Notes under the pieces: generated by a model
Told to the model about the DNA's origin: nothing
The model's database searches: none
What the model saw: the letters and a program-made list of their open reading frames with translations, nothing else
Origin: an uncultured Bacteroidota bacterium
GTDB taxonomy: Bacteria; Bacteroidota; Bacteroidia; 2-12-FULL-35-15
Length of the DNA: 64,000 nucleotides
NCBI GenBank assembly: GCA_903847205.1
Contig: CAINDA010000004.1
Location: 210 to 64,209, forward strand
Direction: 5' to 3'
In this document: in pieces, positions 1 through 64,000 of the stretch
Layout of the letters: each line of letters opens with the position of its first letter
Position numbering within the stretch: position 1 is the first letter of the stretch
Translations under genes and position numbers: made by a program

Positions 1-1102
1 TTGACCAGATAGTAATTAATTGTTTTCTGTTTTCAGCTTCTGCAACTGCGTCCTTTTTATCCTGATCTGCTTTGGCTGCCGTTTCTTTTTTATCAAAATC
101 ATATTGCATTTCTTTACGGACTAATTGCTTTTTATTTTCCTGGCTGAAAATGGTATCTTTTAATGCTATTGCTTTTTTGTAATAGATGAGTGCATCCTTA
201 TGCCGGCTGGTTGTTTCATAAAGCTGCGAAAGCCCCTCTTCTGATTGTCTAAGATAATCCAATTCACCAATGCTATCATAAATTGTAATTGCTCTTTTAA
301 AGAATTGTTCGGCTTCTTTAAATTTCCCAGTTTGTTTATAAAGTGAGCCGATGTTGCTAAGATTTCTTGCTATACCATTTTTATCACCCAGCTTTTCGAC
401 AATCTTTAAGGCCCTGAAATTATAGTCCAACGCTTTTTGATAATCGCCTTGGAAATTATAAACTCCTCCCAAACTGCAATAAGTGGCTGCTTGCAATTCT
501 TTATCTCCCAAATCTTCCGCACTATTTAATGCCTTGAAATAATAATTCAAAGCTTTGGGATAATTAGCTTGTAAAGTGTAAACGTTTCCAATGTTACCGT
601 AAGCTTGTGCAATTTCTTCTTTATTTACAAGGGCTTCTTTAATTCTCAAAGCTTTTAAATAATAATCCAATGCTTTAGAGAAATCGCCTTCATAATAATA
701 GATAGTGCCAATGTTCCCGAGGTATTTCCCCATCGCTTTTTTATCTTTTAAATCTTCGGCTATCTTTAATGCTTTTAAATAACAATCCAATGCTTTAGGG
801 TAATTACCTTGGTAAGTGTAAATAATACCTATATAATTATATGAATCAGTAAAGGCCTTTTTAAAATACTGTTGATTCACAAATTGCAATGCAGCATTAC
901 CATAATACAAGGCGGTATCGTAAAGGCCAATGTTTATATATTCACGGCATAATTTGTTTAGATGATTTACTCTATTGGTATCTGCTTTATCAGTTTTAAG
1001 AAGGGTTAGCAGCGAATCAATCTTTCTGTTTTGGGCAAAACAAAACGAACTAGGAATCAGGAATGAAGCTGTAAAGATTAAAAGAAAGAGAAGTTTTTTC
1101 AT
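1..1102 (-). CDS. TPR-repeat protein with N-terminal signal peptide (partial; C-terminal part lies beyond the left window edge)
   Basis: Absent from the ORF track because it is open at the window edge. Hand translation of the reverse strand from ATG 1102..1100 gives MKKLLFLLIFTASFLIPSSFCFAQNRKIDSLLTLLKTDKADTNRVNHL.... Further in there are repeated TPR-like units (GDYQKALDYNFRA, NYPKALNYYFKAL). Confidence 0.6.
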   Translation of the reverse strand, partial: MKKLLFLLIFTASFLIPSSFCFAQNRKIDSLLTLLKTDKADTNRVNHLNKLCREYINIGLYDTALYYGNAALQFVNQQYFKKAFTDSYNYIGIIYTYQGNYPKALDCYLKALKIAEDLKDKKAMGKYLGNIGTIYYYEGDFSKALDYYLKALRIKEALVNKEEIAQAYGNIGNVYTLQANYPKALNYYFKALNSAEDLGDKELQAATYCSLGGVYNFQGDYQKALDYNFRALKIVEKLGDKNGIARNLSNIGSLYKQTGKFKEAEQFFKRAITIYDSIGELDYLRQSEEGLSQLYETTSRHKDALIYYKKAIALKDTIFSQENKKQLVRKEMQYDFDKKETAAKADQDKKDAVAEAENRKQLITIWS

Positions 1103-1182
1103 AGCGCAAATATACCTTATAAACACAAATGCGGATTCCTCATTTGAAGAATCCGCATTTACAAAAAAACTATCATTTAACC

Positions 1183-2130
1183 CTAACTCTTCACCATCAC
1201 AAAATCAGTTTTAATAACCTGCGCTTCAGTAACGCTGCATGTTTTTGAATCAGTTTTAAATCCGCTGAGGCTGAAAGAAACAGTATAGGTGCCAATATGC
1301 AGGCGGGTGAAACTGTAATGCCCTTTTGCATCGGTATGTTTGCTCAAATTGATTTTATTACCTGTTTTATCTTTCCCGGTAAGTTTCATTAATACATGCG
1401 GCTGGGGCAGGGCAGGGGTTTCATTATTAAATACAAAGCCCGATATTATTACAGTTTTTCTATGTCCGATAACATGTATAAACCTGTCAAGAGTATATAA
1501 TTTAAAAAACTCAGGTTTTTTTATTTTATACTGCACCATTAAGGGATCTAACCTGTTATTAAGCAAATCAATTGTATCACTAAAATATTTTGCAAGCGAG
1601 CGGGTGGCCAAAATCCTGGTGGTGGCTTTCTGAAGAGGTTTGCCTAAAAGTGATATGTAATCATAAATAGCTTTTTGCAATATTTTAAGGCCGTCAGTAT
1701 CAATACCGCAGTCAGAAAGATTTGCAGCCTGATCAGGATCCATAGTTAACGGCAGCAATATATCATGAATAAGCTGCGTCATATATCCTGCTTTATTACC
1801 TGCTGCATTAATTATTTTACTTTTATTTACGTTCAGCGATTTAAACAGTTCGGCATCTTTAATTTCATGTGCGTATGCTTTGCCTGCACTTATAGCAGCG
1901 GCAGCTAATTCAGCCATATTTTCTTTTGCCTCCAGTTTGCTTTTAGTAATCCCCACCGTTGAACTGCCTTGCTGCACAGTGCTTAATTTATTAATCTCAT
2001 TAATATTATTATGGAAATCCTTTACTGCCAGATTCATTTTTGAATTGCTATTCCATGATGCAGCATTCCTTTTAAAGCATTCATCAACTGTTTCGAACAT
2101 ATTCAAATGATCAATTTGTATTTTATCCAT
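1183..2130 (-). CDS. hypothetical protein: helical N-terminal region plus C-terminal carboxypeptidase-regulatory-like beta-sandwich
   Basis: 315-aa ORF. The C-terminus VIISGFVFNNETPALPQPHVLMKL...DAKGHYSFTRLHIGTYTVSFSLSGFK fits the CarboxypepD_reg pattern. The partial ORF at 63177..64000 has the same architecture. Confidence 0.55.
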   Translation of the reverse strand: MDKIQIDHLNMFETVDECFKRNAASWNSNSKMNLAVKDFHNNINEINKLSTVQQGSSTVGITKSKLEAKENMAELAAAAISAGKAYAHEIKDAELFKSLNVNKSKIINAAGNKAGYMTQLIHDILLPLTMDPDQAANLSDCGIDTDGLKILQKAIYDYISLLGKPLQKATTRILATRSLAKYFSDTIDLLNNRLDPLMVQYKIKKPEFFKLYTLDRFIHVIGHRKTVIISGFVFNNETPALPQPHVLMKLTGKDKTGNKINLSKHTDAKGHYSFTRLHIGTYTVSFSLSGFKTDSKTCSVTEAQVIKTDFVMVKS

Positions 2131-2760
2131 CTTAATTTGTATTAAAAGGTTTGTTTATTCTGTTTGTTTTCAAGCTTTTTAGATGCTGCTCATCAAATTC
2201 TTCATTCAATCCGCCGGTATTTCACTCCAAATCAATCAAAATTGATTCAGGATATGCCAAATTCAAATCCGGTTAGCTCACAATTAAATCTTGAAATGAT
2301 AAAATTAACTATTGATACTGCAAAATCAAAATTGAATAGGTTTAAATTTATTATGGATAATTTAAAATCAGTTATAGATTATATAAAATCAAATCAGGAT
2401 AGTATAAAATCTAATCTGTACAGCATACAATTAATAATGGTTATCATAAAATCAATATTCAATCCGCTTCTTTCAATACTGAAAAATTTAAATTCGAATT
2501 TCAGTATTCAACTTCTCATTTCCATTCATCTCAATTTGAATCTCAATAGTATAAAAACTCAAATCAGCTGAGAAATTATCTTTGCTGATTGTGTAATTTT
2601 TAAAATCAATTCACCATTTGTTAAATGCAGCAGCAGTTATTGCATTTCTTGTTATTAAATTCATATTGCTGAAATCAAAAAAAATTCTAATTTAGCCACC
2701 ACTTATTACTTTAATGCGGTAATATTGCCTATTCACTACTAACTATTTGCTGTTATATCT

Positions 2761-5616
2761 ATGAAACAAACACTTACTCCTCATTATCTTAAATTCTTAG
2801 TCCTTCTTCCTCTTCTTTTCCCGCTTTTATTAAAAGCGCAGACCGTTACCGGAACTATTAAAGACGGTAATTCAAACGAAGCGCTTTTCGGTGCAACTGT
2901 GGTTATTAAAGGAACCACCGAAGGAGGCCTTACCGATATGGACGGGCATTTTAAATTCAACACTGCCACAGTTCCTCCCTTTGTATTAGCGGTAACTTTT
3001 TTAGGATACACCACCTTGGAATATACCGTAAAGTCGCTCGAAACTCCAATCACAATAAAAATAAAACCCAACGAAACCATCCTCAAAGAAGTGGAAGTCA
3101 GTGCTGTCCGCCTCAGCGAAAAACAAAAAGAATCGCCCCTTACTGTAGAAGCTTTAGATGCTATTTCAATCAAAGAAACCCCTGCAGCCAACTTTTATGA
3201 AGGATTAGGCCAGTTGAAAGGTGTAGATATCACCGCAGCCAGTATCGGATTCCGAATTGTTAATACCCGCGGTTTCAACAGCACATCGCCTGTCCGCTCA
3301 CTCCAGATTATTGATGGAGTTGATAATCAATCGCCGGGCTTAAATTTTTCACTCGGCAATTTCCTCGGTGCTTCCGAGCTCGATGTTCAGAAAGTGGAAA
3401 TAATTGTAGGTGCCGCATCGGCTTATTACGGCCCCAATGCCTTTAACGGTGTGGTAAGCATGACCACCAAAAGCCCTTTCGTGAAACCTGGAATTGCGGT
3501 TTCAGTTAAAGTTGGGGAGCGTAACCTTACGGAATTAGCCGTCCGCTATGCCGAAGTATTTAAAAACAAAGCCGGTGAAGATAAATTAGCTTTTAAAGTA
3601 AATGCTTCCTACATGAGAGCAAATGATTGGCCGGCCGACAATATGGATCCTGCTTCTCAATCAGCCGACGGCAAAAATAACCCTGGCGGATACGATGCCG
3701 TTAACCGCTACGGCGATGAAAACCTAACTTCCGGACAAAACAATGCAAGCAGCAAAGGCCAGCAGATTCAATATCCCGGATTAAACACTTGGTACCGCAC
3801 AGGTTATAACGAAAGTGATTTAGTTGATTATAAAGCGGAAAATATGAAGCTGGGTGCAGCCCTTCATTATAGATTAAATCCCGAAACAGAAATAATTGCA
3901 GCCTCTAACTTCGGCACCGGCACAACAATATATCAGGGCGATAACAGATACAGCTTAAAAAACATCCTCTTCTTTCAAAACCGTATCGAACTCGTTAAAA
4001 AAGATAAATACTTTATCCGCGCTTACGCGACAAACGAAAACTCAGGTGATTCTTACGATGCCGTATATACAGCCCTATTACTTCAAAACCAGGCAAAGAC
4101 CGATGCCGACTGGGGCAAAGATTACCGCAATTTCTGGGCAGGAGCTGTTCCAAGCAACACACCTAACTGGGTTCCCGGCGGCATGAAAGGCCTTGTAAAA
4201 GCACTGCCCGGTTTCCCCACACAAGGCGGACCGCCAAATTATTATTACGATTATGGAATGGCTGATGCTGTAATAGCGGCCAATCCAGCTTCAATGAACT
4301 TGTGGCATTCCTATGCAAGAGGCTTTGCGGATAATAACCGCCTTGTTCCCGGAACACAGGCCTTTACTGATGCATTTAATAACATCATCTCAAAACCTCT
4401 CGAACAGGGCGGTTCAAAGCTTATCGACAGGTCTGCCCTCTACCATGTTCACGGCGAATACAAATTTACTCCCAAAGTAATGGATATTACCGTTGGCGGA
4501 AACTTCAGGTTATATACTCCCAAATCACAGGGCACCGTATTCAGCGATACCGGTAATGTAAAAATTACTAATTACGAATTCGGTTTCTATACCGGCTTGG
4601 AGAAAAAGTTAATGAACGAAAAGCTGAAGTTAAACCTTACAGCCAGAGTTGATAAGAACCAGAATTTTAATTTTGTTGTTTCACCAGCAGCCTCTGCAGT
4701 TTATAATTTAAACAAAAACAATATTTTCCGCATCTCTTTTTCATCCGCAATACGCAACCCGACTTTAGCTGATCAATATCTTTATTATAATGTCGGGAGA
4801 GCCATCCTCTTAGGAAACGTAAACGGAGTCAAGAATTTAGTAACCCTGCCTTCGCTCTCAGATTATTACGGCGTGGCGCTTCCGCAGAAAAGTTCATTGG
4901 TTTATTTTGATGTAGCTCCGGTTCGTCCGGAAAAGGTAAAATCAATGGAGATAGGCTACCGCACCACTCTTTTTCATAATGTATTTATTGATGGCAGTTA
5001 TTATTTCAGTTATTACAAAGATTTTTTAGGATATAAAATCGGAGGTGATGTACGTTTTGCTCCGGCGCCGCTGAATAATAATGTATCCGACATTACTTTT
5101 TACAGGGTTGCGGCTAACTCCGATGCAACAGTTACAACTCAGGGAGCTTCAGTCGGCTTGACGTATTACCTCAAAAAATTCTTTGCCTTTAATGCCAATT
5201 ATTCCTGGAACGTTTTACAAAAGAAAAGTTCAGACGATCCTATTATACCTGCATTCAACACTCCCGCAAATAAATTCAACATAGGTTTCAGCGGAAGAGA
5301 AATCAATACTCACTTTACTTTGTTCAGCATGCTGTTTAAAAATATGGAACCTATTCCTATCCGAAATTTCGGATTCAGCGTCAATTACAAATGGATTCAA
5401 GGCTTTTTATACGAAGGCTCCCCTCAGTTTACCGGCGAGGTTCCAACGTATGATATGGTAGATGCGCAGATAAGCAAATTTGTTCCCCGCATTCACACAA
5501 CATTTAAATTAGGTGCATCCAATCTCCTTAATAATAAACAATTTCAAGTCTATGGCGGACCAAGAATCGGCCGTATGGCATACTTCTCGGTACTGCTTGA
5601 ATTAGATAGAAATTAA
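2761..5616 (+). CDS. TonB-dependent outer-membrane receptor (CarboxypepD_reg N-domain + plug + barrel)
   Basis: 951 aa. Signal peptide LLPLLFPLLLKAQ, then TVTGTIKDGNSNEALFGATVVIKGTTEGGLTDMDGHFKF (CarboxypepD_reg). Plug-like segment IVNTRGFNSTSPVRSLQIIDGVDN. Aromatic-rich C-terminal barrel ending ...YFSVLLELDRN. Confidence 0.9.
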   Translation: MKQTLTPHYLKFLVLLPLLFPLLLKAQTVTGTIKDGNSNEALFGATVVIKGTTEGGLTDMDGHFKFNTATVPPFVLAVTFLGYTTLEYTVKSLETPITIKIKPNETILKEVEVSAVRLSEKQKESPLTVEALDAISIKETPAANFYEGLGQLKGVDITAASIGFRIVNTRGFNSTSPVRSLQIIDGVDNQSPGLNFSLGNFLGASELDVQKVEIIVGAASAYYGPNAFNGVVSMTTKSPFVKPGIAVSVKVGERNLTELAVRYAEVFKNKAGEDKLAFKVNASYMRANDWPADNMDPASQSADGKNNPGGYDAVNRYGDENLTSGQNNASSKGQQIQYPGLNTWYRTGYNESDLVDYKAENMKLGAALHYRLNPETEIIAASNFGTGTTIYQGDNRYSLKNILFFQNRIELVKKDKYFIRAYATNENSGDSYDAVYTALLLQNQAKTDADWGKDYRNFWAGAVPSNTPNWVPGGMKGLVKALPGFPTQGGPPNYYYDYGMADAVIAANPASMNLWHSYARGFADNNRLVPGTQAFTDAFNNIISKPLEQGGSKLIDRSALYHVHGEYKFTPKVMDITVGGNFRLYTPKSQGTVFSDTGNVKITNYEFGFYTGLEKKLMNEKLKLNLTARVDKNQNFNFVVSPAASAVYNLNKNNIFRISFSSAIRNPTLADQYLYYNVGRAILLGNVNGVKNLVTLPSLSDYYGVALPQKSSLVYFDVAPVRPEKVKSMEIGYRTTLFHNVFIDGSYYFSYYKDFLGYKIGGDVRFAPAPLNNNVSDITFYRVAANSDATVTTQGASVGLTYYLKKFFAFNANYSWNVLQKKSSDDPIIPAFNTPANKFNIGFSGREINTHFTLFSMLFKNMEPIPIRNFGFSVNYKWIQGFLYEGSPQFTGEVPTYDMVDAQISKFVPRIHTTFKLGASNLLNNKQFQVYGGPRIGRMAYFSVLLELDRN

Positions 5617-5689
5617 GTTTTCGGAAGAGGTATTTATAATCTTCTTTTGTGGCAATATCTCATATTTCTTTTTTGTTATTAATACAAAA

Positions 5690-5720
5690 GACCTGACTGG
5701 TTTTTAAAACCTGTCAGGTC
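5690..5720. terminator. stem-loop between convergent genes (probable terminator, mainly for the minus-strand gene)
   Basis: gacctgac(5690-5697)...gtcaggtc(5713-5720) are perfect complements. On the minus strand a TTTTGTATT tract follows the hairpin. Confidence 0.5.
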
Positions 5721-5748
5721 TATAATAATAAAAAATCGATAAATATTC

Positions 5749-6261
5749 TTAATCTTTTCTCTTCTTGCGGTTGGGATTCACAAGGCTGTCAGCCGGATAA
5801 TGTGCTTTAATAGTATCATGGAGAGAAAGTGCCCATTTTTTTATTAAATCCTGCTGCGCTTCGCTTAATATCGCATTTTTGTGAATAAGTGTATATGATG
5901 ATAATGGCATTCCGCCTTCTTCCACTTCCTTTTTTATTTTTTCCAATTTATGATATTGCCTGAAGATGCGGTAATTACTGAACTCATTAAAATTCAGTTC
6001 TCTTTTTCCTTCATCAACATGATCCTGAATCCACCATTCGAAAGGCTGTATTCCGGCATACCATGGATATACTGTAAGGTTGCTGTGACAGTCGTTACAG
6101 GCTGTTTTTAAAAGCTGTTTGATAGTATCAGGCACTGGGTATTTATTAGATATATCATTAGTCATTGTATTAGATAAATTCTTCGAAGAATGAAAAAACT
6201 GAATGATAACAAACAAAGCAAGCAAACCAATTCCCAAATACTTTAATATCTTTTTTTTCAT
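5749..6261 (-). CDS. heme-binding domain protein (Haem_bd-like, single CxxCH)
   Basis: 170 aa. N-terminal TM helix, CNDCHSNLTVYPWYAGIQPFEWWIQDHVDEGKRELNFNEFS including CxxCH, as in the small Bacteroidota heme-binding domain family. Confidence 0.7.
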   Translation of the reverse strand: MKKKILKYLGIGLLALFVIIQFFHSSKNLSNTMTNDISNKYPVPDTIKQLLKTACNDCHSNLTVYPWYAGIQPFEWWIQDHVDEGKRELNFNEFSNYRIFRQYHKLEKIKKEVEEGGMPLSSYTLIHKNAILSEAQQDLIKKWALSLHDTIKAHYPADSLVNPNRKKRKD

Positions 6262-6508
6262 TCTATTTTATATAATTAAGTTTTATTTTTTTTGATCCTG
6301 TTTTTGATAAGTGTGTTTGTTAAAAATAAATTCAAACAAAAATTCATCACTCGTTTTTATTTCATTTTAACGCTGTGAAATTAATTATAAAATCTGTAGC
6401 TATTCTATAGTCAAAAAGAATACTTTTTATTTTAATAAAGCATTCAAAAAATACGGATAATTAACAACTGCAAATGCGGCCTTTACCCTTTAAAAATCTT
6501 GGGAAGAT

Positions 6509-8845
6509 TCAATTTATAAATAAAATTTTTGTAGTTGTTTTTTGACTGCCGTCCGGACTTGTGCAGAATACCATATAAACACCTGTACTTACACGGCTGC
6601 CATTAAAATTTTTTCCATCCCATATTGCCTGGCCGCCCAGCGATACCGTTTCATAAACAAGAGTGCCGCTTATATCAGTAATTTTCACAGTAGAGCTGGC
6701 TATCAAGCCTTTTATCGCGATTGGGCCTTGGTAATCATGTTTTACAGGGTTGGGAAATGTATAAACATCTGTAAAATAACTTAAACCTTCAGTGGCTTTA
6801 CCTCTGAAAGAAATTAAACCTTTATCAGTTCCAAAAAACACCTCTCCCGATTTATGATTAATAGCAATGCTCTTAACATTGTTGCTGAATAAAGGACTGT
6901 TAGAAGCATCAAAATGATAAATCTGTTTTGTGCCGTCGGCGGACATTAGAAACACACCTGAGCTGGCAGTCGAAATCCATTTTTGATTGGCGTCATCCAC
7001 CGCAATGGCCTGCACCTGCTCAGTTAAAAGTAATATTTGAACCAGCCCGTCCTGCGTTAAAAGTATCTGCTGTGCATCATAATTCTGTCCCGAAAAAACA
7101 CTTTCCGGCGAATAAAAAACGGCAATACCTTTATCGGTCCCTACCCATATTTCTCCATTCTGATCCTGGGCCATGCAAAAAACATTTGTGCTTGGCAAAG
7201 CCCCGCTGCCAATAGCTGTACTCATTTTTTTTGTATTAGATGTACTTGGAGGGTCGGTTGTTCCATTATACACAACAATTCCTCCGCCTTGGTCAAGGAT
7301 AAACCATTTTTGGTCATTTTTATCAACCAATATCTGCGTAATATTCGGAGCGTTGCCGATTATAGGAGAAAAATTTAATGCCTGCCAGGTACCGTCATAT
7401 TTTTTCATTGACAAGGATGACGGCACCCCAGAATTAGCAACCCATAATGTATTATCCAAACTCATTGCTAAACCTGTAGTCCAAATAGGAGTGTAGCCGG
7501 GAGAAAAATTAATCCGCTGTAAACTACTGTTGGATGAATTGTAAAGCTTTACAGGCACTCCGTCAGTAAATTCAAGAACACCTGCAAAACCGGTTGAAGC
7601 ATAAACATGTTTTGAATTGTTTGAATCAATCAATACATTCTGAATGGAGAATATAGTATCAAGATTTACTATAGTCGGAAAATTGCCTTTCACATTAGTC
7701 CAGTCACTGCCATTGTATAAATATAATCCATCCACCAAATAGCCGTCAGCCCCGCCTCCAGGAGCAACGGCTAAATCATTACCCATAGAGCTCATTGCAG
7801 CAACGTATGAACTCGAAGGTCCTTTGGGATAAAAATATTTCGAACTTTGTCCTGGTGTACATTCAACTAGGCCGAATTTATCGTCGGCTATCCATACCTT
7901 GTAAGAGTCATCCATAACAGCCTGCTCTGCCCGTGTTAAATCAGAAAAATATCCTGCAAAATAAAACTGGACGGTAAGTGTAGTATCTATTAATGAAACT
8001 ACTCCAGACTGAGTCATCACCAGAAAAGGGGGACAGTTTTTTAATGTTTTAATAGTTCCTCCGAAGGATGCAGGAAGGGGACTCCATGACGTGCCATCAT
8101 ATACAAAAGTTGTGTCTTTATTATATAAGCCATTTGACAATAGTTTTGATGAATTTGCAAATATCTTTCCTTTAAAAGCAGTGATGGTATTGTAAATACA
8201 TGTAACGTTGAGTATCTGTGTCGGCAAGCCGGCCATACGCGTCCATGCAGTAAAGCTTGCAAGATTAGAATTACTTAGTGAAGCTCTATAAACCCCTCCA
8301 TCTGCTGCAGCATATATAAAAGTGCCATCGGTGGTAATATCCCTTACATTAATTGAAGCACCGGTTGCTCCTATATAATAGGTATCGCTTACTTCAGATT
8401 TATTCATATCTATAACCACTATTCCGAAACCGCATGACAAATAAGCGAATTGATTAATAAAGGTGATGTTGTTTATGGCTTTGTTGCCGATAATAGCTTT
8501 ACGTTTTATGTCAGCCAGATTTATAATAGTGTTATTATCAATGATGTCAATATTGGAGTTTTTATATGCAATGAGTACTTTATTATTAAACTTGTTATAA
8601 TTCAAAACGTTCGGCTCTACATCGGCTAAGCCGTTTACTTTTGATAAACGCACCATTGAATTATCATTTTTATTAAAAATAAAAACGCCGCTTTTCGTTG
8701 CACAATATACCTTACCACCGCCTTCTGCAACGGACACGCCGTTTTTATAAGAAAGATAATCTTTCCATTGTCCGATAGGGGCATTTTGCGCCGTTAAAAG
8801 TTGTATGATAAATAAAATGGAAACTAATAAAACACTTTTTCTCAT
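6509..8845 (-). CDS. secreted beta-propeller protein with T9SS C-terminal sorting domain (size and architecture resemble PorZ; not verified)
   Basis: The ORF track starts at 8878. The signal peptide begins at the internal Met (MRKSVLLVSILFIIQLLTAQ, ATG 8845). Repeated propeller-like blades (WVGT/WFIL/WIST motifs). C-terminal ...GKNFNGSRVSTGVYMVFCTSPDGSQKTTTKILFIN is typical of a T9SS CTD. Confidence 0.7.
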   Translation of the reverse strand: MRKSVLLVSILFIIQLLTAQNAPIGQWKDYLSYKNGVSVAEGGGKVYCATKSGVFIFNKNDNSMVRLSKVNGLADVEPNVLNYNKFNNKVLIAYKNSNIDIIDNNTIINLADIKRKAIIGNKAINNITFINQFAYLSCGFGIVVIDMNKSEVSDTYYIGATGASINVRDITTDGTFIYAAADGGVYRASLSNSNLASFTAWTRMAGLPTQILNVTCIYNTITAFKGKIFANSSKLLSNGLYNKDTTFVYDGTSWSPLPASFGGTIKTLKNCPPFLVMTQSGVVSLIDTTLTVQFYFAGYFSDLTRAEQAVMDDSYKVWIADDKFGLVECTPGQSSKYFYPKGPSSSYVAAMSSMGNDLAVAPGGGADGYLVDGLYLYNGSDWTNVKGNFPTIVNLDTIFSIQNVLIDSNNSKHVYASTGFAGVLEFTDGVPVKLYNSSNSSLQRINFSPGYTPIWTTGLAMSLDNTLWVANSGVPSSLSMKKYDGTWQALNFSPIIGNAPNITQILVDKNDQKWFILDQGGGIVVYNGTTDPPSTSNTKKMSTAIGSGALPSTNVFCMAQDQNGEIWVGTDKGIAVFYSPESVFSGQNYDAQQILLTQDGLVQILLLTEQVQAIAVDDANQKWISTASSGVFLMSADGTKQIYHFDASNSPLFSNNVKSIAINHKSGEVFFGTDKGLISFRGKATEGLSYFTDVYTFPNPVKHDYQGPIAIKGLIASSTVKITDISGTLVYETVSLGGQAIWDGKNFNGSRVSTGVYMVFCTSPDGSQKTTTKILFIN

Positions 8846-9012
8846 CTGTATTGAAATATAATTTGCTATATGAAACATAAAAGTACTTATTTTATTGCAT
8901 CGAATTAAAAATGTAAGTGAAGCGAATTATATAAGCAGATTAATTATTTCGCGCTCAATCAAATTAATTTTACATTACCTTTGCACCAGATTTTACCATT
9001 TGGTAAAAGAAT

Positions 9013-9086
9013 GACTTCGTAGCTCAACTGGATAGAGTGTCGGTTTCCGGAACCGAAGGTTGGAGGTTCGACCCCTCTCGAGGTCA
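9013..9086 (+). tRNA. tRNA-Arg (anticodon CCG)
   Basis: Hand-folded 74-nt cloverleaf. Acceptor GACTTCG/CGAGGTC (one G-U). D arm GCTC-AACTGGATA-GAGT. Anticodon arm TCGGT-TTCCGGA-ACCGA (anticodon CCG). T arm GGAGG-TTCGACC-CCTCT. Discriminator A. Confidence 0.85.
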
Positions 9087-9190
9087 CTGGCTGATGAGCA
9101 GTAAACTCTTCTCTTTCTTTTTTAAGAGAAGGGCGGGCTAAATGGGATGCTGATTAGTTTCAGCGTTTGAAATAAAAAAATATTTTAAAA

Positions 9191-10234
9191 ATGGAATTTA
9201 CAGCAATACAAATATCCGAATTATTGAACGGAAGAATTGAAGGCGATGAAAATGTTATTGTTTCAAGTTTATCAAAAATTGAAGAAGGTAAAACCGGCAC
9301 TTTATCATTTTTAGCAAATACTCTTTATACTCCTTTTGTTTATGAAACAGATGCTTCGGTTATTATATTAAATAATAATGTATTACTTGATAAGCCTGTA
9401 AAACCAACATGTACACTAATTCGTGTAGAAGATGCTTACGGAAGCTTTGCTAAATTGTTAGAGATTTATTATCAAATTAAACAAGACAAAAAAGGAATTG
9501 AACAGCCTTCCTTCATTGCCCCGACTGCTCAATATGGAACCAACTGCTATATTGGTGCATTTGCATACATAGGCGAAAATGTGAAGATTGGAAATAATGT
9601 AAAAATTTATCCTCAATGTTATATCGGCGATAACACAACCATCTGCGACAATACTGTTTTATATTCCGGAGTAAAAGTTTATTACGACTGCATTATCGGT
9701 GCCCATTGCACCATACATGCCAGCACTGTTATCGGAAGCGACGGTTTTGGGTTTGCACCAAATTCAGAAAATAATTATAAAAAAATACCTCAGATAGGCA
9801 ATGTAATTATTGAAGATCATGTTGAAATAGGCTCTAACACATCTATTGACAGAGCTACAATGGGTTCAACAATTATCCGTAAAGGAGTAAAGCTCGATAA
9901 CTTAATACAAATTGCACATAATGTTGAGATAGGCGAAAATACGGTGATGGCAGGCGGTGTTTTTATTGCAGGTTCAACAAAAATCGGCAAAAATGTTATG
10001 ATCGGCGGACAGGCCGGAGTTATCGGCCATCTTAAGGTTGCCGACGGCGTTAAAATTGCAGGCCAGTCAGGCGTTGGAAATAATATTGAAAAAGAAGGTG
10101 AAACAGTGCAGGGGTCGCCTGCCTTTAAAATCAGCGATTATAAACGCAGTTACGTTTTATTCAGAAGTCTTCAAAAATTGAATGACAGAATTAGATTTCT
10201 GGAAATGGAAATAAAAAAAATAATGCAGTTTTAA
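9191..10234 (+). CDS. lpxD: UDP-3-O-acylglucosamine N-acyltransferase
   Basis: 347 aa. N-terminus [43 protein letters not shown], then long hexapeptide-repeat (left-handed beta-helix) region and a C-terminal helix, the typical LpxD layout. Confidence 0.9.
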
Positions 10235-10289
10235 ATCTCAATTTCCGAACAGAGAAAGCTTATTCAAGATAAAAGAATTTTAAATAAAA

Positions 10290-10314
10290 ATGCCCCGCAG
10301 GTTCTGCGGGGCAT
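10290..10314. terminator. bidirectional rho-independent terminator
   Basis: atgccccgca(g gttc)tgcggggcat forms a GC-rich 10-bp stem. It is flanked by an A-run upstream and TTTTTATTTTT downstream, between convergent lpxD and HU genes. Confidence 0.7.
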
Positions 10315-10337
10315 TTTTATTTTTAAGCAGCTAAGGT

Positions 10338-10613
10338 CTATTTGTTAACTGTTTTTGCTAATTCAGCACCTGCTTTAAATTTCGCAACTTTTTTTGCAGC
10401 GATTTTAATAGCTTTGCCTGTTTGAGGGTTACGGCCAGCTCTTGCTGCTCTTTTAGCAACTGAGAAAGATCCAAAACCTACTAACGCAACTCTGTCACCT
10501 TTTTTAAGTGCTTTTGTTGTAGCGCTAACGAATGCCTCTAATGCTTTTGTTGCATCAGCTTTTGTTAATTTTGTTTCTGCTGCAATAGCATCAACTAATT
10601 CTGCTTTGTTCAT
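10338..10613 (-). CDS. HU family DNA-binding protein
   Basis: 91 aa. MNKAELVDAIAAETKLTKADATKALEAFVSATTKALKKGDRVALVGFGSFSVAKRAARAGRNPQTGKAIKI is the canonical HU/IHF fold signature. Confidence 0.9.
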   Translation of the reverse strand: MNKAELVDAIAAETKLTKADATKALEAFVSATTKALKKGDRVALVGFGSFSVAKRAARAGRNPQTGKAIKIAAKKVAKFKAGAELAKTVNK

Positions 10614-10855
10614 TTTTTTGTTTTTTAGGGTTAAACATTAATTTATGAAGCAAATCTAAAATACATTCCATATACGACGCAAGTTTTAAGCTATAAAATT
10701 TTAATATTTGTTGATAATTAGGCTTTTTGTTAATAAAAATGGCTGGATATCCACCTCCTGCTGTATTTCGAATTATAAAAAACCTTCTGTTTTTATAATT
10801 TCGTAAAATTCGCAGCAGCGTAAGAAGAGTTAGTCTGCTGATTTTTGAAAACATT

Positions 10856-12577
10856 TTAATACTTATCATCAACCAATATAGATTCTTTATCAATATAAAA
10901 TAAATCAGTCGCAACTTTAAAATCAGCAGGTTTCATATCTCGTATAGTTATTGTCTGCCACTCGGTTGTTGGATAAATAAAACCATACTCATCTTTCTTC
11001 AATGTTACTTTCACAGGCATTGTAAAAAATGGCTGCTTCTCCTGGTACTCCTCTTCTTTAAATGCACTTAAACCACCCAGCGTGTAACGGAAAGTAACTT
11101 TTAAATCCCAGGGATTTGCTGCAATTCTTAAACTCAATTTTGGTATTGCCGAGCTTTTTAAATACAACTCGAAAATATCAGAGAAATCAATGCCGGATTT
11201 TTTACTTATATACTTTTCTATATCATACGAATCAACCGTTTTATACTTAAATGTATCCTGAATGCCCTTTATGATTTCAAAGAATTTTTGATCATCATTA
11301 ATTATGTTACGCAAAGTATGCAGTAATAATGCGCCTTTGGGGTACATATCGCCGGAACCTTCGTTGTTTAAATCGTATTTGCCGGTTATGGGCTCGTCAT
11401 TTTCTACCTTTTTTTTCTCGGAGTTAATATACTCCAGATAAGCATCATGTCCGTATAAACATTCTATATACAAAGCTTCGGCATAGGTTCCGAAGCCTTC
11501 GTGAATCCACATGTCGGCCAGATCATTGGTGGTAATACTGTTTCCCCACCATTCATGAGCTGATTCATGAATAATTATATAATCAAATTTATAGCCTGTT
11601 CCAGACATCTCGTATCCTAAATATCCATTTTTATATTTGTTGCCGTAAGCTACACAGCTTTGATGCTCCATGCCCAGATAGGGCGCTTCAACAAGTTTAT
11701 AGCCGTCGCGCACAAAAGGATATTCGCCGAGATATTTATAATAACAGCCGAGCATAGGCTTTACTTGTGCAAACTGTTTTACAGCCTTATCATAATTTTC
11801 CGGCAGCACATAGTAATTAAGGGTAAGCGTATCTTTATAGGAAGGATTAAAATATGCATCGCTGAAATGCTTGTATTTGGCTATATTCAGAGTTACATCA
11901 TAATTATTAATGGGATAAGAAACATACCATTCATATTTCGTCCAGCCATCGGGTAAAACGGTTGTCCGCTTTAAGCGCCCGTTTGAAACATCCATTAAGC
12001 CGGGAGGAACAGTAACACGGATAAGCATTTCTACTGGTTCATCGCTTTGATGATCTTTACAGGGCCACCATAAACTTGCTCCTGTTCCCTGGCAGGACAC
12101 ACCTATGAAAGGACTGCCGTCATCAGCCTTATCCCATGAAAAACCGCCGTCCCAAGGCGCATGTTTTGCCGGCTGCGGATTACCTGAATAATAAATTTTT
12201 AAAAAACGAACACTTTCTTTTTTTACTGTATCGGGGAACTCGACGAATACGGCATTAAACCGGCGGGTATATTTTAAATCCTGATTATTAGATTCTATTT
12301 TTTCAATTTTCATGTTTGCAAACAAATCTATCTGCAATTTTTGAAAATCATTTACTGCCAGAAATTTAATAGTGTTGCTGCCTGAAATAAATTTATTTTC
12401 AATATCAACTTTCACATCTAAATCATACATCAAAACATCGTAGCAGGAACGGAATTTAGAAAGTGCCCCTCTTAATGTATCAGCTGCAGTAAATTTTTTA
12501 CCCAATAAAAAATCGAGCTGGGCAAAGGTGTTCGGGACTATGAAAAGTAATAAGAGGGCTAAGCGGATTCGTTTCAT
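10856..12577 (-). CDS. M1 family metallopeptidase (aminopeptidase N-like), secreted
   Basis: 573 aa. Signal peptide LLLLFIVPNTFAQ, GMEHQS exopeptidase-like motif and zinc site HESAHEWWG...WIHEGFGTY (HExxH-x18-E). Confidence 0.85.
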   Translation of the reverse strand: MKRIRLALLLLFIVPNTFAQLDFLLGKKFTAADTLRGALSKFRSCYDVLMYDLDVKVDIENKFISGSNTIKFLAVNDFQKLQIDLFANMKIEKIESNNQDLKYTRRFNAVFVEFPDTVKKESVRFLKIYYSGNPQPAKHAPWDGGFSWDKADDGSPFIGVSCQGTGASLWWPCKDHQSDEPVEMLIRVTVPPGLMDVSNGRLKRTTVLPDGWTKYEWYVSYPINNYDVTLNIAKYKHFSDAYFNPSYKDTLTLNYYVLPENYDKAVKQFAQVKPMLGCYYKYLGEYPFVRDGYKLVEAPYLGMEHQSCVAYGNKYKNGYLGYEMSGTGYKFDYIIIHESAHEWWGNSITTNDLADMWIHEGFGTYAEALYIECLYGHDAYLEYINSEKKKVENDEPITGKYDLNNEGSGDMYPKGALLLHTLRNIINDDQKFFEIIKGIQDTFKYKTVDSYDIEKYISKKSGIDFSDIFELYLKSSAIPKLSLRIAANPWDLKVTFRYTLGGLSAFKEEEYQEKQPFFTMPVKVTLKKDEYGFIYPTTEWQTITIRDMKPADFKVATDLFYIDKESILVDDKY

Positions 12578-12648
12578 TTTTATTTAAAATTCATTTTATT
12601 ACACTTAAAAGTTTGTAATTGTAAGAAAAAATTGGAAGCAAAAAAATT

Positions 12649-12765
12649 ATCCTCGAGGATAAGAAGTTAATCCTCGAGGATGGGAAGCTAATCCTCAAGG
12701 ATGAGAAGTTAATCCTCAAGGATGAGAAGCTAATCCTCAAGGATGAGAAGTTAATCCTTGAGGAT
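12649..12765. repeat. tandem array: six 12-bp palindromes (ATCCTCGAGGAT / ATCCTCAAGGAT) at an exact 21-bp period
   Basis: Palindrome starts at 12649, 12670, 12691, 12712, 12733 and 12754. Spacers are aagaagtta/gggaagcta/gagaagtta/gagaagcta. Lies between the HK stop (12821) and the M1 peptidase start (12577). Confidence 0.9.
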
Positions 12766-12820
12766 AAATGAATTATTAAAGATGCTGCATACAAGAAATT
12801 GGCTTGCAAAATGGTTTAAA

Positions 12821-14065
12821 TTATATCCCTAAATCTTTTTTTGACGGGATATATAATTTAAAAGTAGTCCCTTTATCGAAAGCACTTTCAAATGAAATAC
12901 TTCCTCCTAATTTTGTTACGCTTGTTTTTACAATATACAAACCTAAGCCGGAACCTTTAGAAACAGAAGTAGCGCGGTAAAACATTTTAAAAAGGTCGTC
13001 ATGATGCTTTTCCTTAATACCGATACCGTTATCATTTATTAAAATAAATATTCCTTTGTCTTTATTAGAAACTTTAATGTTTATAAACGAAGGTTCTTCT
13101 CTTTTCTGGCTGTATTTAACAGCGTTATCAATTAAATTGAGCAAAACAGTATTAAGCAGCCCTTTTTCAGTAATTATTGATTTAACATTTTCATCAATGG
13201 AGATATTAAAATGAATATTTTTAAAGTTATCCATAAATTCAATACTTTTTAATATTGAATTTATCAACACATTAATATCCAAAGTTTCAAATTCCAGCGC
13301 ACCATAAGTTATCCGCCCCAAAACCAAAAGGTCATTAATTACGGTGTTTAAACTGTCAATGCATGTGTCAGCCATTTTAGCATACATTTTCACTTCTTCC
13401 ATGCTCTTGCTTTCCTTGAGCATAGTCATAACACTCTCCATTGAGGAAACGGGGCTTTTTAAATCATGAGATGCTTTGTAAACGAATAGGCTCAGTTCAT
13501 CACTTTTTTCCTGCAGCTGGTTTTTTGCATTGCTAAGAGTAGAAATATTTTTAGCAACCAATAAAATGCCGCTAGGTTTTCCCTGCGTATTGTATAAAGG
13601 GGAGAATGAACATGAAACAGAAATTAAATTTCCGTCTTTAGCAGCGAGATTCAAACCTATTTCATTTAATTTTTGCTGTTCAAAAGTGTCTCTGATACAG
13701 CCTTTCACAATATCAAAATCGCTGATTTGAATTAATTTATCAATAGATAAATTAAATAATTCGGATTCAGTATATAACAAAAGGCTTGCAGCAACGGGGT
13801 TTGTTTTTTGAATTTCGCCTTTCTCATTTAATACAATAAGCACGTCATTAATGCCATTATAAATGCTGTTCAGGAAAACCCGGGATATGGTCGTTTCTTT
13901 CAGTTCTTCAACCAGCATATTTATACCGGTTTGAACGGACGCTAATTGTTCATCCTTTTCGTCAGCAATAAGAAGTTTTGAATTATAGTCCCCATCGGCA
14001 ATTTTAATCAAAAAGTCCTGAATATACTGCAGCTGCCGGCGATTATTAGATATTTCCGTTTCCAT
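12821..14065 (-). CDS. cytoplasmic PAS-domain sensor histidine kinase
   Basis: 414 aa. PAS-like region (LNEKGEIQKTNPVAASLLLYTESEL), H-box ASHDLKSPVSSM, N-box LIDNAVKYS, G-boxes NDNGIGI and GSGLGLYIV. No TM helix seen. Confidence 0.85.
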   Translation of the reverse strand: METEISNNRRQLQYIQDFLIKIADGDYNSKLLIADEKDEQLASVQTGINMLVEELKETTISRVFLNSIYNGINDVLIVLNEKGEIQKTNPVAASLLLYTESELFNLSIDKLIQISDFDIVKGCIRDTFEQQKLNEIGLNLAAKDGNLISVSCSFSPLYNTQGKPSGILLVAKNISTLSNAKNQLQEKSDELSLFVYKASHDLKSPVSSMESVMTMLKESKSMEEVKMYAKMADTCIDSLNTVINDLLVLGRITYGALEFETLDINVLINSILKSIEFMDNFKNIHFNISIDENVKSIITEKGLLNTVLLNLIDNAVKYSQKREEPSFINIKVSNKDKGIFILINDNGIGIKEKHHDDLFKMFYRATSVSKGSGLGLYIVKTSVTKLGGSISFESAFDKGTTFKLYIPSKKDLGI

Positions 14066-14091
14066 TTATTAATTTGCTAATTGCGGATTAT

Positions 14092-15192
14092 TTAAACATT
14101 AAATCTAAAATGCATCATATCGCCGTCATTCACAACATATTCTTTTCCTTCAACTCCCATTTTACCGGCATCTTTGCAGGCCGCTTCTGAACCAAGGTTT
14201 ATAAAGTCGTTATATTTTATTACTTCAGCTCTTATAAAACCTTTTTCGAAATCAGTATGAATAACGCCAGCTGCCTGTGGTGCAGTCATGCCTTTGATGA
14301 TAGTCCAGGCCCGCACTTCTTTTACACCTGCAGTAAAATAAGTCTGTAGGTTCAATATCCTGTAAGCGGCCTTAATCAATTGGTTTACACCTGGTTCAGT
14401 AAGCCCCATATCAGCAAGGAACATCTGGCGTTCATCGTAAGTTTCTAGGCCTGCAATCTCTGCCTCCATTTGTGCTGTAATAATTAATACCTCTGCATTT
14501 TCATCTTTCACAGCCTCTTTCAAAGCTTCAACATATTTATTGCCTGTTTTCACAGAAGCTTCATCTACATTGCAGACATACAAAACTGGTTTAATAGTAA
14601 GTAAGCAGCAGTCTGCAACACAGGCCAAATCTATTTCAGAAAGAGCTGCCGATCGGGCTGATTTGCCCTGCTCCAGCAGATTTTTCAGGTTCAGAAGAAC
14701 GTCATAAGCTTTTTTAGCATCTTTGTCATTGCCTGTTTTAGCCTGCTTTTCAACACGTTTTAGTTTAGCCTCTACAGTTTCCATATCTTTCAGCTGAAGC
14801 TCGGTGTCAATTATTTCTTTATCCCTAACAGGATTGATTGAGCCGTCAACATGCACAACATTCGGATCATCAAAGCAGCGCACAACATGAATGATTGCAT
14901 TTGTTTCGCGGATATTTGCTAAAAATTTATTTCCCAAACCTTCGCCTTTGCTTGCGCCTTTCACAAGTCCTGCAATATCTACAATTTCAACAGTAGTGGG
15001 AAACACTCGCTCCGGTTTCACTAATTTTTCAAGTGTAGAAAGCCGTTCATCTGGAACGGTGATAACCCCCACATTTGGTTCAATAGTACAAAACGGGAAA
15101 TTTGCCGCCTGCGCTTTTGCATTTGATAAACAATTGAAAAGTGTTGATTTCCCTACATTAGGTAATCCTACAATACCGCACTGTAATGCCAT
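14092..15192 (-). CDS. ychF: ribosome-binding ATPase YchF
   Basis: 366 aa. MALQCGIVGLPNVGKSTLFNCLS...NFPFCTIEPNVG... and C-terminal TGS-like ...FIRAEVIKYNDF...GKEYVVNDGDMMHFRFNV. Confidence 0.95.
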   Translation of the reverse strand: MALQCGIVGLPNVGKSTLFNCLSNAKAQAANFPFCTIEPNVGVITVPDERLSTLEKLVKPERVFPTTVEIVDIAGLVKGASKGEGLGNKFLANIRETNAIIHVVRCFDDPNVVHVDGSINPVRDKEIIDTELQLKDMETVEAKLKRVEKQAKTGNDKDAKKAYDVLLNLKNLLEQGKSARSAALSEIDLACVADCCLLTIKPVLYVCNVDEASVKTGNKYVEALKEAVKDENAEVLIITAQMEAEIAGLETYDERQMFLADMGLTEPGVNQLIKAAYRILNLQTYFTAGVKEVRAWTIIKGMTAPQAAGVIHTDFEKGFIRAEVIKYNDFINLGSEAACKDAGKMGVEGKEYVVNDGDMMHFRFNV

Positions 15193-15544
15193 TTTTTTTA
15201 ATTATTGAATTGGTGAATCAGAGATTTACCAGTTTAAAGATTAGGAAAATTAATAATTCTCCATTTCTCTCCTGCGTCAATTCTCCATTAATTTTAGCTG
15301 GCAAAGATACCAAAATAAGCTGTTTAATAAATACCTGCTGGAAAATACTATTCCGGCTGATGAATTTGAGTTTTCAACAATAAATAAATATTTTCAACAA
15401 TGCTCGCTAAACCATAAAAATAGGTACTTTTGACCGCTATTAAATAGCTCCTGCAAATTACGAATTATGACGAATTACTTATGTTCGGAGCAGTACAAGA
15501 ATTTGTTTAATTTTCCAATTAATACATTATCAAATTAATTTAAA

Positions 15545-16390
15545 ATGGCTTCATCAGCGGAATTAGAAAAAATCTGTTCACAGGTTCGAAGAGATATTGT
15601 TAGAATGGTTCATGCAGTGAATTCTGGTCATCCGGGCGGTTCATTGGGCTGTACCGAATATCTTGTATCGCTGTATTTTGATATTATGAATCACGATCCT
15701 GAAAATTTCACAATGGATGGTATCGGCGAGGATTTATTTTTTCTTTCCAACGGACATATTTCTCCAGTTTTTTACAGCGTTTTGGCTCGTTCCGGATATT
15801 TTTCCGTGTCAGAACTTGCAACTTTCCGCAAGTTAAATTCCCGTTTGCAGGGCCATCCTACCACTCATGAAGGACTGCCCGGTGTTCGTGTTGCATCCGG
15901 CTCACTAGGCCAGGGGCTGTCTGTTGCCGTCGGCGCAGCATTAGCAAAAAAATTGAATAAAGATAACAGTATAGTTTACAGCCTTCATGGCGATGGTGAG
16001 CTGCAGGAAGGACAAATTTGGGAAGCTGCCATGTATGCTGCCGGGAAAAAAGTTGACAATATTATTTCGGCTATTGATATGAACGGGCAGCAGATTGACG
16101 GCTCAACGGACCATGTGCTGCCAATGGGCGATTTAAGAGCGAAGTGGGAAGCCTTTGGATGGGAAGTTCTTGCTGCTAACGGAAATAAAATATCAGAAGT
16201 AACCGAAATTCTTAATAAAGCAAAAACGCTTTCCTGTAAAGGAAAACCTGTAATGATTTTATTAAAAACAGAAATGGGCCATGGTGTTGACTTTATGATG
16301 GGCAGTCATAAATGGCATGGTGTTGCCCCGAACAATGAACAGCTTGCTGCAGCATTGAATCAGAACGAAGAATCTTTTGGTGATTATTAA
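15545..16390 (+). CDS. transketolase, N-terminal (TPP-binding) subunit of a split enzyme
   Basis: 281 aa. SGHPGGSLGCTEYLVSLYF, LSNGHISPVFYSVLA, GSLGQGLSVAVGAA, LHGDGELQEGQIWEA. Confidence 0.9.
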   Translation: MASSAELEKICSQVRRDIVRMVHAVNSGHPGGSLGCTEYLVSLYFDIMNHDPENFTMDGIGEDLFFLSNGHISPVFYSVLARSGYFSVSELATFRKLNSRLQGHPTTHEGLPGVRVASGSLGQGLSVAVGAALAKKLNKDNSIVYSLHGDGELQEGQIWEAAMYAAGKKVDNIISAIDMNGQQIDGSTDHVLPMGDLRAKWEAFGWEVLAANGNKISEVTEILNKAKTLSCKGKPVMILLKTEMGHGVDFMMGSHKWHGVAPNNEQLAAALNQNEESFGDY

Positions 16391-16441
16391 AATCCAAAAA
16401 AGCGAAAAAAAGAGGATAAAAAAGACAAGAAAATTTTTCTC

Positions 16442-17872
16442 ATGAATTACAAATTAAAGACAATTTTAAAACCTCGACAATCCAGCCTCTTCGTTCTTGT
16501 CTCTTTCTTTTTAGTTCTCAGCTGCTTCCCTTCAAGTGCTCAAAACAGATTCAGCACAAATGGGCAGCCGTTAACCCGGATATTATTTGTTTTCGACTGC
16601 TCCTACAGTATGTATGGACAATGGCAGAGCGGTATGAAAATGGATCTTGCAAAAAAATTATTGAGCGAATTTCTCGACAGCATTAAAGGCACCGATAATT
16701 TGGAGTTAGCTTTTCGTGCTTACGGGCACCAAGTCCCTCTTCGTCCGCAGCGAAGCTGCACCGACACAAAACTGGAAGTCCCTTTTGGTAAAGATAATAT
16801 TACGGCTATAAAAAATAAACTGAAAACACTGGTGCCTAAGGGAACGACTCCTATTGCTTATTCATTGGAACAATGCGGAGGCGATTTCCCCTCAGCTTCA
16901 AGTTCAAGTGTTAGAAATATTGTTATTTTAATTACCGACGGCATTGAAGAATGCGACGGTGATCCCTGTGCTGTTTCATTGGCGCTGCAGAAAAAAGGAA
17001 TTGTTTTAAAACCATTTGTGATAGGCATCGGCCTCGACCAAAGTTATATCAACTCATTCGGCTGTATTGGTAAATTCTATGATGCATCAAGCGAAACAAC
17101 TTTCAAAAATATTTTAAGCATTGTTATTTCACAGGCCTTAAACAACACTACAGTGCAGGTAAATCTGAATGATCAAATAGGCCGCCCTACTGAAACAGAT
17201 GTAAATATGACCTTTTACGATGATCAGACAGGAATTATCAGATATAATTTTATGCATACCATCAATAACAGAGGGATGCCGGATACCCTTACTATTGATC
17301 CTATCGGCACTTACAAAATGGTAGTGCATACCATACCGCCGGTTGAGAAAACAGGTATTGAAATAGTACCCGGGAAACACAATATTATAGCTGTTGACGC
17401 TCCCCAGGGATACCTTAATTTAAAGTTAGCCGGTAATGCAGATTATTCAAAAAGTCTGAGCTGCATTATTCGTAAGAATGAGGATATGCAGACACTCCAT
17501 GTGCAGCAGTTTAATACAACTGAAAAATTTTTAGTCGGCAAATACGATTTAGAGATACTAACTCTGCCAAGAATTAAAGTAAACAAGGTAGATGTAGCTC
17601 AAAGTAAAACCACCTTTATTGAAATCCCGCAGGCCGGCAATGTATTGATTGCAAAGCCAAGCGAAGGTCCAGGAAGTATTTATGTGGAAGAAAAAAACAA
17701 AATGGTATGGGTGTGTAATTTAAACAGCGGATTATTAAGCGAAACAGTAATTTTACAACCAGGAAGATACCGTGTTGAATACCGCCCAAAAAATGCGCGG
17801 GAGTCGCTTTACAGCATAGAAAAATTGTTTAAAATAGAATCAGGAATGTCAACAACCGTAAAGTTATATTAG
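16442..17872 (+). CDS. secreted von Willebrand factor A (vWA) domain protein
   Basis: 476 aa. Signal peptide, then MIDAS-like ILFVFDCSYSM ... GTTPIAYSL ... VILITDGIEECDGDPC. Beta-rich C-terminal half. Confidence 0.75.
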   Translation: MNYKLKTILKPRQSSLFVLVSFFLVLSCFPSSAQNRFSTNGQPLTRILFVFDCSYSMYGQWQSGMKMDLAKKLLSEFLDSIKGTDNLELAFRAYGHQVPLRPQRSCTDTKLEVPFGKDNITAIKNKLKTLVPKGTTPIAYSLEQCGGDFPSASSSSVRNIVILITDGIEECDGDPCAVSLALQKKGIVLKPFVIGIGLDQSYINSFGCIGKFYDASSETTFKNILSIVISQALNNTTVQVNLNDQIGRPTETDVNMTFYDDQTGIIRYNFMHTINNRGMPDTLTIDPIGTYKMVVHTIPPVEKTGIEIVPGKHNIIAVDAPQGYLNLKLAGNADYSKSLSCIIRKNEDMQTLHVQQFNTTEKFLVGKYDLEILTLPRIKVNKVDVAQSKTTFIEIPQAGNVLIAKPSEGPGSIYVEEKNKMVWVCNLNSGLLSETVILQPGRYRVEYRPKNARESLYSIEKLFKIESGMSTTVKLY

Positions 17873-17978
17873 AAAACTCCTGTAGATTGCCGATGGCAGA
17901 AATTATTTCTCTGATCACCATTACGATTAGTATACTCGTAATTCAGGGGAATTTGTAATCCGCAGAATATTTTAAAAG

Positions 17979-18386
17979 ATGGAAAAGAATAAAACTATTT
18001 GTGTTATTGACGATGAGGATATTATCCAATTTATTGTAAAAACAATAATTGAGAATATCAACAGCGATATAAAAATATTAGCATTTAAGAATGGAGAAGA
18101 GGGTATTGAATCATTAAAAGCACTCCTTGCCTCTAATAATGATATGCCGGATATTATTCTGCTTGATATTAATATGCCGGTAATGAACGGCTGGCAGTTT
18201 TTAGATGAATTTGTGAAAATAAAATCACAAATTGCAAAAAAAATATCTATATATATTTTAAGTTCATCAACTGCCCAGGAGGATAAAGGAAAGGCTTCTG
18301 CTTATAAAGATATTTCAGGCTATTTAAACAAGCCCATTCAAGCTGAAACTTTAAGAAAAATTGCACTGCAGGATTACGACAATTAA
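17979..18386 (+). CDS. stand-alone response regulator receiver (CheY-like)
   Basis: 135 aa. ICVIDDEDI..., phospho-acceptor context DIILLDINMPVMNGWQF, IYILSSS, K in LNKP. Confidence 0.85.
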   Translation: MEKNKTICVIDDEDIIQFIVKTIIENINSDIKILAFKNGEEGIESLKALLASNNDMPDIILLDINMPVMNGWQFLDEFVKIKSQIAKKISIYILSSSTAQEDKGKASAYKDISGYLNKPIQAETLRKIALQDYDN

Positions 18387-18418
18387 TTGTTCACCAAAAC
18401 AAAATCAAAATATTTAAA

Positions 18419-19372
18419 ATGAAAAAATACACGTTCGCGGAGAAAAAAGATACTCGTTCAGGTTTTGGTGCAGGCTTATCTGAATTAGGAAAAACAAATC
18501 CTAATGTTGTTGCACTTTGCGCTGATTTAACGGGCTCATTAAAAATGGATGCCTTCGCAAAAGATCATTCTGAGCGCTTTTTTCAAATTGGAATTGCTGA
18601 GGCAAATATGATTTGTATTGCTGCCGGATTAACTATCGGAGGAAAAATTCCGTTCACTGGCACGTTTGCTAATTTCTCAACAGGGCGTGTATATGACCAA
18701 ATACGCCAATCGGTGGCTTACTCCGGAAAGAATGTAAAAATATGCGCTTCACATGCCGGCTTAACACTTGGTGAAGACGGTGCTACACACCAGATATTAG
18801 AAGATTTAGGTTTAATGAAAATGCTGCCAGGCATGGTTGTTATCAACCCATGTGATTATAACCAGACTAAGGCTGCAACTATTGCTATTGCAGATTATAA
18901 AGGCCCTGTTTATCTACGTTTCGGCCGCCCGTCGGTACCTAACTTTACTCCAGTCGATCAAAAATTTGAAATAGGAAAAGCCGTAATGCTTAATGAGGGC
19001 ACTGATGTTACTATTTTTGCGACCGGGCATTTAGTTTGGAAAGCAATTGAGGCTGGCGAACAATTAGCTGCATTAGGTATTAACGCCGAAATAATAAATA
19101 TCCATACGATTAAACCTTTGGATAATAAAGCTGTCCTAACGTCGGTTAAGAAAACACGCTGTGTAGTTACGGCCGAAGAACACCAGATGAATGGCGGACT
19201 TGGAGACAGCATAGCACAATTACTTGCACGTGAACTCCCTGCCCCTCTTGAAATGGTGGCTGTTAAAGATAGCTTCGGCGAAAGCGGCACGCCGGATCAG
19301 TTGATAACAAAATATGGTTTAGATACTGTAAATATTGTAGATGCAGTAAAAAAAGTAATCGCCAGAAAATAA
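18419..19372 (+). CDS. transketolase, C-terminal (pyrimidine-binding) subunit of a split enzyme
   Basis: 317 aa. FFQIGIAEANMICIAAGL, SHAGLTLGEDGATHQILEDLGLM, VYLRFGR, EEHQMNGGLG. Confidence 0.9.
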   Translation: MKKYTFAEKKDTRSGFGAGLSELGKTNPNVVALCADLTGSLKMDAFAKDHSERFFQIGIAEANMICIAAGLTIGGKIPFTGTFANFSTGRVYDQIRQSVAYSGKNVKICASHAGLTLGEDGATHQILEDLGLMKMLPGMVVINPCDYNQTKAATIAIADYKGPVYLRFGRPSVPNFTPVDQKFEIGKAVMLNEGTDVTIFATGHLVWKAIEAGEQLAALGINAEIINIHTIKPLDNKAVLTSVKKTRCVVTAEEHQMNGGLGDSIAQLLARELPAPLEMVAVKDSFGESGTPDQLITKYGLDTVNIVDAVKKVIARK

Positions 19373-19493
19373 ATTTCTATCCGGTTCTTTATTATTAATT
19401 TGAAAATGTGCTGATAAAAAAAATGAAAACATTTTTTTACTGATCAGCGGATTCAAACTCTCCTTACTTCTTTAATGAATTGTCCAGGTTAAT

Positions 19494-20039
19494 ATGGAAT
19501 TAGAAGATAAAGAACTTTTAGAACGATTCCGAAATCAAGAAACGCGAAACTATGCGTTTAACCTGCTTGTCCGCCAATATCAAAAAAGACTTTATTGGCA
19601 TATCCGAAAAATACTCCTTGATCATGATGATACGGATGATGTGCTTCAAAATGTATTTATAAAAGTCTGGCGCAGTCTGGACGGCTTCAAAGAAGAATCC
19701 CAGCTTTATACTTGGCTCTACCGCATTGCCACCAATGAATCCATTACTTTTTTAAATCAAAAGAAAAAACGTGCCGGCATCCCTTTAGATGATGTATCCT
19801 CCTTTTTAGCCAATAACCTGGAAAGCGACAACTATTTTAAAGGAAATGAAATTCAGGCTATACTCCAAAAGGCAATACTTACACTGCCTGACAAGCAGCG
19901 CATCGTTTTTAACATGAAGTATTTCGACAATATCAAATACAACGAAATGAGCGTTATTCTTGAAACTTCGGTTGGAGCATTAAAGGCATCTTACCATCAT
20001 GCCGTAAAAAAAATTGAAGATTATTTATCGAAGCATTAA
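19494..20039 (+). CDS. ECF-type RNA polymerase sigma-70 factor
   Basis: 181 aa. Region 2 (DDTDDVLQNVFIKVWRSLDGFKEESQLYTWLYRIATNESI) and region 4 (LPDKQRIVFNMKYFDNIKYNEMSVILETSVGALKASYHHAVKKI). Confidence 0.85.
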   Translation: MELEDKELLERFRNQETRNYAFNLLVRQYQKRLYWHIRKILLDHDDTDDVLQNVFIKVWRSLDGFKEESQLYTWLYRIATNESITFLNQKKKRAGIPLDDVSSFLANNLESDNYFKGNEIQAILQKAILTLPDKQRIVFNMKYFDNIKYNEMSVILETSVGALKASYHHAVKKIEDYLSKH

Positions 20040-20072
20040 ACTTTTGCCTGAAAAAGTAATCAAAGAGGTGTA

Positions 20073-20657
20073 ATGACAAAAAAACATACCATAGAAAACG
20101 ATGATGATGACTTAAAAGGCATGGCGCCTCAGCTTTCAAAACTGAGCAGCAGCAACCCTTTTAAAGCAGATAACGACTATTTTGAAAATTTTGCCGATAA
20201 ATTACAGAACCGTATTGAAGATTTTGAAGAAATAAATGCCGAAGCACCTCTGTTAGCAGGCATTCCTAAATATAATCCTTTTGATGTGCCCGCTGATTAT
20301 TTTGATGAACTGCCTGCTCTTATTCAGAATCGATGCATCAGCAGCAAGCCGTCAGTATCAATAATTGAATGGCTTGTATTATTGATTAAGCCGCGTTTTG
20401 CTATTCCTGTTCTGGCGACAGTCCTTTGTGCCGTTGCCGGAATTAATTTCATGGATAAAAATGCAGAAATGACTAAGAGCGGGAGAACGGCAGAAATTTC
20501 AATTGAAGAACGATTAAACAGCATTGACGAGTCTGAACTTATTGATGAGCTGGCCGATGATCAGGCTGATTTGAAGCAAAATAATACAAATGAAAGTATC
20601 GAAAATTATTTGATAGATAATAATATTGACGAGTCTAATCTTAACAGCGAATTATAA
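20073..20657 (+). CDS. hypothetical single-pass membrane protein, positionally a candidate anti-sigma factor
   Basis: 194 aa, 34 nt downstream of the ECF sigma gene. One TM helix (FAIPVLATVLCAVAGINF) and an acidic C-terminus. Function inferred from position only. Confidence 0.4.
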   Translation: MTKKHTIENDDDDLKGMAPQLSKLSSSNPFKADNDYFENFADKLQNRIEDFEEINAEAPLLAGIPKYNPFDVPADYFDELPALIQNRCISSKPSVSIIEWLVLLIKPRFAIPVLATVLCAVAGINFMDKNAEMTKSGRTAEISIEERLNSIDESELIDELADDQADLKQNNTNESIENYLIDNNIDESNLNSEL

Positions 20658-20667
20658 AATTAAAACT

Positions 20668-21168
20668 ATGAAAATAAATACTACTATTTTAAAAAGTCTT
20701 TTTTTTATCCCCCTGCTCACATTATCAAACATTGTTTTTTCTCAGGCCCCAGGTAATAACCGGGCTCAAAGAATTGAAAAACAAAATGAGAAAAAAGAAA
20801 ATATTGAGCTTCAGAAAATTGCTTTTATCACAAAAAAGTTAAACCTTAATCCGGAGGAGGCACAAAAGTTCTGGCCTGTTTATAACCAATTTCAGGACAA
20901 GGTGCAGGAACTCCATGAAAATAGGAGAAAAGAGCTTATGGAAGCTAAAGGAAAAATTAATGAACTAAGCGATAAAGAAATAACCGAGCTTGTTGATAAT
21001 GAAATTATTTCCAGACAGAAAGAAGTAGATTTATTGAAAGAATATCTTGCTAAATTTAAAGCGATTCTGCCGATAAAAAAAATAGCCAAACTCTATGAAG
21101 CAGAAGAACAGTTTAAACGCTTTCTTCTTCGTTCATTAAATGACAAACAACATCCGGCAAGGGATTAA
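20668..21168 (+). CDS. periplasmic helical protein, Spy/CpxP-like pattern (third gene of the ECF module)
   Basis: The ORF track starts at 20626. The signal peptide starts at the internal ATG 20668 (MKINTTILKSLFFIPLLTLSNIVFSQ). Lys/Glu-rich helical repeats with LNLNPEEAQKFWPVYNQF. Confidence 0.5.
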   Translation: MKINTTILKSLFFIPLLTLSNIVFSQAPGNNRAQRIEKQNEKKENIELQKIAFITKKLNLNPEEAQKFWPVYNQFQDKVQELHENRRKELMEAKGKINELSDKEITELVDNEIISRQKEVDLLKEYLAKFKAILPIKKIAKLYEAEEQFKRFLLRSLNDKQHPARD

Positions 21169-22691
21169 AACTTGTTGCTCTTTCTTCTAAACCAGCCTCT
21201 TTTTGCGCGGTGTGATGATACTCTGGAAGATCTTCTTAGATAAGCTGGGCTTTTAGCGATTCCCTTATTCTGCCCTTTTCTATATGCCATAAAGGTAAGC
21301 CCGTCGCCGAATAGCTGTTTTTTAGGCGGTTTCACTTTTGGTTTTGCCTTGCATGCTGGATTTTTAAACATTGAAATGCCCAAACCGAAATATACATTCA
21401 CCCCGTAAGTATCGTTTTTTACAACCAGCGGTAAAACATTATCCATTCCTAAAACAAAAGTCCTAAACCTAAAAGCTAAGCCTACCTGAGGATACAAATA
21501 ACCATACAAAGTAAGCGGCACAGCTATTTCTATATTTCTGCGCTCATATCGGGGAGTAACTGACAACGTGTTTGCCCTTTGAACTCCTGTGACTCCTGCC
21601 ATAGTTAAACCTTGAACTGCTGAAGTGTTAACATAAAAATGCAGGTCTTTAGCTGAATGCAGATAATAAGTCATATTCCAATCAGCCTGCACACTTAAAG
21701 CCGTCGGAAGTGTAGCCCAAATAGGGGAGGTTTGTTTTGAAACTTGGAAACTATTCTGTAAAATAGAATCGGGATTTACTTTAAGTAAATTATCAATATA
21801 AGTATGGCCGGCAATAGTGCCTTTGTAAGTATTTCCGGCAAATCGTATAGCACCTAAATCCAATAAGGATACACCAATTTTATATCTGTAATCTATGTAT
21901 TTGCAATTAGATTTTTTAGAGTTTGGAAAGTAAGTATCTACCCAGTCAAGCGTTTTTTTATACGTTACGCCCAAATCCGTTCCAAGCCCTTTACCAGTGT
22001 TCCAGCCCGGCTGATTAAAACTCATTTTCGCCCGGACATCTGAAATATTAATTGCTGAATGATCAATGTGAGCCTGCACCCTGTAAATATCAGCATAAGC
22101 AATATTTATTCCGGTAAGGTATTTTAGATTGCCTCCCCATGATATTAAAACATTTGAATGTTTGAAATACATTTTACCGAAATTTACTCCATACTCCACC
22201 CAGGACATTTCAGCCGCTTTTAAATTTCTGATATTAAGATCAAATGATTTTTTTGAAGTATCCATCACCTGTTTTTTCAGTGTATTGGAAATATCATACG
22301 GAATATTACGTACATCAGCCTCTACACGTCCTCTCACAAAAAAACCAAAACCTATTTCGCGGGTGCTGACAATTACTTCAGGGCCGCAGATATCCACTTT
22401 AGTATAAAGGAATTTATTTAGTTTGGTGGTGCTCACACCAAGCGGCGACACATCTCCCTTAGCGGCTGCCCAAAGATTGAAACTAGGCAGAAAAGCCTCA
22501 TTATTCAATGCGAAAATATTAGGGCTTACTAGGTTCGCCTGGATAAAAGTTCTGGAATCTACTGATGATGCTGGATTCAGGAATATACTGTTGATGCTGG
22601 AATAATTGCTATTGGCAATGCCCAATTTTTCCTGGGCAGGAATTGGAAGAAAATAAATTAAAAATATAAAAAAGGTAAGAGTTCTTTTCAT
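21165..22691 (-). CDS. hypothetical outer-membrane beta-barrel-like protein with basic C-terminal tail
   Basis: The ORF track starts at 22733. Signal peptide from the internal Met (MKRTLTFFIFLIYFLPIPAQ, ATG 22691). Alternating beta-strand pattern. C-terminal KAKPKVKPPKK...RRSSRVSSHRAKRGWFRRKSNKF. Confidence 0.5.
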   Translation of the reverse strand: MKRTLTFFIFLIYFLPIPAQEKLGIANSNYSSINSIFLNPASSVDSRTFIQANLVSPNIFALNNEAFLPSFNLWAAAKGDVSPLGVSTTKLNKFLYTKVDICGPEVIVSTREIGFGFFVRGRVEADVRNIPYDISNTLKKQVMDTSKKSFDLNIRNLKAAEMSWVEYGVNFGKMYFKHSNVLISWGGNLKYLTGINIAYADIYRVQAHIDHSAINISDVRAKMSFNQPGWNTGKGLGTDLGVTYKKTLDWVDTYFPNSKKSNCKYIDYRYKIGVSLLDLGAIRFAGNTYKGTIAGHTYIDNLLKVNPDSILQNSFQVSKQTSPIWATLPTALSVQADWNMTYYLHSAKDLHFYVNTSAVQGLTMAGVTGVQRANTLSVTPRYERRNIEIAVPLTLYGYLYPQVGLAFRFRTFVLGMDNVLPLVVKNDTYGVNVYFGLGISMFKNPACKAKPKVKPPKKQLFGDGLTFMAYRKGQNKGIAKSPAYLRRSSRVSSHRAKRGWFRRKSNKF

Positions 22692-22872
22692 GAATGGATA
22701 CTTATACAATTTGCCAAAGATATAATAATTCAATTAAATAATTCATGATTTGCACATTTGAAATTAAATAAATTCATTTTCAAATCAGCATGCGGTAATA
22801 TGCCCTGATTCTAAACGTCTAAAACACATTTTGAGATAGTACTTTATCAATTGAATTTACTATTTTTGCCAC

Positions 22873-24144
22873 ATGATTAAAGCAAACGACCCTTCACTAA
22901 AATCGTGGATTGAAGTCCCGGAAGACTGTGATTTCCCGATACAGAATTTACCTTTCGGGATTTTTAAAACTCAAAGCTCAAATCCCCGTGTGGGGGTGGC
23001 TATCGGCGACCAGGTACTTGATTTATCAAGCCTGAATAAGCTTGGCTTTTTAGATGATTTTAAAATTGATGATTCTGTTTTTTCGAATCAGTATCTGAAT
23101 GATTTTATCACATTAGGCAAACCGCTCTGCAGATCGCTCAGGCAGCGCATTTCGAATCTTTTAAATATCAATAACCCTGAATTACGGGACAATAAAAATG
23201 CGCAGTACAAAGTGTTGAATTTTATGACCAATGTGCAGATGCAGATGCCGGTTAAGGTGGGCGATTATACCGACTTTTATTCCAGTATCGATCATGCGAC
23301 TAATGTAGGAAAGATGTTCAGAGACCCTGCAAATGCCTTGCTTCCAAATTGGAAACACATGCCTATCGGGTATCACGGAAGAGCCTCATCCATCATTGTT
23401 TCAGGAACACCTTTCCACCGCCCAAAAGGACAAACAAAGCCGGCAGACTCGGACCTGCCTGTTTTCGGACCATGCAAATTATTAGATTTCGAATTAGAAA
23501 CCGCTTTTATAATAGGCAGAGAAACTAAATTTGGGGAAAGCGTTTCGACAGATGAAGCATCCAATTATATTTTTGGAATGGCCTTATTTAATGACTGGAG
23601 CGCACGTGATATTCAAACATGGGAATATGTGCCTCTGGGCCCTTTCCTTGCCAAAAGTTTTGCTTCAACTATTTCCCCCTGGATTGTAACTTTGGATGCT
23701 CTAGAACCTTTCCGCACAGCAGGTTATAAACAGGAGCCTAAAGTACTGCCTTACCTTGAATACAATGGAGAAAAAAATATTGACATTAATTTGGAAGTTT
23801 CGATTCAGCCTGAAAATGGCAGCGAAAATATTGTATGCCGCAGCAATTACAAATTTATGTACTGGACAATGGAGCAGCAACTGGCGCATCATACTTCCAA
23901 TGGCTGCAACATTAATATAGGCGACTTGATGGCTTCGGGAACTATCAGCGGCCCAACGCCAGACTCTTACGGCTCAATGCTGGAGCTTGCATGGAAAGGC
24001 ACAAAACCGCTTAAGCTGAATGACAATACTGAGCGAAAATTTATTAATGATAATGACACTGTGATTATGCGCGGTTACTGCGAAAAAGAGGGTGTACGCG
24101 TTGGCTTTGGAGAAGCAACTGGTAAAGTGCTCAAAGCTTTGTAA
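22873..24144 (+). CDS. fahA: fumarylacetoacetase (tyrosine catabolism)
   Basis: 423 aa. SWIEVPEDCDFPIQNLPFGIF N-terminal domain; DYTDFYSS, GYHGRASS, FELETAFIIG, FNDWSARDIQ.WEYVPLGPF are classic FAH signatures. Confidence 0.9.
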   Translation: MIKANDPSLKSWIEVPEDCDFPIQNLPFGIFKTQSSNPRVGVAIGDQVLDLSSLNKLGFLDDFKIDDSVFSNQYLNDFITLGKPLCRSLRQRISNLLNINNPELRDNKNAQYKVLNFMTNVQMQMPVKVGDYTDFYSSIDHATNVGKMFRDPANALLPNWKHMPIGYHGRASSIIVSGTPFHRPKGQTKPADSDLPVFGPCKLLDFELETAFIIGRETKFGESVSTDEASNYIFGMALFNDWSARDIQTWEYVPLGPFLAKSFASTISPWIVTLDALEPFRTAGYKQEPKVLPYLEYNGEKNIDINLEVSIQPENGSENIVCRSNYKFMYWTMEQQLAHHTSNGCNINIGDLMASGTISGPTPDSYGSMLELAWKGTKPLKLNDNTERKFINDNDTVIMRGYCEKEGVRVGFGEATGKVLKAL

Positions 24145-24205
24145 AACAAAACATTCAAATTTAGTAACGAAAAAATAATTTATTTTTTAATTTGTATTGG
24201 AATAA

Positions 24206-25846
24206 TTAAAAGCTATCTTCGCACCCCAATTTAGTTTCAGCTGCGGGCGTGGCGTAATTGGCAGCCGCGCCAGACTTAGGATCTGGTGCCTCACGGCGTG
24301 GGGGTTCGAGTCCCTTCGCCCGCACTTCGAGGGAAAGCAGTTCAGAAATGGACTGCTTTTCTTTTTTACCCTCTTCCAAACGACCGTCTTTCCTACAAAT
24401 TAGCTCAACAACTTCGTTCAATTTAGGGGTTCGATAATTTTCATTCTCAAAAACGAGTTTTTCAGGAAACAGCGAACCGATTATTCTTTGTTTTGTTGTT
24501 ATATTTCTTGAAACGTAATAGGTATCGAGTGTTGAAAGCAATTCAAGACACTTATCAATTTTAGACTCGTGATTTTCAAAACCTTCCTTCATTCTGAGTT
24601 CATCTATACTTAACAGTTTAAGTATTTCTTCAATTTCAACTTTCATTTCTTTAAACTCGCTTGCCATAATTTCGCCATCGAGCATGAGGTCTTTTGCATT
24701 TTTAAGTCTTTGCTTCTGTTTTTCAATTTCCTTAGTTATTTTAACAAAAGCAACTTTACCAGTAATGTTGCTTTGTTTCAATCTGCTTTTTAATACTTGG
24801 GCATATAAATTCATAGCCTTTGGTTTAGCTTTAATATCGGCCAATAAACTAGCAAAACCATCATTCACAACTTGAGCTTTTTGACGTTCCTTGCAAGTGC
24901 GGTCGCAATGGTAATAATAGAATTTACCACCTGCTCTTCCAGTTGAAGCAGATGCTGTTAAATTTTTATTGCAACGAGGACAAATTAAAAAGCCTCTTAA
25001 TGGAAACTCATCTCTAACAGTTTTAAATTTATTTGGTAATTTCTTTTTCCTTCCTTCAATAATATCCTGTACGGTGTAAAACGTAACTAAATCAATTATT
25101 GGTTCATGTATTCCTTCAACCCATTGTGCGGGCTCGTCTTTATATGATTTGACAAGAATTTTCCCTATATAACCCTTGTTCCTCAATAGCATCCAAAAAG
25201 AATTACGGTTGCATTTTAAACCTTCTTTATTTAGCTTTCTTCTTAACTCTTCAATGTTATATAATCCGGAGGCAAACTCTTTAAAAGCTTTCATGACCAG
25301 TTCTTGCTGCTTACCGCCTTCTGGCGCAATAATTGGTCGATTGTTTTCATCACGAGTGTTGATATATCCTCGCAAACAACTTCCTAACCAACGCCCTTCT
25401 TTTTTTGCCCGCCTAATTCCATGAAATACATTTAAAGCTCTGCGATCGTTATCGACTTCAGGGGCAGCAAGATATATAGCAAGCATAATTTTACTTTCGG
25501 GAATTTCAAAATCTAAAGGTTGTTCAATTGCTTGAGGTTCAACACCGAGTTTCTTTAAATCTCTTATGGTGATGTATGCTTCAGCTACGTTACGAGAAAA
25601 TCTATCCCACTTTAAGAAAATAATATTTTCTACATAACCTCGATTCTTTTTTATGAATCCAAGTATTTTAATCCATTCAGGTCGGTTAAAAGTTTTACCA
25701 CTTTCATCATCGTGGTAGAATCCAACTATATCAATGTCATTATTTTCACAATACTTATTGAGCTTGTCTTTTTGGTCGGCCGGACTATATCCATTATTTT
25801 GTTCATCTGTTGATACACGTGTGTAAATAATGGCTCTACGTTTCAT
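24206..25846 (-). CDS. large serine recombinase (resolvase/invertase catalytic domain + recombinase domain + zinc-ribbon + coiled coil)
   Basis: 546-aa ORF. AIIYTRVSTDEQ (catalytic Ser context), SRFSRN, recombinase domain, CPRCNKNL...YYYHCDRTC zinc ribbon. The last roughly 54 codons are read across attL and antisense to tRNA-Leu, so the true or functional C-terminus is uncertain. Confidence 0.85.
   Translation of the reverse strand: MKRRAIIYTRVSTDEQNNGYSPADQKDKLNKYCENNDIDIVGFYHDDESGKTFNRPEWIKILGFIKKNRGYVENIIFLKWDRFSRNVAEAYITIRDLKKLGVEPQAIEQPLDFEIPESKIMLAIYLAAPEVDNDRRALNVFHGIRRAKKEGRWLGSCLRGYINTRDENNRPIIAPEGGKQQELVMKAFKEFASGLYNIEELRRKLNKEGLKCNRNSFWMLLRNKGYIGKILVKSYKDEPAQWVEGIHEPIIDLVTFYTVQDIIEGRKKKLPNKFKTVRDEFPLRGFLICPRCNKNLTASASTGRAGGKFYYYHCDRTCKERQKAQVVNDGFASLLADIKAKPKAMNLYAQVLKSRLKQSNITGKVAFVKITKEIEKQKQRLKNAKDLMLDGEIMASEFKEMKVEIEEILKLLSIDELRMKEGFENHESKIDKCLELLSTLDTYYVSRNITTKQRIIGSLFPEKLVFENENYRTPKLNEVVELICRKDGRLEEGKKEKQSISELLSLEVRAKGLEPPRREAPDPKSGAAANYATPAAETKLGCEDSF
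24243..24324 (+). tRNA. tRNA-Leu (anticodon TAG), intact; integration target of the island
   Basis: Hand fold. Acceptor GCGGGCG/CGCCCGC, anticodon arm CCAGA-CTTAGGA-TCTGG (anticodon TAG), long variable arm (tgcctcacggcgt), T arm GGGGG-TTCGAGT-CCCTT, discriminator A. 82 nt. Confidence 0.85.
24322..24370. repeat. attL direct repeat (last 3 nt of tRNA-Leu + terminator)
   Basis: See the island entry; 48/49 identical to 49079..49127. Confidence 0.85.
24334..24367 (+). terminator. tRNA-Leu terminator hairpin (part of the attL direct repeat)
   Basis: aaagcagt(24334-41) loop tcagaaatgg actgcttt(24352-59), followed by tcttttttacc. Confidence 0.7.
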
Positions 25847-25858
25847 AGTATTATGTTT

Positions 25859-26068
25859 TTATGTTTTGTTTCTATTCTTAAATTCTATTGCACCTGCATC
25901 ATTGTTTTCATTTTCTATTTCGTATGCTTCAATCGCTATATCTGCAATGTGATACAACCAATCTCTTATTTTAATAATTTGTTCTTCAGTATATTCAACG
26001 CCATCACCGCTGAGTATTTTTTTACACTCAGCTAATGACAATCTGCTATTTCCTTCGCCGGAACTCAT
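25859..26068 (-). CDS. small hypothetical protein directly upstream of the recombinase gene (possible accessory/directionality factor; speculative)
   Basis: 69 aa, 12-nt gap to the recombinase start, same strand. Pattern LSLAECKKILS..VEYTEEQIIKIRDWLYHIADIAIEAY resembles the ORF at 46567..46773. Confidence 0.4.
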   Translation of the reverse strand: MSSGEGNSRLSLAECKKILSGDGVEYTEEQIIKIRDWLYHIADIAIEAYEIENENNDAGAIEFKNRNKT

Positions 26069-26775
26069 ACTATTCGGGGTCGGTTAAATAGATTGTTTGG
26101 CGAAAAAAAGAACGAAAATATAGCGTTTTTTAAATCTTCTATATTTGATGTAAATATAATGACAATCAACAAGTTACAAGGCATTTTAAATAAAATAAAA
26201 TCAACTGTTAACTGATTAGGAATCAGAACTTGCATTGATTTTGTTTGATTATATTTTATTATTACGCTCATGTTTCGCTTTTGCTTTGCAAAAGTGCCTG
26301 TGTTTTTTTTAAGGCATTTTAAAATTGTGTAATCGAATGAACTATTCGATATATTAATTTAGTTTGATATTAATCTCCCTATTCAATGGCTTTTACAAAT
26401 ATTTTATGAGACTTAATTTTTTATGGATGACTGCGTTAAGAGCCGAAAACAAATATCCGTAGAACCGGACAGAGAAAATAAATAAGGTTAAATTGGGTAT
26501 AATATAGTATAAAATTATCGCAATAGTTTTTTAAAATCGTCAATTGACGGTTCATTTATTGCTCACTTGACGGTTCATGAAACATCAATTGCATCACCTA
26601 TTCACACCAAATTATTACAGGTGCAATTAATAAACATTGTCTTGGAATTAGGAAACATTAAAATTGCAATTAAAGAAGATTAAAATAAATGAACCTAGTT
26701 ACAATGCCCTTTGCTTTTGGTTCATTCTGTTTTTTTAATTCCTTGCTGATTAAAATAACATCTAAATAAATAATT

Positions 26776-26970
26776 ATGGGACGAGGAATATTTTTAACGA
26801 TAAAAGATTTGATGATACTTACCGGGAGTTTAAGTTATAATAGTAGCGCTTACAGTCACTTAGGAATTCGATCAGCAATAGCACATCGAAAAAGAAAATT
26901 AACTATAAAAGAATATTGCGAGTATGAAAAAATTGATTTTGAATATGTTTGGAATTACTTAAGAGGGTAA
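26776..26970 (+). CDS. small hypothetical protein (possible HTH)
   Basis: 64 aa: FLTIKDLMILTGSLSYNSSAYSHLGIRSAIAHRKRKLTIKEYCEYEKI. No recognisable family from sequence alone. Confidence 0.3.
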   Translation: MGRGIFLTIKDLMILTGSLSYNSSAYSHLGIRSAIAHRKRKLTIKEYCEYEKIDFEYVWNYLRG

Positions 26971-27086
26971 ATATTTATGATATTACCTTTATATGTAGGA
27001 TAAACCCAGATAATTAGGGTTTTTGATATACCTAACAGTGTAAAGAATTACACCCTCGTTCACGAATTAAAATCAAACTGTATTAA

Positions 27087-27172
27087 TTGAAAAACAATTG
27101 CGTAGCAATTAAGAAGTAATTGAAAAACTATGTAAAACAATTAAAAAAAATTAGAAATGTGTAGGCTTTTTA
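27087..27172. repeat. copy A of an about 90-bp direct repeat rich in CAATTG-like motifs
   Basis: ttgaaaaacaattgcgtagcaattaagaa--gtaattgaaaaactatgtaaaacaattaaaaaaaattagaaatgtgtaggcttttta aligns with 28266..28362 (about 90 percent identity, one 9-11 bp indel). Confidence 0.8.
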
Positions 27173-27372
27173 ACCAATTGAATATAGGTATTGGCATTCG
27201 ATTGGATGCTTTCTTCAAAGAGTTATCATTATTTTCGGTTTAATTTATTTACCTACCATTTAATTTATTTCCGGGTAATTAAAAAACAATTGTGTAGCAC
27301 TTTTTCTTCGAACCACTCTTTTTTGTTTGTTGTCTCCAGTATCATAAAATGCAAGTTTCGGCAATAAACGCT

Positions 27373-28110
27373 TTATCTTGCCACAGTTTGGTGACTCTTT
27401 TTCAGCATCGATTCAAATGTATCCAAGTTGTATCTCCTGCGGGCGTAACGTTTAGCCTTATTAATATTAATATTATATTTTTCAAATGCGGTTTGATAAA
27501 TGTATTCCAATTCGTCCTGTTGTGCAGAAAGTAAATCGCTATCTACAATACAATCTACAAGTAATTTCTCTATAGAAATCGTTTCAATATTATCAATTGT
27601 AATAGTTGGTGCTTCTGTAATAAGTGGCTTTACAATAATATTTTCGCCAAAATTATTTCCGTACCGTTCTAATGTTTTTTTATCCGGATTAAGAAATACA
27701 TTTTTGTACTTCTCAGATAGCCTATGGAATACGCTTTCAACGCCTTCTCGCTCTGTTTCAATTACAATATAAAATCGATTAATTTGATGAACCATAAATC
27801 CGTTCAACCATCGAGTATCCCAAATGCAGAAATTTAAATAGGGCAATTCTTTTTTTATACGATGATGTAATTTTTTTAGCTGTGCCGAAATAGGAGGATG
27901 GAAGGAGCCTTTGTCCTTGAATGAATACAGGCCTCGGCTGACATGGATTAATTCTCCGGCTTCTTTTAGTAAATGAATTTTCCACGAAATAGTACTTTCA
28001 GGCGCCTTGGGCTTTTTGCTCTTTATAAAGTCAAAAAGCTCTTTGGTAGAAACTTCTGATCTACTTCTGAAGTGTTTATTAATATTTTGAATTAATGCCT
28101 TATCTGTCAT
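27373..28110 (-). CDS. AbiEi-like winged-helix protein (pattern resembles DUF6577-type Bacteroidota proteins)
   Basis: 245 aa. N-terminal wHTH-like STKELFDFIKSKKPKAPESTISWKIHLLKEAGELIHVSRGLYSF (the ..V/I.RG.Y motif shared with AbiEi-family antitoxins). No toxin partner adjacent. Confidence 0.55.
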   Translation of the reverse strand: MTDKALIQNINKHFRSRSEVSTKELFDFIKSKKPKAPESTISWKIHLLKEAGELIHVSRGLYSFKDKGSFHPPISAQLKKLHHRIKKELPYLNFCIWDTRWLNGFMVHQINRFYIVIETEREGVESVFHRLSEKYKNVFLNPDKKTLERYGNNFGENIIVKPLITEAPTITIDNIETISIEKLLVDCIVDSDLLSAQQDELEYIYQTAFEKYNININKAKRYARRRYNLDTFESMLKKSHQTVAR

Positions 28111-28146
28111 CGGGTGTTAATTTATACAAATGTTCATAAAAATACA

Positions 28147-28183
28147 AAACTGTGGCAAGTTAATTAAAAATATGCCACAGTTT
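28147..28183. promoter_or_regulatory. operator-like 11-bp inverted repeat upstream of the 245-aa wHTH gene
   Basis: aaactgtggca(28147-57)-15 nt-tgccacagttt(28173-83), 37-73 nt upstream of ATG 28110. A third copy of tgccacagtttggt sits at 27379..27392, over the gene's last codons. Confidence 0.5.
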
Positions 28184-28265
28184 GGTACAATCAAACCTCC
28201 ATTAGATTGCTAAAATTACGGATATTATTTTCCCGTTTTTAATTACAGTTTTCGAGGATTTATAA

Positions 28266-28362
28266 TTAGAAAACAATTGAGTAGCAATTAAGAACTATAT
28301 AAGAAGCAATTGAAAAACTATGTAAAACAATTAAAAAACATTAGAAAAGTAAATGCTTTTTA
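28266..28362. repeat. copy B of the about 90-bp direct repeat, in the hsdR upstream region
   Basis: See 27087..27172. Ends about 95 nt before the hsdR ATG at 28457. Confidence 0.8.
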
Positions 28363-28456
28363 GCTCTTTGGATATATTAAGGATAATCTATTGCGTATTT
28401 CTTTCAAAAACAAATCATTACCTACCGCTTTTTTGCGTATTTTTCTGCCTAAGTAT

Positions 28457-31400
28457 ATGGCAGAATCGAATTTTACATATCTCGAAAATGAATTCCCTCT
28501 ATTATTCAACTTGGCGCAATCTGCCGAGTATAATTTATATTCCGATTCTGCGGTTTGTATTTTTAAATTAAGAGCATTCGGAGAGAAACTTACAGAAGTC
28601 CTTTTCGAAAAACACAGATTGAGTTTTCCATTTAAAAACACTTTCCACAATCGGTTAAAAACATTAGAGTTTGAGGGGATTCTTCCGGAGCAAGTAAAAG
28701 ATCTTCTATTCATTGTTAAGAATAAAGGGAATGATGCGGTTCATGAAAATAAAGGTTCAGTTGAAGATGCTAAATTTTTATTACAGGAAGTATTTAAGAT
28801 AGCCAAATGGTTTTACGAAACATACTCCATCGCCAACCAAGATTTAAAAGAAGTAAGATTTACCTGCCCTGAAAATCTGGATGCCCGACATGCATTGCAC
28901 GTCCTAGAAAATGACTTTAAGCAACTTGAAGATAAATTTAGCAAGCTATTAAAAGAACGTCAGGAAGTTGCTTTACCTGCTGAGGTAGTAAAAGAAATTA
29001 AACAACGTTCGGTAAAGGCTGCCAGCAAAATTGAAATGTCGGAGGCTGATACACGTGAATTGATAGATGAACAATTACGACAAGCAGGGTGGGAAGCCGA
29101 TACAAAAAATATAAATTACAAGAAAAACAAAACGCTTCCTAAGCGTGGTAAGAAGTTAGCTATTGCAGAATGGAAAATCGGAGATAAATGGGCTGACTAT
29201 GCTTTATTCATTGGAACACAATTATACGGTATTGTCGAGGCAAAAAAATACGCCCTTGATATTTCTACCGATTTACGTCAATCAAAAATATATGCTGAGT
29301 TAATTGAAGAGGATAAAAACACGAAGTTATTGGGCAGATGGGGCAATTATAAAGTACCATTTTTATTTTCTACTAATGGCAGACCCTATCTGGAGCAAAT
29401 AAAAACTAAAAGTGGAATTTGGTTTTTAGATGTTAGAAAAGAAAGAGGTATTTCTCGTCCTTTAAGAGGCTGGTATTCTCCAGAAGGCTTGATTAAGTTA
29501 ATGGAGCAGGACACTGAGGATGCAAATAAAAAATTGGTTGAATCTGACACTGATTTTTTGATGCATAAAAAAGGTCTAGGACTTCGTGAATATCAAATTG
29601 ACGCGATTAAAGCCGTTGAAAATAGAATTATTCAAAAGCCTGATGATAGAAGAGCTTTAATTGCAATGGCAACCGGTACAGGTAAAACGAGAACCATAAT
29701 GGGTTTGTGTTATCGTTTAATTAAATTGAATAGGTTTAAGCGCATATTGTTTTTAGTTGACAGAACTTTGCTGGGAATCCAAGCAATTAATGCTTTCAAG
29801 GATAATAAAATTGAAGGCATCAATACTTTTTCGGATACCTACATTGTTAAAGGGTTAAAAGAAAACGTACCCGATATTGATACCCGCTTGCATTTTGCTA
29901 CTGTTCAGGGAATGGTGAAACGCATACTATACAGCGATAACGAAGAAGAAAAAATTCCGGTAGATACTTATGATTGTATAATTATTGATGAGGCTCATCG
30001 TGGTTATTTAATAGATAAAGAAATTGATGAAGCTGATTTAGAGTTTAAAGATCAGCGAGACTATGTAAGTAAATACAGAATGGTAATTGATTACTTCGAT
30101 GCCTTTGCCATTGGGCTTACTGCAACGCCTGCTCTTCATACAACTGAAATATTCGGTCTTCCTGTTTATACTTATTCCTACCGTGAAGCAGTAGTTGATG
30201 GTTATTTAATAGATCATGATCCTCCATTTAAAATAAAAACCAAGCTAAGTGAAGAAGGAATTAAATGGCTGAAAGGAACCAAACCTAAAGGTTATGATAA
30301 AGAAACTAATTCTATTGTAGAGTTAGCTGAATTACAAGATGAACTTGAAATTGATATTGCAGGGTTTAATAAATTAGTAATTACAGAAAGCTTTAACAAA
30401 ACAGTAATTAAAGAATTAGTTAAGCACCTCGATCCTGAAAGCCTTGAAAAGACATTGATTTTTGCTGCCACCGATGAACATGCCGATTTAGTTGTAAAAT
30501 GCTTAAAAGAAGGGTTTGGTGAAATTGGAGTTGATGTGCCGGATGATGCTATCCAAAAAATTACCGGAAAATCCTACGATCCTATTGAACAAGTTAAACG
30601 TTATAAAAACGAAAAATATCCAAACATTGCAGTTACTGTTGATTTATTAACTACCGGTATTGATGTTCCTGCTATTGTAAATATTGTATTTCTACGCCGG
30701 GTAAAATCACGAATTTTATATGAGCAGATGCTGGGACGCGCAACAAGATTGTGTGATGAGATAGGAAAAGAATCATTTAAAATTTATGATGCTGTTCGTT
30801 TGTATGAAACTTTGCAGGATTATACACAAATGAAACCTGTATCTCCCAATCCCAATACAACCTTTGAACAATTAAAAAACGAATTAGGACAGATTGATAA
30901 TAACGATCGGGCAAAAAAACAAATAGAACAAATTATTGCAAAACTACAGCGAAAAAAGAAAATCATAAAAGACAATGAAGCTTTTAAATATAATGCCGAA
31001 GGAAAAGACCCGGAAAGTTTTATTCACACGCTGAGAAACCTGCCTATAAACGAAGGCGTGAACAAAATCAATCAACTTTCAGGGCTTTGGAAGTTTTTAG
31101 ATGAATTAAAACCATCTCCTTCCGTTCAATTAGTTTCCGAACACTTAGATGAATACAGGGGCATGGAGCAAGGTTATGGCAATGGACAAAAACCTGCGGA
31201 TTATTTAGAAAGTTTTAAGACATTCATCACTGAAAATAGCAATAAAATTACCGCTCTAAATATTATTTGTACACGTCCTAAAGAGCTCGACAGAAAATCA
31301 TTACGCGAAGTCAAAATTGTTTTAGACCAAGCCGGATTTAATACACGCTTTTTGCACGCGGCTTGGAAAGATGCAAAAAATGAAGACATTGCTGCTGATA

Positions 31401-31696
31401 TTATTTCTTATATCCGCACATTGGCTTTAGGCAGTTCTTTAATAAGTCATGAAGAACGAATTCAAAAAGCTGTGGATAAAGTTCGTAAGATGAAAGAATG
31501 GAACGTGATTCAAAAAAAATGGCTCGACCGTTTTGAAAAGCAATTAATACAAGAAACCGTATTGCATACCGATGACCTAAATACTTCACCATTTAATGAA
31601 GATGGAGGATTTAAAAGATTAGATAAAATTTTTGAAAACCAATTGCAGCAAGTAATTGATACGATAAATGAAAATCTTTATAAAGAAATTGCGTAA
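28457..31696 (+). CDS. hsdR: Type I restriction enzyme R subunit with N-terminal DUF4145/HEPN-like extension
   Basis: The ORF track starts at 28391. The likely start is MAESNFTYLENEF (ATG 28457). N-terminal domain ..AVCIFKLRAFGEKLTEVLF...LLFIVKNKGNDAVHE. PD-(D/E)xK nuclease ADYALFIG...GIVEAKKY. Helicase motifs MATGTGKT, IIIDEAHR, TATP, VDLLTTGIDVP, QMLGRATR. Confidence 0.9.
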   Translation: MAESNFTYLENEFPLLFNLAQSAEYNLYSDSAVCIFKLRAFGEKLTEVLFEKHRLSFPFKNTFHNRLKTLEFEGILPEQVKDLLFIVKNKGNDAVHENKGSVEDAKFLLQEVFKIAKWFYETYSIANQDLKEVRFTCPENLDARHALHVLENDFKQLEDKFSKLLKERQEVALPAEVVKEIKQRSVKAASKIEMSEADTRELIDEQLRQAGWEADTKNINYKKNKTLPKRGKKLAIAEWKIGDKWADYALFIGTQLYGIVEAKKYALDISTDLRQSKIYAELIEEDKNTKLLGRWGNYKVPFLFSTNGRPYLEQIKTKSGIWFLDVRKERGISRPLRGWYSPEGLIKLMEQDTEDANKKLVESDTDFLMHKKGLGLREYQIDAIKAVENRIIQKPDDRRALIAMATGTGKTRTIMGLCYRLIKLNRFKRILFLVDRTLLGIQAINAFKDNKIEGINTFSDTYIVKGLKENVPDIDTRLHFATVQGMVKRILYSDNEEEKIPVDTYDCIIIDEAHRGYLIDKEIDEADLEFKDQRDYVSKYRMVIDYFDAFAIGLTATPALHTTEIFGLPVYTYSYREAVVDGYLIDHDPPFKIKTKLSEEGIKWLKGTKPKGYDKETNSIVELAELQDELEIDIAGFNKLVITESFNKTVIKELVKHLDPESLEKTLIFAATDEHADLVVKCLKEGFGEIGVDVPDDAIQKITGKSYDPIEQVKRYKNEKYPNIAVTVDLLTTGIDVPAIVNIVFLRRVKSRILYEQMLGRATRLCDEIGKESFKIYDAVRLYETLQDYTQMKPVSPNPNTTFEQLKNELGQIDNNDRAKKQIEQIIAKLQRKKKIIKDNEAFKYNAEGKDPESFIHTLRNLPINEGVNKINQLSGLWKFLDELKPSPSVQLVSEHLDEYRGMEQGYGNGQKPADYLESFKTFITENSNKITALNIICTRPKELDRKSLREVKIVLDQAGFNTRFLHAAWKDAKNEDIAADIISYIRTLALGSSLISHEERIQKAVDKVRKMKEWNVIQKKWLDRFEKQLIQETVLHTDDLNTSPFNEDGGFKRLDKIFENQLQQVIDTINENLYKEIA

Positions 31697-32259
31697 TGAG
31701 ATCACGAGATATTATCATAATTGCATTAATCGCAATCATTTTAGTTTTAGGTTGGTTTTTTTTTAATGAAATGAAAAAAAATGAGCTGAAAGAAAAAATG
31801 ATTAGAAGACTCACAGATGAAAATGATGAGCTGAAAAAAGGTTATCTTGATTTATTACAAAAACATTTATTACTCTCTGAAAACACTCCCAAAGATATAA
31901 TAGCAGACATTGAACGATTAAAAGATCAAGTTGTTAATCTCAGTAAAGATGTACATATAGAGTTAGGTTCTGTTATTGATAATGTACGAAATAACAATGG
32001 AGCAAAAGCAGTAAGAGAATTAGGGAAAATTATTGAAAATGTTCTTAAAGAAAAAGCTATAAAAGATGAAAGTTTTAAGAAAACTCCAAGTCTCTTTAAC
32101 CTACTAGAATATGCTAAAAATTGCCATTGGATAAAACCCAATATTCATGCGTATGGAGAATTAATTAGAGAAATAAGAAATAAGGAAAGCCATGATTTAA
32201 ATGTACAAATAGAACCGCATAAAATTGGTTTAGCCATTTTTATGCCGGCATCGACATAA
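31696..32259 (+). CDS. membrane-anchored coiled-coil protein with C-terminal DUF4145/HEPN-like domain (R-x4-H motif)
   Basis: 187 aa. The ATG shares one nt with the hsdR TAA (TAATG). TM helix IIIIALIAIILVLGWFFF, heptad-like KEKMIRRLTDENDELKKGYLDLLQK. C-terminal GAKAVRELGKIIENVLKE...YGELIREIRNKESHD. Confidence 0.55.
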   Translation: MRSRDIIIIALIAIILVLGWFFFNEMKKNELKEKMIRRLTDENDELKKGYLDLLQKHLLLSENTPKDIIADIERLKDQVVNLSKDVHIELGSVIDNVRNNNGAKAVRELGKIIENVLKEKAIKDESFKKTPSLFNLLEYAKNCHWIKPNIHAYGELIREIRNKESHDLNVQIEPHKIGLAIFMPAST

Positions 32260-32281
32260 TGTTTAGTTTAAACGCATTGAT

Positions 32282-33205
32282 ATGAATGATTTAGTGAAAA
32301 ACATAATTGGTCCGCAAAGTCCATCGGATAAAACCGAATTGATTAAACGAATGCGGCTGCATCAAGGGTGGTATAGAGCTTTTGTTTTAAATCAAGAATC
32401 AGGTACTCACCCAAAAAACAAAACAGAAACCATTTGTAGTAGCATTAATAATGGTAAACAATCCGGTTCAAATTTTATTGATGATTATGCTATAAAAGCC
32501 GTTGAAGAAACCTTTAGCACTCGAAGAGATGGGGCAAAGGGTATGATTGATGAATATAGATTGTATAATAATCTATTATCAAGTCAGCCATTGTGTTTTA
32601 ATTTTTTCGGGCGGTTAAAATACAATAAACAACTCGCCTCAAAATTGATTTCACAATTTTTTCCAGTGGTGAAGGAGGTTACCGAAGTTTTATTTGAGTT
32701 TGCTCCAAATGCTTCTAACAACGGTGATAACTCAGCACATGATATTGCAATAGAATTTATTGATAAGGATGGGGAGAATGGTTTAATTGGTATGGAATGT
32801 AAATACACAGAAAACTTTTCTCAAGAGGAATATGACAAACCCAGCTATAGAAAGGCATACGCCGATTCTAAGGCATTTTCTGCCGCTTATGAAGAATTAA
32901 TAAAAAAAGAGTACAATCAACTTTTTAGAAACCAATTAATCGCCGAAACTGCTTTACTTAATAAAAAATACTACACCGTTTATGGTGGTTTATTTTGTTT
33001 TGAAAATGATGGTAATGCTTTAACAAAGGGGGCTTCCTTTCAAAATATGATTGTAAATGGTCATGAAAGATTTAAAGTAATTACCTTTCAAAATTTTATT
33101 GAAACATTGCAGCAACTGAGTTTAGATTGGGAAACCAGAGAATGGACAATGAAACTTTGGACTAGATATACAGCAACAACACTAAGTAATAAAAATTATA
33201 TATGA
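32282..33205 (+). CDS. PD-(D/E)xK nuclease-like protein (putative restriction-endonuclease fold)
   Basis: 307 aa. LLSSQPLCFNFFG, then SAHDIAIEFID...GLIGMECKYTE (D...E-x-K). The stop overlaps the hsdM ATG (ATGA at 33202-33205). Confidence 0.5.
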   Translation: MNDLVKNIIGPQSPSDKTELIKRMRLHQGWYRAFVLNQESGTHPKNKTETICSSINNGKQSGSNFIDDYAIKAVEETFSTRRDGAKGMIDEYRLYNNLLSSQPLCFNFFGRLKYNKQLASKLISQFFPVVKEVTEVLFEFAPNASNNGDNSAHDIAIEFIDKDGENGLIGMECKYTENFSQEEYDKPSYRKAYADSKAFSAAYEELIKKEYNQLFRNQLIAETALLNKKYYTVYGGLFCFENDGNALTKGASFQNMIVNGHERFKVITFQNFIETLQQLSLDWETREWTMKLWTRYTATTLSNKNYI

Positions 33206-34662
33206 GCGCAAGAGAATTAGCCAACAGATTATGGAACCTATGTAACATCTTACGAGATGACGGTGTTACTTATCACGAATACTTAAATGAATTAACGTAC
33301 ATTTTATTTTTACGCTTGTCGGAAGTAAAGGAATTTGAAAATGAAATTCCTAAAAAATTCCGATGGAGTGAGTTAAAAGGTATTAGTGACAATAAAGAGT
33401 TGTTCGATCGTTACCGCGATTTATTGGCGAATATAAGTAAGGAAACAAAAAATAAAAACATCGAAGAAATTTACACCAATGCTTCTACCACACTTCGTAA
33501 GCCGGTTAATCTTAGAACCTTAATTACGGCTATTGATGAAATTGATTGGCACGAAGATGAAGACAAAGATAAAATTGCACACATATACGAAGATTTGCTT
33601 GAGCGCAATGCTGGAGAAAAAAAGAGCGGTGCAGGACAATATTTTACTCCACGTCCTTTAATAAGGGTGATGGTAGACCTATTAGTGCCAAAAACCGGTG
33701 AGAGGTGGAACGACCCTGCCTGCGGTACATTTGGATTTATGATTAGTGCCGACCAATACTTACGCAATAAGTATGACAATTATTATGACTTAGACGCTAA
33801 ACAACGTAAATTTCAAATACACGAAGCCTTTACAGGTTGTGAATTAGTAACAGACGCTCATCGTTTGGCATTAATGAATGCGAAACTGCATGGCATGGAA
33901 AGTACTATTGAGTTAGGCGATACCTTATCTGAAAAAGGAAAACAAATGACTGGTTATGATGGTGTTTTAGCAAACCCGCCATTTGGAACAAAAAAAGGTG
34001 GTGAGCGCCCTACACGTGATGATTTTACTTACCCTACAGCCAATAAGCAATTGAATTTTTTACAACACATTTATCGTTCATTAAAAAAAGATGGCAAAGC
34101 ACGGGCGGCAGTGGTGTTACCGGATAATGTGTTGTTTGAAGATAATGATGGACAAAAAATACGGAGAGATTTAATGGACAAATGCAATTTGCATACTATT
34201 TTACGATTACCAACAGGAATTTTTTATGCCCAAGGAGTTAAAACTAATGTATTGTTTTTTGAACGTGGAAAAACGGAAATTGGGAATACAAAAAATATTT
34301 GGTTTTATGATATGCGCACAAATATGGACAATTTTGGAAAGCGTACGGCTTTTACTTATAACCATTTTGATGATTTCATAAAAGCCTATACTGGAGGTAT
34401 TACAGTCGATAAGCTTATAGATAAATATGATGGTAATATTGATGATAAAAAGAGAGCGAAGATAAAAGATGAGCGCTGGCAATGTTTCACTCGCGGAGAA
34501 ATAGCTAAGAAAAATGACAACATGGATATTGGTTTAATCGCTGATGAAAATATTACTAACACTAATGAACTTGCAAAACCAATGGATATTGCTCGGTTGG
34601 CAATTTTTGAGATTGATGCAATAAAAAAGGAACTAGAGAAAATAACTAAACTATTATCTTAA
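33202..34662 (+). CDS. hsdM: Type I R-M system N6-adenine DNA methyltransferase subunit M
   Basis: 486 aa. HsdM N-domain LWNLCNILRDDGVTYHEYLNELTYILFLRL, AdoMet motif DPACGTFGF, catalytic VLANPPFG. Confidence 0.9.
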   Translation: MSARELANRLWNLCNILRDDGVTYHEYLNELTYILFLRLSEVKEFENEIPKKFRWSELKGISDNKELFDRYRDLLANISKETKNKNIEEIYTNASTTLRKPVNLRTLITAIDEIDWHEDEDKDKIAHIYEDLLERNAGEKKSGAGQYFTPRPLIRVMVDLLVPKTGERWNDPACGTFGFMISADQYLRNKYDNYYDLDAKQRKFQIHEAFTGCELVTDAHRLALMNAKLHGMESTIELGDTLSEKGKQMTGYDGVLANPPFGTKKGGERPTRDDFTYPTANKQLNFLQHIYRSLKKDGKARAAVVLPDNVLFEDNDGQKIRRDLMDKCNLHTILRLPTGIFYAQGVKTNVLFFERGKTEIGNTKNIWFYDMRTNMDNFGKRTAFTYNHFDDFIKAYTGGITVDKLIDKYDGNIDDKKRAKIKDERWQCFTRGEIAKKNDNMDIGLIADENITNTNELAKPMDIARLAIFEIDAIKKELEKITKLLS

Positions 34663-36122
34663 TGGAGGATAAATTGCCAAAAGGGTGGGTAGAAATTTCT
34701 TTAGAAGAAATTGCCGAATGGGGTTCTGGAGGTACGCCTAGTAGAGCCGTTTCAAAATATTTTGAAGGCAACATTCCTTGGATTAAAACAGGAGAGTTAA
34801 ATGACAATGTTATTTATGAAACCGAAGAACATATTTCTGAAGATGCCTTAAAACACTCAAGTGCAAAATTATTCCCCAAAGGCTCTATTGCTATTGCAAT
34901 GTATGGGGCTACAATAGGCAAAACGGCAATCTTAGGTATAGATGCCTCAACTAATCAGGCTTGTGCGATTGCAAAAACGTTTAATGGTGTAAGTAATAAA
35001 TATCTTTATTACTATTTAAAATCAGAAAAACAAAAATTTATTGATAAAGGAAAGGGAGGCGCTCAACCTAATATTTCCCAAACAGTTATTAAATCACATC
35101 CTTTCCCGTTATCTCCAACAAACGAACAAATACGAATTGCAAATAAACTAGATGCAATTTTTGAACACTTAGGAATTGTAAAAGATAAAATGAATACGAT
35201 TCCTCAACTTATAAAACAATTTAAGCAAAGTGTGCTTAGTCAAGCTGTCAGAGGTAATTTGACTATTGAATGGAGAAAAAAAAATAAAAAAGATAATGCC
35301 TATGAGTTTCTTCTTCAGTTAAAAAAAGAAAGACTAAAAACTATTGAAAATAGGCTCAAAGTTAAACTTGATAAAAAGCAAAAAAATTCAGGAAATATTG
35401 AGTTTAATAAACATCAAGAAATTAGCACATGGGCACAAGCGAAACTTGATAATTTAGTTTACATCGCAGCACGCATCGGATGGAGAGGACTAAAGGCGGA
35501 AGAATACACTGAAAATGGTCCCCTTTTCTTATCAGTTCATGGGTTAAATTATGGTGATGAGATTAATTATGATGTCGCATATCATATTTCAGATGAACGA
35601 TATAATGAAAGCTTAGAAATTGCATTACAAGAAGATGATATTTTATTATGTAAAGATGGTGCAGGTATAGGCAAATTGGGCATTGTTAAAAATCTAAATG
35701 AAAAAGCAACAATAAATTCTTCACTTTTATTAATTAGAAGCCTTGAAGCCTTTCATTATAAATTTTTATATTACTTCTTACTTGGCCCTGATTTACAAAA
35801 TATTGTAAAAGCAAGAATGACAGGATCCGCAGTTCCTCATTTATTTCAGAGAGATATTAAGGAATTTATTTTAGATGTCCCTCCATTGTCTGAACAAGTA
35901 GAAATAGTTAAACAAGTTGAACAACTTTTCACTTTAGCTGATTCAATTCAAGAAAAGTTTAATCTCCTTAAAAATCAAATTAGTCTAATTCCTAACTCCA
36001 CTTTAAATAAAGCTTTTAAAGGTGAGTTAGTTAAGCAAGATAAAAATGATGAGCCTGCTGTAAAATTGTTGAAGAGAATCAGACAAGAAAAAGAAAACTT
36101 AAAATCAGTAAAAAAGAAATGA
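34662..36122 (+). CDS. hsdS: Type I R-M system specificity subunit S (two target-recognition domains)
   Basis: 486 aa. Two TRDs, each followed by the conserved helices (FPLSPTNEQIRIANKLDAIF and VPPLSEQVEIVKQVEQLF). TAATG overlap with hsdM. Confidence 0.85.
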   Translation: MEDKLPKGWVEISLEEIAEWGSGGTPSRAVSKYFEGNIPWIKTGELNDNVIYETEEHISEDALKHSSAKLFPKGSIAIAMYGATIGKTAILGIDASTNQACAIAKTFNGVSNKYLYYYLKSEKQKFIDKGKGGAQPNISQTVIKSHPFPLSPTNEQIRIANKLDAIFEHLGIVKDKMNTIPQLIKQFKQSVLSQAVRGNLTIEWRKKNKKDNAYEFLLQLKKERLKTIENRLKVKLDKKQKNSGNIEFNKHQEISTWAQAKLDNLVYIAARIGWRGLKAEEYTENGPLFLSVHGLNYGDEINYDVAYHISDERYNESLEIALQEDDILLCKDGAGIGKLGIVKNLNEKATINSSLLLIRSLEAFHYKFLYYFLLGPDLQNIVKARMTGSAVPHLFQRDIKEFILDVPPLSEQVEIVKQVEQLFTLADSIQEKFNLLKNQISLIPNSTLNKAFKGELVKQDKNDEPAVKLLKRIRQEKENLKSVKKK

Positions 36123-37789
36123 AAATAAAACACCTTTGGGTTTCAAAATATAAAAACGTTGAGGATATTGATTTGACTTTTAAATCCGATTTAATCACCT
36201 TGTTAGTGGGGAAGAATGGCTTAGGTAAATCCAATTTAATTGAAATCCTCGCATTAATTTTTCGTGATTTAGATTTGATTGAAAAATCAGAAGAATTAGA
36301 GAGTTGGGCTTATGATAAGCAACATTTTGAATTCAAAATTACTTATGAATGTAAAAAAAGTGAGGTCACTATTCATTGCTTAGAGGGTACTTTCACTGCA
36401 TGGGAAAAAGCTATCAATAGTAAAAAACAATTTACCGCATTAAGTTTAAAAGAATTTATAGAAAGAAAACGGGGGGAATTCTTGCCTAATTATATAATCG
36501 GATATTATTCCGGAGAAAATAAAAGGATTAGAGATATAATTAGACCATACGAAGAGAACAATTGGAAACTGCTCAAAAAAAATGAAGGTACAACTAATGG
36601 TCTCAGGCGTATGTTTTTTGCAGAAAATCATCACTCACAACTGTTATTATTCACTTTGCTTTTATATCAAGAACAAAACACGGATATTAATCTTAAAAAG
36701 AGAGCCACTAAATTATTTAAAGAATACACAACCATAGGTAAAGTAGAAGACATTGGTTTAGAATTAAAAAACCCTTCTTGGTATGATAGAAGAAACAAAG
36801 AGCTTTCTAGACGAAGCGTCTATCAATTAGTTGAAAATATAATTGGCAAAGAAAAATTGAGTTTTCCATTTTGGAATGCCAAAGGAATTTCGGATAAAAT
36901 ATTTCGCTTTTTGTATGAAAATTCAAAGTTAGATCCTATTTACTATGAGGAAAAAAGTAGTTTTGATGGAAGAAGAGAGGTTGTTGAAAAGCTGAGTTTT
37001 AATCCAATAGATTATAAATCTGCCGGTAAATCTGTTTACAAAATATTTGGTCATCCTATCAATTTTTTTGAAGCTCTGGAATCATTGGTAATTATAGAAT
37101 CTTTAGATAAAATTGTACTTTCTGTTTTAGCAAAAAACAACTCAAAGACCAAACTAAATTATAGAGAATTCAGTGAAGGTGAACAACAACTAATAACTGT
37201 GTTAGGGCTTATATTAATAACGGGGAAAGACGACTGCTTATTTTTATTGGATGAGCCGGACACTCATCTAAATCCTGATTGGCAACGTGACTATGTAAAG
37301 CTCATAACTCACTTTAATTTAAACGACAAAAATAGCCATATTTTTATCGCGACTCATAGCCCCTTAATTGTTCAGGCTGGTGAAAAAGCCGATATCATTT
37401 TGTTTCATAAGAACAGTAAAGGGAAAATTGTTGCGGAAAAAAATGTTATGAATATTCATAATTATAGAATTGACCAAGTTCTTGCAAGTAAGTATTTTGA
37501 GTTTAAAAATACTAGGCCACCTAATATTGATTCTTTTATGTTGAAAAGGGAAAAACTCTTATCAAAGCCTAAAATTTCTTCGAAAGACCTTAACGAGCTA
37601 AAGGTGATTGAAAACAACACCGGACTTTTACCAAACGGAGAAACACTTGAAGATTTTTTTGCAATGAGCTCAATCCGAATATTGGCTGAAAAATTAAAAA
37701 CAAATGATACAAATAAAAAAAAGCAAAAAACCTCCAATAGTAAAGTACGTAGTAGCAAATCATCCAAATTTCGGGCAAGAAAAGTATAA
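36119..37789 (+). CDS. ABC/SMC-type AAA ATPase, Septu PtuA-like (restriction-system-associated ATPase)
   Basis: 556 aa. Walker A LLVGKNGLGKSNLIE, signature-like FSEGEQQLI, Walker B LFLLDEPDTHLNPDWQ, H-loop ATHSPLIV. ATGA overlap with hsdS. Lys/Ser-rich C-terminal tail overlaps the next gene. Confidence 0.65.
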   Translation: MKIKHLWVSKYKNVEDIDLTFKSDLITLLVGKNGLGKSNLIEILALIFRDLDLIEKSEELESWAYDKQHFEFKITYECKKSEVTIHCLEGTFTAWEKAINSKKQFTALSLKEFIERKRGEFLPNYIIGYYSGENKRIRDIIRPYEENNWKLLKKNEGTTNGLRRMFFAENHHSQLLLFTLLLYQEQNTDINLKKRATKLFKEYTTIGKVEDIGLELKNPSWYDRRNKELSRRSVYQLVENIIGKEKLSFPFWNAKGISDKIFRFLYENSKLDPIYYEEKSSFDGRREVVEKLSFNPIDYKSAGKSVYKIFGHPINFFEALESLVIIESLDKIVLSVLAKNNSKTKLNYREFSEGEQQLITVLGLILITGKDDCLFLLDEPDTHLNPDWQRDYVKLITHFNLNDKNSHIFIATHSPLIVQAGEKADIILFHKNSKGKIVAEKNVMNIHNYRIDQVLASKYFEFKNTRPPNIDSFMLKREKLLSKPKISSKDLNELKVIENNTGLLPNGETLEDFFAMSSIRILAEKLKTNDTNKKKQKTSNSKVRSSKSSKFRARKV

Positions 37790-38492
37790 AGTAGCAACTA
37801 ATAAGATTTGCAATGATTTTAGGAACAATAGGGCATCGTTTTTAGTAGCTGGGAAAATATTTAGTGATGATTTTGGTGCAAATGAATTTAGGACTGCACT
37901 AATTTCTTATCAAGGGAATAAATGTTGTTATTGTGAAAAGGCCATTGGAAATGGTCAGATTGAACACTATCGTCCAAAATCCGCTTATCAAGCAGCAAGA
38001 GGTTCTTCTTTGATAAGGCCGGGTTACTATTGGTTAGCTTATGAGTGGGATAATTTTTTAATCTCATGTAGTGATTGTAATCAAGCTGATAGAAAAGGAA
38101 CTTTATTTCCAGTTTTTTCAACAAAAAGAGCAAAGAAACCATCCGACCCTCTTAATAGTGAAAAACCTATTATTATTAATCCTTCAAAAGAAAACCCTTC
38201 AAAGTATATAACATTTAACTTATCTATTCCAGTTGGGATTGATAAAAAAGGAAGGGGGAATGCAAACATTAAAATATTTGACCTGAAAAACAGACCTGAT
38301 TTAACCTCTTCAAGAGAAGACATATTAGAAGTATATAAAACAAAAAAAATAATAGCCTCAATTAAAACTCCAATGATTGGAATTACATTAAAAACAATAA
38401 AGGAGGCAAAAATATATCTTAAAAATCGTAAAAATGCTAAACAACCATTTTCAGGTATGTTGATTGAAAACATAAAAAATGGATTAATTTAA
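37704..38492 (+). CDS. HNH endonuclease, TIGR02646/PtuB-like
   Basis: 262 aa. MIQIKKSKKPPIVKY N-terminus, CCYCEKAIGNGQIEHYRPKS...WDNFLISCSDCNQ..KGTLFP (CxxC...H...N...CxxC). The only ATG upstream of the HNH core is 37704, giving an 86-nt overlap with the ATPase gene. Confidence 0.65.
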   Translation: MIQIKKSKKPPIVKYVVANHPNFGQEKYKVATNKICNDFRNNRASFLVAGKIFSDDFGANEFRTALISYQGNKCCYCEKAIGNGQIEHYRPKSAYQAARGSSLIRPGYYWLAYEWDNFLISCSDCNQADRKGTLFPVFSTKRAKKPSDPLNSEKPIIINPSKENPSKYITFNLSIPVGIDKKGRGNANIKIFDLKNRPDLTSSREDILEVYKTKKIIASIKTPMIGITLKTIKEAKIYLKNRKNAKQPFSGMLIENIKNGLI

Positions 38493-38564
38493 ATTATAAT
38501 ATGCCTTTGAACTTGAAAAAATAAAACGATAATGCTTTAAAAAAAACAATTAAAAAATTTAATT

Positions 38565-40301
38565 ATGACAAATGATATTGGTTATTATTGTGTGGGATTC
38601 ATCTGGGATGGTGGAACTGATAGTCAATTAGAGCGTTTTATAAAACAAGGCATCTGGGAAAATGGATTCAATGACAAATATATTGATAAAGTGAAAAGCA
38701 TTGAAATAGGAAGTAAACTCGCCGCTAAAACTTCATATACTCGTAAGCTTAATGGTAAAACAATATCTGTACTTGCCGTATATGGGATTGGCACTGTTAC
38801 AGAAAACCCTCAAAATGGAAAAATCTTAAAAGTTGAATGGGAGAAGAATTTTCATCCATTTACAATTGATGGTCGAGGCGCATATCGTTCAACAATCAGT
38901 AAAGTAAATCATAAAGAAAATATTGATTTAATATTTGGCAAGAAAAAAAATAAAGAAGGAGAAGCTCTTAATTACAATCCTGATGATTTACAAGATTTGT
39001 TCCCTTTAAACCAAATTCTTTTTGGCCCGCCGGGAACAGGAAAAACCTACACCACCATAAACAAAGTAGTTTCAATAGTGGATGGAATAAAAGAAAATAA
39101 GTTAAACGTATATTATGAAGATAGGGAAACCTTAAAAGAAAGGTTTGATGAACTTCTTATTCAAGATTGGGATAGTAACGATGGCAATGTTGCCTTCATT
39201 ACATTTCATCAAAGTTTAAGTTATGAAGATTTTATTGAGGGAATAAAACCTTTAATTTCAGAAGATGAAAATGTTTATTACGATGTTATTCCGGGTGTAT
39301 TCAGAAGAATTGCATCTCTCGCGATGGATAATTGGTTAGATTCAAAAAAGGGTAAAAAAGGGCAGTTTTCTTTTGATGAAGCCTTTTTTAAACTAAAAGA
39401 AAAATGGGAAGAGGATAATCAAATGAAATTCCCTATGAAAACAGAAGGCAAGGAATTTACGGTTACTGGCTTTACCAAATATTCCATTAAATTTAAAAAA
39501 GCAAATGGCGGAACCGCACATAGTTTAAGTATTGCAACCTTGCAAGATTACTATTACCAAAAAAAGGAAATACGAAAAACAGGTATAGGCATTTACTATC
39601 CTGGAATATTGGAAAAATTATCTGAAAATAAACCGGTTCTTGAAATTGAAAAAGAAGAAAGAAAGTATGTTTTAGTAATTGATGAAATTAATAGAGGGAA
39701 TGTTTCTCAAATATTTGGTGAACTTATTACTTTAATTGAAGAAGACAAACGAATGGGAAAAACCGAAGCATTAGAAGTTACTTTGCCATATAGCAAAGAG
39801 AAATTTTCTGTGCCGCCCAATCTCTATATTGTTGGCACAATGAATACTGCTGACAGGAGTGTAGAGGCTTTGGATACGGCATTACGCAGACGTTTTAGTT
39901 TTATAGAGATGATGCCGGATTACAATCTGATAGAAAAAATAAAGGATATTAATTTAGCCGGCTTATTGCGTACAATTAATAATCGCTTATGTTATTTAAT
40001 TAATGAAGATCATCAAATCGGTCATTCATATTTTATGGATATTACTACGGATGAGAAATTAAAAGATGTATTTAAAAATAAAATAATCCCTTTGCTAAAA
40101 GAGTATTTCTATAATGATGCGTCAAAAATTCAACTTATTCTAGGCGAAGGTTTTGTAAAGAAAAATGCAATCAAGAAACCGAAATTTGCTATTGCAAATA
40201 ATGAAGTGATGGATAAGGACACTTATTCTATAATTGAAATTGATGAGAAATTTGACATTGCTCAAGCCATTATTAAAATAGGCTCATTTGAAAATGCTTA
40301 A
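38565..40301 (+). CDS. mcrB: McrB-like AAA+ GTPase subunit with uncharacterised N-terminal (probable DNA/modified-base reader) domain
   Basis: 578 aa. ILFGPPGTGKTYT, VLVIDEINRGNVSQIFGELITLIEEDKR, LYIVGTMNTADRS, ALRRRFSF. The N-terminal roughly 140 aa are not assignable by eye. Confidence 0.85.
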   Translation: MTNDIGYYCVGFIWDGGTDSQLERFIKQGIWENGFNDKYIDKVKSIEIGSKLAAKTSYTRKLNGKTISVLAVYGIGTVTENPQNGKILKVEWEKNFHPFTIDGRGAYRSTISKVNHKENIDLIFGKKKNKEGEALNYNPDDLQDLFPLNQILFGPPGTGKTYTTINKVVSIVDGIKENKLNVYYEDRETLKERFDELLIQDWDSNDGNVAFITFHQSLSYEDFIEGIKPLISEDENVYYDVIPGVFRRIASLAMDNWLDSKKGKKGQFSFDEAFFKLKEKWEEDNQMKFPMKTEGKEFTVTGFTKYSIKFKKANGGTAHSLSIATLQDYYYQKKEIRKTGIGIYYPGILEKLSENKPVLEIEKEERKYVLVIDEINRGNVSQIFGELITLIEEDKRMGKTEALEVTLPYSKEKFSVPPNLYIVGTMNTADRSVEALDTALRRRFSFIEMMPDYNLIEKIKDINLAGLLRTINNRLCYLINEDHQIGHSYFMDITTDEKLKDVFKNKIIPLLKEYFYNDASKIQLILGEGFVKKNAIKKPKFAIANNEVMDKDTYSIIEIDEKFDIAQAIIKIGSFENA

Positions 40302-41559
40302 TCAGTCGCTAATTAGTGTTTATGAATATGGCTTTCTTCAAGTTGGAGAAGAGTATAATAACGTAAGGTTCACCGAAACAACTTATAAGGAGCTAGCAAA
40401 ATACTTAACCGCCAATAAAAATTGCGGTTATTATTCTTTGTTATATAACAAAATACGATTTGCAAATTATGTAGGAGTTATCAAAGTGGGCGATATAACA
40501 ATTGAAATATTACCTAAAATAGAAAAAGCAGAAAACGATGAAAAAACATGGCGTAATGCACTCATCAAAATGCTTTACATTAGTTTACAAGTGGAAGCTA
40601 ATACTACTACTTTAGCTGATATTAATGTTAATCAACAAAGTGTATTATCCACTTATATTAATCTGTTTTTAACCGAAACTGAGACACTCCTGCATAAAGG
40701 TTTAATTAAAAAATACAAAAAAGAACAAGGCAACAAAACTGCATTAAAAGGGAAATTAGTTTTCACAAAACACATAACGCAAAACCTTACCCATGCTGAA
40801 CGTTTTTATGTTGAGTACAACGATTATAATAGGGACAATGTTTACAATTTCATTCTTCGAGCAGCAGTAGAGTGCATCATAAAAATTGACCCTTCGTTTT
40901 ATTTAACCAATAAAGCTAAAACGGTATTAAACTTATTGCCGGAATGCAGCCCGGTCAAAATAAGCGAATCTCTATTTTCTAAATTAAAATACGACCGTAA
41001 AACCGATGGCTACAAAACATCAATTGAGCTGGCAAGAATAATATTATTAAACTATCATCCTGATGTAAAATCGGGTAGTAATAATATTCTAGCTATTATG
41101 TTTGACATGAATTTACTTTGGGAAAACTATATGTATTACATGCTCAAACGTGCTGGAAATGAATACGGAGTTGAGATTTCAGGACAGCAAAAAAAACATT
41201 TCTGGCATCATGAAGACGATTGGGATCTAAGGTTAAAACCCGATTTAGTTCTTTCTAAAGGAGGTACAAACATTGTAATCGACACTAAATGGAAATACGA
41301 TTCTCAAATTTCCATTCAAGATGTAAGACAAATTTATGCCTACGGTGATTACTTTACAGCGTCAAAAAATTATTTGATGTACCCGGATAAATTGGAAAAA
41401 GGTGAAATAGAAATTAGAGAAGGACGTTTTTACGAAGCAGATTCCGAAAATAATTTTAAAGACAAAGCGTGTAGTTTAATGTATATTGATATTATTAAAG
41501 AAAATGGCTTGAATATGGAAATTGGTAATTCCATTTTAGCAAAATTGTTTTCCAATTAA
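40288..41559 (+). CDS. mcrC: McrC-like nuclease subunit
   Basis: 423 aa, 14-nt overlap with mcrB. C-terminal PD-(D/E)xK LRLKPDLVLSKGGTNIVIDTKWKY. Confidence 0.75.
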   Translation: MKMLNQSLISVYEYGFLQVGEEYNNVRFTETTYKELAKYLTANKNCGYYSLLYNKIRFANYVGVIKVGDITIEILPKIEKAENDEKTWRNALIKMLYISLQVEANTTTLADINVNQQSVLSTYINLFLTETETLLHKGLIKKYKKEQGNKTALKGKLVFTKHITQNLTHAERFYVEYNDYNRDNVYNFILRAAVECIIKIDPSFYLTNKAKTVLNLLPECSPVKISESLFSKLKYDRKTDGYKTSIELARIILLNYHPDVKSGSNNILAIMFDMNLLWENYMYYMLKRAGNEYGVEISGQQKKHFWHHEDDWDLRLKPDLVLSKGGTNIVIDTKWKYDSQISIQDVRQIYAYGDYFTASKNYLMYPDKLEKGEIEIREGRFYEADSENNFKDKACSLMYIDIIKENGLNMEIGNSILAKLFSN

Positions 41560-41608
41560 TTCATTCACTTCTTTTATAAATTTCGACTGATATTATAGAT
41601 CCAAAATT

Positions 41609-43162
41609 CTATTTCTCAATTGTAGCTATCGGCGTTCCTGCAAGCCCTTCTTTTACGAGATAAGCTATAAATTTCGCAAACAATTGAATGTCTGAGCCAG
41701 CGCTTGCTTTTTCAAGTGCGTTCATATATGTTTTGCGTTCCTCAACTGGTACAACTGTCCAAGGATATCCGCCAGATGCAAGCATTACATTCATTAAAAA
41801 GCGTCCCATACGGCCGTTACCATCCATATATGGATGTATGAACACAAATATAAAATGACCTAATACTGCCCTAACCGAAGCTTCTTTTTCGTTTTGCAAT
41901 AATTCAAAAAACACAGGCATTGCATCTCGAACAGCATCTTGATTCAAAGGCACATGTTTCGATTGGCCAATATATACTTGTCCATTTCTGTAACCGGCCA
42001 AATCAGAAGCTTTTAATATACCGGCCGTAACACTTGGGGCAAATAATTCTCTATACCAATCTCCATGATCGGTGTCCGCGATTTCCCCCGCATTAGCACC
42101 ATCAAGTATTTTTTTGATACTTCCCCATACTTTTTGAGTTGCCTGCCAGTAGCCCCGCGCAGCCATAGCATCCCGCTGCCTTTTATCTTCAGCATTATTT
42201 TTTGAATCCCATCCGCCGCTTTTCACCCGTTCAATCAGTTCGGCGGTAACCCTGTATCTTTCTATGGATAAGGAATGATAGGCATCTGTGACATATATTT
42301 CTTCTACAAGCTTCATGTATCTTTTATGATCTTTCGGTAAGCCCGGAGCTTTCGGAAAATGAGTTATAACTATGTCTCTCATTTCATGCCACATTAATTT
42401 TATCCTGTTCACATACGGAGACCTTTCCCTTGAGGATAAAGCAATTGGAGTTTTGTTTTCAAAAGGGTCTGTTTCACGCACATCATAACCGGCAGCTTGC
42501 ATTGTTTTCATTATTTCATCAGCAATTTTTTCTTGTCCGATATTCCTGAAAGCGCCAGCCAATCGTCCGGCAATTGTACTATGCCCGCCATCCAGCAGCA
42601 ATCCCAATACTTCAGAAGCATTCCTTATCATAGCAAGACCTGTTCGCGCATCTGTTGCTTTTTTATCAAACATTGAAGGCGTACAATGGATAAGTGCAGA
42701 CGGAAGGGTTAATATCCTTAATCCACCTATAATTTGAATTTCGGCTGCTTGGGGCAATGAAGATTTCATTGTTACCAATGATGTTTTATTAGGCAGTGGA
42801 GTAATTCCGTTAGGGCCGGCCAATGAGCGTATAATAAGTTGGTGCGGTACTGTATGATCGCCAGTGTGCAGCTGCAATGATTGATCGGCTGAAATGCAAT
42901 AAGAATCACCATATCTGTCTGCTAAATATTCGGCGCAAAACTGCCAGTAGGAAGCATACCAAGAAGTGCTGTCACCCTGTTCCTCATCAGTAGATACTGA
43001 TAGATACCAGCCTTTCATTACTTCCTTCAAAAACTTATTTTCAATCAAACGTTCTCTATGAACCCTGCTTAGTGCAGATGTTTTAATTGCAATGATTCCT
43101 TGATCTTGAAGCTTTTTAAGAATCTCCAGTGATTCTGCTAATTTTTCTCCCGGTGTTGTCAT
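41609..43162 (-). CDS. Fic/DOC family protein with long N-terminal extension
   Basis: 517 aa. Fic core HFIFVFIHPYMDGNGRMGRFLMN (HxFx[D/E]GNGRxxR). Upstream SLSIER resembles a degenerate inhibitory (S/T)xxxE(G/N) helix. By eye the gene is more G+C-rich than its neighbours. Confidence 0.85.
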   Translation of the reverse strand: MTTPGEKLAESLEILKKLQDQGIIAIKTSALSRVHRERLIENKFLKEVMKGWYLSVSTDEEQGDSTSWYASYWQFCAEYLADRYGDSYCISADQSLQLHTGDHTVPHQLIIRSLAGPNGITPLPNKTSLVTMKSSLPQAAEIQIIGGLRILTLPSALIHCTPSMFDKKATDARTGLAMIRNASEVLGLLLDGGHSTIAGRLAGAFRNIGQEKIADEIMKTMQAAGYDVRETDPFENKTPIALSSRERSPYVNRIKLMWHEMRDIVITHFPKAPGLPKDHKRYMKLVEEIYVTDAYHSLSIERYRVTAELIERVKSGGWDSKNNAEDKRQRDAMAARGYWQATQKVWGSIKKILDGANAGEIADTDHGDWYRELFAPSVTAGILKASDLAGYRNGQVYIGQSKHVPLNQDAVRDAMPVFFELLQNEKEASVRAVLGHFIFVFIHPYMDGNGRMGRFLMNVMLASGGYPWTVVPVEERKTYMNALEKASAGSDIQLFAKFIAYLVKEGLAGTPIATIEK

Positions 43163-43186
43163 TTAACGTTATTTTTTTACGTACTA

Positions 43187-43275
43187 AAAATCTATTATCG
43201 CGTTGTTTTAAAATACTACAATTGTGTTGTGTTTAAACTCTATTAATGCGTTGTGTTAAAACTCTATTATTGTGC
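43187..43275. repeat. four imperfect tandem 23-25-bp repeats immediately upstream of the Fic start
   Basis: aaaatctattatcgcgttgtttt / aaaatactacaattgtgttgtgttt / aaactctattaatgcgttgtgtt / aaaactctattattgtgc. The first repeat begins 25 nt from ATG 43162. Confidence 0.7.
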
Positions 43276-43480
43276 AAATTTAATGTAAATTATTGAATTT
43301 CAATAAATTTAAAGAGTGAAATTGATAATTAAATTATGTGGAAAATTAATATTAATAATTAAATTCTTTGCAGGAATAGGGAGAATTGGAAAAGGAAAAT
43401 AGGCTGGCTAAAGTTTTAAGAAACAATAAAAGATGGAAAATATCAACCTTTCAAATTTATGGTATTTTTAAAGTAGAGAG

Positions 43481-43539
43481 TGAGGATGCCTACCTTTGAT
43501 TTACGTATTTAAAACGTAAATCAAAGGTAGGCATCCTCA
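43481..43539. repeat. perfect 26-bp inverted repeat with 7-nt loop
   Basis: tgaggatgcctacctttgatttacgt(43481-43506) atttaaa acgtaaatcaaaggtaggcatcctca(43514-43539). No flanking T-run on either strand. Confidence 0.95.
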
Positions 43540-43654
43540 TGGAGAAAGTCAAATAGTTTGCAATTATAATAACTGCTGAAACCAACTATGTAAGTATTGC
43601 TTGTTCTCAAGATGCACTCCGCTGTTCATTATTTAAATTAACCAACCCGTCAAA

Positions 43655-44260
43655 TTATTTTTCTTTTAAAAGTGAAAAAAGAAAATCGCTGATGTTTGCC
43701 GGAGCAAGTTTTATGTCGTTCATAAGCTTCTTTCTATCTTCTTTATATAGTAATTCCTTTATTTTTTTCACTGTTTTGGGTTCTAAATTTTCCGTGCCTA
43801 ATTCTTCCAGCGCCTGAATTATCAAACTGCTTAATTTGCCCTCCATTACCAACTTTTTAGGAGTAGTGGGCTTAAATTTTATGGTGCTTTTTCCGATTTT
43901 TATTACACGTGCCTGACCATCTGTTATATAAACCAATTTCATTGGAATCTGAGTTGTGAGCCCTAATTTATGCAAAGCATAAGCTCCAACAGGCTTTATA
44001 CGAATATGTTCCTTTTTAGCAATAGCTTCAGCAATACTTTCCAACGATGGCATAAGCTCACCTAATACTGGATCAACTTTGGGCAGCAAATAGACTCCAT
44101 GTGCTATCCGTTTAATTCCTCCGGTTTTACATATTCTGGATAAGGATTGCCGGATAGCCGCATCCGAACCCATTCCCCGAAAATCTGATAGGAAATATAA
44201 TTGTCCGGCTCTACTTTTAGCTAGTTCTATTTCGATTTCTTTTTGTACTTCTGAACTCAT
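43655..44260 (-). CDS. AbiEi-family antitoxin-like protein (DUF6088-type)
   Basis: 201 aa. DAAIRQSLSRICKTGGIKRIAHGVYLLPK...IKPVGAYALHKLGLTTQIPMKLVYITDG...IKFKPTTPKKL...IQALEELG matches the DUF6088/AbiEi pattern. Confidence 0.65.
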   Translation of the reverse strand: MSSEVQKEIEIELAKSRAGQLYFLSDFRGMGSDAAIRQSLSRICKTGGIKRIAHGVYLLPKVDPVLGELMPSLESIAEAIAKKEHIRIKPVGAYALHKLGLTTQIPMKLVYITDGQARVIKIGKSTIKFKPTTPKKLVMEGKLSSLIIQALEELGTENLEPKTVKKIKELLYKEDRKKLMNDIKLAPANISDFLFSLLKEK

Positions 44261-44263
44261 ATC

Positions 44264-44331
44264 GTCACCAATTTACAAAAATACGTGACAACTTTCCAAA
44301 TTTATGTCACATATATTTAAAATAATGTGAC
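44264..44331. promoter_or_regulatory. four GT(C/G)AC boxes of alternating orientation at an exact 21-bp phase in a divergent promoter region
   Basis: GTCAC 44264, GTGAC 44285, GTCAC 44306, GTGAC 44327. Outer (cgtcac/gtgacg) and inner (cgtgaca/tgtcaca) pairs form a nested dyad. Box 1 is 4 nt from the DUF6088-type gene start. Confidence 0.55.
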
Positions 44332-44522
44332 GAAATATTTATATGATTAACTGAATATCATCATATTTACCAAACAGAATGATTCCTCATTAAAAAAAAC
44401 AAATTCCAATAAGTTGACACATTATATGACTGTTAAATCGGAAACAAAACCTTTGGGAGTAAAGCATCGGAGTCAATTTACAAGTATATTTGATAGAAAA
44501 TAATTTAGTTTAAACGAATAGA

Positions 44523-45281
44523 ATGAAAGTCCAATACTGCTCAGATTTACATCTTGAGTTCCCTGAAAATAGGGCGTATCTGAAAAAGAATCCGCTAATT
44601 CCGATTGGCGAAATTCTTTTGCTGGCTGGGGATATTTTGCCCTTAACTTTAATTAATAAGCCATGCGATTTTTTTGATTATGCCTGCGATAACTTTAAAC
44701 AGGTGTATTGGATTCCGGGGAATCACGAGTATTATAATTACGATATTAAAGATGTTCCAAAACCTTTGAATGAAAAAATCAAAGAAAATCTCTTTTTAGT
44801 AGATAACCAGCAGCTGAAAATTAATGATGTCAATTTTATTTTTTCAACTCTTTGGAGCCATATTAATGAGCAAAACAGATGGAAGATACAACAAAACGTT
44901 TCTGATTTTTTTGTTATAAAAAATCATGGCAGTAATTTATCAGTATTAGAATTTAATGAATTTCATAAATCAAGTTTGATTTTTTTAAGTGATGCTCTCA
45001 CTCAAACTGAAAAGGAAAAACAAGTTGTGATTACACATCATGTTCCCACACTTTTGAATTATCCAGCACAGTATAAAAACAGTCCAATTAACGAAGCATT
45101 TGCTACCGAGTTATTTGATTTTATTACCGGATTTACAGCAGACTATTGGATTTATGGTCATCACCACTCAAACACACCGCCATTTAAAATTGGTGAAACG
45201 GAAATGCTAACCAACCAATTAGGCTATGTAAGTCATAATGAAAACAGGCTGTTTCAGCTAAATGCGTATTTTGAAATTTAG
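44523..45281 (+). CDS. calcineurin-like metallophosphoesterase
   Basis: 252 aa. CSDLHLEF, LLLAGDI, IPGNHEYY, VITHHVP, IYGHHH motifs. Confidence 0.8.
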   Translation: MKVQYCSDLHLEFPENRAYLKKNPLIPIGEILLLAGDILPLTLINKPCDFFDYACDNFKQVYWIPGNHEYYNYDIKDVPKPLNEKIKENLFLVDNQQLKINDVNFIFSTLWSHINEQNRWKIQQNVSDFFVIKNHGSNLSVLEFNEFHKSSLIFLSDALTQTEKEKQVVITHHVPTLLNYPAQYKNSPINEAFATELFDFITGFTADYWIYGHHHSNTPPFKIGETEMLTNQLGYVSHNENRLFQLNAYFEI

Positions 45282-45492
45282 CAGATCTGATTTTTTTTAT
45301 CATCTTTTATTTAATTTAGCCGGAAATAAAAAATTATCAATTAGTTGGGCAATCGTAAGGAAACAGTTGGGTGATAGGTTGGGTGAAAGGTTAGGTGATA
45401 ACGAATCGGAAATTCTTGAAATTATGTGGATGAATCCATCCGCAAGTTTTCCTGAAATGGCTAAAAAAAATTGGCATCAATACGCCAGTTAA
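45262..45492 (+). pseudogene. fragment of a wHTH/regulator gene (LGDRLGERLGDNESEILEIM..type C-terminus), probably frameshifted in an A-run
   Basis: 76-aa ORF without a credible N-terminus. After the A8 run at about 45465, a -1 shift would read AKKIGINTP.., the usual continuation of this type of wHTH. Region is homologous to the chromosomal flank at 49119..49212. Confidence 0.35.
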
Positions 45493-45512
45493 AGAAAAAA
45501 AAATAACAATAC

Positions 45513-46106
45513 ATGGGATTAAGCATTGATTATAGCGGTAGTTTTAAAAAAGAAGCTTCATTAGAAGCAATGATTGAGGAAGTAAAAGATATTGTCGAAA
45601 TTTATGAATGGAAATACACTATCAATAGCACTCGTTTTCCGAAAAACACAATCGGTAAAATAGAGTATGATGGTAAACTATATGGTATTTCCTTTACTCC
45701 ACCCGATAGCGAAACTATTTCCTTAACTTTTTTATCAAATGGTAAAATGTGTTGCGGAGCCAGATTAGAATTTTTTGGCAATTCTGATAATGAAAATGAT
45801 AAATTGTATTTATACATGTTGTGTTCAAAAACCCAATATGCAGGAAGTACCATTCACAAAATAATTATTCATTTGCTCAGGTATTTAAGCGAAAAATATT
45901 TTCAGGACTTTCAACTTACCGATGAAGGCGCTTATTGGGAAACAGGAGATGAAGAACTTTTAGAAAAGAATTTTAAAGCTTACAATGCTTTAGTAGATGG
46001 GTTTGTGCATTCAGTAAAGAATTACCCAATTAATACTGCCGAATCGTTTACCGAGTATTTTGAAAGAATAATGAAAATGCTTGATGAAAAAAGAAACAGG
46101 AAGTGA
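45513..46106 (+). CDS. hypothetical protein, no recognisable domain
   Basis: 197-aa ORF with ordinary composition, same strand as the metallophosphoesterase gene. No motif recognised. Confidence 0.5.
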   Translation: MGLSIDYSGSFKKEASLEAMIEEVKDIVEIYEWKYTINSTRFPKNTIGKIEYDGKLYGISFTPPDSETISLTFLSNGKMCCGARLEFFGNSDNENDKLYLYMLCSKTQYAGSTIHKIIIHLLRYLSEKYFQDFQLTDEGAYWETGDEELLEKNFKAYNALVDGFVHSVKNYPINTAESFTEYFERIMKMLDEKRNRK

Positions 46107-46473
46107 GATCCCTAATTGCACATTAATTGCACAAATTGCACATTGATTGGCTAAAAAAATTGTTAAATAGAAGGGTAAGTATCGAAAAAGGAAATGCACT
46201 TCGATGAGTGCATTCCACAATTTATGATAATGCGGGCAACCAGCTCCTGCATCCTTTGGGACAACGAGTGATTTAAAGATAGTATATTTTACAACATTAC
46301 CTGCGTTATCAAAATCAGCACATTACAATTATGCATCCACGTCTGCATAATTATAATGCGTCTGAAACCAGTTGCATTTGGGTAGTACTCCAATAACTAC
46401 CCAAATAACTACCCAAGCTAGGCCATAATTCAAACTAAAATTAAGATTGAGAAAGATAAGGTTTAAGATAACC

Positions 46474-46552
46474 TGCTTAGGTTCCTGATTAAATCACTTA
46501 AAATGAACATATTATTTGAGGTAAATTTAGAGTTTTAAAATAGTATAGATTA
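46474..46552. repeat. left copy of an about 80-bp direct repeat flanking the AbiE cassette
   Basis: tgcttaggttcctgattaaatcacttaaaatgaacatattatttgaggtaaatttagagttttaaaatagtatagatta versus 48912..48992 (about 90 percent identity). Confidence 0.85.
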
Positions 46553-46566
46553 TAAACCAAACAATT

Positions 46567-46773
46567 ATGAAAAGCAGAAAAAACAACAATCTAAATTTTT
46601 TAAACTCGGTAGATAAAAACGAACTAACCATAGAAAAGCTGCGCACATACTCAGGCTTTGAGGATGTGAGCGAAGATGAAGCAAAAGAACATATAAAGCT
46701 CATTAAAACCTTTGCAAGGGTGTTGTTTGATGTTTACAAGAACGACCAAATAAAAGAATCAGTAAAAACCTAA
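46567..46773 (+). CDS. small hypothetical protein (pattern-similar to 25859..26068)
   Basis: 68 aa: LTIEKLRTYSGFEDVSEDEAKEHIKLIKTFARVLFDVY. Confidence 0.4.
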   Translation: MKSRKNNNLNFLNSVDKNELTIEKLRTYSGFEDVSEDEAKEHIKLIKTFARVLFDVYKNDQIKESVKT

Positions 46774-46944
46774 TATAGATGATCGGTAACCCTTTCTTTC
46801 CCATTAAACTGATGCCAAGCGGAGTAATTAACAATATGTCCACTATATCCCGCATACTTTAGAAGTAGACAATTTATCATAAAGTGAAAACGTTTTGTGA
46901 TATAATGAAATTATTTATTACATTTGATTGCCTTTTAATACACT

Positions 46945-46969
46945 ATAAACCCCATTTATTAGGGTTTAT
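46945..46969. promoter_or_regulatory. 8-bp inverted repeat just upstream of abiEi (candidate autoregulatory operator)
   Basis: ataaaccc(46945-52) catttatta gggtttat(46962-69), 17 nt before ATG 46986. AbiEi proteins are known to autoregulate via promoter inverted repeats. Confidence 0.35.
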
Positions 46970-46985
46970 TTACAAACAAAAAGTA

Positions 46986-47786
46986 ATGTCAAGAAGCACC
47001 TACATATCTGAAAATTTAACACAGAATCATCTGGATTTTATTAGATTTTTAGATGATGAGGAGGTAGATATTTTTTCTCTAAAAGAGATTGAAAAACTTA
47101 CTAAAGGCAAGGTGAAAAATTTGAATGAGGTAATTGAAAATTTGGTTCACAAAAAAGTTCTTTCAAGAATAGAAAGAGGTAAATATTGTCGTTCCAATTT
47201 CAGAGACGAATTGGTTATTGGATGCCGTTTAGCAAATGATGGTATTGTTTCTTATTGGACGGCATTAAATAAACACGGACTAACGGAACAGTTTTCAAAC
47301 ACTATATTTATTCAAACAACCAAGGTAAAAGCAGGTAAAATTGTTTTTGGTGTAAAGTATCAGTTTGTTAAAATAGCATCTTCAAAACGCGCCGGCATTA
47401 TTAACGAAGGTTATGGAAATCACCGTTACCAAATTACTGATATTGAAAAAACAATTGTTGATTGTTTCGACTTGCCGCAATATTCCGGTGGATATGCTGA
47501 ACTTATCAGAGCATTTAATCAAACAAAATTAAATGCTGAGAAAATGATAGACTATTGTAATGCGATTCATAATATTGCCGCAACAAAGCGCATGGGGTAT
47601 TTAGCTGAACTTTTAGATAAAAAAGGCATGAAATCTTTTGTACGATTTGCACAAAACCAAATAAATCTAAAATATAATCTATTTGATCCCAAAAGTGGAG
47701 AAAATGGGGAGTTTGTAAACGACTGGCGATTACGCTTGAATATTAGCAAAGAGGAAATTTTAGACATCTGTAACAAGCAGTATTAA
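46986..47786 (+). CDS. abiEi: type IV toxin-antitoxin system AbiEi family antitoxin
   Basis: The ORF track starts at 46884. Likely start MSRSTYISENL (ATG 46986). wHTH (LVHKKVLSRIERGKYC) plus C-terminal domain (YWTALNKHGLTEQ, TDIEKTIVDCFD). Followed after an 18-nt gap by abiEii. Confidence 0.8.
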   Translation: MSRSTYISENLTQNHLDFIRFLDDEEVDIFSLKEIEKLTKGKVKNLNEVIENLVHKKVLSRIERGKYCRSNFRDELVIGCRLANDGIVSYWTALNKHGLTEQFSNTIFIQTTKVKAGKIVFGVKYQFVKIASSKRAGIINEGYGNHRYQITDIEKTIVDCFDLPQYSGGYAELIRAFNQTKLNAEKMIDYCNAIHNIAATKRMGYLAELLDKKGMKSFVRFAQNQINLKYNLFDPKSGENGEFVNDWRLRLNISKEEILDICNKQY

Positions 47787-47804
47787 TAGAGTTCCAAGCA
47801 AAAA

Positions 47805-48665
47805 ATGATTTTACAAAAAGAAATAATTAAAGCAGCGGAAGCCATTGGTGTATCAAAAAGCACAATTGATAAAGATTGGGTTTTGGGGCATTTTTTGGCG
47901 GCAATATATTCTGAACCTGAATTAAAAGAAAGTTTAATTTTTAAGGGCGGTACTTGTTTGAAAAAATGTTATTTCCCAGACTACCGTTTTTCTGAAGACC
48001 TTGATTTTACTTCTCGAAAAAAAGATTTTAAACTTACGAAAAAGCACGTTCAATTTATTTGTGAAGAATTAAAACAAAAAGCAGAAATTTTAACGCACGT
48101 AGAATCTATTCGCCCATTATTATTTAAAGATGAACATACAGGGTACGAAGTAATTATTAAGTTTTGGGGAGCCGACCATCCTCGTAATGAAGCTCCACCA
48201 CCAGCAGATAGATGGCAAACAAAAATTAAGATTGAAATTATTTTATATGAATTAATGCTATTTAAAGAAGTTGAAAAGGAAATTTCACACAACTATTCCG
48301 ACAGTTTAACCATTGAACCAAATCTTATTCCTTGTTACGCAATTGAAGAGGTTTTAGCTGAAAAACTAAGAGCTTTAATACAGCGCTCATACACAGCACC
48401 ACGTGATTTTTATGATATTTGGTATTTACAAAAAAATTATCCCAACTTGGATTTTAAGGAAATAGTAAATGCCTTCCATCATAAAATGAAATTTAAAAAT
48501 TTGGAGTTTACAGCTGTATCTCAATTAATAAATGATAAAAACGATATAAAGCTCCGTGATAGTTGGAAAAACAGTTTAGCGCATCAAATACAGGTGGCAG
48601 CATTACCCGATTTTGAAACAGTAAAAAAAGAACTTTTAGAATTATTTAATAAAATATTAAAATAA
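47805..48665 (+). CDS. abiEii: nucleotidyltransferase AbiEii/AbiGii family toxin (DUF1814)
   Basis: 286 aa. FKGGTCLKKCYFPDYRFSEDLDFT is the hallmark NTase motif. EEVLAEKLRALIQR...PRDFYDIWYL. Confidence 0.85.
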   Translation: MILQKEIIKAAEAIGVSKSTIDKDWVLGHFLAAIYSEPELKESLIFKGGTCLKKCYFPDYRFSEDLDFTSRKKDFKLTKKHVQFICEELKQKAEILTHVESIRPLLFKDEHTGYEVIIKFWGADHPRNEAPPPADRWQTKIKIEIILYELMLFKEVEKEISHNYSDSLTIEPNLIPCYAIEEVLAEKLRALIQRSYTAPRDFYDIWYLQKNYPNLDFKEIVNAFHHKMKFKNLEFTAVSQLINDKNDIKLRDSWKNSLAHQIQVAALPDFETVKKELLELFNKILK

Positions 48666-48696
48666 AATATATCATCTAAATTTTTTACAAATAATA

Positions 48697-48935
48697 ATGA
48701 CCGCAATCTATTCGACAAGTTCAAAGGAATAATTGAACACATGAAAGACTTGTATGCTTTTCATGCTGTGGTTGGGTATTTCCGGTCATTAGGCTATTTT
48801 GCTTTACAACCAACCTCATTTACAAAATATCAAAGACATTAAAATATTGGGTTGAGAAAGGTGTTTTGCAATTCATAAATGATTTAATGACAGGAAAAAT
48901 TGAAGTTAGAGTGCTTAGGTTCCCGATTTAAATCA
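48697..48935 (+). pseudogene. degraded remnant of a larger gene (N-terminal fragment, two frames)
   Basis: Frame a: DRNLFDKFKGIIEHMKDLYAFHAVVGYFRSLGYFALQP... then stop. Frame b: WVEKGVLQFINDLMTGKIEVRVLRFPI then stop. Resembles N-termini of PLD/helicase-type defence proteins, but too short to assign. Confidence 0.3.
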
Positions 48936-48992
48936 CTTAAAATGAACCTGTTATTTGCGGTAAATTTAGAGTTTTAAAATAGGATAAGATTA
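48912..48992. repeat. right copy of the about 80-bp direct repeat flanking the AbiE cassette
   Basis: See 46474..46552. Confidence 0.85.
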
Positions 48993-49078
48993 ATCAGGAT
49001 TAGCTTTTAGAAAGGAATACAGATTGACCAAAGTATCAATATCTTTTAAAAGAGTGTTTGAGATTTGGTCGCTAGGTT

Positions 49079-49127
49079 GCACTTCAAGGGAAAGCAGTTC
49101 AGAAATGGACTGCTTTTCTTTTTTACC
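49079..49127. repeat. attR direct repeat (copy of the tRNA-Leu 3' end + terminator hairpin)
   Basis: 48/49 identical to 24322..24370. Confidence 0.85.
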
Positions 49128-49216
49128 ATCCTCGAAAGTCATACAATATCCGGAAATTCATTAGGCTGTTGTTTGCGTACCCATTAAATAATTGTTGGGT
49201 GATAGGTTTGGTAATC

Positions 49217-50404
49217 TCATTCTTCACTTTTCGTGGAAGTTTCCTTCAATCTAAATGCAAGTAAAAGAGTGAGGACAAGCAATACAATCATTAAATAAAT
49301 TGCATTAGTCCAAAGTGCTTCATCGCCTTTAACCAAGGGCATTAAAATAATAACGACAACCGCACCGGCATTGCCGGCAAGCATGAGTACTCCAGTTGCT
49401 GTGCCAGCCTTCTCTGCTCCCGATTCGGCTTCACACATAGAAAGTAATAAAGCATAACCGGGCAGAAAAAAGAAACCAATTAAACCGCCCAGGATTGATA
49501 TCAGTGTGATTGAACCGGATAGACATAAGGGATACAAGAGTGCCATTGTAACAAAGCAACCCAGAATTAAAAAAGGTTTACGCATCCTGAACTTATCTGA
49601 TATGGCAGGAATAATAACAGAGCCCGCTATCCCGCCAAGGATAATGTAAGCACCGACCATACCTACCTGCTCTGCATTAATATCATTCGGTTTTAAAATC
49701 GGCTCAAGCCAGGTGGTAAGCCCGTTAAAAAAACCAATCGCTAAAAAAGAAATGATAAATAACAGTAATAAAGTTTTGCTTTTAAATAATATTTTTATTT
49801 CCTGAATTGCGCTGACAGCGATTGCCTTGCTTTTTTCAATGTTGTTTTCTTTTCCAAAAAAAATAAATATCATCGTAAGTAAAAGAGAAACAGCTGCAAA
49901 CACAATCATTGTCTGCTGGAAACCGAATTTGTCATTGAGTACAGGTGTAAGCCCCATTCCCAAAGCCATACCGATAAGCATTCCTGCTGTACCAATGCCT
50001 GTTGCCATTGCGCTGTGTTCTTTATCGAACCAATCTGAAATTAATTTTGAAATTCCATTAATAATGTAAGGCTGCCCTATTGCTATGCCGGTCTGCCCAA
50101 TAAGCAGCATATAAAAGCTGGCTTCGTAAATGCGAAGGCAGGCAAATGCAGTGCTGATAATGCTGCCGAGAATAATCACATAACGGTAGCCTTTTTTATC
50201 TATCATTGTTCCTGAATGTATTGATAATACAACATAAAGCAGGGGGAAAGACAATAACAGGGAGCTCACCATTAATTCGCTTACGCCGTACTTAATTTCT
50301 ATAAAAGAAACTAATGGAGCGAAATTCAGCCAAAGCATCTGGCTCATTGCGGCAACGCCGAAAAAAGCCATTAATACAACCCAGCGGTATGGTTTATTGA
50401 ACAT
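49217..50404 (-). CDS. MFS transporter
   Basis: 395 aa, about 12 predicted TM helices, MFS-like loop motif GTMIDKKGYRY. Confidence 0.85.
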   Translation of the reverse strand: MFNKPYRWVVLMAFFGVAAMSQMLWLNFAPLVSFIEIKYGVSELMVSSLLLSFPLLYVVLSIHSGTMIDKKGYRYVIILGSIISTAFACLRIYEASFYMLLIGQTGIAIGQPYIINGISKLISDWFDKEHSAMATGIGTAGMLIGMALGMGLTPVLNDKFGFQQTMIVFAAVSLLLTMIFIFFGKENNIEKSKAIAVSAIQEIKILFKSKTLLLLFIISFLAIGFFNGLTTWLEPILKPNDINAEQVGMVGAYIILGGIAGSVIIPAISDKFRMRKPFLILGCFVTMALLYPLCLSGSITLISILGGLIGFFFLPGYALLLSMCEAESGAEKAGTATGVLMLAGNAGAVVVIILMPLVKGDEALWTNAIYLMIVLLVLTLLLAFRLKETSTKSEE

Positions 50405-50454
50405 TTTTGTTATTCAAAATTGCAGTAATAAATATTTTTTTTCTAAATAATCAT

Positions 50455-51339
50455 CTAACGTTTGTTTCCTATTGTCAATTTTTCTTTCGCCTGCTTCAGT
50501 AAAGCTTCTTCAGCCTTATCTATGGGAGGGAATGAAGGATTCATCTGTTTTAATTTTTCTAATATTATACCGCCGATCAGCTCATGAGCGTGTAATTTAT
50601 CATCGGCAGGTATAATATACCAGGGAGCAATTTTGGTACTAGTATGTTTTAAAGCTTTCTCATAAGCTGCTTGATATTCTGTCCAAAATTCACGTTCTGC
50701 AATATCGCTGGATGAAAATTTCCAGTGTTTCTCTTTATTTTCAATTCTTTCTAAAAACCTTTCACGCTGTTCATCTTTAGATAAGTGGAGGAAAAATTTC
50801 AGAACCTGAGTTCCATTCTCAATAAGGCTTTTCTCGAAATAGTTGATTTGTTTATAACGATTGATCCAAAAACTTTTGTCTATTTTATCTATGCTTTTAA
50901 TGTCTGGAAGCCTTTCAGCTAAAACAATTTCGGGATGAACTTTTGAAATAAGTACGTTTTCGTAATGAGAACGGTTGAAAATAGTTATCTGGCCGTGTTC
51001 AGGTAATTTTTGAGCATGACGCCATAAATAATCATGTTCTAACTCTAGACTGGTGGGATGTTTGAAGCTAAATACCCATACACCCTGCGGATTAACTCCG
51101 CTCATAATATGTTTAATGGCGCCGTCTTTGCCGGAACTATCCATCCCTTGCAAAATGATTAAAAGCGACTGGCGATTCTCCGCATACAATTTATTCTGAA
51201 TTTCCGATATTTCATCAATGTCCCTTAACAGCTTTGCTTTCAGCTCATTTTTATCAGATTCTTTTAAGTTGGAGCAGGTATTGATTTTGGAGAGTTTAAT
51301 ATCCTTATTGGGCTTTACCTTGTATTTGTTAAAGTTCAT
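50455..51339 (-). CDS. polyphosphate kinase 2 (PPK2) family protein
   Basis: 294 aa. Walker A-like LLIILQGMDSSGKDGAIKHI, FNRSHYE, lid region RFLERIENKEKHWKFSSSD. Confidence 0.85.
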   Translation of the reverse strand: MNFNKYKVKPNKDIKLSKINTCSNLKESDKNELKAKLLRDIDEISEIQNKLYAENRQSLLIILQGMDSSGKDGAIKHIMSGVNPQGVWVFSFKHPTSLELEHDYLWRHAQKLPEHGQITIFNRSHYENVLISKVHPEIVLAERLPDIKSIDKIDKSFWINRYKQINYFEKSLIENGTQVLKFFLHLSKDEQRERFLERIENKEKHWKFSSSDIAEREFWTEYQAAYEKALKHTSTKIAPWYIIPADDKLHAHELIGGIILEKLKQMNPSFPPIDKAEEALLKQAKEKLTIGNKR

Positions 51340-52009
51340 AGAATGTTTGTTTTGAAAAATAAAAGTAAAAATAAGAAATTGTTATATGGTTGAGAAAATT
51401 ATAATTTTTAAAAATTGCTTCATTATAAGGCATTCTAAAAAAGCTCCACAAATTCTGATTGGAATTTTTAATTTTTCGTGCTAAAAATCACTACGCTAAA
51501 TCACTACGCTGCTTGATTAGCATCATGGATGCAGGGGGCATGCGGGCATAAATTTGCGTTTCAGAAAAAAAACAAGATGCAAACAAAATATAAACATCGG
51601 CACTATTTTCTGCCGCCAGATTGGTGTTACAATGTAAATGCCGCTTTTTAAAATTTGAAAGGATTGAAACTAATATTATCAGATACTAACGGCATTGTTT
51701 ACATTCAGAATTAACTATCACAAATACTCATCTATCAATAATCGGCAAAAAGGCTGACGAGTTTTCTGATGTTAGAAAGAAGAAGCAGAATATGTCCGGT
51801 TTCGAGGGAATTAAAGTGAACATCACTTCTGAAGCACATTTGAAAATAGTAGAGCCTGCTTTATTCTAATGGCTTTATAAAAATTTAATGCTTTCGTAAT
51901 AAACAAAAGTGTGAATTATGTAAAATTTGAAAAAATTGTGTAATAGTTTTTTAGTTTACTCAGACTATGTTTGCATGCTCAATAAAGAGCATGATAATAC
52001 AAAAGACAA

Positions 52010-52869
52010 TTGGAACAAATTCGAAATACTATTAAACTTTTAAGGTTTCCATTTTCAATATTTTTATTGCCGATATCTTTGTTTTCTCTTTACATTATTC
52101 AGGCTGAATTAAATTGGCAGCTGCTGCTGGTTTTGATTATTTGGCATATTTTAGTTTTTCCCTCCAGCAACGGATACAACAGTTATAATGACAGGGATGA
52201 AGGCCCTATAGGGGGATTAGCTTCACCTCCCAAACCGACAAGATTATTATTGTACGTAACAAATTATTTGGATGGCGCCGCCATTTTACTTTCTCATTTA
52301 ATCAATATTTATTTTACAATTTTTGTTGCTGTTTACATTACAATATCACGTCTTTACAGTTATCGGAAAGTCAGGCTGAAAAAATATCCTATCATTGGAT
52401 TTTTAGTCGTGTTCATTTTCCAGGGCGCATGGATATTCGCTGCAAATATTTTTGCTTTATCATCAGCAGTATTGTTTTCAAATCAATCAACTGTTTTTTC
52501 TGCAATAGCATGCTCATTTTTTATCGGAACAATATATCCGCTTACGCAGATCTATCAGCATGAATCGGACAGGAGCGATGGTGTAAAAACGTTAAGTATT
52601 CTGCTGGGTATAAAGGGGACTTTTTTTTTTCAGCGCTTATGTTTTTAATGGCCGGCTTGTTTATTAATTTCTCATTTCAAACCGATGGTACAATAAATAA
52701 CTACTGTTTTTTTAATCTCGTGATGCTGCCATCAACCCTCTATTTTTTAAGCTGGGGATTAAAATCCTTTAGAGATAAAACACAGGTGAATTTTAAAAAC
52801 ACTATGATCATGCTCGTTCTTTCATCAATGCTCAGCAATTTATATTTTTTGATACTACTAATAAAATAG
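52010..52869 (+). pseudogene. UbiA-family prenyltransferase interrupted by a frameshift in a T10 homopolymer
   Basis: ORFs 52010..52648 and 52639..52869 are consecutive membrane segments. Asp-rich motifs NSYNDRDEGPIGG and ESDRSDGVKTLS. With 11 instead of 10 T at 52621-52630 the reading continues GTFFFSALMFLMAGLF.... The start codon is TTG (uncertain). Confidence 0.7.
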
Positions 52870-52879
52870 AACTACATAA

Positions 52880-54031
52880 ATGTCATACATACTCGATATA
52901 GCAGCCGCTGTGCCCGAATTCAGAATTGAAAAAGAAGATATGGTGCGTTTTTATTCAGAGTCATTTGTACAGGGCGGGGCAGACCGCTTTATTCAAAAAG
53001 TGAATTCTTTAAATAATAAAACGAAAATAAATACACGCTACAGCTGCATTCCTGATTATAATGGAAATGCTTACGAATTATATACGGATGGAAACTATAA
53101 ACAGCCTGTAGAAAAAAGGATGGCTGTATATCAGAAAAAAATAATGCCTCTTGCAATCAAAGCAATTGATAAAATACTGCTTCAGAATAATATTGCACCT
53201 AGGGATATTACTCATCTGATAACTGTAAGCTGCACAGGATTGGCAGCCCCTGGCTTTGAATTTTTGACTGCAGAACACTACGGACTCCAGCATACTGAAA
53301 AATCGGCAATAAATTTCTTAGGCTGTTATGCTGCAATCAAGGCAGTGAAACAAGCATATTATATTTCACAAACATATCCTGAAGCCTGCATTTTAATAGT
53401 GAGCGCAGAACTTTGTTCATTGCATTTTTATCCGTCAGAAGCAGAGGAGGATATAGTGGCTAATTTATTGTTTGCCGACGGAGCTGCAGCAGTAATCGTC
53501 TGCGGAAAAGAAAGCAGGCATATAAAAAACAAAACGGTTTTAAATATTGATGCTGTCGGCTCTGCCTATATTCCCAATACATTAGAATTAATGACCTGGA
53601 ATATTACTTCTTCGGCATTCAGGATGCATTTAAGCAAGAATATTGTTACGGCAGTAAAAAATAATATTCAGCCGGTTGTGAGTAATTTTTTGAACGAAAG
53701 TGAAGGTGAAATAGACTATTGGGCAATTCATCCGGGAGGCGTAAGGATTGTTCAGGCTGTTAAGGAAAGTCTTTGTTTGAAGGAAAATAATGTAGAAGAT
53801 TCGCTGCACATATTGCAGCAATACGGAAATATGTCGTCACCAACCATCCTCTTTATTTTAAAAAGGATTTTGGATAAAATAAAAAATGAAGTGGAGCCGG
53901 CTGACAAAAAAATATTTGCCTGCGCTTTCGGCCCGGGGATAAGTATTGAGATGCTCCGTTTGACCTCGGTAAATACAGCCAATACAAATAAGTTAAAATA
54001 CGCTTCTGAAAATTATGCTGTTCAGGTTTAG
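52880..54031 (+). CDS. type III polyketide synthase (chalcone/stilbene synthase family)
   Basis: 383 aa. Catalytic Cys in ITVSCTGLAAPG, His in WAIHPGG, Asn in YGNMSSPTILF, C-terminal FGPGISIE. Confidence 0.9.
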   Translation: MSYILDIAAAVPEFRIEKEDMVRFYSESFVQGGADRFIQKVNSLNNKTKINTRYSCIPDYNGNAYELYTDGNYKQPVEKRMAVYQKKIMPLAIKAIDKILLQNNIAPRDITHLITVSCTGLAAPGFEFLTAEHYGLQHTEKSAINFLGCYAAIKAVKQAYYISQTYPEACILIVSAELCSLHFYPSEAEEDIVANLLFADGAAAVIVCGKESRHIKNKTVLNIDAVGSAYIPNTLELMTWNITSSAFRMHLSKNIVTAVKNNIQPVVSNFLNESEGEIDYWAIHPGGVRIVQAVKESLCLKENNVEDSLHILQQYGNMSSPTILFILKRILDKIKNEVEPADKKIFACAFGPGISIEMLRLTSVNTANTNKLKYASENYAVQV

Positions 54032-54713
54032 ATCAAAAGAAAAAGAATATTTGGATAATGCTGTTATTCCTACCAAGGATCTCCATCGGAACTTGTCGGA
54101 ATTAGACAGAATCAACAGGCATTTAGGCGGGTACAATGCTTCTCTCAAAGGACTGTCTGACATTTTAAAAACAAAAAAAACAATCCGAAATGTATTGGAT
54201 ATAGGCTTTGGCGGAGGGGATTCAATAAAACAGCTTGCTGAATTTTCAGATAAAAATAATGCTGAATTGTTTTTCTATGGTGTTGATTTAAAAAGCGACT
54301 GTGTAAACTATGCGGAAAAGAACTTAGCCGGGATGAATAACAAAAAATTAATCTGCGATGATTACCGGAATATTTCAGAACAGCTTCTTAAACAAATAGA
54401 CGTAATTCATTGCAGCTTATTCCTGCATCACCTTACAGACGAGGAAATAATCAGTTTATTCAAATTCGGTAAATCTAATAAGTGTATTATTCTTGCAAAT
54501 GATCTGCATCGTAATTGGTTAGCATATTACAGCATTAAATTCCTGACATCATTGTTTTCAAAATCATATTTGGTAAAGAATGATGCACCAATTTCAGTAT
54601 TGAGAGGATTTAGAAGAAACGAGCTGATATCATTACTCGAAAGAGCCGGATTCAAAAATTATTCGGTGAAATGGAGTTGGCCATTCAGATACATAGTGGC
54701 TGCTCATGAATGA
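54015..54713 (+). CDS. class I SAM-dependent methyltransferase
   Basis: 232 aa, 17-nt overlap with the PKS gene. Motif I VLDIGFGGGD, acidic loop YGVDL. Confidence 0.8.
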   Translation: MLFRFRSKEKEYLDNAVIPTKDLHRNLSELDRINRHLGGYNASLKGLSDILKTKKTIRNVLDIGFGGGDSIKQLAEFSDKNNAELFFYGVDLKSDCVNYAEKNLAGMNNKKLICDDYRNISEQLLKQIDVIHCSLFLHHLTDEEIISLFKFGKSNKCIILANDLHRNWLAYYSIKFLTSLFSKSYLVKNDAPISVLRGFRRNELISLLERAGFKNYSVKWSWPFRYIVAAHE

Positions 54714-54805
54714 TATAATAGAAGGGTAAATAAGCATGAAAATTATTTACCATTAAAAGACAAACTAACAGACAAAAATAAATTACAATTTAATATTTCA
54801 GATTT

Positions 54806-56449
54806 ATGAAAAATACAATGAACGAAAAAAAAGCAGCCATACTTGCTTCAGATGGTTTTGAAAAATCAGAATTTGAGAAGCCATTGGAAGCCCTGATAAA
54901 TGAAGGGATTGTTGTAGATATAATTTCGATAAAAGAGGGAACAATTAAAGGATGGAAAACAAAAAACTGGGGAGACGAATTTAAAGTGGATAAACTTGCG
55001 GTAGCTGCATCGGCCACGGATTATGATATGCTGGTGTTGCCCGGAGGTGTTATTAATTCAGATTCCTTGAGGGTTAATGAATCCGCGGTAAAATTTGTTT
55101 TCGATTTTTTTGAACTGGGAAAACCCATTGCTGCTATCTGCCATTCCCCTTGGATATTAATTGAAACCGGCCGATTAAAAGGGAAACACCTGACTTCTTA
55201 TAGAACTCTTAAAACAGATTTGACAAACGCCGGTGCTGTATGGACTGATGAAGAAGTAGTGGTTGACAAAGGACTTATTACAAGCAGAAGTCCGAAAGAT
55301 CTGCCGGCGTTTTGTAAAAAAATAATAGAGGAAATTAAAAAGGACATTGATCCGGATGCGAAAAATAAATTTGGGAACCATTTGAAATCCATAGTAACAG
55401 CGATTTTTGGTTTTGCATTCCTGCTTTTTACTGCTTGCAATAACCAACACAATCAGAAGGCTGAAATACAAACCCCTTCTGCGCTGCAATCCGATAAGGA
55501 CTTGCTGAAAATGGCGCAGGTTTTTTTTCAGCCGCTTCCAATTCATGCCGAAAGTGCCGACAATACTATTACTCCTGAAAAAATAAAACTTGGCAGGTTA
55601 CTTTACTTCGATACTCGCCTCAGTAAAACTGGAAATAATAGCTGCAATTCATGTCACAACCTTGCCACTTATGGAGTTGATAATTTGCGGACTTCAAAAG
55701 GCGATGCAGGAAAGTTCGGAGATAGAAATTCACCCACATGTCTCAATGCCGCTTTTCATGTTGCGCAGTTTTGGGATGGAAGAGCAAAAGATGTGGAAGA
55801 GCAAGCAGGCGGCCCAATTCTAAATCCTGTGGAGATGGCAATTCCTTCAAAGGCTTTTTTAGAAAAGAGACTAAAAGGGGTAAAAGAATATGCAGGTTTA
55901 TTTAAAGCTGCATATCCCACTGACAAAGCCCCATTGACATATCTTAATATTCAGAAATCAATTGGGGCTTTTGAGCGCACGCTCGTTACTCCATCTCCTT
56001 TTGATAATTATTTGAGAAACGATTATGCAGCATTGGATGCTGACCAGAAGGCCGGACTTAAAACATTTATTGATATCGGCTGTATCCAATGCCATAATGG
56101 TGTTGCAATTGGAGGCTCTTCATTTCAAAAGTTCGGTGTTTATGGTGACTATCGAACATTTACCCATAGTACATCCAACGATGAAGGACGAAAAAATGTA
56201 ACCAAACAGGAAAGTGATAAAGATTTTTTTAAGGTGCCGTCCCTGCGAAATATTGCTAAAACCTTCCCGTATTTTCACGATGGAAGCGTCAGCGATTTAA
56301 AAGAAGCAGTTTTAATTATGGGTAAAGCTCAGTTGAATAAAGATTTGACGGAAGTTCAGGTAAAGGAAATAGCAGCGTTTCTGAATTCGCTTACAGGAAA
56401 ACTTCCGGAGGATGCAAAGAACCCAGCAGAAATTTTGGCGCAGAAATAA
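54806..56449 (+). CDS. fusion ORF: DJ-1/PfpI-family domain + internal lipoprotein-type signal/TM segment + di-heme cytochrome c peroxidase
   Basis: 547 aa. N-terminal AAILASDGFE...PIAAICHSPWIL (nucleophile-elbow Cys-His). Residues around 193-212 read LKSIVTAIFGFAFLLFTAC|NNQ. C-terminal CCP with CNSCHN, FWDGRA, CIQCHNG, FKVPSLRN, PYFHDGS. Confidence 0.8.
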   Translation: MKNTMNEKKAAILASDGFEKSEFEKPLEALINEGIVVDIISIKEGTIKGWKTKNWGDEFKVDKLAVAASATDYDMLVLPGGVINSDSLRVNESAVKFVFDFFELGKPIAAICHSPWILIETGRLKGKHLTSYRTLKTDLTNAGAVWTDEEVVVDKGLITSRSPKDLPAFCKKIIEEIKKDIDPDAKNKFGNHLKSIVTAIFGFAFLLFTACNNQHNQKAEIQTPSALQSDKDLLKMAQVFFQPLPIHAESADNTITPEKIKLGRLLYFDTRLSKTGNNSCNSCHNLATYGVDNLRTSKGDAGKFGDRNSPTCLNAAFHVAQFWDGRAKDVEEQAGGPILNPVEMAIPSKAFLEKRLKGVKEYAGLFKAAYPTDKAPLTYLNIQKSIGAFERTLVTPSPFDNYLRNDYAALDADQKAGLKTFIDIGCIQCHNGVAIGGSSFQKFGVYGDYRTFTHSTSNDEGRKNVTKQESDKDFFKVPSLRNIAKTFPYFHDGSVSDLKEAVLIMGKAQLNKDLTEVQVKEIAAFLNSLTGKLPEDAKNPAEILAQK

Positions 56450-56463
56450 TTCAAAAAAAGGTG

Positions 56464-58077
56464 ATGCCGAAACAACAATCCGGGAAAATAATTGAGGTGC
56501 TGATAGTTGGTGCAGGGCCTTCAGGGCTTATGATGGCCTGTCAGCTGGCGATTCGCGGTATCCATTTTCGTATCATTGATAAAAATGAACACCCTGTGAC
56601 TTATTCCGGCGCATTAATCGTTCATGCAAGAACTGTAGAAATTTTTAATCAGATGGGGCTCTCTGAAAAAGCAGTACAGGAATCAATTACAGCCAACGAC
56701 CTAAGCATCGTTTTTAATGGAAAAAAAACAGTTCGGATTTCTTTAAAAAATATTGGACAAGGTCTTACAAAATTTCCAAACCTATATCTGATTGAACAAT
56801 CAAAGACTGAACAATTATTAATTGATTTTATTTCAGCTCAGGGCTGTTCAATTGAAAGAAAAACAGAATTGAAAAGTTTTACTCAGGATGAAAGCGGTGT
56901 TACTTCAATTTTGAAACTTCCTGATGGAAAAGAAGAAACTATAAAAACAAACTACTTAATTGCTGCTGATGGCGGACATAGTACTGTTCGAGAACATTTA
57001 AAAATTCCATTTGCTGGTAAAGTGCATCCTGTTTCCTTATTTATTATTGATTGCAAAGCGGAACTTGATTTGCCGCCGGATGAAATGTGTTTTTCATTTT
57101 CAGATGATGCCACCTCAGGTTTTTTTCCTATGAAAGAGCGTAGAAGGCGTATAGATGGAGCAATTTCAAAGGAACTGGAAGGTAACGAACATATTACATT
57201 TGAAGACATAGAAAAAAAATTTGCAGAAAGACTTCGCATGAAAATCAAGTTATACAATCCTGAATGGTTTTCTGTAGCCCATGCTCAGCAGGGATATGCT
57301 TTATCCTATCAGCAAAATCGTTGTTTCCTTGTTGGAGATGCTGCTCATACTTTCACACCGGTTGGTGCACAAGGTATGAATACAGGGATACAGGATGCTT
57401 ATAATCTGGCCTGGAAACTTTCGTTTGTAATTCAGGGTAAAGCAAAGAGTACACTTCTGAATACCTATTCAGACGAAAGACAAAACATCGCCAAAAAATT
57501 AGTACGTTCAACCGGCAGAATATATAATCTGGTAACAAGTCAAAATAGTTTTACTAAAACCTTTCGTCTGCATGTGCTTCCATACCTAATGAAATGGATG
57601 CTGCCACTTATAGAAAAACAAAAATCTATCCGCCAGTTTTGTTTTAGCGCCATATCCGAAATTGGTATTAATTACCGGGACAGTCCATTATCACTCAACG
57701 CATCCTTTGGAAATTTCCCCGGCAATGCACCTCAGCCTGGCGATAGATTACCATTTCTGGTATTTAATGAAAATGATAAAGAAATAAATATTCAGGAGAA
57801 AATAAAAGGTACCGGCTTTACACTTTTAATTTTTACTAAGAATCCTCCCTCATTAGAGAATGGAGGAAGTACAGAAAAATATAAAAATGTTTTATCTCAT
57901 GAAACTATTCAATTTACAGCAAAAACAAAATTTCTGTTTGAGCATTTTGGTATCGAAAATAGCGGCTGTTATCTGATTCGGCCAGATATGTATATTGCCT
58001 ATCGTTCGGCAACATTGAATCCCAATTATTTGAACAATTATTTAGAACAGTTCCTGATGGTCACCAATAACAATTAA
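56464..58077 (+). CDS. FAD-dependent aromatic-ring monooxygenase (PheA/TfdB-like) with C-terminal thioredoxin-like domain
   Basis: VLIVGAGPSGLMMA (GxGxxG), LIAADGGHSTVR, FLVGDAAHTFTPVGAQGMNTGIQDAYNLAWKL. The track start at 56461 is GTG; ATG is at 56464. Confidence 0.85.
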   Translation: MPKQQSGKIIEVLIVGAGPSGLMMACQLAIRGIHFRIIDKNEHPVTYSGALIVHARTVEIFNQMGLSEKAVQESITANDLSIVFNGKKTVRISLKNIGQGLTKFPNLYLIEQSKTEQLLIDFISAQGCSIERKTELKSFTQDESGVTSILKLPDGKEETIKTNYLIAADGGHSTVREHLKIPFAGKVHPVSLFIIDCKAELDLPPDEMCFSFSDDATSGFFPMKERRRRIDGAISKELEGNEHITFEDIEKKFAERLRMKIKLYNPEWFSVAHAQQGYALSYQQNRCFLVGDAAHTFTPVGAQGMNTGIQDAYNLAWKLSFVIQGKAKSTLLNTYSDERQNIAKKLVRSTGRIYNLVTSQNSFTKTFRLHVLPYLMKWMLPLIEKQKSIRQFCFSAISEIGINYRDSPLSLNASFGNFPGNAPQPGDRLPFLVFNENDKEINIQEKIKGTGFTLLIFTKNPPSLENGGSTEKYKNVLSHETIQFTAKTKFLFEHFGIENSGCYLIRPDMYIAYRSATLNPNYLNNYLEQFLMVTNNN

Positions 58078-58094
58078 TCTTAAAATAACACAAG

Positions 58095-58556
58095 ATGAGA
58101 TCTTTTATATTTTGGCAGCGTTGGTTGTTTTACAGCAGTTTGTTATTTGCAGTATTTGGGATTGTTTTTGCTGTTTATGGCAATAACCCTTTTTTTATGC
58201 CTTATAATAAAGCGCTTGCCCGCATTTTCTGGGGAAGCGAAAATATACCCTCTGAAACAGAACCCTTCAGGGCCTTTATATGGGGGCCATTGGGCGCTAC
58301 TATAGCGTGCTGTTATATTTTACTGGCATTTATAGCACGGTTCCCTTTCAAGGAAAAAGAGCGCTGGGCAAGGAATGCAATTATGACTGCATTCGGAGTA
58401 TGGGTTATACTTGATTCGGCTGTCTGCTTACAGCATGGCGTGTATTTCCAGATTTATATTATTAACTTTTTTTCCATAATTGTAAAAGCACTTCCAATAA
58501 TATTTACATGGAAGGACTTTAATACTTCACAAAGTCTTAACAAAAAACTTCTTTAA
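58095..58556 (+). CDS. hypothetical integral membrane protein
   Basis: 153 aa with about four hydrophobic helices. Confidence 0.5.
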   Translation: MRSFIFWQRWLFYSSLLFAVFGIVFAVYGNNPFFMPYNKALARIFWGSENIPSETEPFRAFIWGPLGATIACCYILLAFIARFPFKEKERWARNAIMTAFGVWVILDSAVCLQHGVYFQIYIINFFSIIVKALPIIFTWKDFNTSQSLNKKLL

Positions 58557-58569
58557 TTTGATAATAGTT

Positions 58570-59490
58570 ATGCTGAAAAAAATCCTTTTAACACTTCTGT
58601 TTTTATTCATTGCCATCATCGCTGCATTTTTTATCTGGCGATATGTGAATTATGTGCGCGATAAGGATCCAGACAAAACATTTTTGGTACCACGCCTGGA
58701 GCTGTCCTTGATAGAAATATCTTCACTTACTTCTGAGAAAACAGAAATGACAGCTAAAATGATAATCAAAAATCAAATGCCGCTCTCGTTCACTGCTGAT
58801 AGTATGCAGTACAGAATTTTCATCAATGATGCAGAAGTAATGAAGAGCCGTTACAAAAAATCAATTACATTAAAAAGCGATGATAGCAGTTTGATTTCGC
58901 TGCCTATAACAATTTTCAACCACGATCTTATTTCAGTTTTAAAATCTAATGAGCGGAAAAATATTGATTCGGTTGAATATCGCCTGGAGGCATCCTTTTA
59001 TACTGATATAGTTTTTAGAAAAAAAATCAATGTGGATATCAAACGATTGCTCCCGATGATTTATATCCCTGTTGCAAAGGCTGAGCACATTAAAATTGAT
59101 TCACTAAATTTTTCAAGAGCTGCAATTCAACTTCTTGTTTCAATAAAAAATAAAAATGGATTTCCCATGAAATCAAAAAATATCGCTTATGAGTTTTCCA
59201 TTGAAGGCAATAAATGGATAAAAGGAATAATTCCGGGTATTACTGACATAAAAGAAAAAAGTGTTACCGAACTTCAAATTCCCGTTAGGATTTCTTTAAA
59301 AGAAGTTAGTAAGACATTATTTGATTTGCTGAAAAAAGGCAGTAATGTCAATTATAAACTTCGCCTTGCCTGCCGAATAGAATCGGAAAACAATATGGTG
59401 AGGAACGCTAAAGTAATTCTTGAAAACTCCGGTTCAGTAAACTCATTAATGAAGGATGCAAAAAAAATAAACAGAGATCTGCAGGAATAA
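58570..59490 (+). CDS. membrane-anchored protein with two LEA_2-like (water-stress/hypersensitive-response) beta-sandwich repeats
   Basis: The track starts at TTG 58558; ATG 58570 gives MLKKILLTLLFLFIAIIAAFFIW. Two internally similar halves (..MTAKMIIKNQMPLSFTADSMQYRIFINDAEV.. and ..IQLLVSIKNKNGFPMKSKNIAYEFSIEGNKW..). Confidence 0.45.
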   Translation: MLKKILLTLLFLFIAIIAAFFIWRYVNYVRDKDPDKTFLVPRLELSLIEISSLTSEKTEMTAKMIIKNQMPLSFTADSMQYRIFINDAEVMKSRYKKSITLKSDDSSLISLPITIFNHDLISVLKSNERKNIDSVEYRLEASFYTDIVFRKKINVDIKRLLPMIYIPVAKAEHIKIDSLNFSRAAIQLLVSIKNKNGFPMKSKNIAYEFSIEGNKWIKGIIPGITDIKEKSVTELQIPVRISLKEVSKTLFDLLKKGSNVNYKLRLACRIESENNMVRNAKVILENSGSVNSLMKDAKKINRDLQE

Positions 59491-59758
59491 CAAATTGCAT
59501 CATATAAAAAAAACAAAACAGATCTGATAAGTGAGGGAGAAGAATGGAGAGATGAGAAAGTGACGGCGGATATCCGTTATACCGGCAGAATATATAACCT
59601 GATGCAAGCCGGAATAGGATAAATAAAACATTACCTCCGGTGCCTTTAAAAAAATCCTTTTCGTTCTTTTATATAAAATCTATCCAAGGAAATTCTAATT
59701 TTTGCAGTATTCCATACTAACTGAAATCTCAAAAATAAACTTATAAAACAAAAAAAGA

Positions 59759-59778
59759 TTCCCGCAGATTGGCGGGAA
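59759..59778. terminator. bidirectional rho-independent terminator
   Basis: ttcccgc agattg gcgggaa, flanked by an A-run (5') and cctttttttg (3'). Confidence 0.65.
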
Positions 59779-59803
59779 CCTTTTTTTGTTTTTCTTTTAG
59801 TTT

Positions 59804-59907
59804 AACCTCACCCCCGGCCCCTCTCCTTGAAAAAAGGAGAGGGGAGACTATGGATTTATTTTTTTACTCCCTCTCCTTATTTTCAAGGAGAGGGCAGGGC
59901 TGAGGTT
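59804..59907. repeat. REP/MITE-like composite palindromic element abutting the stop codon of the T9SS gene
   Basis: Outer IR aacctca(59804-10)/tgaggtt(59901-07). Two inner hairpins with the same arms: cccctctcct..aggagagggg (59818-59844) and ccctctcctt..aaggagaggg (59869-59894). It generates the spurious ORF 59827..60018. Confidence 0.75.
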
Positions 59908-62900
59908 TTACTCCACCACAATCTTCCTATTCACCACATTTGTCATCCTGAGCTTGTCGAAGGATTCATCACTTATCTGCAGGAAATATATGCCGGGTTT
60001 CATTTCTTCTTTTTCTAATATTAATGTTCGGCCTTTAAAATCAATGCTTTTAATTTGTTTACCCAGCACATCCATTATTTTTATTGAAGTGTTTTTTTGT
60101 TCTTCATTAAAAGTAATTGTGGTTTGAGTGCTGAAAGGGTTGGGGGAAATGCTGAAACCTGCAGCAGAATTTAACTCCTGCACAGCAGAGATTCCAAAAT
60201 GTTTTAAATTAGAGCGTGATCCTCCGAAACTGGATCGGGTAGGGGTGCAGGAACCTGCAGTCATAACAGCTTCAACATAATATTGTGAATTGGGAAACGA
60301 AGCAAAGTTTACATCGGTATAACCAAACTGGTTGCCGGTTGTATTGCCGATGTCAACAAAATTGCCGGTTGAATTATCATCTCTATATATATGATAAGAG
60401 AATACAGGTGTGGTATTATTTTCTACCTGGTACTGCGTCCAGCTGAAGTTAGCGCCGGTGTTGGTTAAGTAAATAGTGTTGTGATAATCGCAGAGTGAAG
60501 ATACAGCGCTGTGATAATTTTTACTTTTTAATTTGTAGCGGTAGCCTGTTGATGCCGGGTTTGCGCCATGATCATCAAATACGCTTAATGAATCACTTGA
60601 TACCGCCCCTATGCGGGCATAGCTGTTGGTGCCTATTTCGCGGTAAATTTCTATGCTGTCGATGGCTGTCATATTCAAATTTGATTTTTCCCATATTACT
60701 AAATTATGTGTATTGGTATTATCTACTGTTACCATGCATATCGGCGGTGTTGGCGGAAGCGGGCCGGCTTGTATTGTTTCTGTATAGGTATTGGTACAGC
60801 TGTTAGCATCTGTTAAATTTATTGTATAAGTACCCGGACAAAGCCCCCCGACAGAATCTGTTGATGATAAAATTGTCTGTGATGCATTTAGCCATTGGTC
60901 TTGAATTGTTCCTGTACCTCCTGTTAATACTGCTTTTATTGAGCCGTCGCAGTATAGGCTAGAGCTTTCGTTTTGGGTTGAGAAAGTGGAAACAGGCCGA
61001 GGATAAATTGTTACAACAACAGGCTTAATATCCGAGCATCCGCCTGCAACAGTTACTTTTATATAATCTGTTCCGCTTGCTGAAATAGCATTTGCATTTA
61101 CATTTAATAATGAATCTGTTAATGGATGAGTTGCTCCTGCATCTGACCAATAACTTAATGTACCTCCTCCAGTACTTCCCGCGGTTATTGAAGCTGCTGT
61201 TAAATTGATTGTATTGGGAGAGCAAACAGCTGCAGGGTTAGTAATTGTTAATACTGGCGGTGCTTGATTGATTACAGTTATTATAGTGCTGTCTTTTGAA
61301 TGACAGCCGCTAACTGTAATGGTTGTAGTTACTGTATAAGTCGTTGTGTTACCAATTGAACAGATGGGATTGGAAACGGTTGAATCACTTAATCCGATTG
61401 CCGGACTCCAGGAATAAGAATTGCCTGCAGAAGGTGCCACACCAATGCTGCTTGCTATACCAGAACAAACGGTTAAATCATTTCCTGCATTCGAAATAGG
61501 TAATGGATTGACAGTAATTGTTTTTGATGCAGTATTTGTACATCCTCCAATTGATCCCGTTACTGTGTAAGTTGAAGTTGCTGAAGGGGTAAAAGCTGCC
61601 CCATCTGTAATTCCTCCCGACCAAGTATAAGAAGATGCGCCACCTCCAGCAAGAGTTACAGATGTTCCTGCGCAAACGGTTGAAGCGGTTGCATTGGCAG
61701 TTACTGTTACGGAATTAATTAATGTTACAAACACATTTACATTTACAACCGTAATTCCTGCAGGGGTGCCATTATCGGTGGCCGTAAATGTTATAACATT
61801 ATTACCTGCGTTTGCTGCGCTTGCAATTATTTTTACCTGAGTAGAAGCAGCGTTTCCTGAAACATTACTCAGCACACTTGCATTTGGGGTTCCATTAAGA
61901 TTTATGCTGACGGTAGTATTCTGTGCAATTTCCGGCGCTAAAAATGATCCGTTAAGGATTACTGAATCTCCTGAACCGCATATTCTAACAGTATCGCAAT
62001 TATTGAAGCCGTTTGCAATGGGGGGCATATTGGTATTTGTACAGGAATTAAAATAAAATGATTTATTATCTAACCAATCAACGCCATCATTTGCACCATA
62101 ACCGCCATCATAAGCTGTACCTGATTGATTAAAAAGTCCTAATTGAAAATAGTTTATACCATCACCTTTATTGATTCCAACTGTTGCCGGAATTCCCCCA
62201 AAACCGTTAATCCCATTTGATGCTTGGCCCGTAGTCCATTGCATATCACCATAGCAAAAGGCAATATTATTGCCTGATGGAAGTATAGGATCGCTGCCAT
62301 TTGTAATAATTAGTTGAAAGGTATTTAACTTATCAATATGATTAGCATAATAACCTACGCCAACCCAATTTATATATATAGCCGTTGGCGTAATTTTATA
62401 TTGAACTGTACCGCTTCCTCTTGTATCAACGTCAGCCCAGAATGGAGCAATCATTATATAACTTGAACTTGGAAAAGTACTTCCAGAAAATGTGGAATAA
62501 GAATTAACAAATGAAACATTGCCATTATTATTTATAAATAATGAAGTATAATTGGTGCCATATAAACAAAAATTGAAAGGGATTGTAAGATTACTGGTGC
62601 TGCCATCATCACAAGGAGGCAATGCAAGCGTATAAGTATTATCCGGCGGAATATAACAGCTGCAGCCACTGCTGGAAGCAGTTGAAGGAGCTCCTCCATT
62701 ATTTCTCATTTGATGAGTTATGCCTAATCTTTTAAAGTCTTCTAACGAAGGAGTGAATGACTGAGCATTTGGCATTGCTGAACCTCTTTGAAGTATTCCC
62801 TGCTGTTTTACATCTTCATATTCTTTGCTGTCAACAGCTGGAGTTGATGATTGAGAAAATCCTTTGATTATAGTAATCAGGATAATAATAAATGGGAGTA

Positions 62901-62913
62901 CCGCTTTTTTCAT
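59908..62913 (-). CDS. large T9SS-secreted surface protein: NIDO-like domain + Ig-like repeats + T9SS C-terminal sorting domain
   Basis: 1001 aa. Signal peptide. FNFCLYGTNYTSLFINNNGNVSF...IAPFWADVDTRG (nidogen-like domain signature). Repeated Cys-containing about 80-aa Ig-like modules. CTD ...ISPNPFSTQTTITFNEEQKNTSIKIMDVLGKQI...GIYFLQI. Confidence 0.8.
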   Translation of the reverse strand: MKKAVLPFIIILITIIKGFSQSSTPAVDSKEYEDVKQQGILQRGSAMPNAQSFTPSLEDFKRLGITHQMRNNGGAPSTASSSGCSCYIPPDNTYTLALPPCDDGSTSNLTIPFNFCLYGTNYTSLFINNNGNVSFVNSYSTFSGSTFPSSSYIMIAPFWADVDTRGSGTVQYKITPTAIYINWVGVGYYANHIDKLNTFQLIITNGSDPILPSGNNIAFCYGDMQWTTGQASNGINGFGGIPATVGINKGDGINYFQLGLFNQSGTAYDGGYGANDGVDWLDNKSFYFNSCTNTNMPPIANGFNNCDTVRICGSGDSVILNGSFLAPEIAQNTTVSINLNGTPNASVLSNVSGNAASTQVKIIASAANAGNNVITFTATDNGTPAGITVVNVNVFVTLINSVTVTANATASTVCAGTSVTLAGGGASSYTWSGGITDGAAFTPSATSTYTVTGSIGGCTNTASKTITVNPLPISNAGNDLTVCSGIASSIGVAPSAGNSYSWSPAIGLSDSTVSNPICSIGNTTTYTVTTTITVSGCHSKDSTIITVINQAPPVLTITNPAAVCSPNTINLTAASITAGSTGGGTLSYWSDAGATHPLTDSLLNVNANAISASGTDYIKVTVAGGCSDIKPVVVTIYPRPVSTFSTQNESSSLYCDGSIKAVLTGGTGTIQDQWLNASQTILSSTDSVGGLCPGTYTINLTDANSCTNTYTETIQAGPLPPTPPICMVTVDNTNTHNLVIWEKSNLNMTAIDSIEIYREIGTNSYARIGAVSSDSLSVFDDHGANPASTGYRYKLKSKNYHSAVSSLCDYHNTIYLTNTGANFSWTQYQVENNTTPVFSYHIYRDDNSTGNFVDIGNTTGNQFGYTDVNFASFPNSQYYVEAVMTAGSCTPTRSSFGGSRSNLKHFGISAVQELNSAAGFSISPNPFSTQTTITFNEEQKNTSIKIMDVLGKQIKSIDFKGRTLILEKEEMKPGIYFLQISDESFDKLRMTNVVNRKIVVE

Positions 62914-63176
62914 AAAACATATATTTTATCTGCCATCTCATTATCGGATTTCAGGCATGTTCCCCGTCTTAAAAAAATTATAATTCATCAAAGTTAGAAT
63001 AAACCGCATAAGTACAAGGAAAAAATACTCAGAAATCTGATTTTATTACCAGAAAATGCCATAAAAAAACAGACCGCCGGCAAAAGTATGACACGAATCA
63101 TTGTTTTTGATTTCTGAGCCCGATATTTTCGTCCGCAATTTAACCGATAATTTAACCAATTTAACCCTCAAAAAAC

Positions 63177-64000
63177 ATGAATCAAAGAGAAATCGCAAAA
63201 ATGAAAATGTACCCTGCTTTAAACATTTTTTTAACCGACCCGGCTGCTGCACTTATTATTGCCAATGATAATCCGTTTAAGGCTGCCGTAATTGAATATG
63301 GTGCTAAACTGCTTGTTGTAAATAATTGTGCAATTCCATTAAGTATTGACAACACTGTTTACAGCCAGGCAAAAACAGACGCCAAAGGGCTCATGGCAGA
63401 TGAAGCAGCTGCGCTTTCCGGCAGGGCTCTTGTCGCCTTAAATAAATTGAATAAAACAACTGAAGCCGGCCAGCTGCACATTTTCGCCAGCGACTATATG
63501 CATTTATCCGACCCTGAAGCGATAGCCTTAGGCCAGTCCGCACATGATTTATTAGCCGGTGCTGCCATTTTTCCTTTCATCAGCCCCGATTATGTAACTG
63601 CTCAGAATTTGTTAGATTATCAAGGCTTGGTTACAACGTACAGCGGTACACAGGGTACTTCTGCCGCCGTACATGCCGGTACACCGGAAGATCTCAAAAA
63701 CTTTAAAAAAGCTATTCTTGCTATCGACGGCACTATTGCCGATATGTTTTTATTAGCCGCATCTTATAAAAAAGAAGCCACTTCGGCATTTTACAGCGCG
63801 TTTATTGCCCAATCTACTATTCCAGCGGTTCACGTATCCCATACCTCTATGTCGCTGCTTGTTAAAAGAAAAACCGACAGTACAATTATAACCGGCGCTT
63901 CAGCTTCGCTGAGCAACAGCAAAAAAACGGGTACATCCGATGCTTCCGGAATCATTATTTTAGATCAAATCCGCCATGGCAATCCCACTCTCACTATTAA
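63177..64000 (+). CDS. hypothetical protein, paralogous in architecture to 1183..2130 (partial; runs off the right edge)
   Basis: Not in the ORF track (open at the edge). Hand translation from ATG 63177: MNQREIAKMKMYPALNIFLTDPAAALIIANDNPFKAAVIEYGAKLL...SLLVKRKTDSTIITGASASLSNSKKTGTSDASGIIILDQIRHGNPTLTI (beta-sandwich start). Confidence 0.5.
   Translation, partial: MNQREIAKMKMYPALNIFLTDPAAALIIANDNPFKAAVIEYGAKLLVVNNCAIPLSIDNTVYSQAKTDAKGLMADEAAALSGRALVALNKLNKTTEAGQLHIFASDYMHLSDPEAIALGQSAHDLLAGAAIFPFISPDYVTAQNLLDYQGLVTTYSGTQGTSAAVHAGTPEDLKNFKKAILAIDGTIADMFLLAASYKKEATSAFYSAFIAQSTIPAVHVSHTSMSLLVKRKTDSTIITGASASLSNSKKTGTSDASGIIILDQIRHGNPTLTI

Follow-up and report, generated by a model that had tools for sequence, protein, structure and literature searches.

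The window analysed, a 64,000-nt stretch of DNA from an uncultured Bacteroidota bacterium, contains an intact forward-strand tRNA-Leu(tag) gene, located at 24243-24325 by ARAGORN and at 24243-24324 by Rfam (RF00005; 52.5 bits, full model), with a defence island immediately 3' of it. Direct repeats at 24322-24370 and 49079-49127, identical at 48 of 49 positions, bracket 24,757 bp, making this a ~24.8-kb island; the repeat sequence is GCACTTC[G/A]AGGGAAAGCAGTTCAGAAATGGACTGCTTTTCTTTTTTACC, the sole mismatch being G at 24329 versus A at 49086, and the repeat can be extended to 59 nt at 93% identity. Each copy comprises the last three nucleotides of the tRNA (G71, C72 and A73), followed, after a 9-nt spacer, by a hairpin with an 11-bp stem and a GAAA loop and then by a T-run. 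The preliminary description of this locus had likewise placed a repeat-bounded defence island next to an intact tRNA-Leu. With up to three mismatches allowed, the window contains just two matches to the 26-nt hairpin core, against none in shuffled sequence. The direct repeats of classical tRNA islands consist of the 3' part of the tRNA, typically 15-50 nt of the tRNA body, whereas here the share contributed by the tRNA is limited to G71, C72 and A73.

Examination of the cargo with Pfam and PADLOC indicated that the island is a defence island, with five predicted systems in 21 kb. A 64-aa ORF (26776-26970, forward strand), conserved in the P0001 element core, and a DUF6577 protein (27373-28110, reverse strand; Pfam, E = 3e-72) precede a forward-strand type I restriction-modification segment at 28391-36122 (Pfam; PADLOC REase_I, E = 1.5e-212), in which hsdR (28391-31696) is followed by genes for a DUF4145 protein (31696-32259) and a PD-(D/E)XK nuclease (32282-33205), hsdM (33202-34662) and hsdS (34662-36122). 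The next two systems, also on the forward strand, are a Septu system at 36119-38492, composed of the PtuA ATPase (36119-37789; PADLOC, E = 1.9e-98) and the PtuB nuclease (37704-38492; PADLOC, E = 8.4e-60), and a McrBC-type (type IV) restriction system at 38565-41559, composed of a McrB-like AAA_5 ATPase and McrC (Pfam AAA_5 and McrBC, E = 2.9e-63). A SoFic-like Fic-domain protein is encoded on the reverse strand at 41609-43162 (Pfam Fic; PADLOC SoFic, E = 9e-21), in a gene of raised local GC (0.43). The segment from 43655 to 46773 carries a reverse-strand DUF6088 gene (43655-44260) and, on the forward strand, a metallophosphoesterase gene (44523-45281) and ORFs of 197 aa (45513-46106) and 68 aa (46567-46773), both conserved at the right end of a related element, L093. 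Finally, an AbiEi/AbiEii abortive-infection (toxin-antitoxin) pair lies at 46884-48665 on the forward strand (PADLOC, E = 2.7e-91 and E = 2e-90, respectively). This AbiE module is an insertion relative to L093, which lacks it, and is flanked by a ~75-nt direct repeat (46474-46547 and 48913-48986).

At the left end of the island, the reverse-strand ORF at 24206-25846 (546 aa) is, on its domain content, a large serine recombinase (LSR). Pfam detected a Resolvase domain (PF00239; E = 7e-25, residues 5-153), a Recombinase domain (PF07508; E = 1.7e-9) and a Zn_ribbon_recom domain (PF13408), the last at 22.3 bits, slightly under its cut-off of 25.3, with C289, C292, C314 and C318 invariant; R10, S12, D14 and other residues of the catalytic domain are likewise invariant in 36- and 39-sequence alignments. 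The protein belongs to PHROG 95 (integrase), its residues 173-459 match the structure of the C-terminal domain of A118/LI integrase (4KIS), and it is also similar to the N-terminal domain of TP901-1. An AF2 model of the homolog P0073 is ordered up to about residue 485 and contains long helices at 324-446, consistent with a coiled-coil insert. The ORF is intact, and none of the island ORFs scanned contained a tyrosine recombinase or phage-integrase domain, leaving the LSR as the sole recombinase, in line with the initial assignment. That assignment had also described the LSR gene as abutting attL; the gene does adjoin it, but it also runs on through the repeat and then antisense through the tRNA, such that residues 1 to ~495 form the conserved body, the antisense strand of the T-run and hairpin encodes residues 496-508, and residues 509-546 derive from antisense read-through of the tRNA. 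Two small ORFs of 69 and 68 aa (25859-26271, reverse strand) lie immediately upstream of the LSR gene in the same orientation; both are conserved beside the LSR in relatives (L005-L009), and the 69-aa gene is present in L063-L065 as well. Family searches gave no match for either ORF. Excision by serine integrases depends on a recombination directionality factor, and the two ORFs are candidates for such a factor or for a regulator.

The databases hold more than 3600 homologs of this LSR, which apparently form a big and undescribed Bacteroidota family that targets tRNA ends; our literature search found no published description of it. Members are carried by defence islands and by phage or prophage contigs, and one relative lies beside ICE-like genes. 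Within the top 120 homologs (58-95% identity), the Val encoded antisense to A73-C74 lies 37 residues past a conserved YRT anchor in 111 of 115 sequences, and the peptide antisense to the T-arm begins at +41 in 88 of 95. About 60 different acceptor/T-arm peptides are found in this set, indicating that many different tRNAs are used as sites.

To the right of the tRNA end, the attL copy of the repeat consists of GCAC (24322-24325, forward strand; G71, C72, A73 and one further nucleotide) and what we read as the element-borne P' arm (24326-24370, forward strand), made up of an 8-nt spacer, the hairpin (24334-24359), the T-run (24360-24367) and ACC. The 11-bp stem and GAAA loop are followed by UCUUUUUU, and folding of the RNA gave dG = -21 kcal/mol and z = -5.8. 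This hairpin was absent from the output of a simple consensus terminator scan; from its fold and T-run, it is predicted to be an intrinsic terminator belonging to the element itself, and the LSR reading frame is overprinted on its antisense strand. A hairpin and T-run occupy the same position, 9 nt from the tRNA end, in 12 of 12 element arms, in agreement with the proposal that the island supplies a (predicted) terminator to the tRNA. The relatives that supplied these arms range from 37 to 98% identity (37-47% for the LSRs of phage contigs), and every arm shows the order tRNA or P arm, [G/x]xAC, spacer, hairpin, T-run, LSR. Each of these hairpins is strong (z = -4 to -7), although their stem sequences are unrelated. 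The P' arm architecture is present in L005, L061, L064 and L071-L080, and the attL architecture recurs across many independent assemblies. In L005, compensatory changes distinguish two stem pairs from those of the window, and the divergence of spacer plus hairpin (7/34) matches that at the 4-fold sites of the two LSR genes (0.196).

At the right end of the island, the missing end of the LSR gene could be recognized. The P arm at 48990-49082 (reverse strand) encodes the last 29 LSR codons and a stop codon (V-QPSDQISNTLLKDIDTLVNLYSFLKANPD-stop), in frame through the repeat. Joining this detached tail to residue 508 would give an excised-form LSR of 537 aa, compared with 534-535 aa for homologs in the attP form. 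The tail is 49% identical over 47 aa to the attP-form protein P0073 (E = 3e-7) and 76-83% identical to P0361 and P0362; changes within its DQISNTLLKDIDTLV stretch are mostly synonymous, and [S/P/T]-N is found at V+7/+8 in the tails of 6 of 6 attP-form proteins. Judged from these alignments, attP is within the LSR gene, and integration is predicted to exchange its last 29 codons. The in-frame tail also bears on whether the locus could be an assembly artefact, in which unrelated contigs of this metagenome assembly were joined through a shared 41-nt block. Same-sample Logan contigs (k=31) end within the repeat, precisely at that block, as such a join would predict, and are uninformative on the junctions. 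Nevertheless, contigs of 64.2 kb and 69.4 kb agree on the arrangement, a chimera would not give an attR tail that is in frame with the attL LSR and matches attP-form homologs, and the same attL architecture has been assembled independently many times, making an artefact highly improbable.

For serine integrases, attP is normally ~50 bp and attB ~40 bp, with a 2-bp staggered crossover at a non-palindromic central dinucleotide. Several comparisons point to GCAC, the left edge of the repeat (tRNA positions 71-74), as the crossover region. At the three attR sites to which this argument is confined (those of the window, L092 and L093), the P arms are homologous (76-83% aa) and the homology stops exactly at GCAC, beyond which the flanks are unrelated, with a plain terminator in L093 and a different terminator plus a decayed LSR-tail-like relic in L092. 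In addition, the T-loop sequence GTTCGA (24304-24309, forward strand), which we propose as the zinc-ribbon-domain (ZD) motif of attB, lies at -20 to -15 from the AC of the core and is found there in all six tRNA-type arms aligned on the core. A mimic of this T-loop, GTTTGA (49056-49061, forward strand), the proposed ZD motif of attP, lies at -25 to -20, and GTTCGA-like copies occupy this position in six attP-type arms from four lineages (GTTTGA in the window and L093; GTTCGA in L092, L064 and L080; GTTCGG in L061), 5 bp further out than the tRNA motif. The ZD motif of LSRs occupies positions 16-24 in attP and 11-19 in attB (Rutherford 2013, PMC3783163); since the 5-bp shift of the left half-sites reproduces this known geometry, the crossover is probably in GCAC, on which the shifted motif centres the site, rather than in the long repeat. 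In the right half-site, the T-loop motif has no convincing inverted counterpart. In LI-integrase numbering, the best-fitting centre is GC, with CA or AC fitting within 1-2 bp; a GC dinucleotide is palindromic and hence unusual as an LSR crossover centre. The suggestion that the long repeat is the recombination site, used by a serine recombinase with an atypically long core, is thus probably incorrect, and the core used by the LSR appears to be short, as usual for such enzymes.

A different reading of the repeat, which we judge unlikely, is that the 49-bp terminator is itself the attachment site, with attB and attP identical over ~49 bp, an LSR dimer bound to the hairpin palindrome, crossover in the loop or at the T-run, and true duplication of the terminator. 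The stem is a perfect palindrome, and the repeat is symmetric about the loop (25 + 24 nt) and approximately the size of an LSR attP, a symmetry that a crossover at GCAC obliges us to treat as coincidence. The LSR genes of the window and L005 are ~95% identical as far as the T-run and differ beyond it, and the hairpin is nearly identical in the window, L001, L003 and L061 despite LSR identities of only 63-87%. Two hairpin variants, GCAGTTCA... and GCATATCA..., follow neither LSR phylogeny nor tRNA identity and, in the subfamily of at least 63% identity, are more conserved than neutral DNA; this pattern needs mosaicism or extra constraint and counts against the model we favour. However, P arms of the window, L092 and L093 lose homology at GCAC, not in or after the hairpin, and the hairpins of distant relatives are unrelated. 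At dozens of tRNAs, the hairpin keeps one fixed distance from the tRNA end, whereas the spacing of native tRNA terminators varies by 1-11 nt. Placing the crossover in the terminator would also leave the T-loop mimic 60-70 bp away and without explanation, and identical attP, attB, attL and attR sites would abolish LSR directionality.

If strand exchange is at GCAC, the attR copy of the repeat (read as B') had another source. The repeat and flank at 49079-49142 (forward strand; repeat 49079-49127, imperfect to 49137) are identical at 59 of 60 positions to the 3' end of the L001 LSR gene, through ACCATCCTCGAAAG, which encodes F-E-D-G of the L001 LSR; this match includes 14 nt of coding sequence past the T-run, and the gene caller annotated an antisense 50-aa ORF here. 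Because of this match, the attR copy is probably a relic of a former occupant, an earlier element of the L001 type that left its P' arm and LSR 3' end behind, and the proposed duplication of the terminator by integration probably did not occur.

Alternatively, the element could be a fixed, immobile remnant with an idle LSR, its repeat created or kept by homologous recombination or gene conversion between the terminator-bearing ends of stacked elements, an explanation to which we give little weight. Synteny with the nearest relatives (~87% aa in flanking genes) is broken at this locus; at both flanks they lack the tRNA-Leu and the same neighbours. The mosaic hairpin variants and the AbiE insertion show that recombination occurs in this element family, and the HTH_17 and AAA_25 genes of the closest relative are missing from the window element. 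Yet the LSR ORF retains every invariant catalytic and zinc-ribbon residue, and the detached tail of 29 codons, also intact, remains in frame. Furthermore, an LSR 98% identical over the conserved body occupies a different tRNA (tRNA-Arg) in another genome, which argues for recent mobility.

Taken as a whole, we consider it fairly likely that a 24.76-kb integrative element was inserted at the very 3' end of tRNA-Leu(tag) by its LSR. This account starts from the anatomy of the locus, the family-wide arm architecture and the homology break at GCAC, which we observed directly. The left half-site of attB would be the T-arm and acceptor strand of the tRNA, whose 3' part is the proposed B arm, with the T-loop GTTCGA recognized as the ZD motif, and strand exchange would occur within the 4-bp GCAC, at a dinucleotide that we infer to be within this core, paired with an attP whose T-loop mimic is 5 bp further out. 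Everything right of the core at attL (spacer, terminator hairpin, T-run and LSR 3' end) would be contributed by the element, so the previous tRNA terminator would have been displaced and a new one, presumed functional, supplied. The last 29 LSR codons would have been moved to attR, leaving an integrated LSR that ends in tRNA-antisense read-through. The attR copy of the repeat would be DNA that already lay downstream of the tRNA, a P'-arm relic of an earlier related element containing a terminator and the first codons of an LSR tail, and was probably kept because it had come to serve as the tRNA's terminator. A crossover in GCAC predicts an attP with G at the position of 24329, continuing ...ACCCTCTTCC, and an attB with A at this position, continuing ...ACCATCCTCG. 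The element may also be mobile at present. Against this account, searches for an empty site, an attP junction or an attB of this locus recovered none.

The window LSR shares its three-domain architecture with large serine integrases such as A118/LI integrase, Bxb1, phiC31, TP901-1 and SPbeta SprA, as well as a short (here inferred) core and an outer motif 5 bp further from the centre in attP. Unlike those enzymes, its family appears to target the 3' ends of many tRNAs and not a protein-coding gene, its attP falls within the integrase ORF, its P' arm forms a predicted terminator with an overprinted ORF, and a recognisable motif is present only in the left half-site. Insertion at a tRNA 3' end in Bacteroidota that leaves the tRNA intact is also seen with Bacteroides NBU1, which uses a tyrosine integrase at tRNA-Leu. 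The 10K island of Riemerella anatipestifer, likewise a tyrosine-integrase island, is inserted at tRNA-Arg, and its 53-bp direct repeat takes in the end of the tRNA together with a terminator hairpin (PMC6764341). As in the window, a hairpin is thus held within the direct repeats; unlike tyrosine-integrase tRNA islands, however, the window element uses a serine enzyme, repeats only three tRNA nucleotides and has a long repeat that is probably not the core. SSV1-type integrases have attP inside the gene and an altered C-terminus after integration. In mycobacteriophage BPs, attP is likewise inside a gene, integration alters the C-terminus and immunity is integration-dependent (PMC4557955). Integrated and excised proteins therefore have different C-termini in these systems as in the window, but the split gene of the window is that of a serine integrase and only 29 codons are exchanged. 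The TnpX/TndX serine transposases of Tn4451 and Tn5397 mobilise non-conjugative elements (PMC5704250). Their ends, joint and target are alike, which the window would match if the terminator itself were the site, but their dinucleotide is GA, their repeats are very short and tRNAs are not among their targets, and the P and B arms of the window differ in the manner of attP and attB.

Combining these features, we tentatively suggest, as a possibility that goes beyond the evidence for insertion itself, that a very large LSR clade of Bacteroidota phages and islands reads the T-loop and discriminator end of tRNAs as attB and also uses the swap of the attP-split tail as a switch. The excised form would carry a conserved 29-aa amphipathic C-terminal helix, in place of which the integrated form would have tRNA-antisense residues, and the integrated LSR gene would be transcribed head-on into an active tRNA gene. 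Such a swap could set the direction of recombination or silence the integrase after integration. As a corollary, the process could act as a ratchet, in which the tRNA becomes reliant on the terminator brought by the element and a surviving relic pre-formats the site for the next element.

In the textbook pairing, tRNA-linked islands use tyrosine integrases and serine integrases use sites inside protein genes. The LSR clade described here breaks this pairing and appears to target tRNA 3' ends with normal serine-integrase site geometry. Long direct repeats at island ends should be interpreted with caution, as they can be left over from serial occupancy instead of marking recombination cores. Several functions overlap compactly in this arrangement, with the integrase ORF lying over a donated terminator and attP lying inside that ORF, and it gives a directly testable hypothesis of integration-dependent control. 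Enzymes that are nearly identical could act at many tRNAs if it is the T-loop that they recognise, which bears on how defence islands spread in Bacteroidota and on efforts to find serine integrases whose natural landing sites are conserved.

The window contains a real defence island, borne by a large serine recombinase (LSR), at the 3' end of a tRNA gene. The intact tRNA-Leu(tag) gene, one of two tRNA genes in the window, was found at 24243-24324 by ARAGORN and with the full Rfam model (52.5 bits), and the 49-bp direct repeat, GCACTTC[G/A]AGGGAAAGCAGTTCAGAAATGGACTGCTTTTCTTTTTTACC, lies at 24322-24370 and 49079-49127 with 48 of 49 positions matching, which confirms the arrangement reported in a preliminary description of this locus. 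The two copies are 24,757 bp apart, and their similarity continues beyond the 49 bp (93% identity over 59 nt). Their one mismatch is G at 24329 against A at 49086, and their flanks differ as ACCC versus ACCA. Of the tRNA itself, the repeat contains just the last three nucleotides, as also described there; these are followed by 9 nt of spacer, a hairpin (11-bp stem, GAAA loop) and a T-run. The hairpin as RNA has a folding energy of -21 kcal/mol (z = -5.8), and its 26-nt core occurs twice in the window at up to three mismatches and never in shuffled sequences. The LSR gene, at the island's left end (24206-25846, minus strand), encodes 546 residues with Resolvase, Recombinase and Zn_ribbon_recom domains, matching PHROG 95 (integrase) and, over residues 173-459, the C-terminal domain of the A118/LI integrase (4KIS); a scan of the island's gene content revealed no tyrosine recombinase. 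The cargo comprises DUF6577, a type I restriction-modification system with an extra PD-(D/E)XK nuclease, Septu (PtuA/PtuB), McrBC, a SoFic-like Fic protein, DUF6088, a metallophosphoesterase and AbiEi/AbiEii. The label "defence island" is fair, given the Pfam and PADLOC matches to restriction-modification, Septu, McrBC, Fic and AbiE. The window is a metagenome-assembled contig, and its arrangement recurs on contigs of 64.2 and 69.4 kb.

The LSR reading frame has no stop before the attL repeat and runs on through it, such that residues 496-508 (GKKEKQSISELLSLEV) are the antisense of the T-run (the source of a K-run), hairpin and spacer, and the antisense strand of the tRNA encodes residues 509-546. 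An attR ORF in this frame reads ...GKKEKQSISELLSLEV-QPSDQISNTLLKDIDTLVNLYSFLKANPD*, and joining the island ends would thus give an LSR of 537 aa. This detached tail keeps its frame and stop in the window and at two related right ends, L093 and L092. Changes within DQISNTLLKDIDTLV are almost all synonymous, which points to probable translation of the tail when the element is excised. In the AF2 model of P0073, a homolog whose gene is in this excised (attP) form, the body is ordered to approximately residue 485 and is followed by a disordered segment, the one that the K-run and hairpin encode, and then by a tail modeled as a low-confidence helix.

More than 3600 relatives of the LSR were found at E < 1e-20, and family anatomy was examined in the top 120 (58-95% identical). 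A Val lies 37 residues past a conserved YRT anchor in 111 of 115 homologs, its GTN codon being the antisense of A73-C74, and an antisense T-arm peptide (G-[FILV]-E-P and similar) starts at +41 in 88 of 95. The occurrence of ~60 different acceptor/T-arm peptides among the homologs indicates that many different tRNAs are used; the closest LSR (P0001 of locus L005, 98% identical over the conserved body) is at tRNA-Arg(ccg) in another genome. Six homologs (P0053, P0064, P0068, P0073, P0104 and, in part, P0004) have tails after Val that resemble the window's attR tail, and these are attP-form genes of 534-535 aa. For example, P0073 is 49% identical over 47 aa (E = 3e-7) to the translation of window 49136-48996. 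The family is not limited to islands, since P0073 adjoins ICE-like genes and relatives of 37-47% identity are found on IMG/VR phage contigs, one of which, of 60 kb (L080), is in attP form. Viral contigs gave matches in an alignment-based search and no match when scanned with a single LSR protein as query. The stretch 9013-9137 of the window holds a tRNA-Arg(ccg) that is of a type occupied by LSR homologs elsewhere and is unoccupied here; its antisense is matched by the P0008 and P0050 read-through tails, and it is followed by an odd T/C-rich hairpin with a T-run inside the loop (9108-9137). Also outside the island is a 21-nt tandem repeat of 6-7 ATCCTCGAGGATAAGAAGTTA-like copies (12628-12774).

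Comparison of right ends bears on the position of the crossover. A search with the 50-aa attR ORF identified two small ORFs, P0361 and P0362, with tails 83% and 76% identical to that of the window, on contigs that are right ends of related elements. L093 has homologs of the window's 197-aa ORF (79%) and 68-aa ORF (73%), followed by the P arm, the half-site belonging to the element. The P arms of the window, L092 and L093 are alike up to ...TTGC-AC, and to the right of it no similarity remains among the three attR sites: the repeat follows in the window, another terminator and a decayed LSR-tail-like stretch in L092, and a plain A-tract/hairpin/T-run terminator in L093. This break places the junction at GCAC rather than within or after the hairpin, and the earlier view of the long repeat as the recombination site, with a duplicated terminator, is not borne out. 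Motif spacing provides a line of evidence independent of this break. The T-loop sequence GTTCGA is found at -20 to -15 from the core AC in the tRNA arms of the window, L005, L071, L072, L075 and L077, and GTT[C/T]G[A/G] is found at -25 to -20 in the attP-type arms of the window (49056-49061), L093, L092, L061, L064 and L080; correspondingly placed in the protein, [S/P/T]-N occurs at V+7/+8 in all six attP-form tails, which otherwise vary. In the sites of the A118/LI integrase, the zinc-ribbon-domain motif spans positions 16-24 of attP but 11-19 of attB and is thus displaced by 5 bp (PMC3783163), and numbering from the GC of GCAC as the centre matches this exactly, whereas CA or AC would be off by 1-2 bp. 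Together, the three-site homology break and the 5-bp shift of the T-loop motif indicate that the crossover probably lies within GCAC (tRNA positions 71-74), with the T-arm and acceptor strand of the tRNA acting as the B arm of attB. A crossover in the hairpin loop, about which the repeat is symmetric, was favored initially because of this symmetry and was dropped after the attR comparisons and the T-loop geometry; coincidence is the sole account of the symmetry. No convincing inverted T-loop-like motif was found in the right half-sites. At L074 and L076, both on phage contigs, the sequence left of the core is a 12-18-nt tRNA-Arg-like 3' fragment (CCTGTCGAGGTC-AC) without the T-loop mimic at -25, and thus some members of the wider family share longer identity with the tRNA.

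When 12 arms were aligned with the core AC as anchor (both window arms, attL and attR, and L005, L061, L064, L071, L072, L074-L077 and L080), all had a strong hairpin (z = -4 to -7) and T-run immediately past the tRNA end or P arm, with stem sequences that are unrelated across the deeper relatives. The hairpin of P0001/L005 differs from that of the window by two compensatory base-pair changes, and the divergence of spacer plus hairpin (7/34) is the same as that measured at 4-fold sites between the two LSR genes (0.196). By these measures, the window/L005 terminator is element DNA that is constrained in structure and otherwise evolves neutrally; an excess divergence of the hairpin, considered as a sign of host origin, was rejected because the value equals the neutral one. 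Native tRNA terminators of similar shape, identified in a metagenome scan, lie 1-11 nt from the tRNA end. The fixed layout and neutral-level divergence, set against this variable native spacing, indicate that the putative terminator at attL comes from the element. This supports the proposal that the island may re-supply a terminator to the tRNA gene on integration. The preliminary description also raised the possibility of a generic terminator. The 26-nt hairpin is present in 3 of ~185,000 species genomes, two of the three being the same LSR attL and the third lying behind a tRNA-Thr in a Cytophagales MAG, where the sequence directly downstream shows no evident LSR, and a degenerate version matched 51 metagenome loci, none with an LSR. 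The hairpin shape is therefore common, and the 49-bp unit is specific to these elements. The distribution of the two hairpin variants follows neither the LSR phylogeny nor the identity of the tRNA, which implies mosaicism. The hairpins at the 51 loci (L010-L060) have the form AAAGCAnnTCAGAAATGGnnTGCTTT, in which the nn positions are nearly always complementary; several directly follow tRNA genes, and an anaerobic-digester subgroup has the arrangement TTGAC-hairpin-TATTAT, resembling a promoter that encloses an operator. The exact loop recurs among these loci.

A crossover at GCAC would make the attL copy the P' arm of the element and the attR copy the sequence that previously lay downstream of the tRNA. 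The attR copy is identical at 59/60 positions to the 3' end of the LSR gene of L001, whose product is 82% identical to the window's LSR. Past the T-run, the match takes in ACCATCCTCGAAAG, the F-E-D-G codons of the L001 LSR, at the place where the window's own LSR gene has ACCCTCTTCCAAACG. Read from these sequences, serial occupancy is the simplest explanation of the attR copy: an L001-type element would first have occupied the tRNA-Leu and then decayed by deletion, leaving no more than its terminator and a few codons of the tail, plausibly because these had come to terminate the tRNA, and the present element would then have integrated at GCAC. The 49-bp repeat is probably a relic and not the recombination core. 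L092 shows a similar relic, and L093 has the look of a naive site. Strong conservation of the P' arm within the subfamily (window versus L001, 49/49; window versus L003, 47/49) accounts for the near-perfect match between the two copies. At L001 (6115..6056, minus strand, of a MAG contig), no more than a 16-nt 3' fragment of tRNA-Leu (GTCCCTTCATCCGCAC) stands ahead of the LSR and terminator, and the sequence beyond this fragment is not tRNA; this tRNA-Leu may have been split upstream by another element, or the junction may lie within a tandem array.

Neither exact look-ups of the flanking proteins nor the nearest relatives yielded an empty site, attP or attB for the window locus. Matches to both proteins in the look-ups were limited to this contig itself and two k=31 contigs, each of which breaks within the repeat. 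Among relatives of the flanks, the closest (FAA hydrolase on the left, 87%; MFS on the right, 85%) have other neighbors and lack tRNA-Leu. In the nearest relatives (L067, L070 and L091), a flavodoxin-like gene comes after the FAA hydrolase gene and pheT after the MFS gene, with no tRNA-Leu at either position (compared with window 24144-24243 and 49128-49217), indicating that the island and its tRNA-Leu lie at a rearrangement breakpoint relative to those genomes.

Within the island, a direct repeat of ~75 nt (46474-46547 and 48913-48986; 93% over 59 nt) encloses the 68-aa ORF and AbiEi/AbiEii. L093 passes from its 67-aa ORF directly to the P arm without AbiE, which marks the AbiE module as a recent insertion at the right end of the island. 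A second direct repeat, of ~100 nt (79%), lies on both sides of the DUF6577 gene (27085-27186 and 28275-28376), with the latter copy overlapping the annotated 5' end of hsdR, and may be a duplicated regulatory region. Between the start of the Fic gene and the stop of DUF6088 is a near-perfect palindrome (43481-43539) with 29-nt arms that are 97% complementary, a 26-bp stem in the fold (-30 kcal/mol as DNA, z = -16) and no T-run; the Fic region has a GC content of 0.43 versus ~0.31 for the remaining island, and the palindrome may be a module boundary or recombination site.

By its domains and the geometry of its left half-sites, the LSR belongs to the large serine integrases. In its mode of action the element resembles islands that target tRNA genes, but it lacks both hallmarks of the classical tyrosine type. 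A Riemerella tyrosine-integrase island has repeats that include the tRNA terminator (PMC6764341), mycobacteriophage BPs has an attP inside an ORF (PMC4557955), and serine-recombinase IMEs have been reviewed as having very short repeats and integrating within genes (PMC5704250). Within an incomplete coverage of the literature, we found no published account of tRNA-targeting serine integrases in Bacteroidota and no description of this LSR clade or of T-loop recognition by a serine integrase, an absence of evidence only; the occasional presence of serine recombinases in Elizabethkingia ICEs at tRNA-Leu is mentioned in passing, with no mechanism. At the level of the family, the features that stand out are apparent targeting of tRNA ends in the geometry canonical for LSRs, a terminator that the element brings and the integrase ORF overprints, and a probable attP inside the gene.
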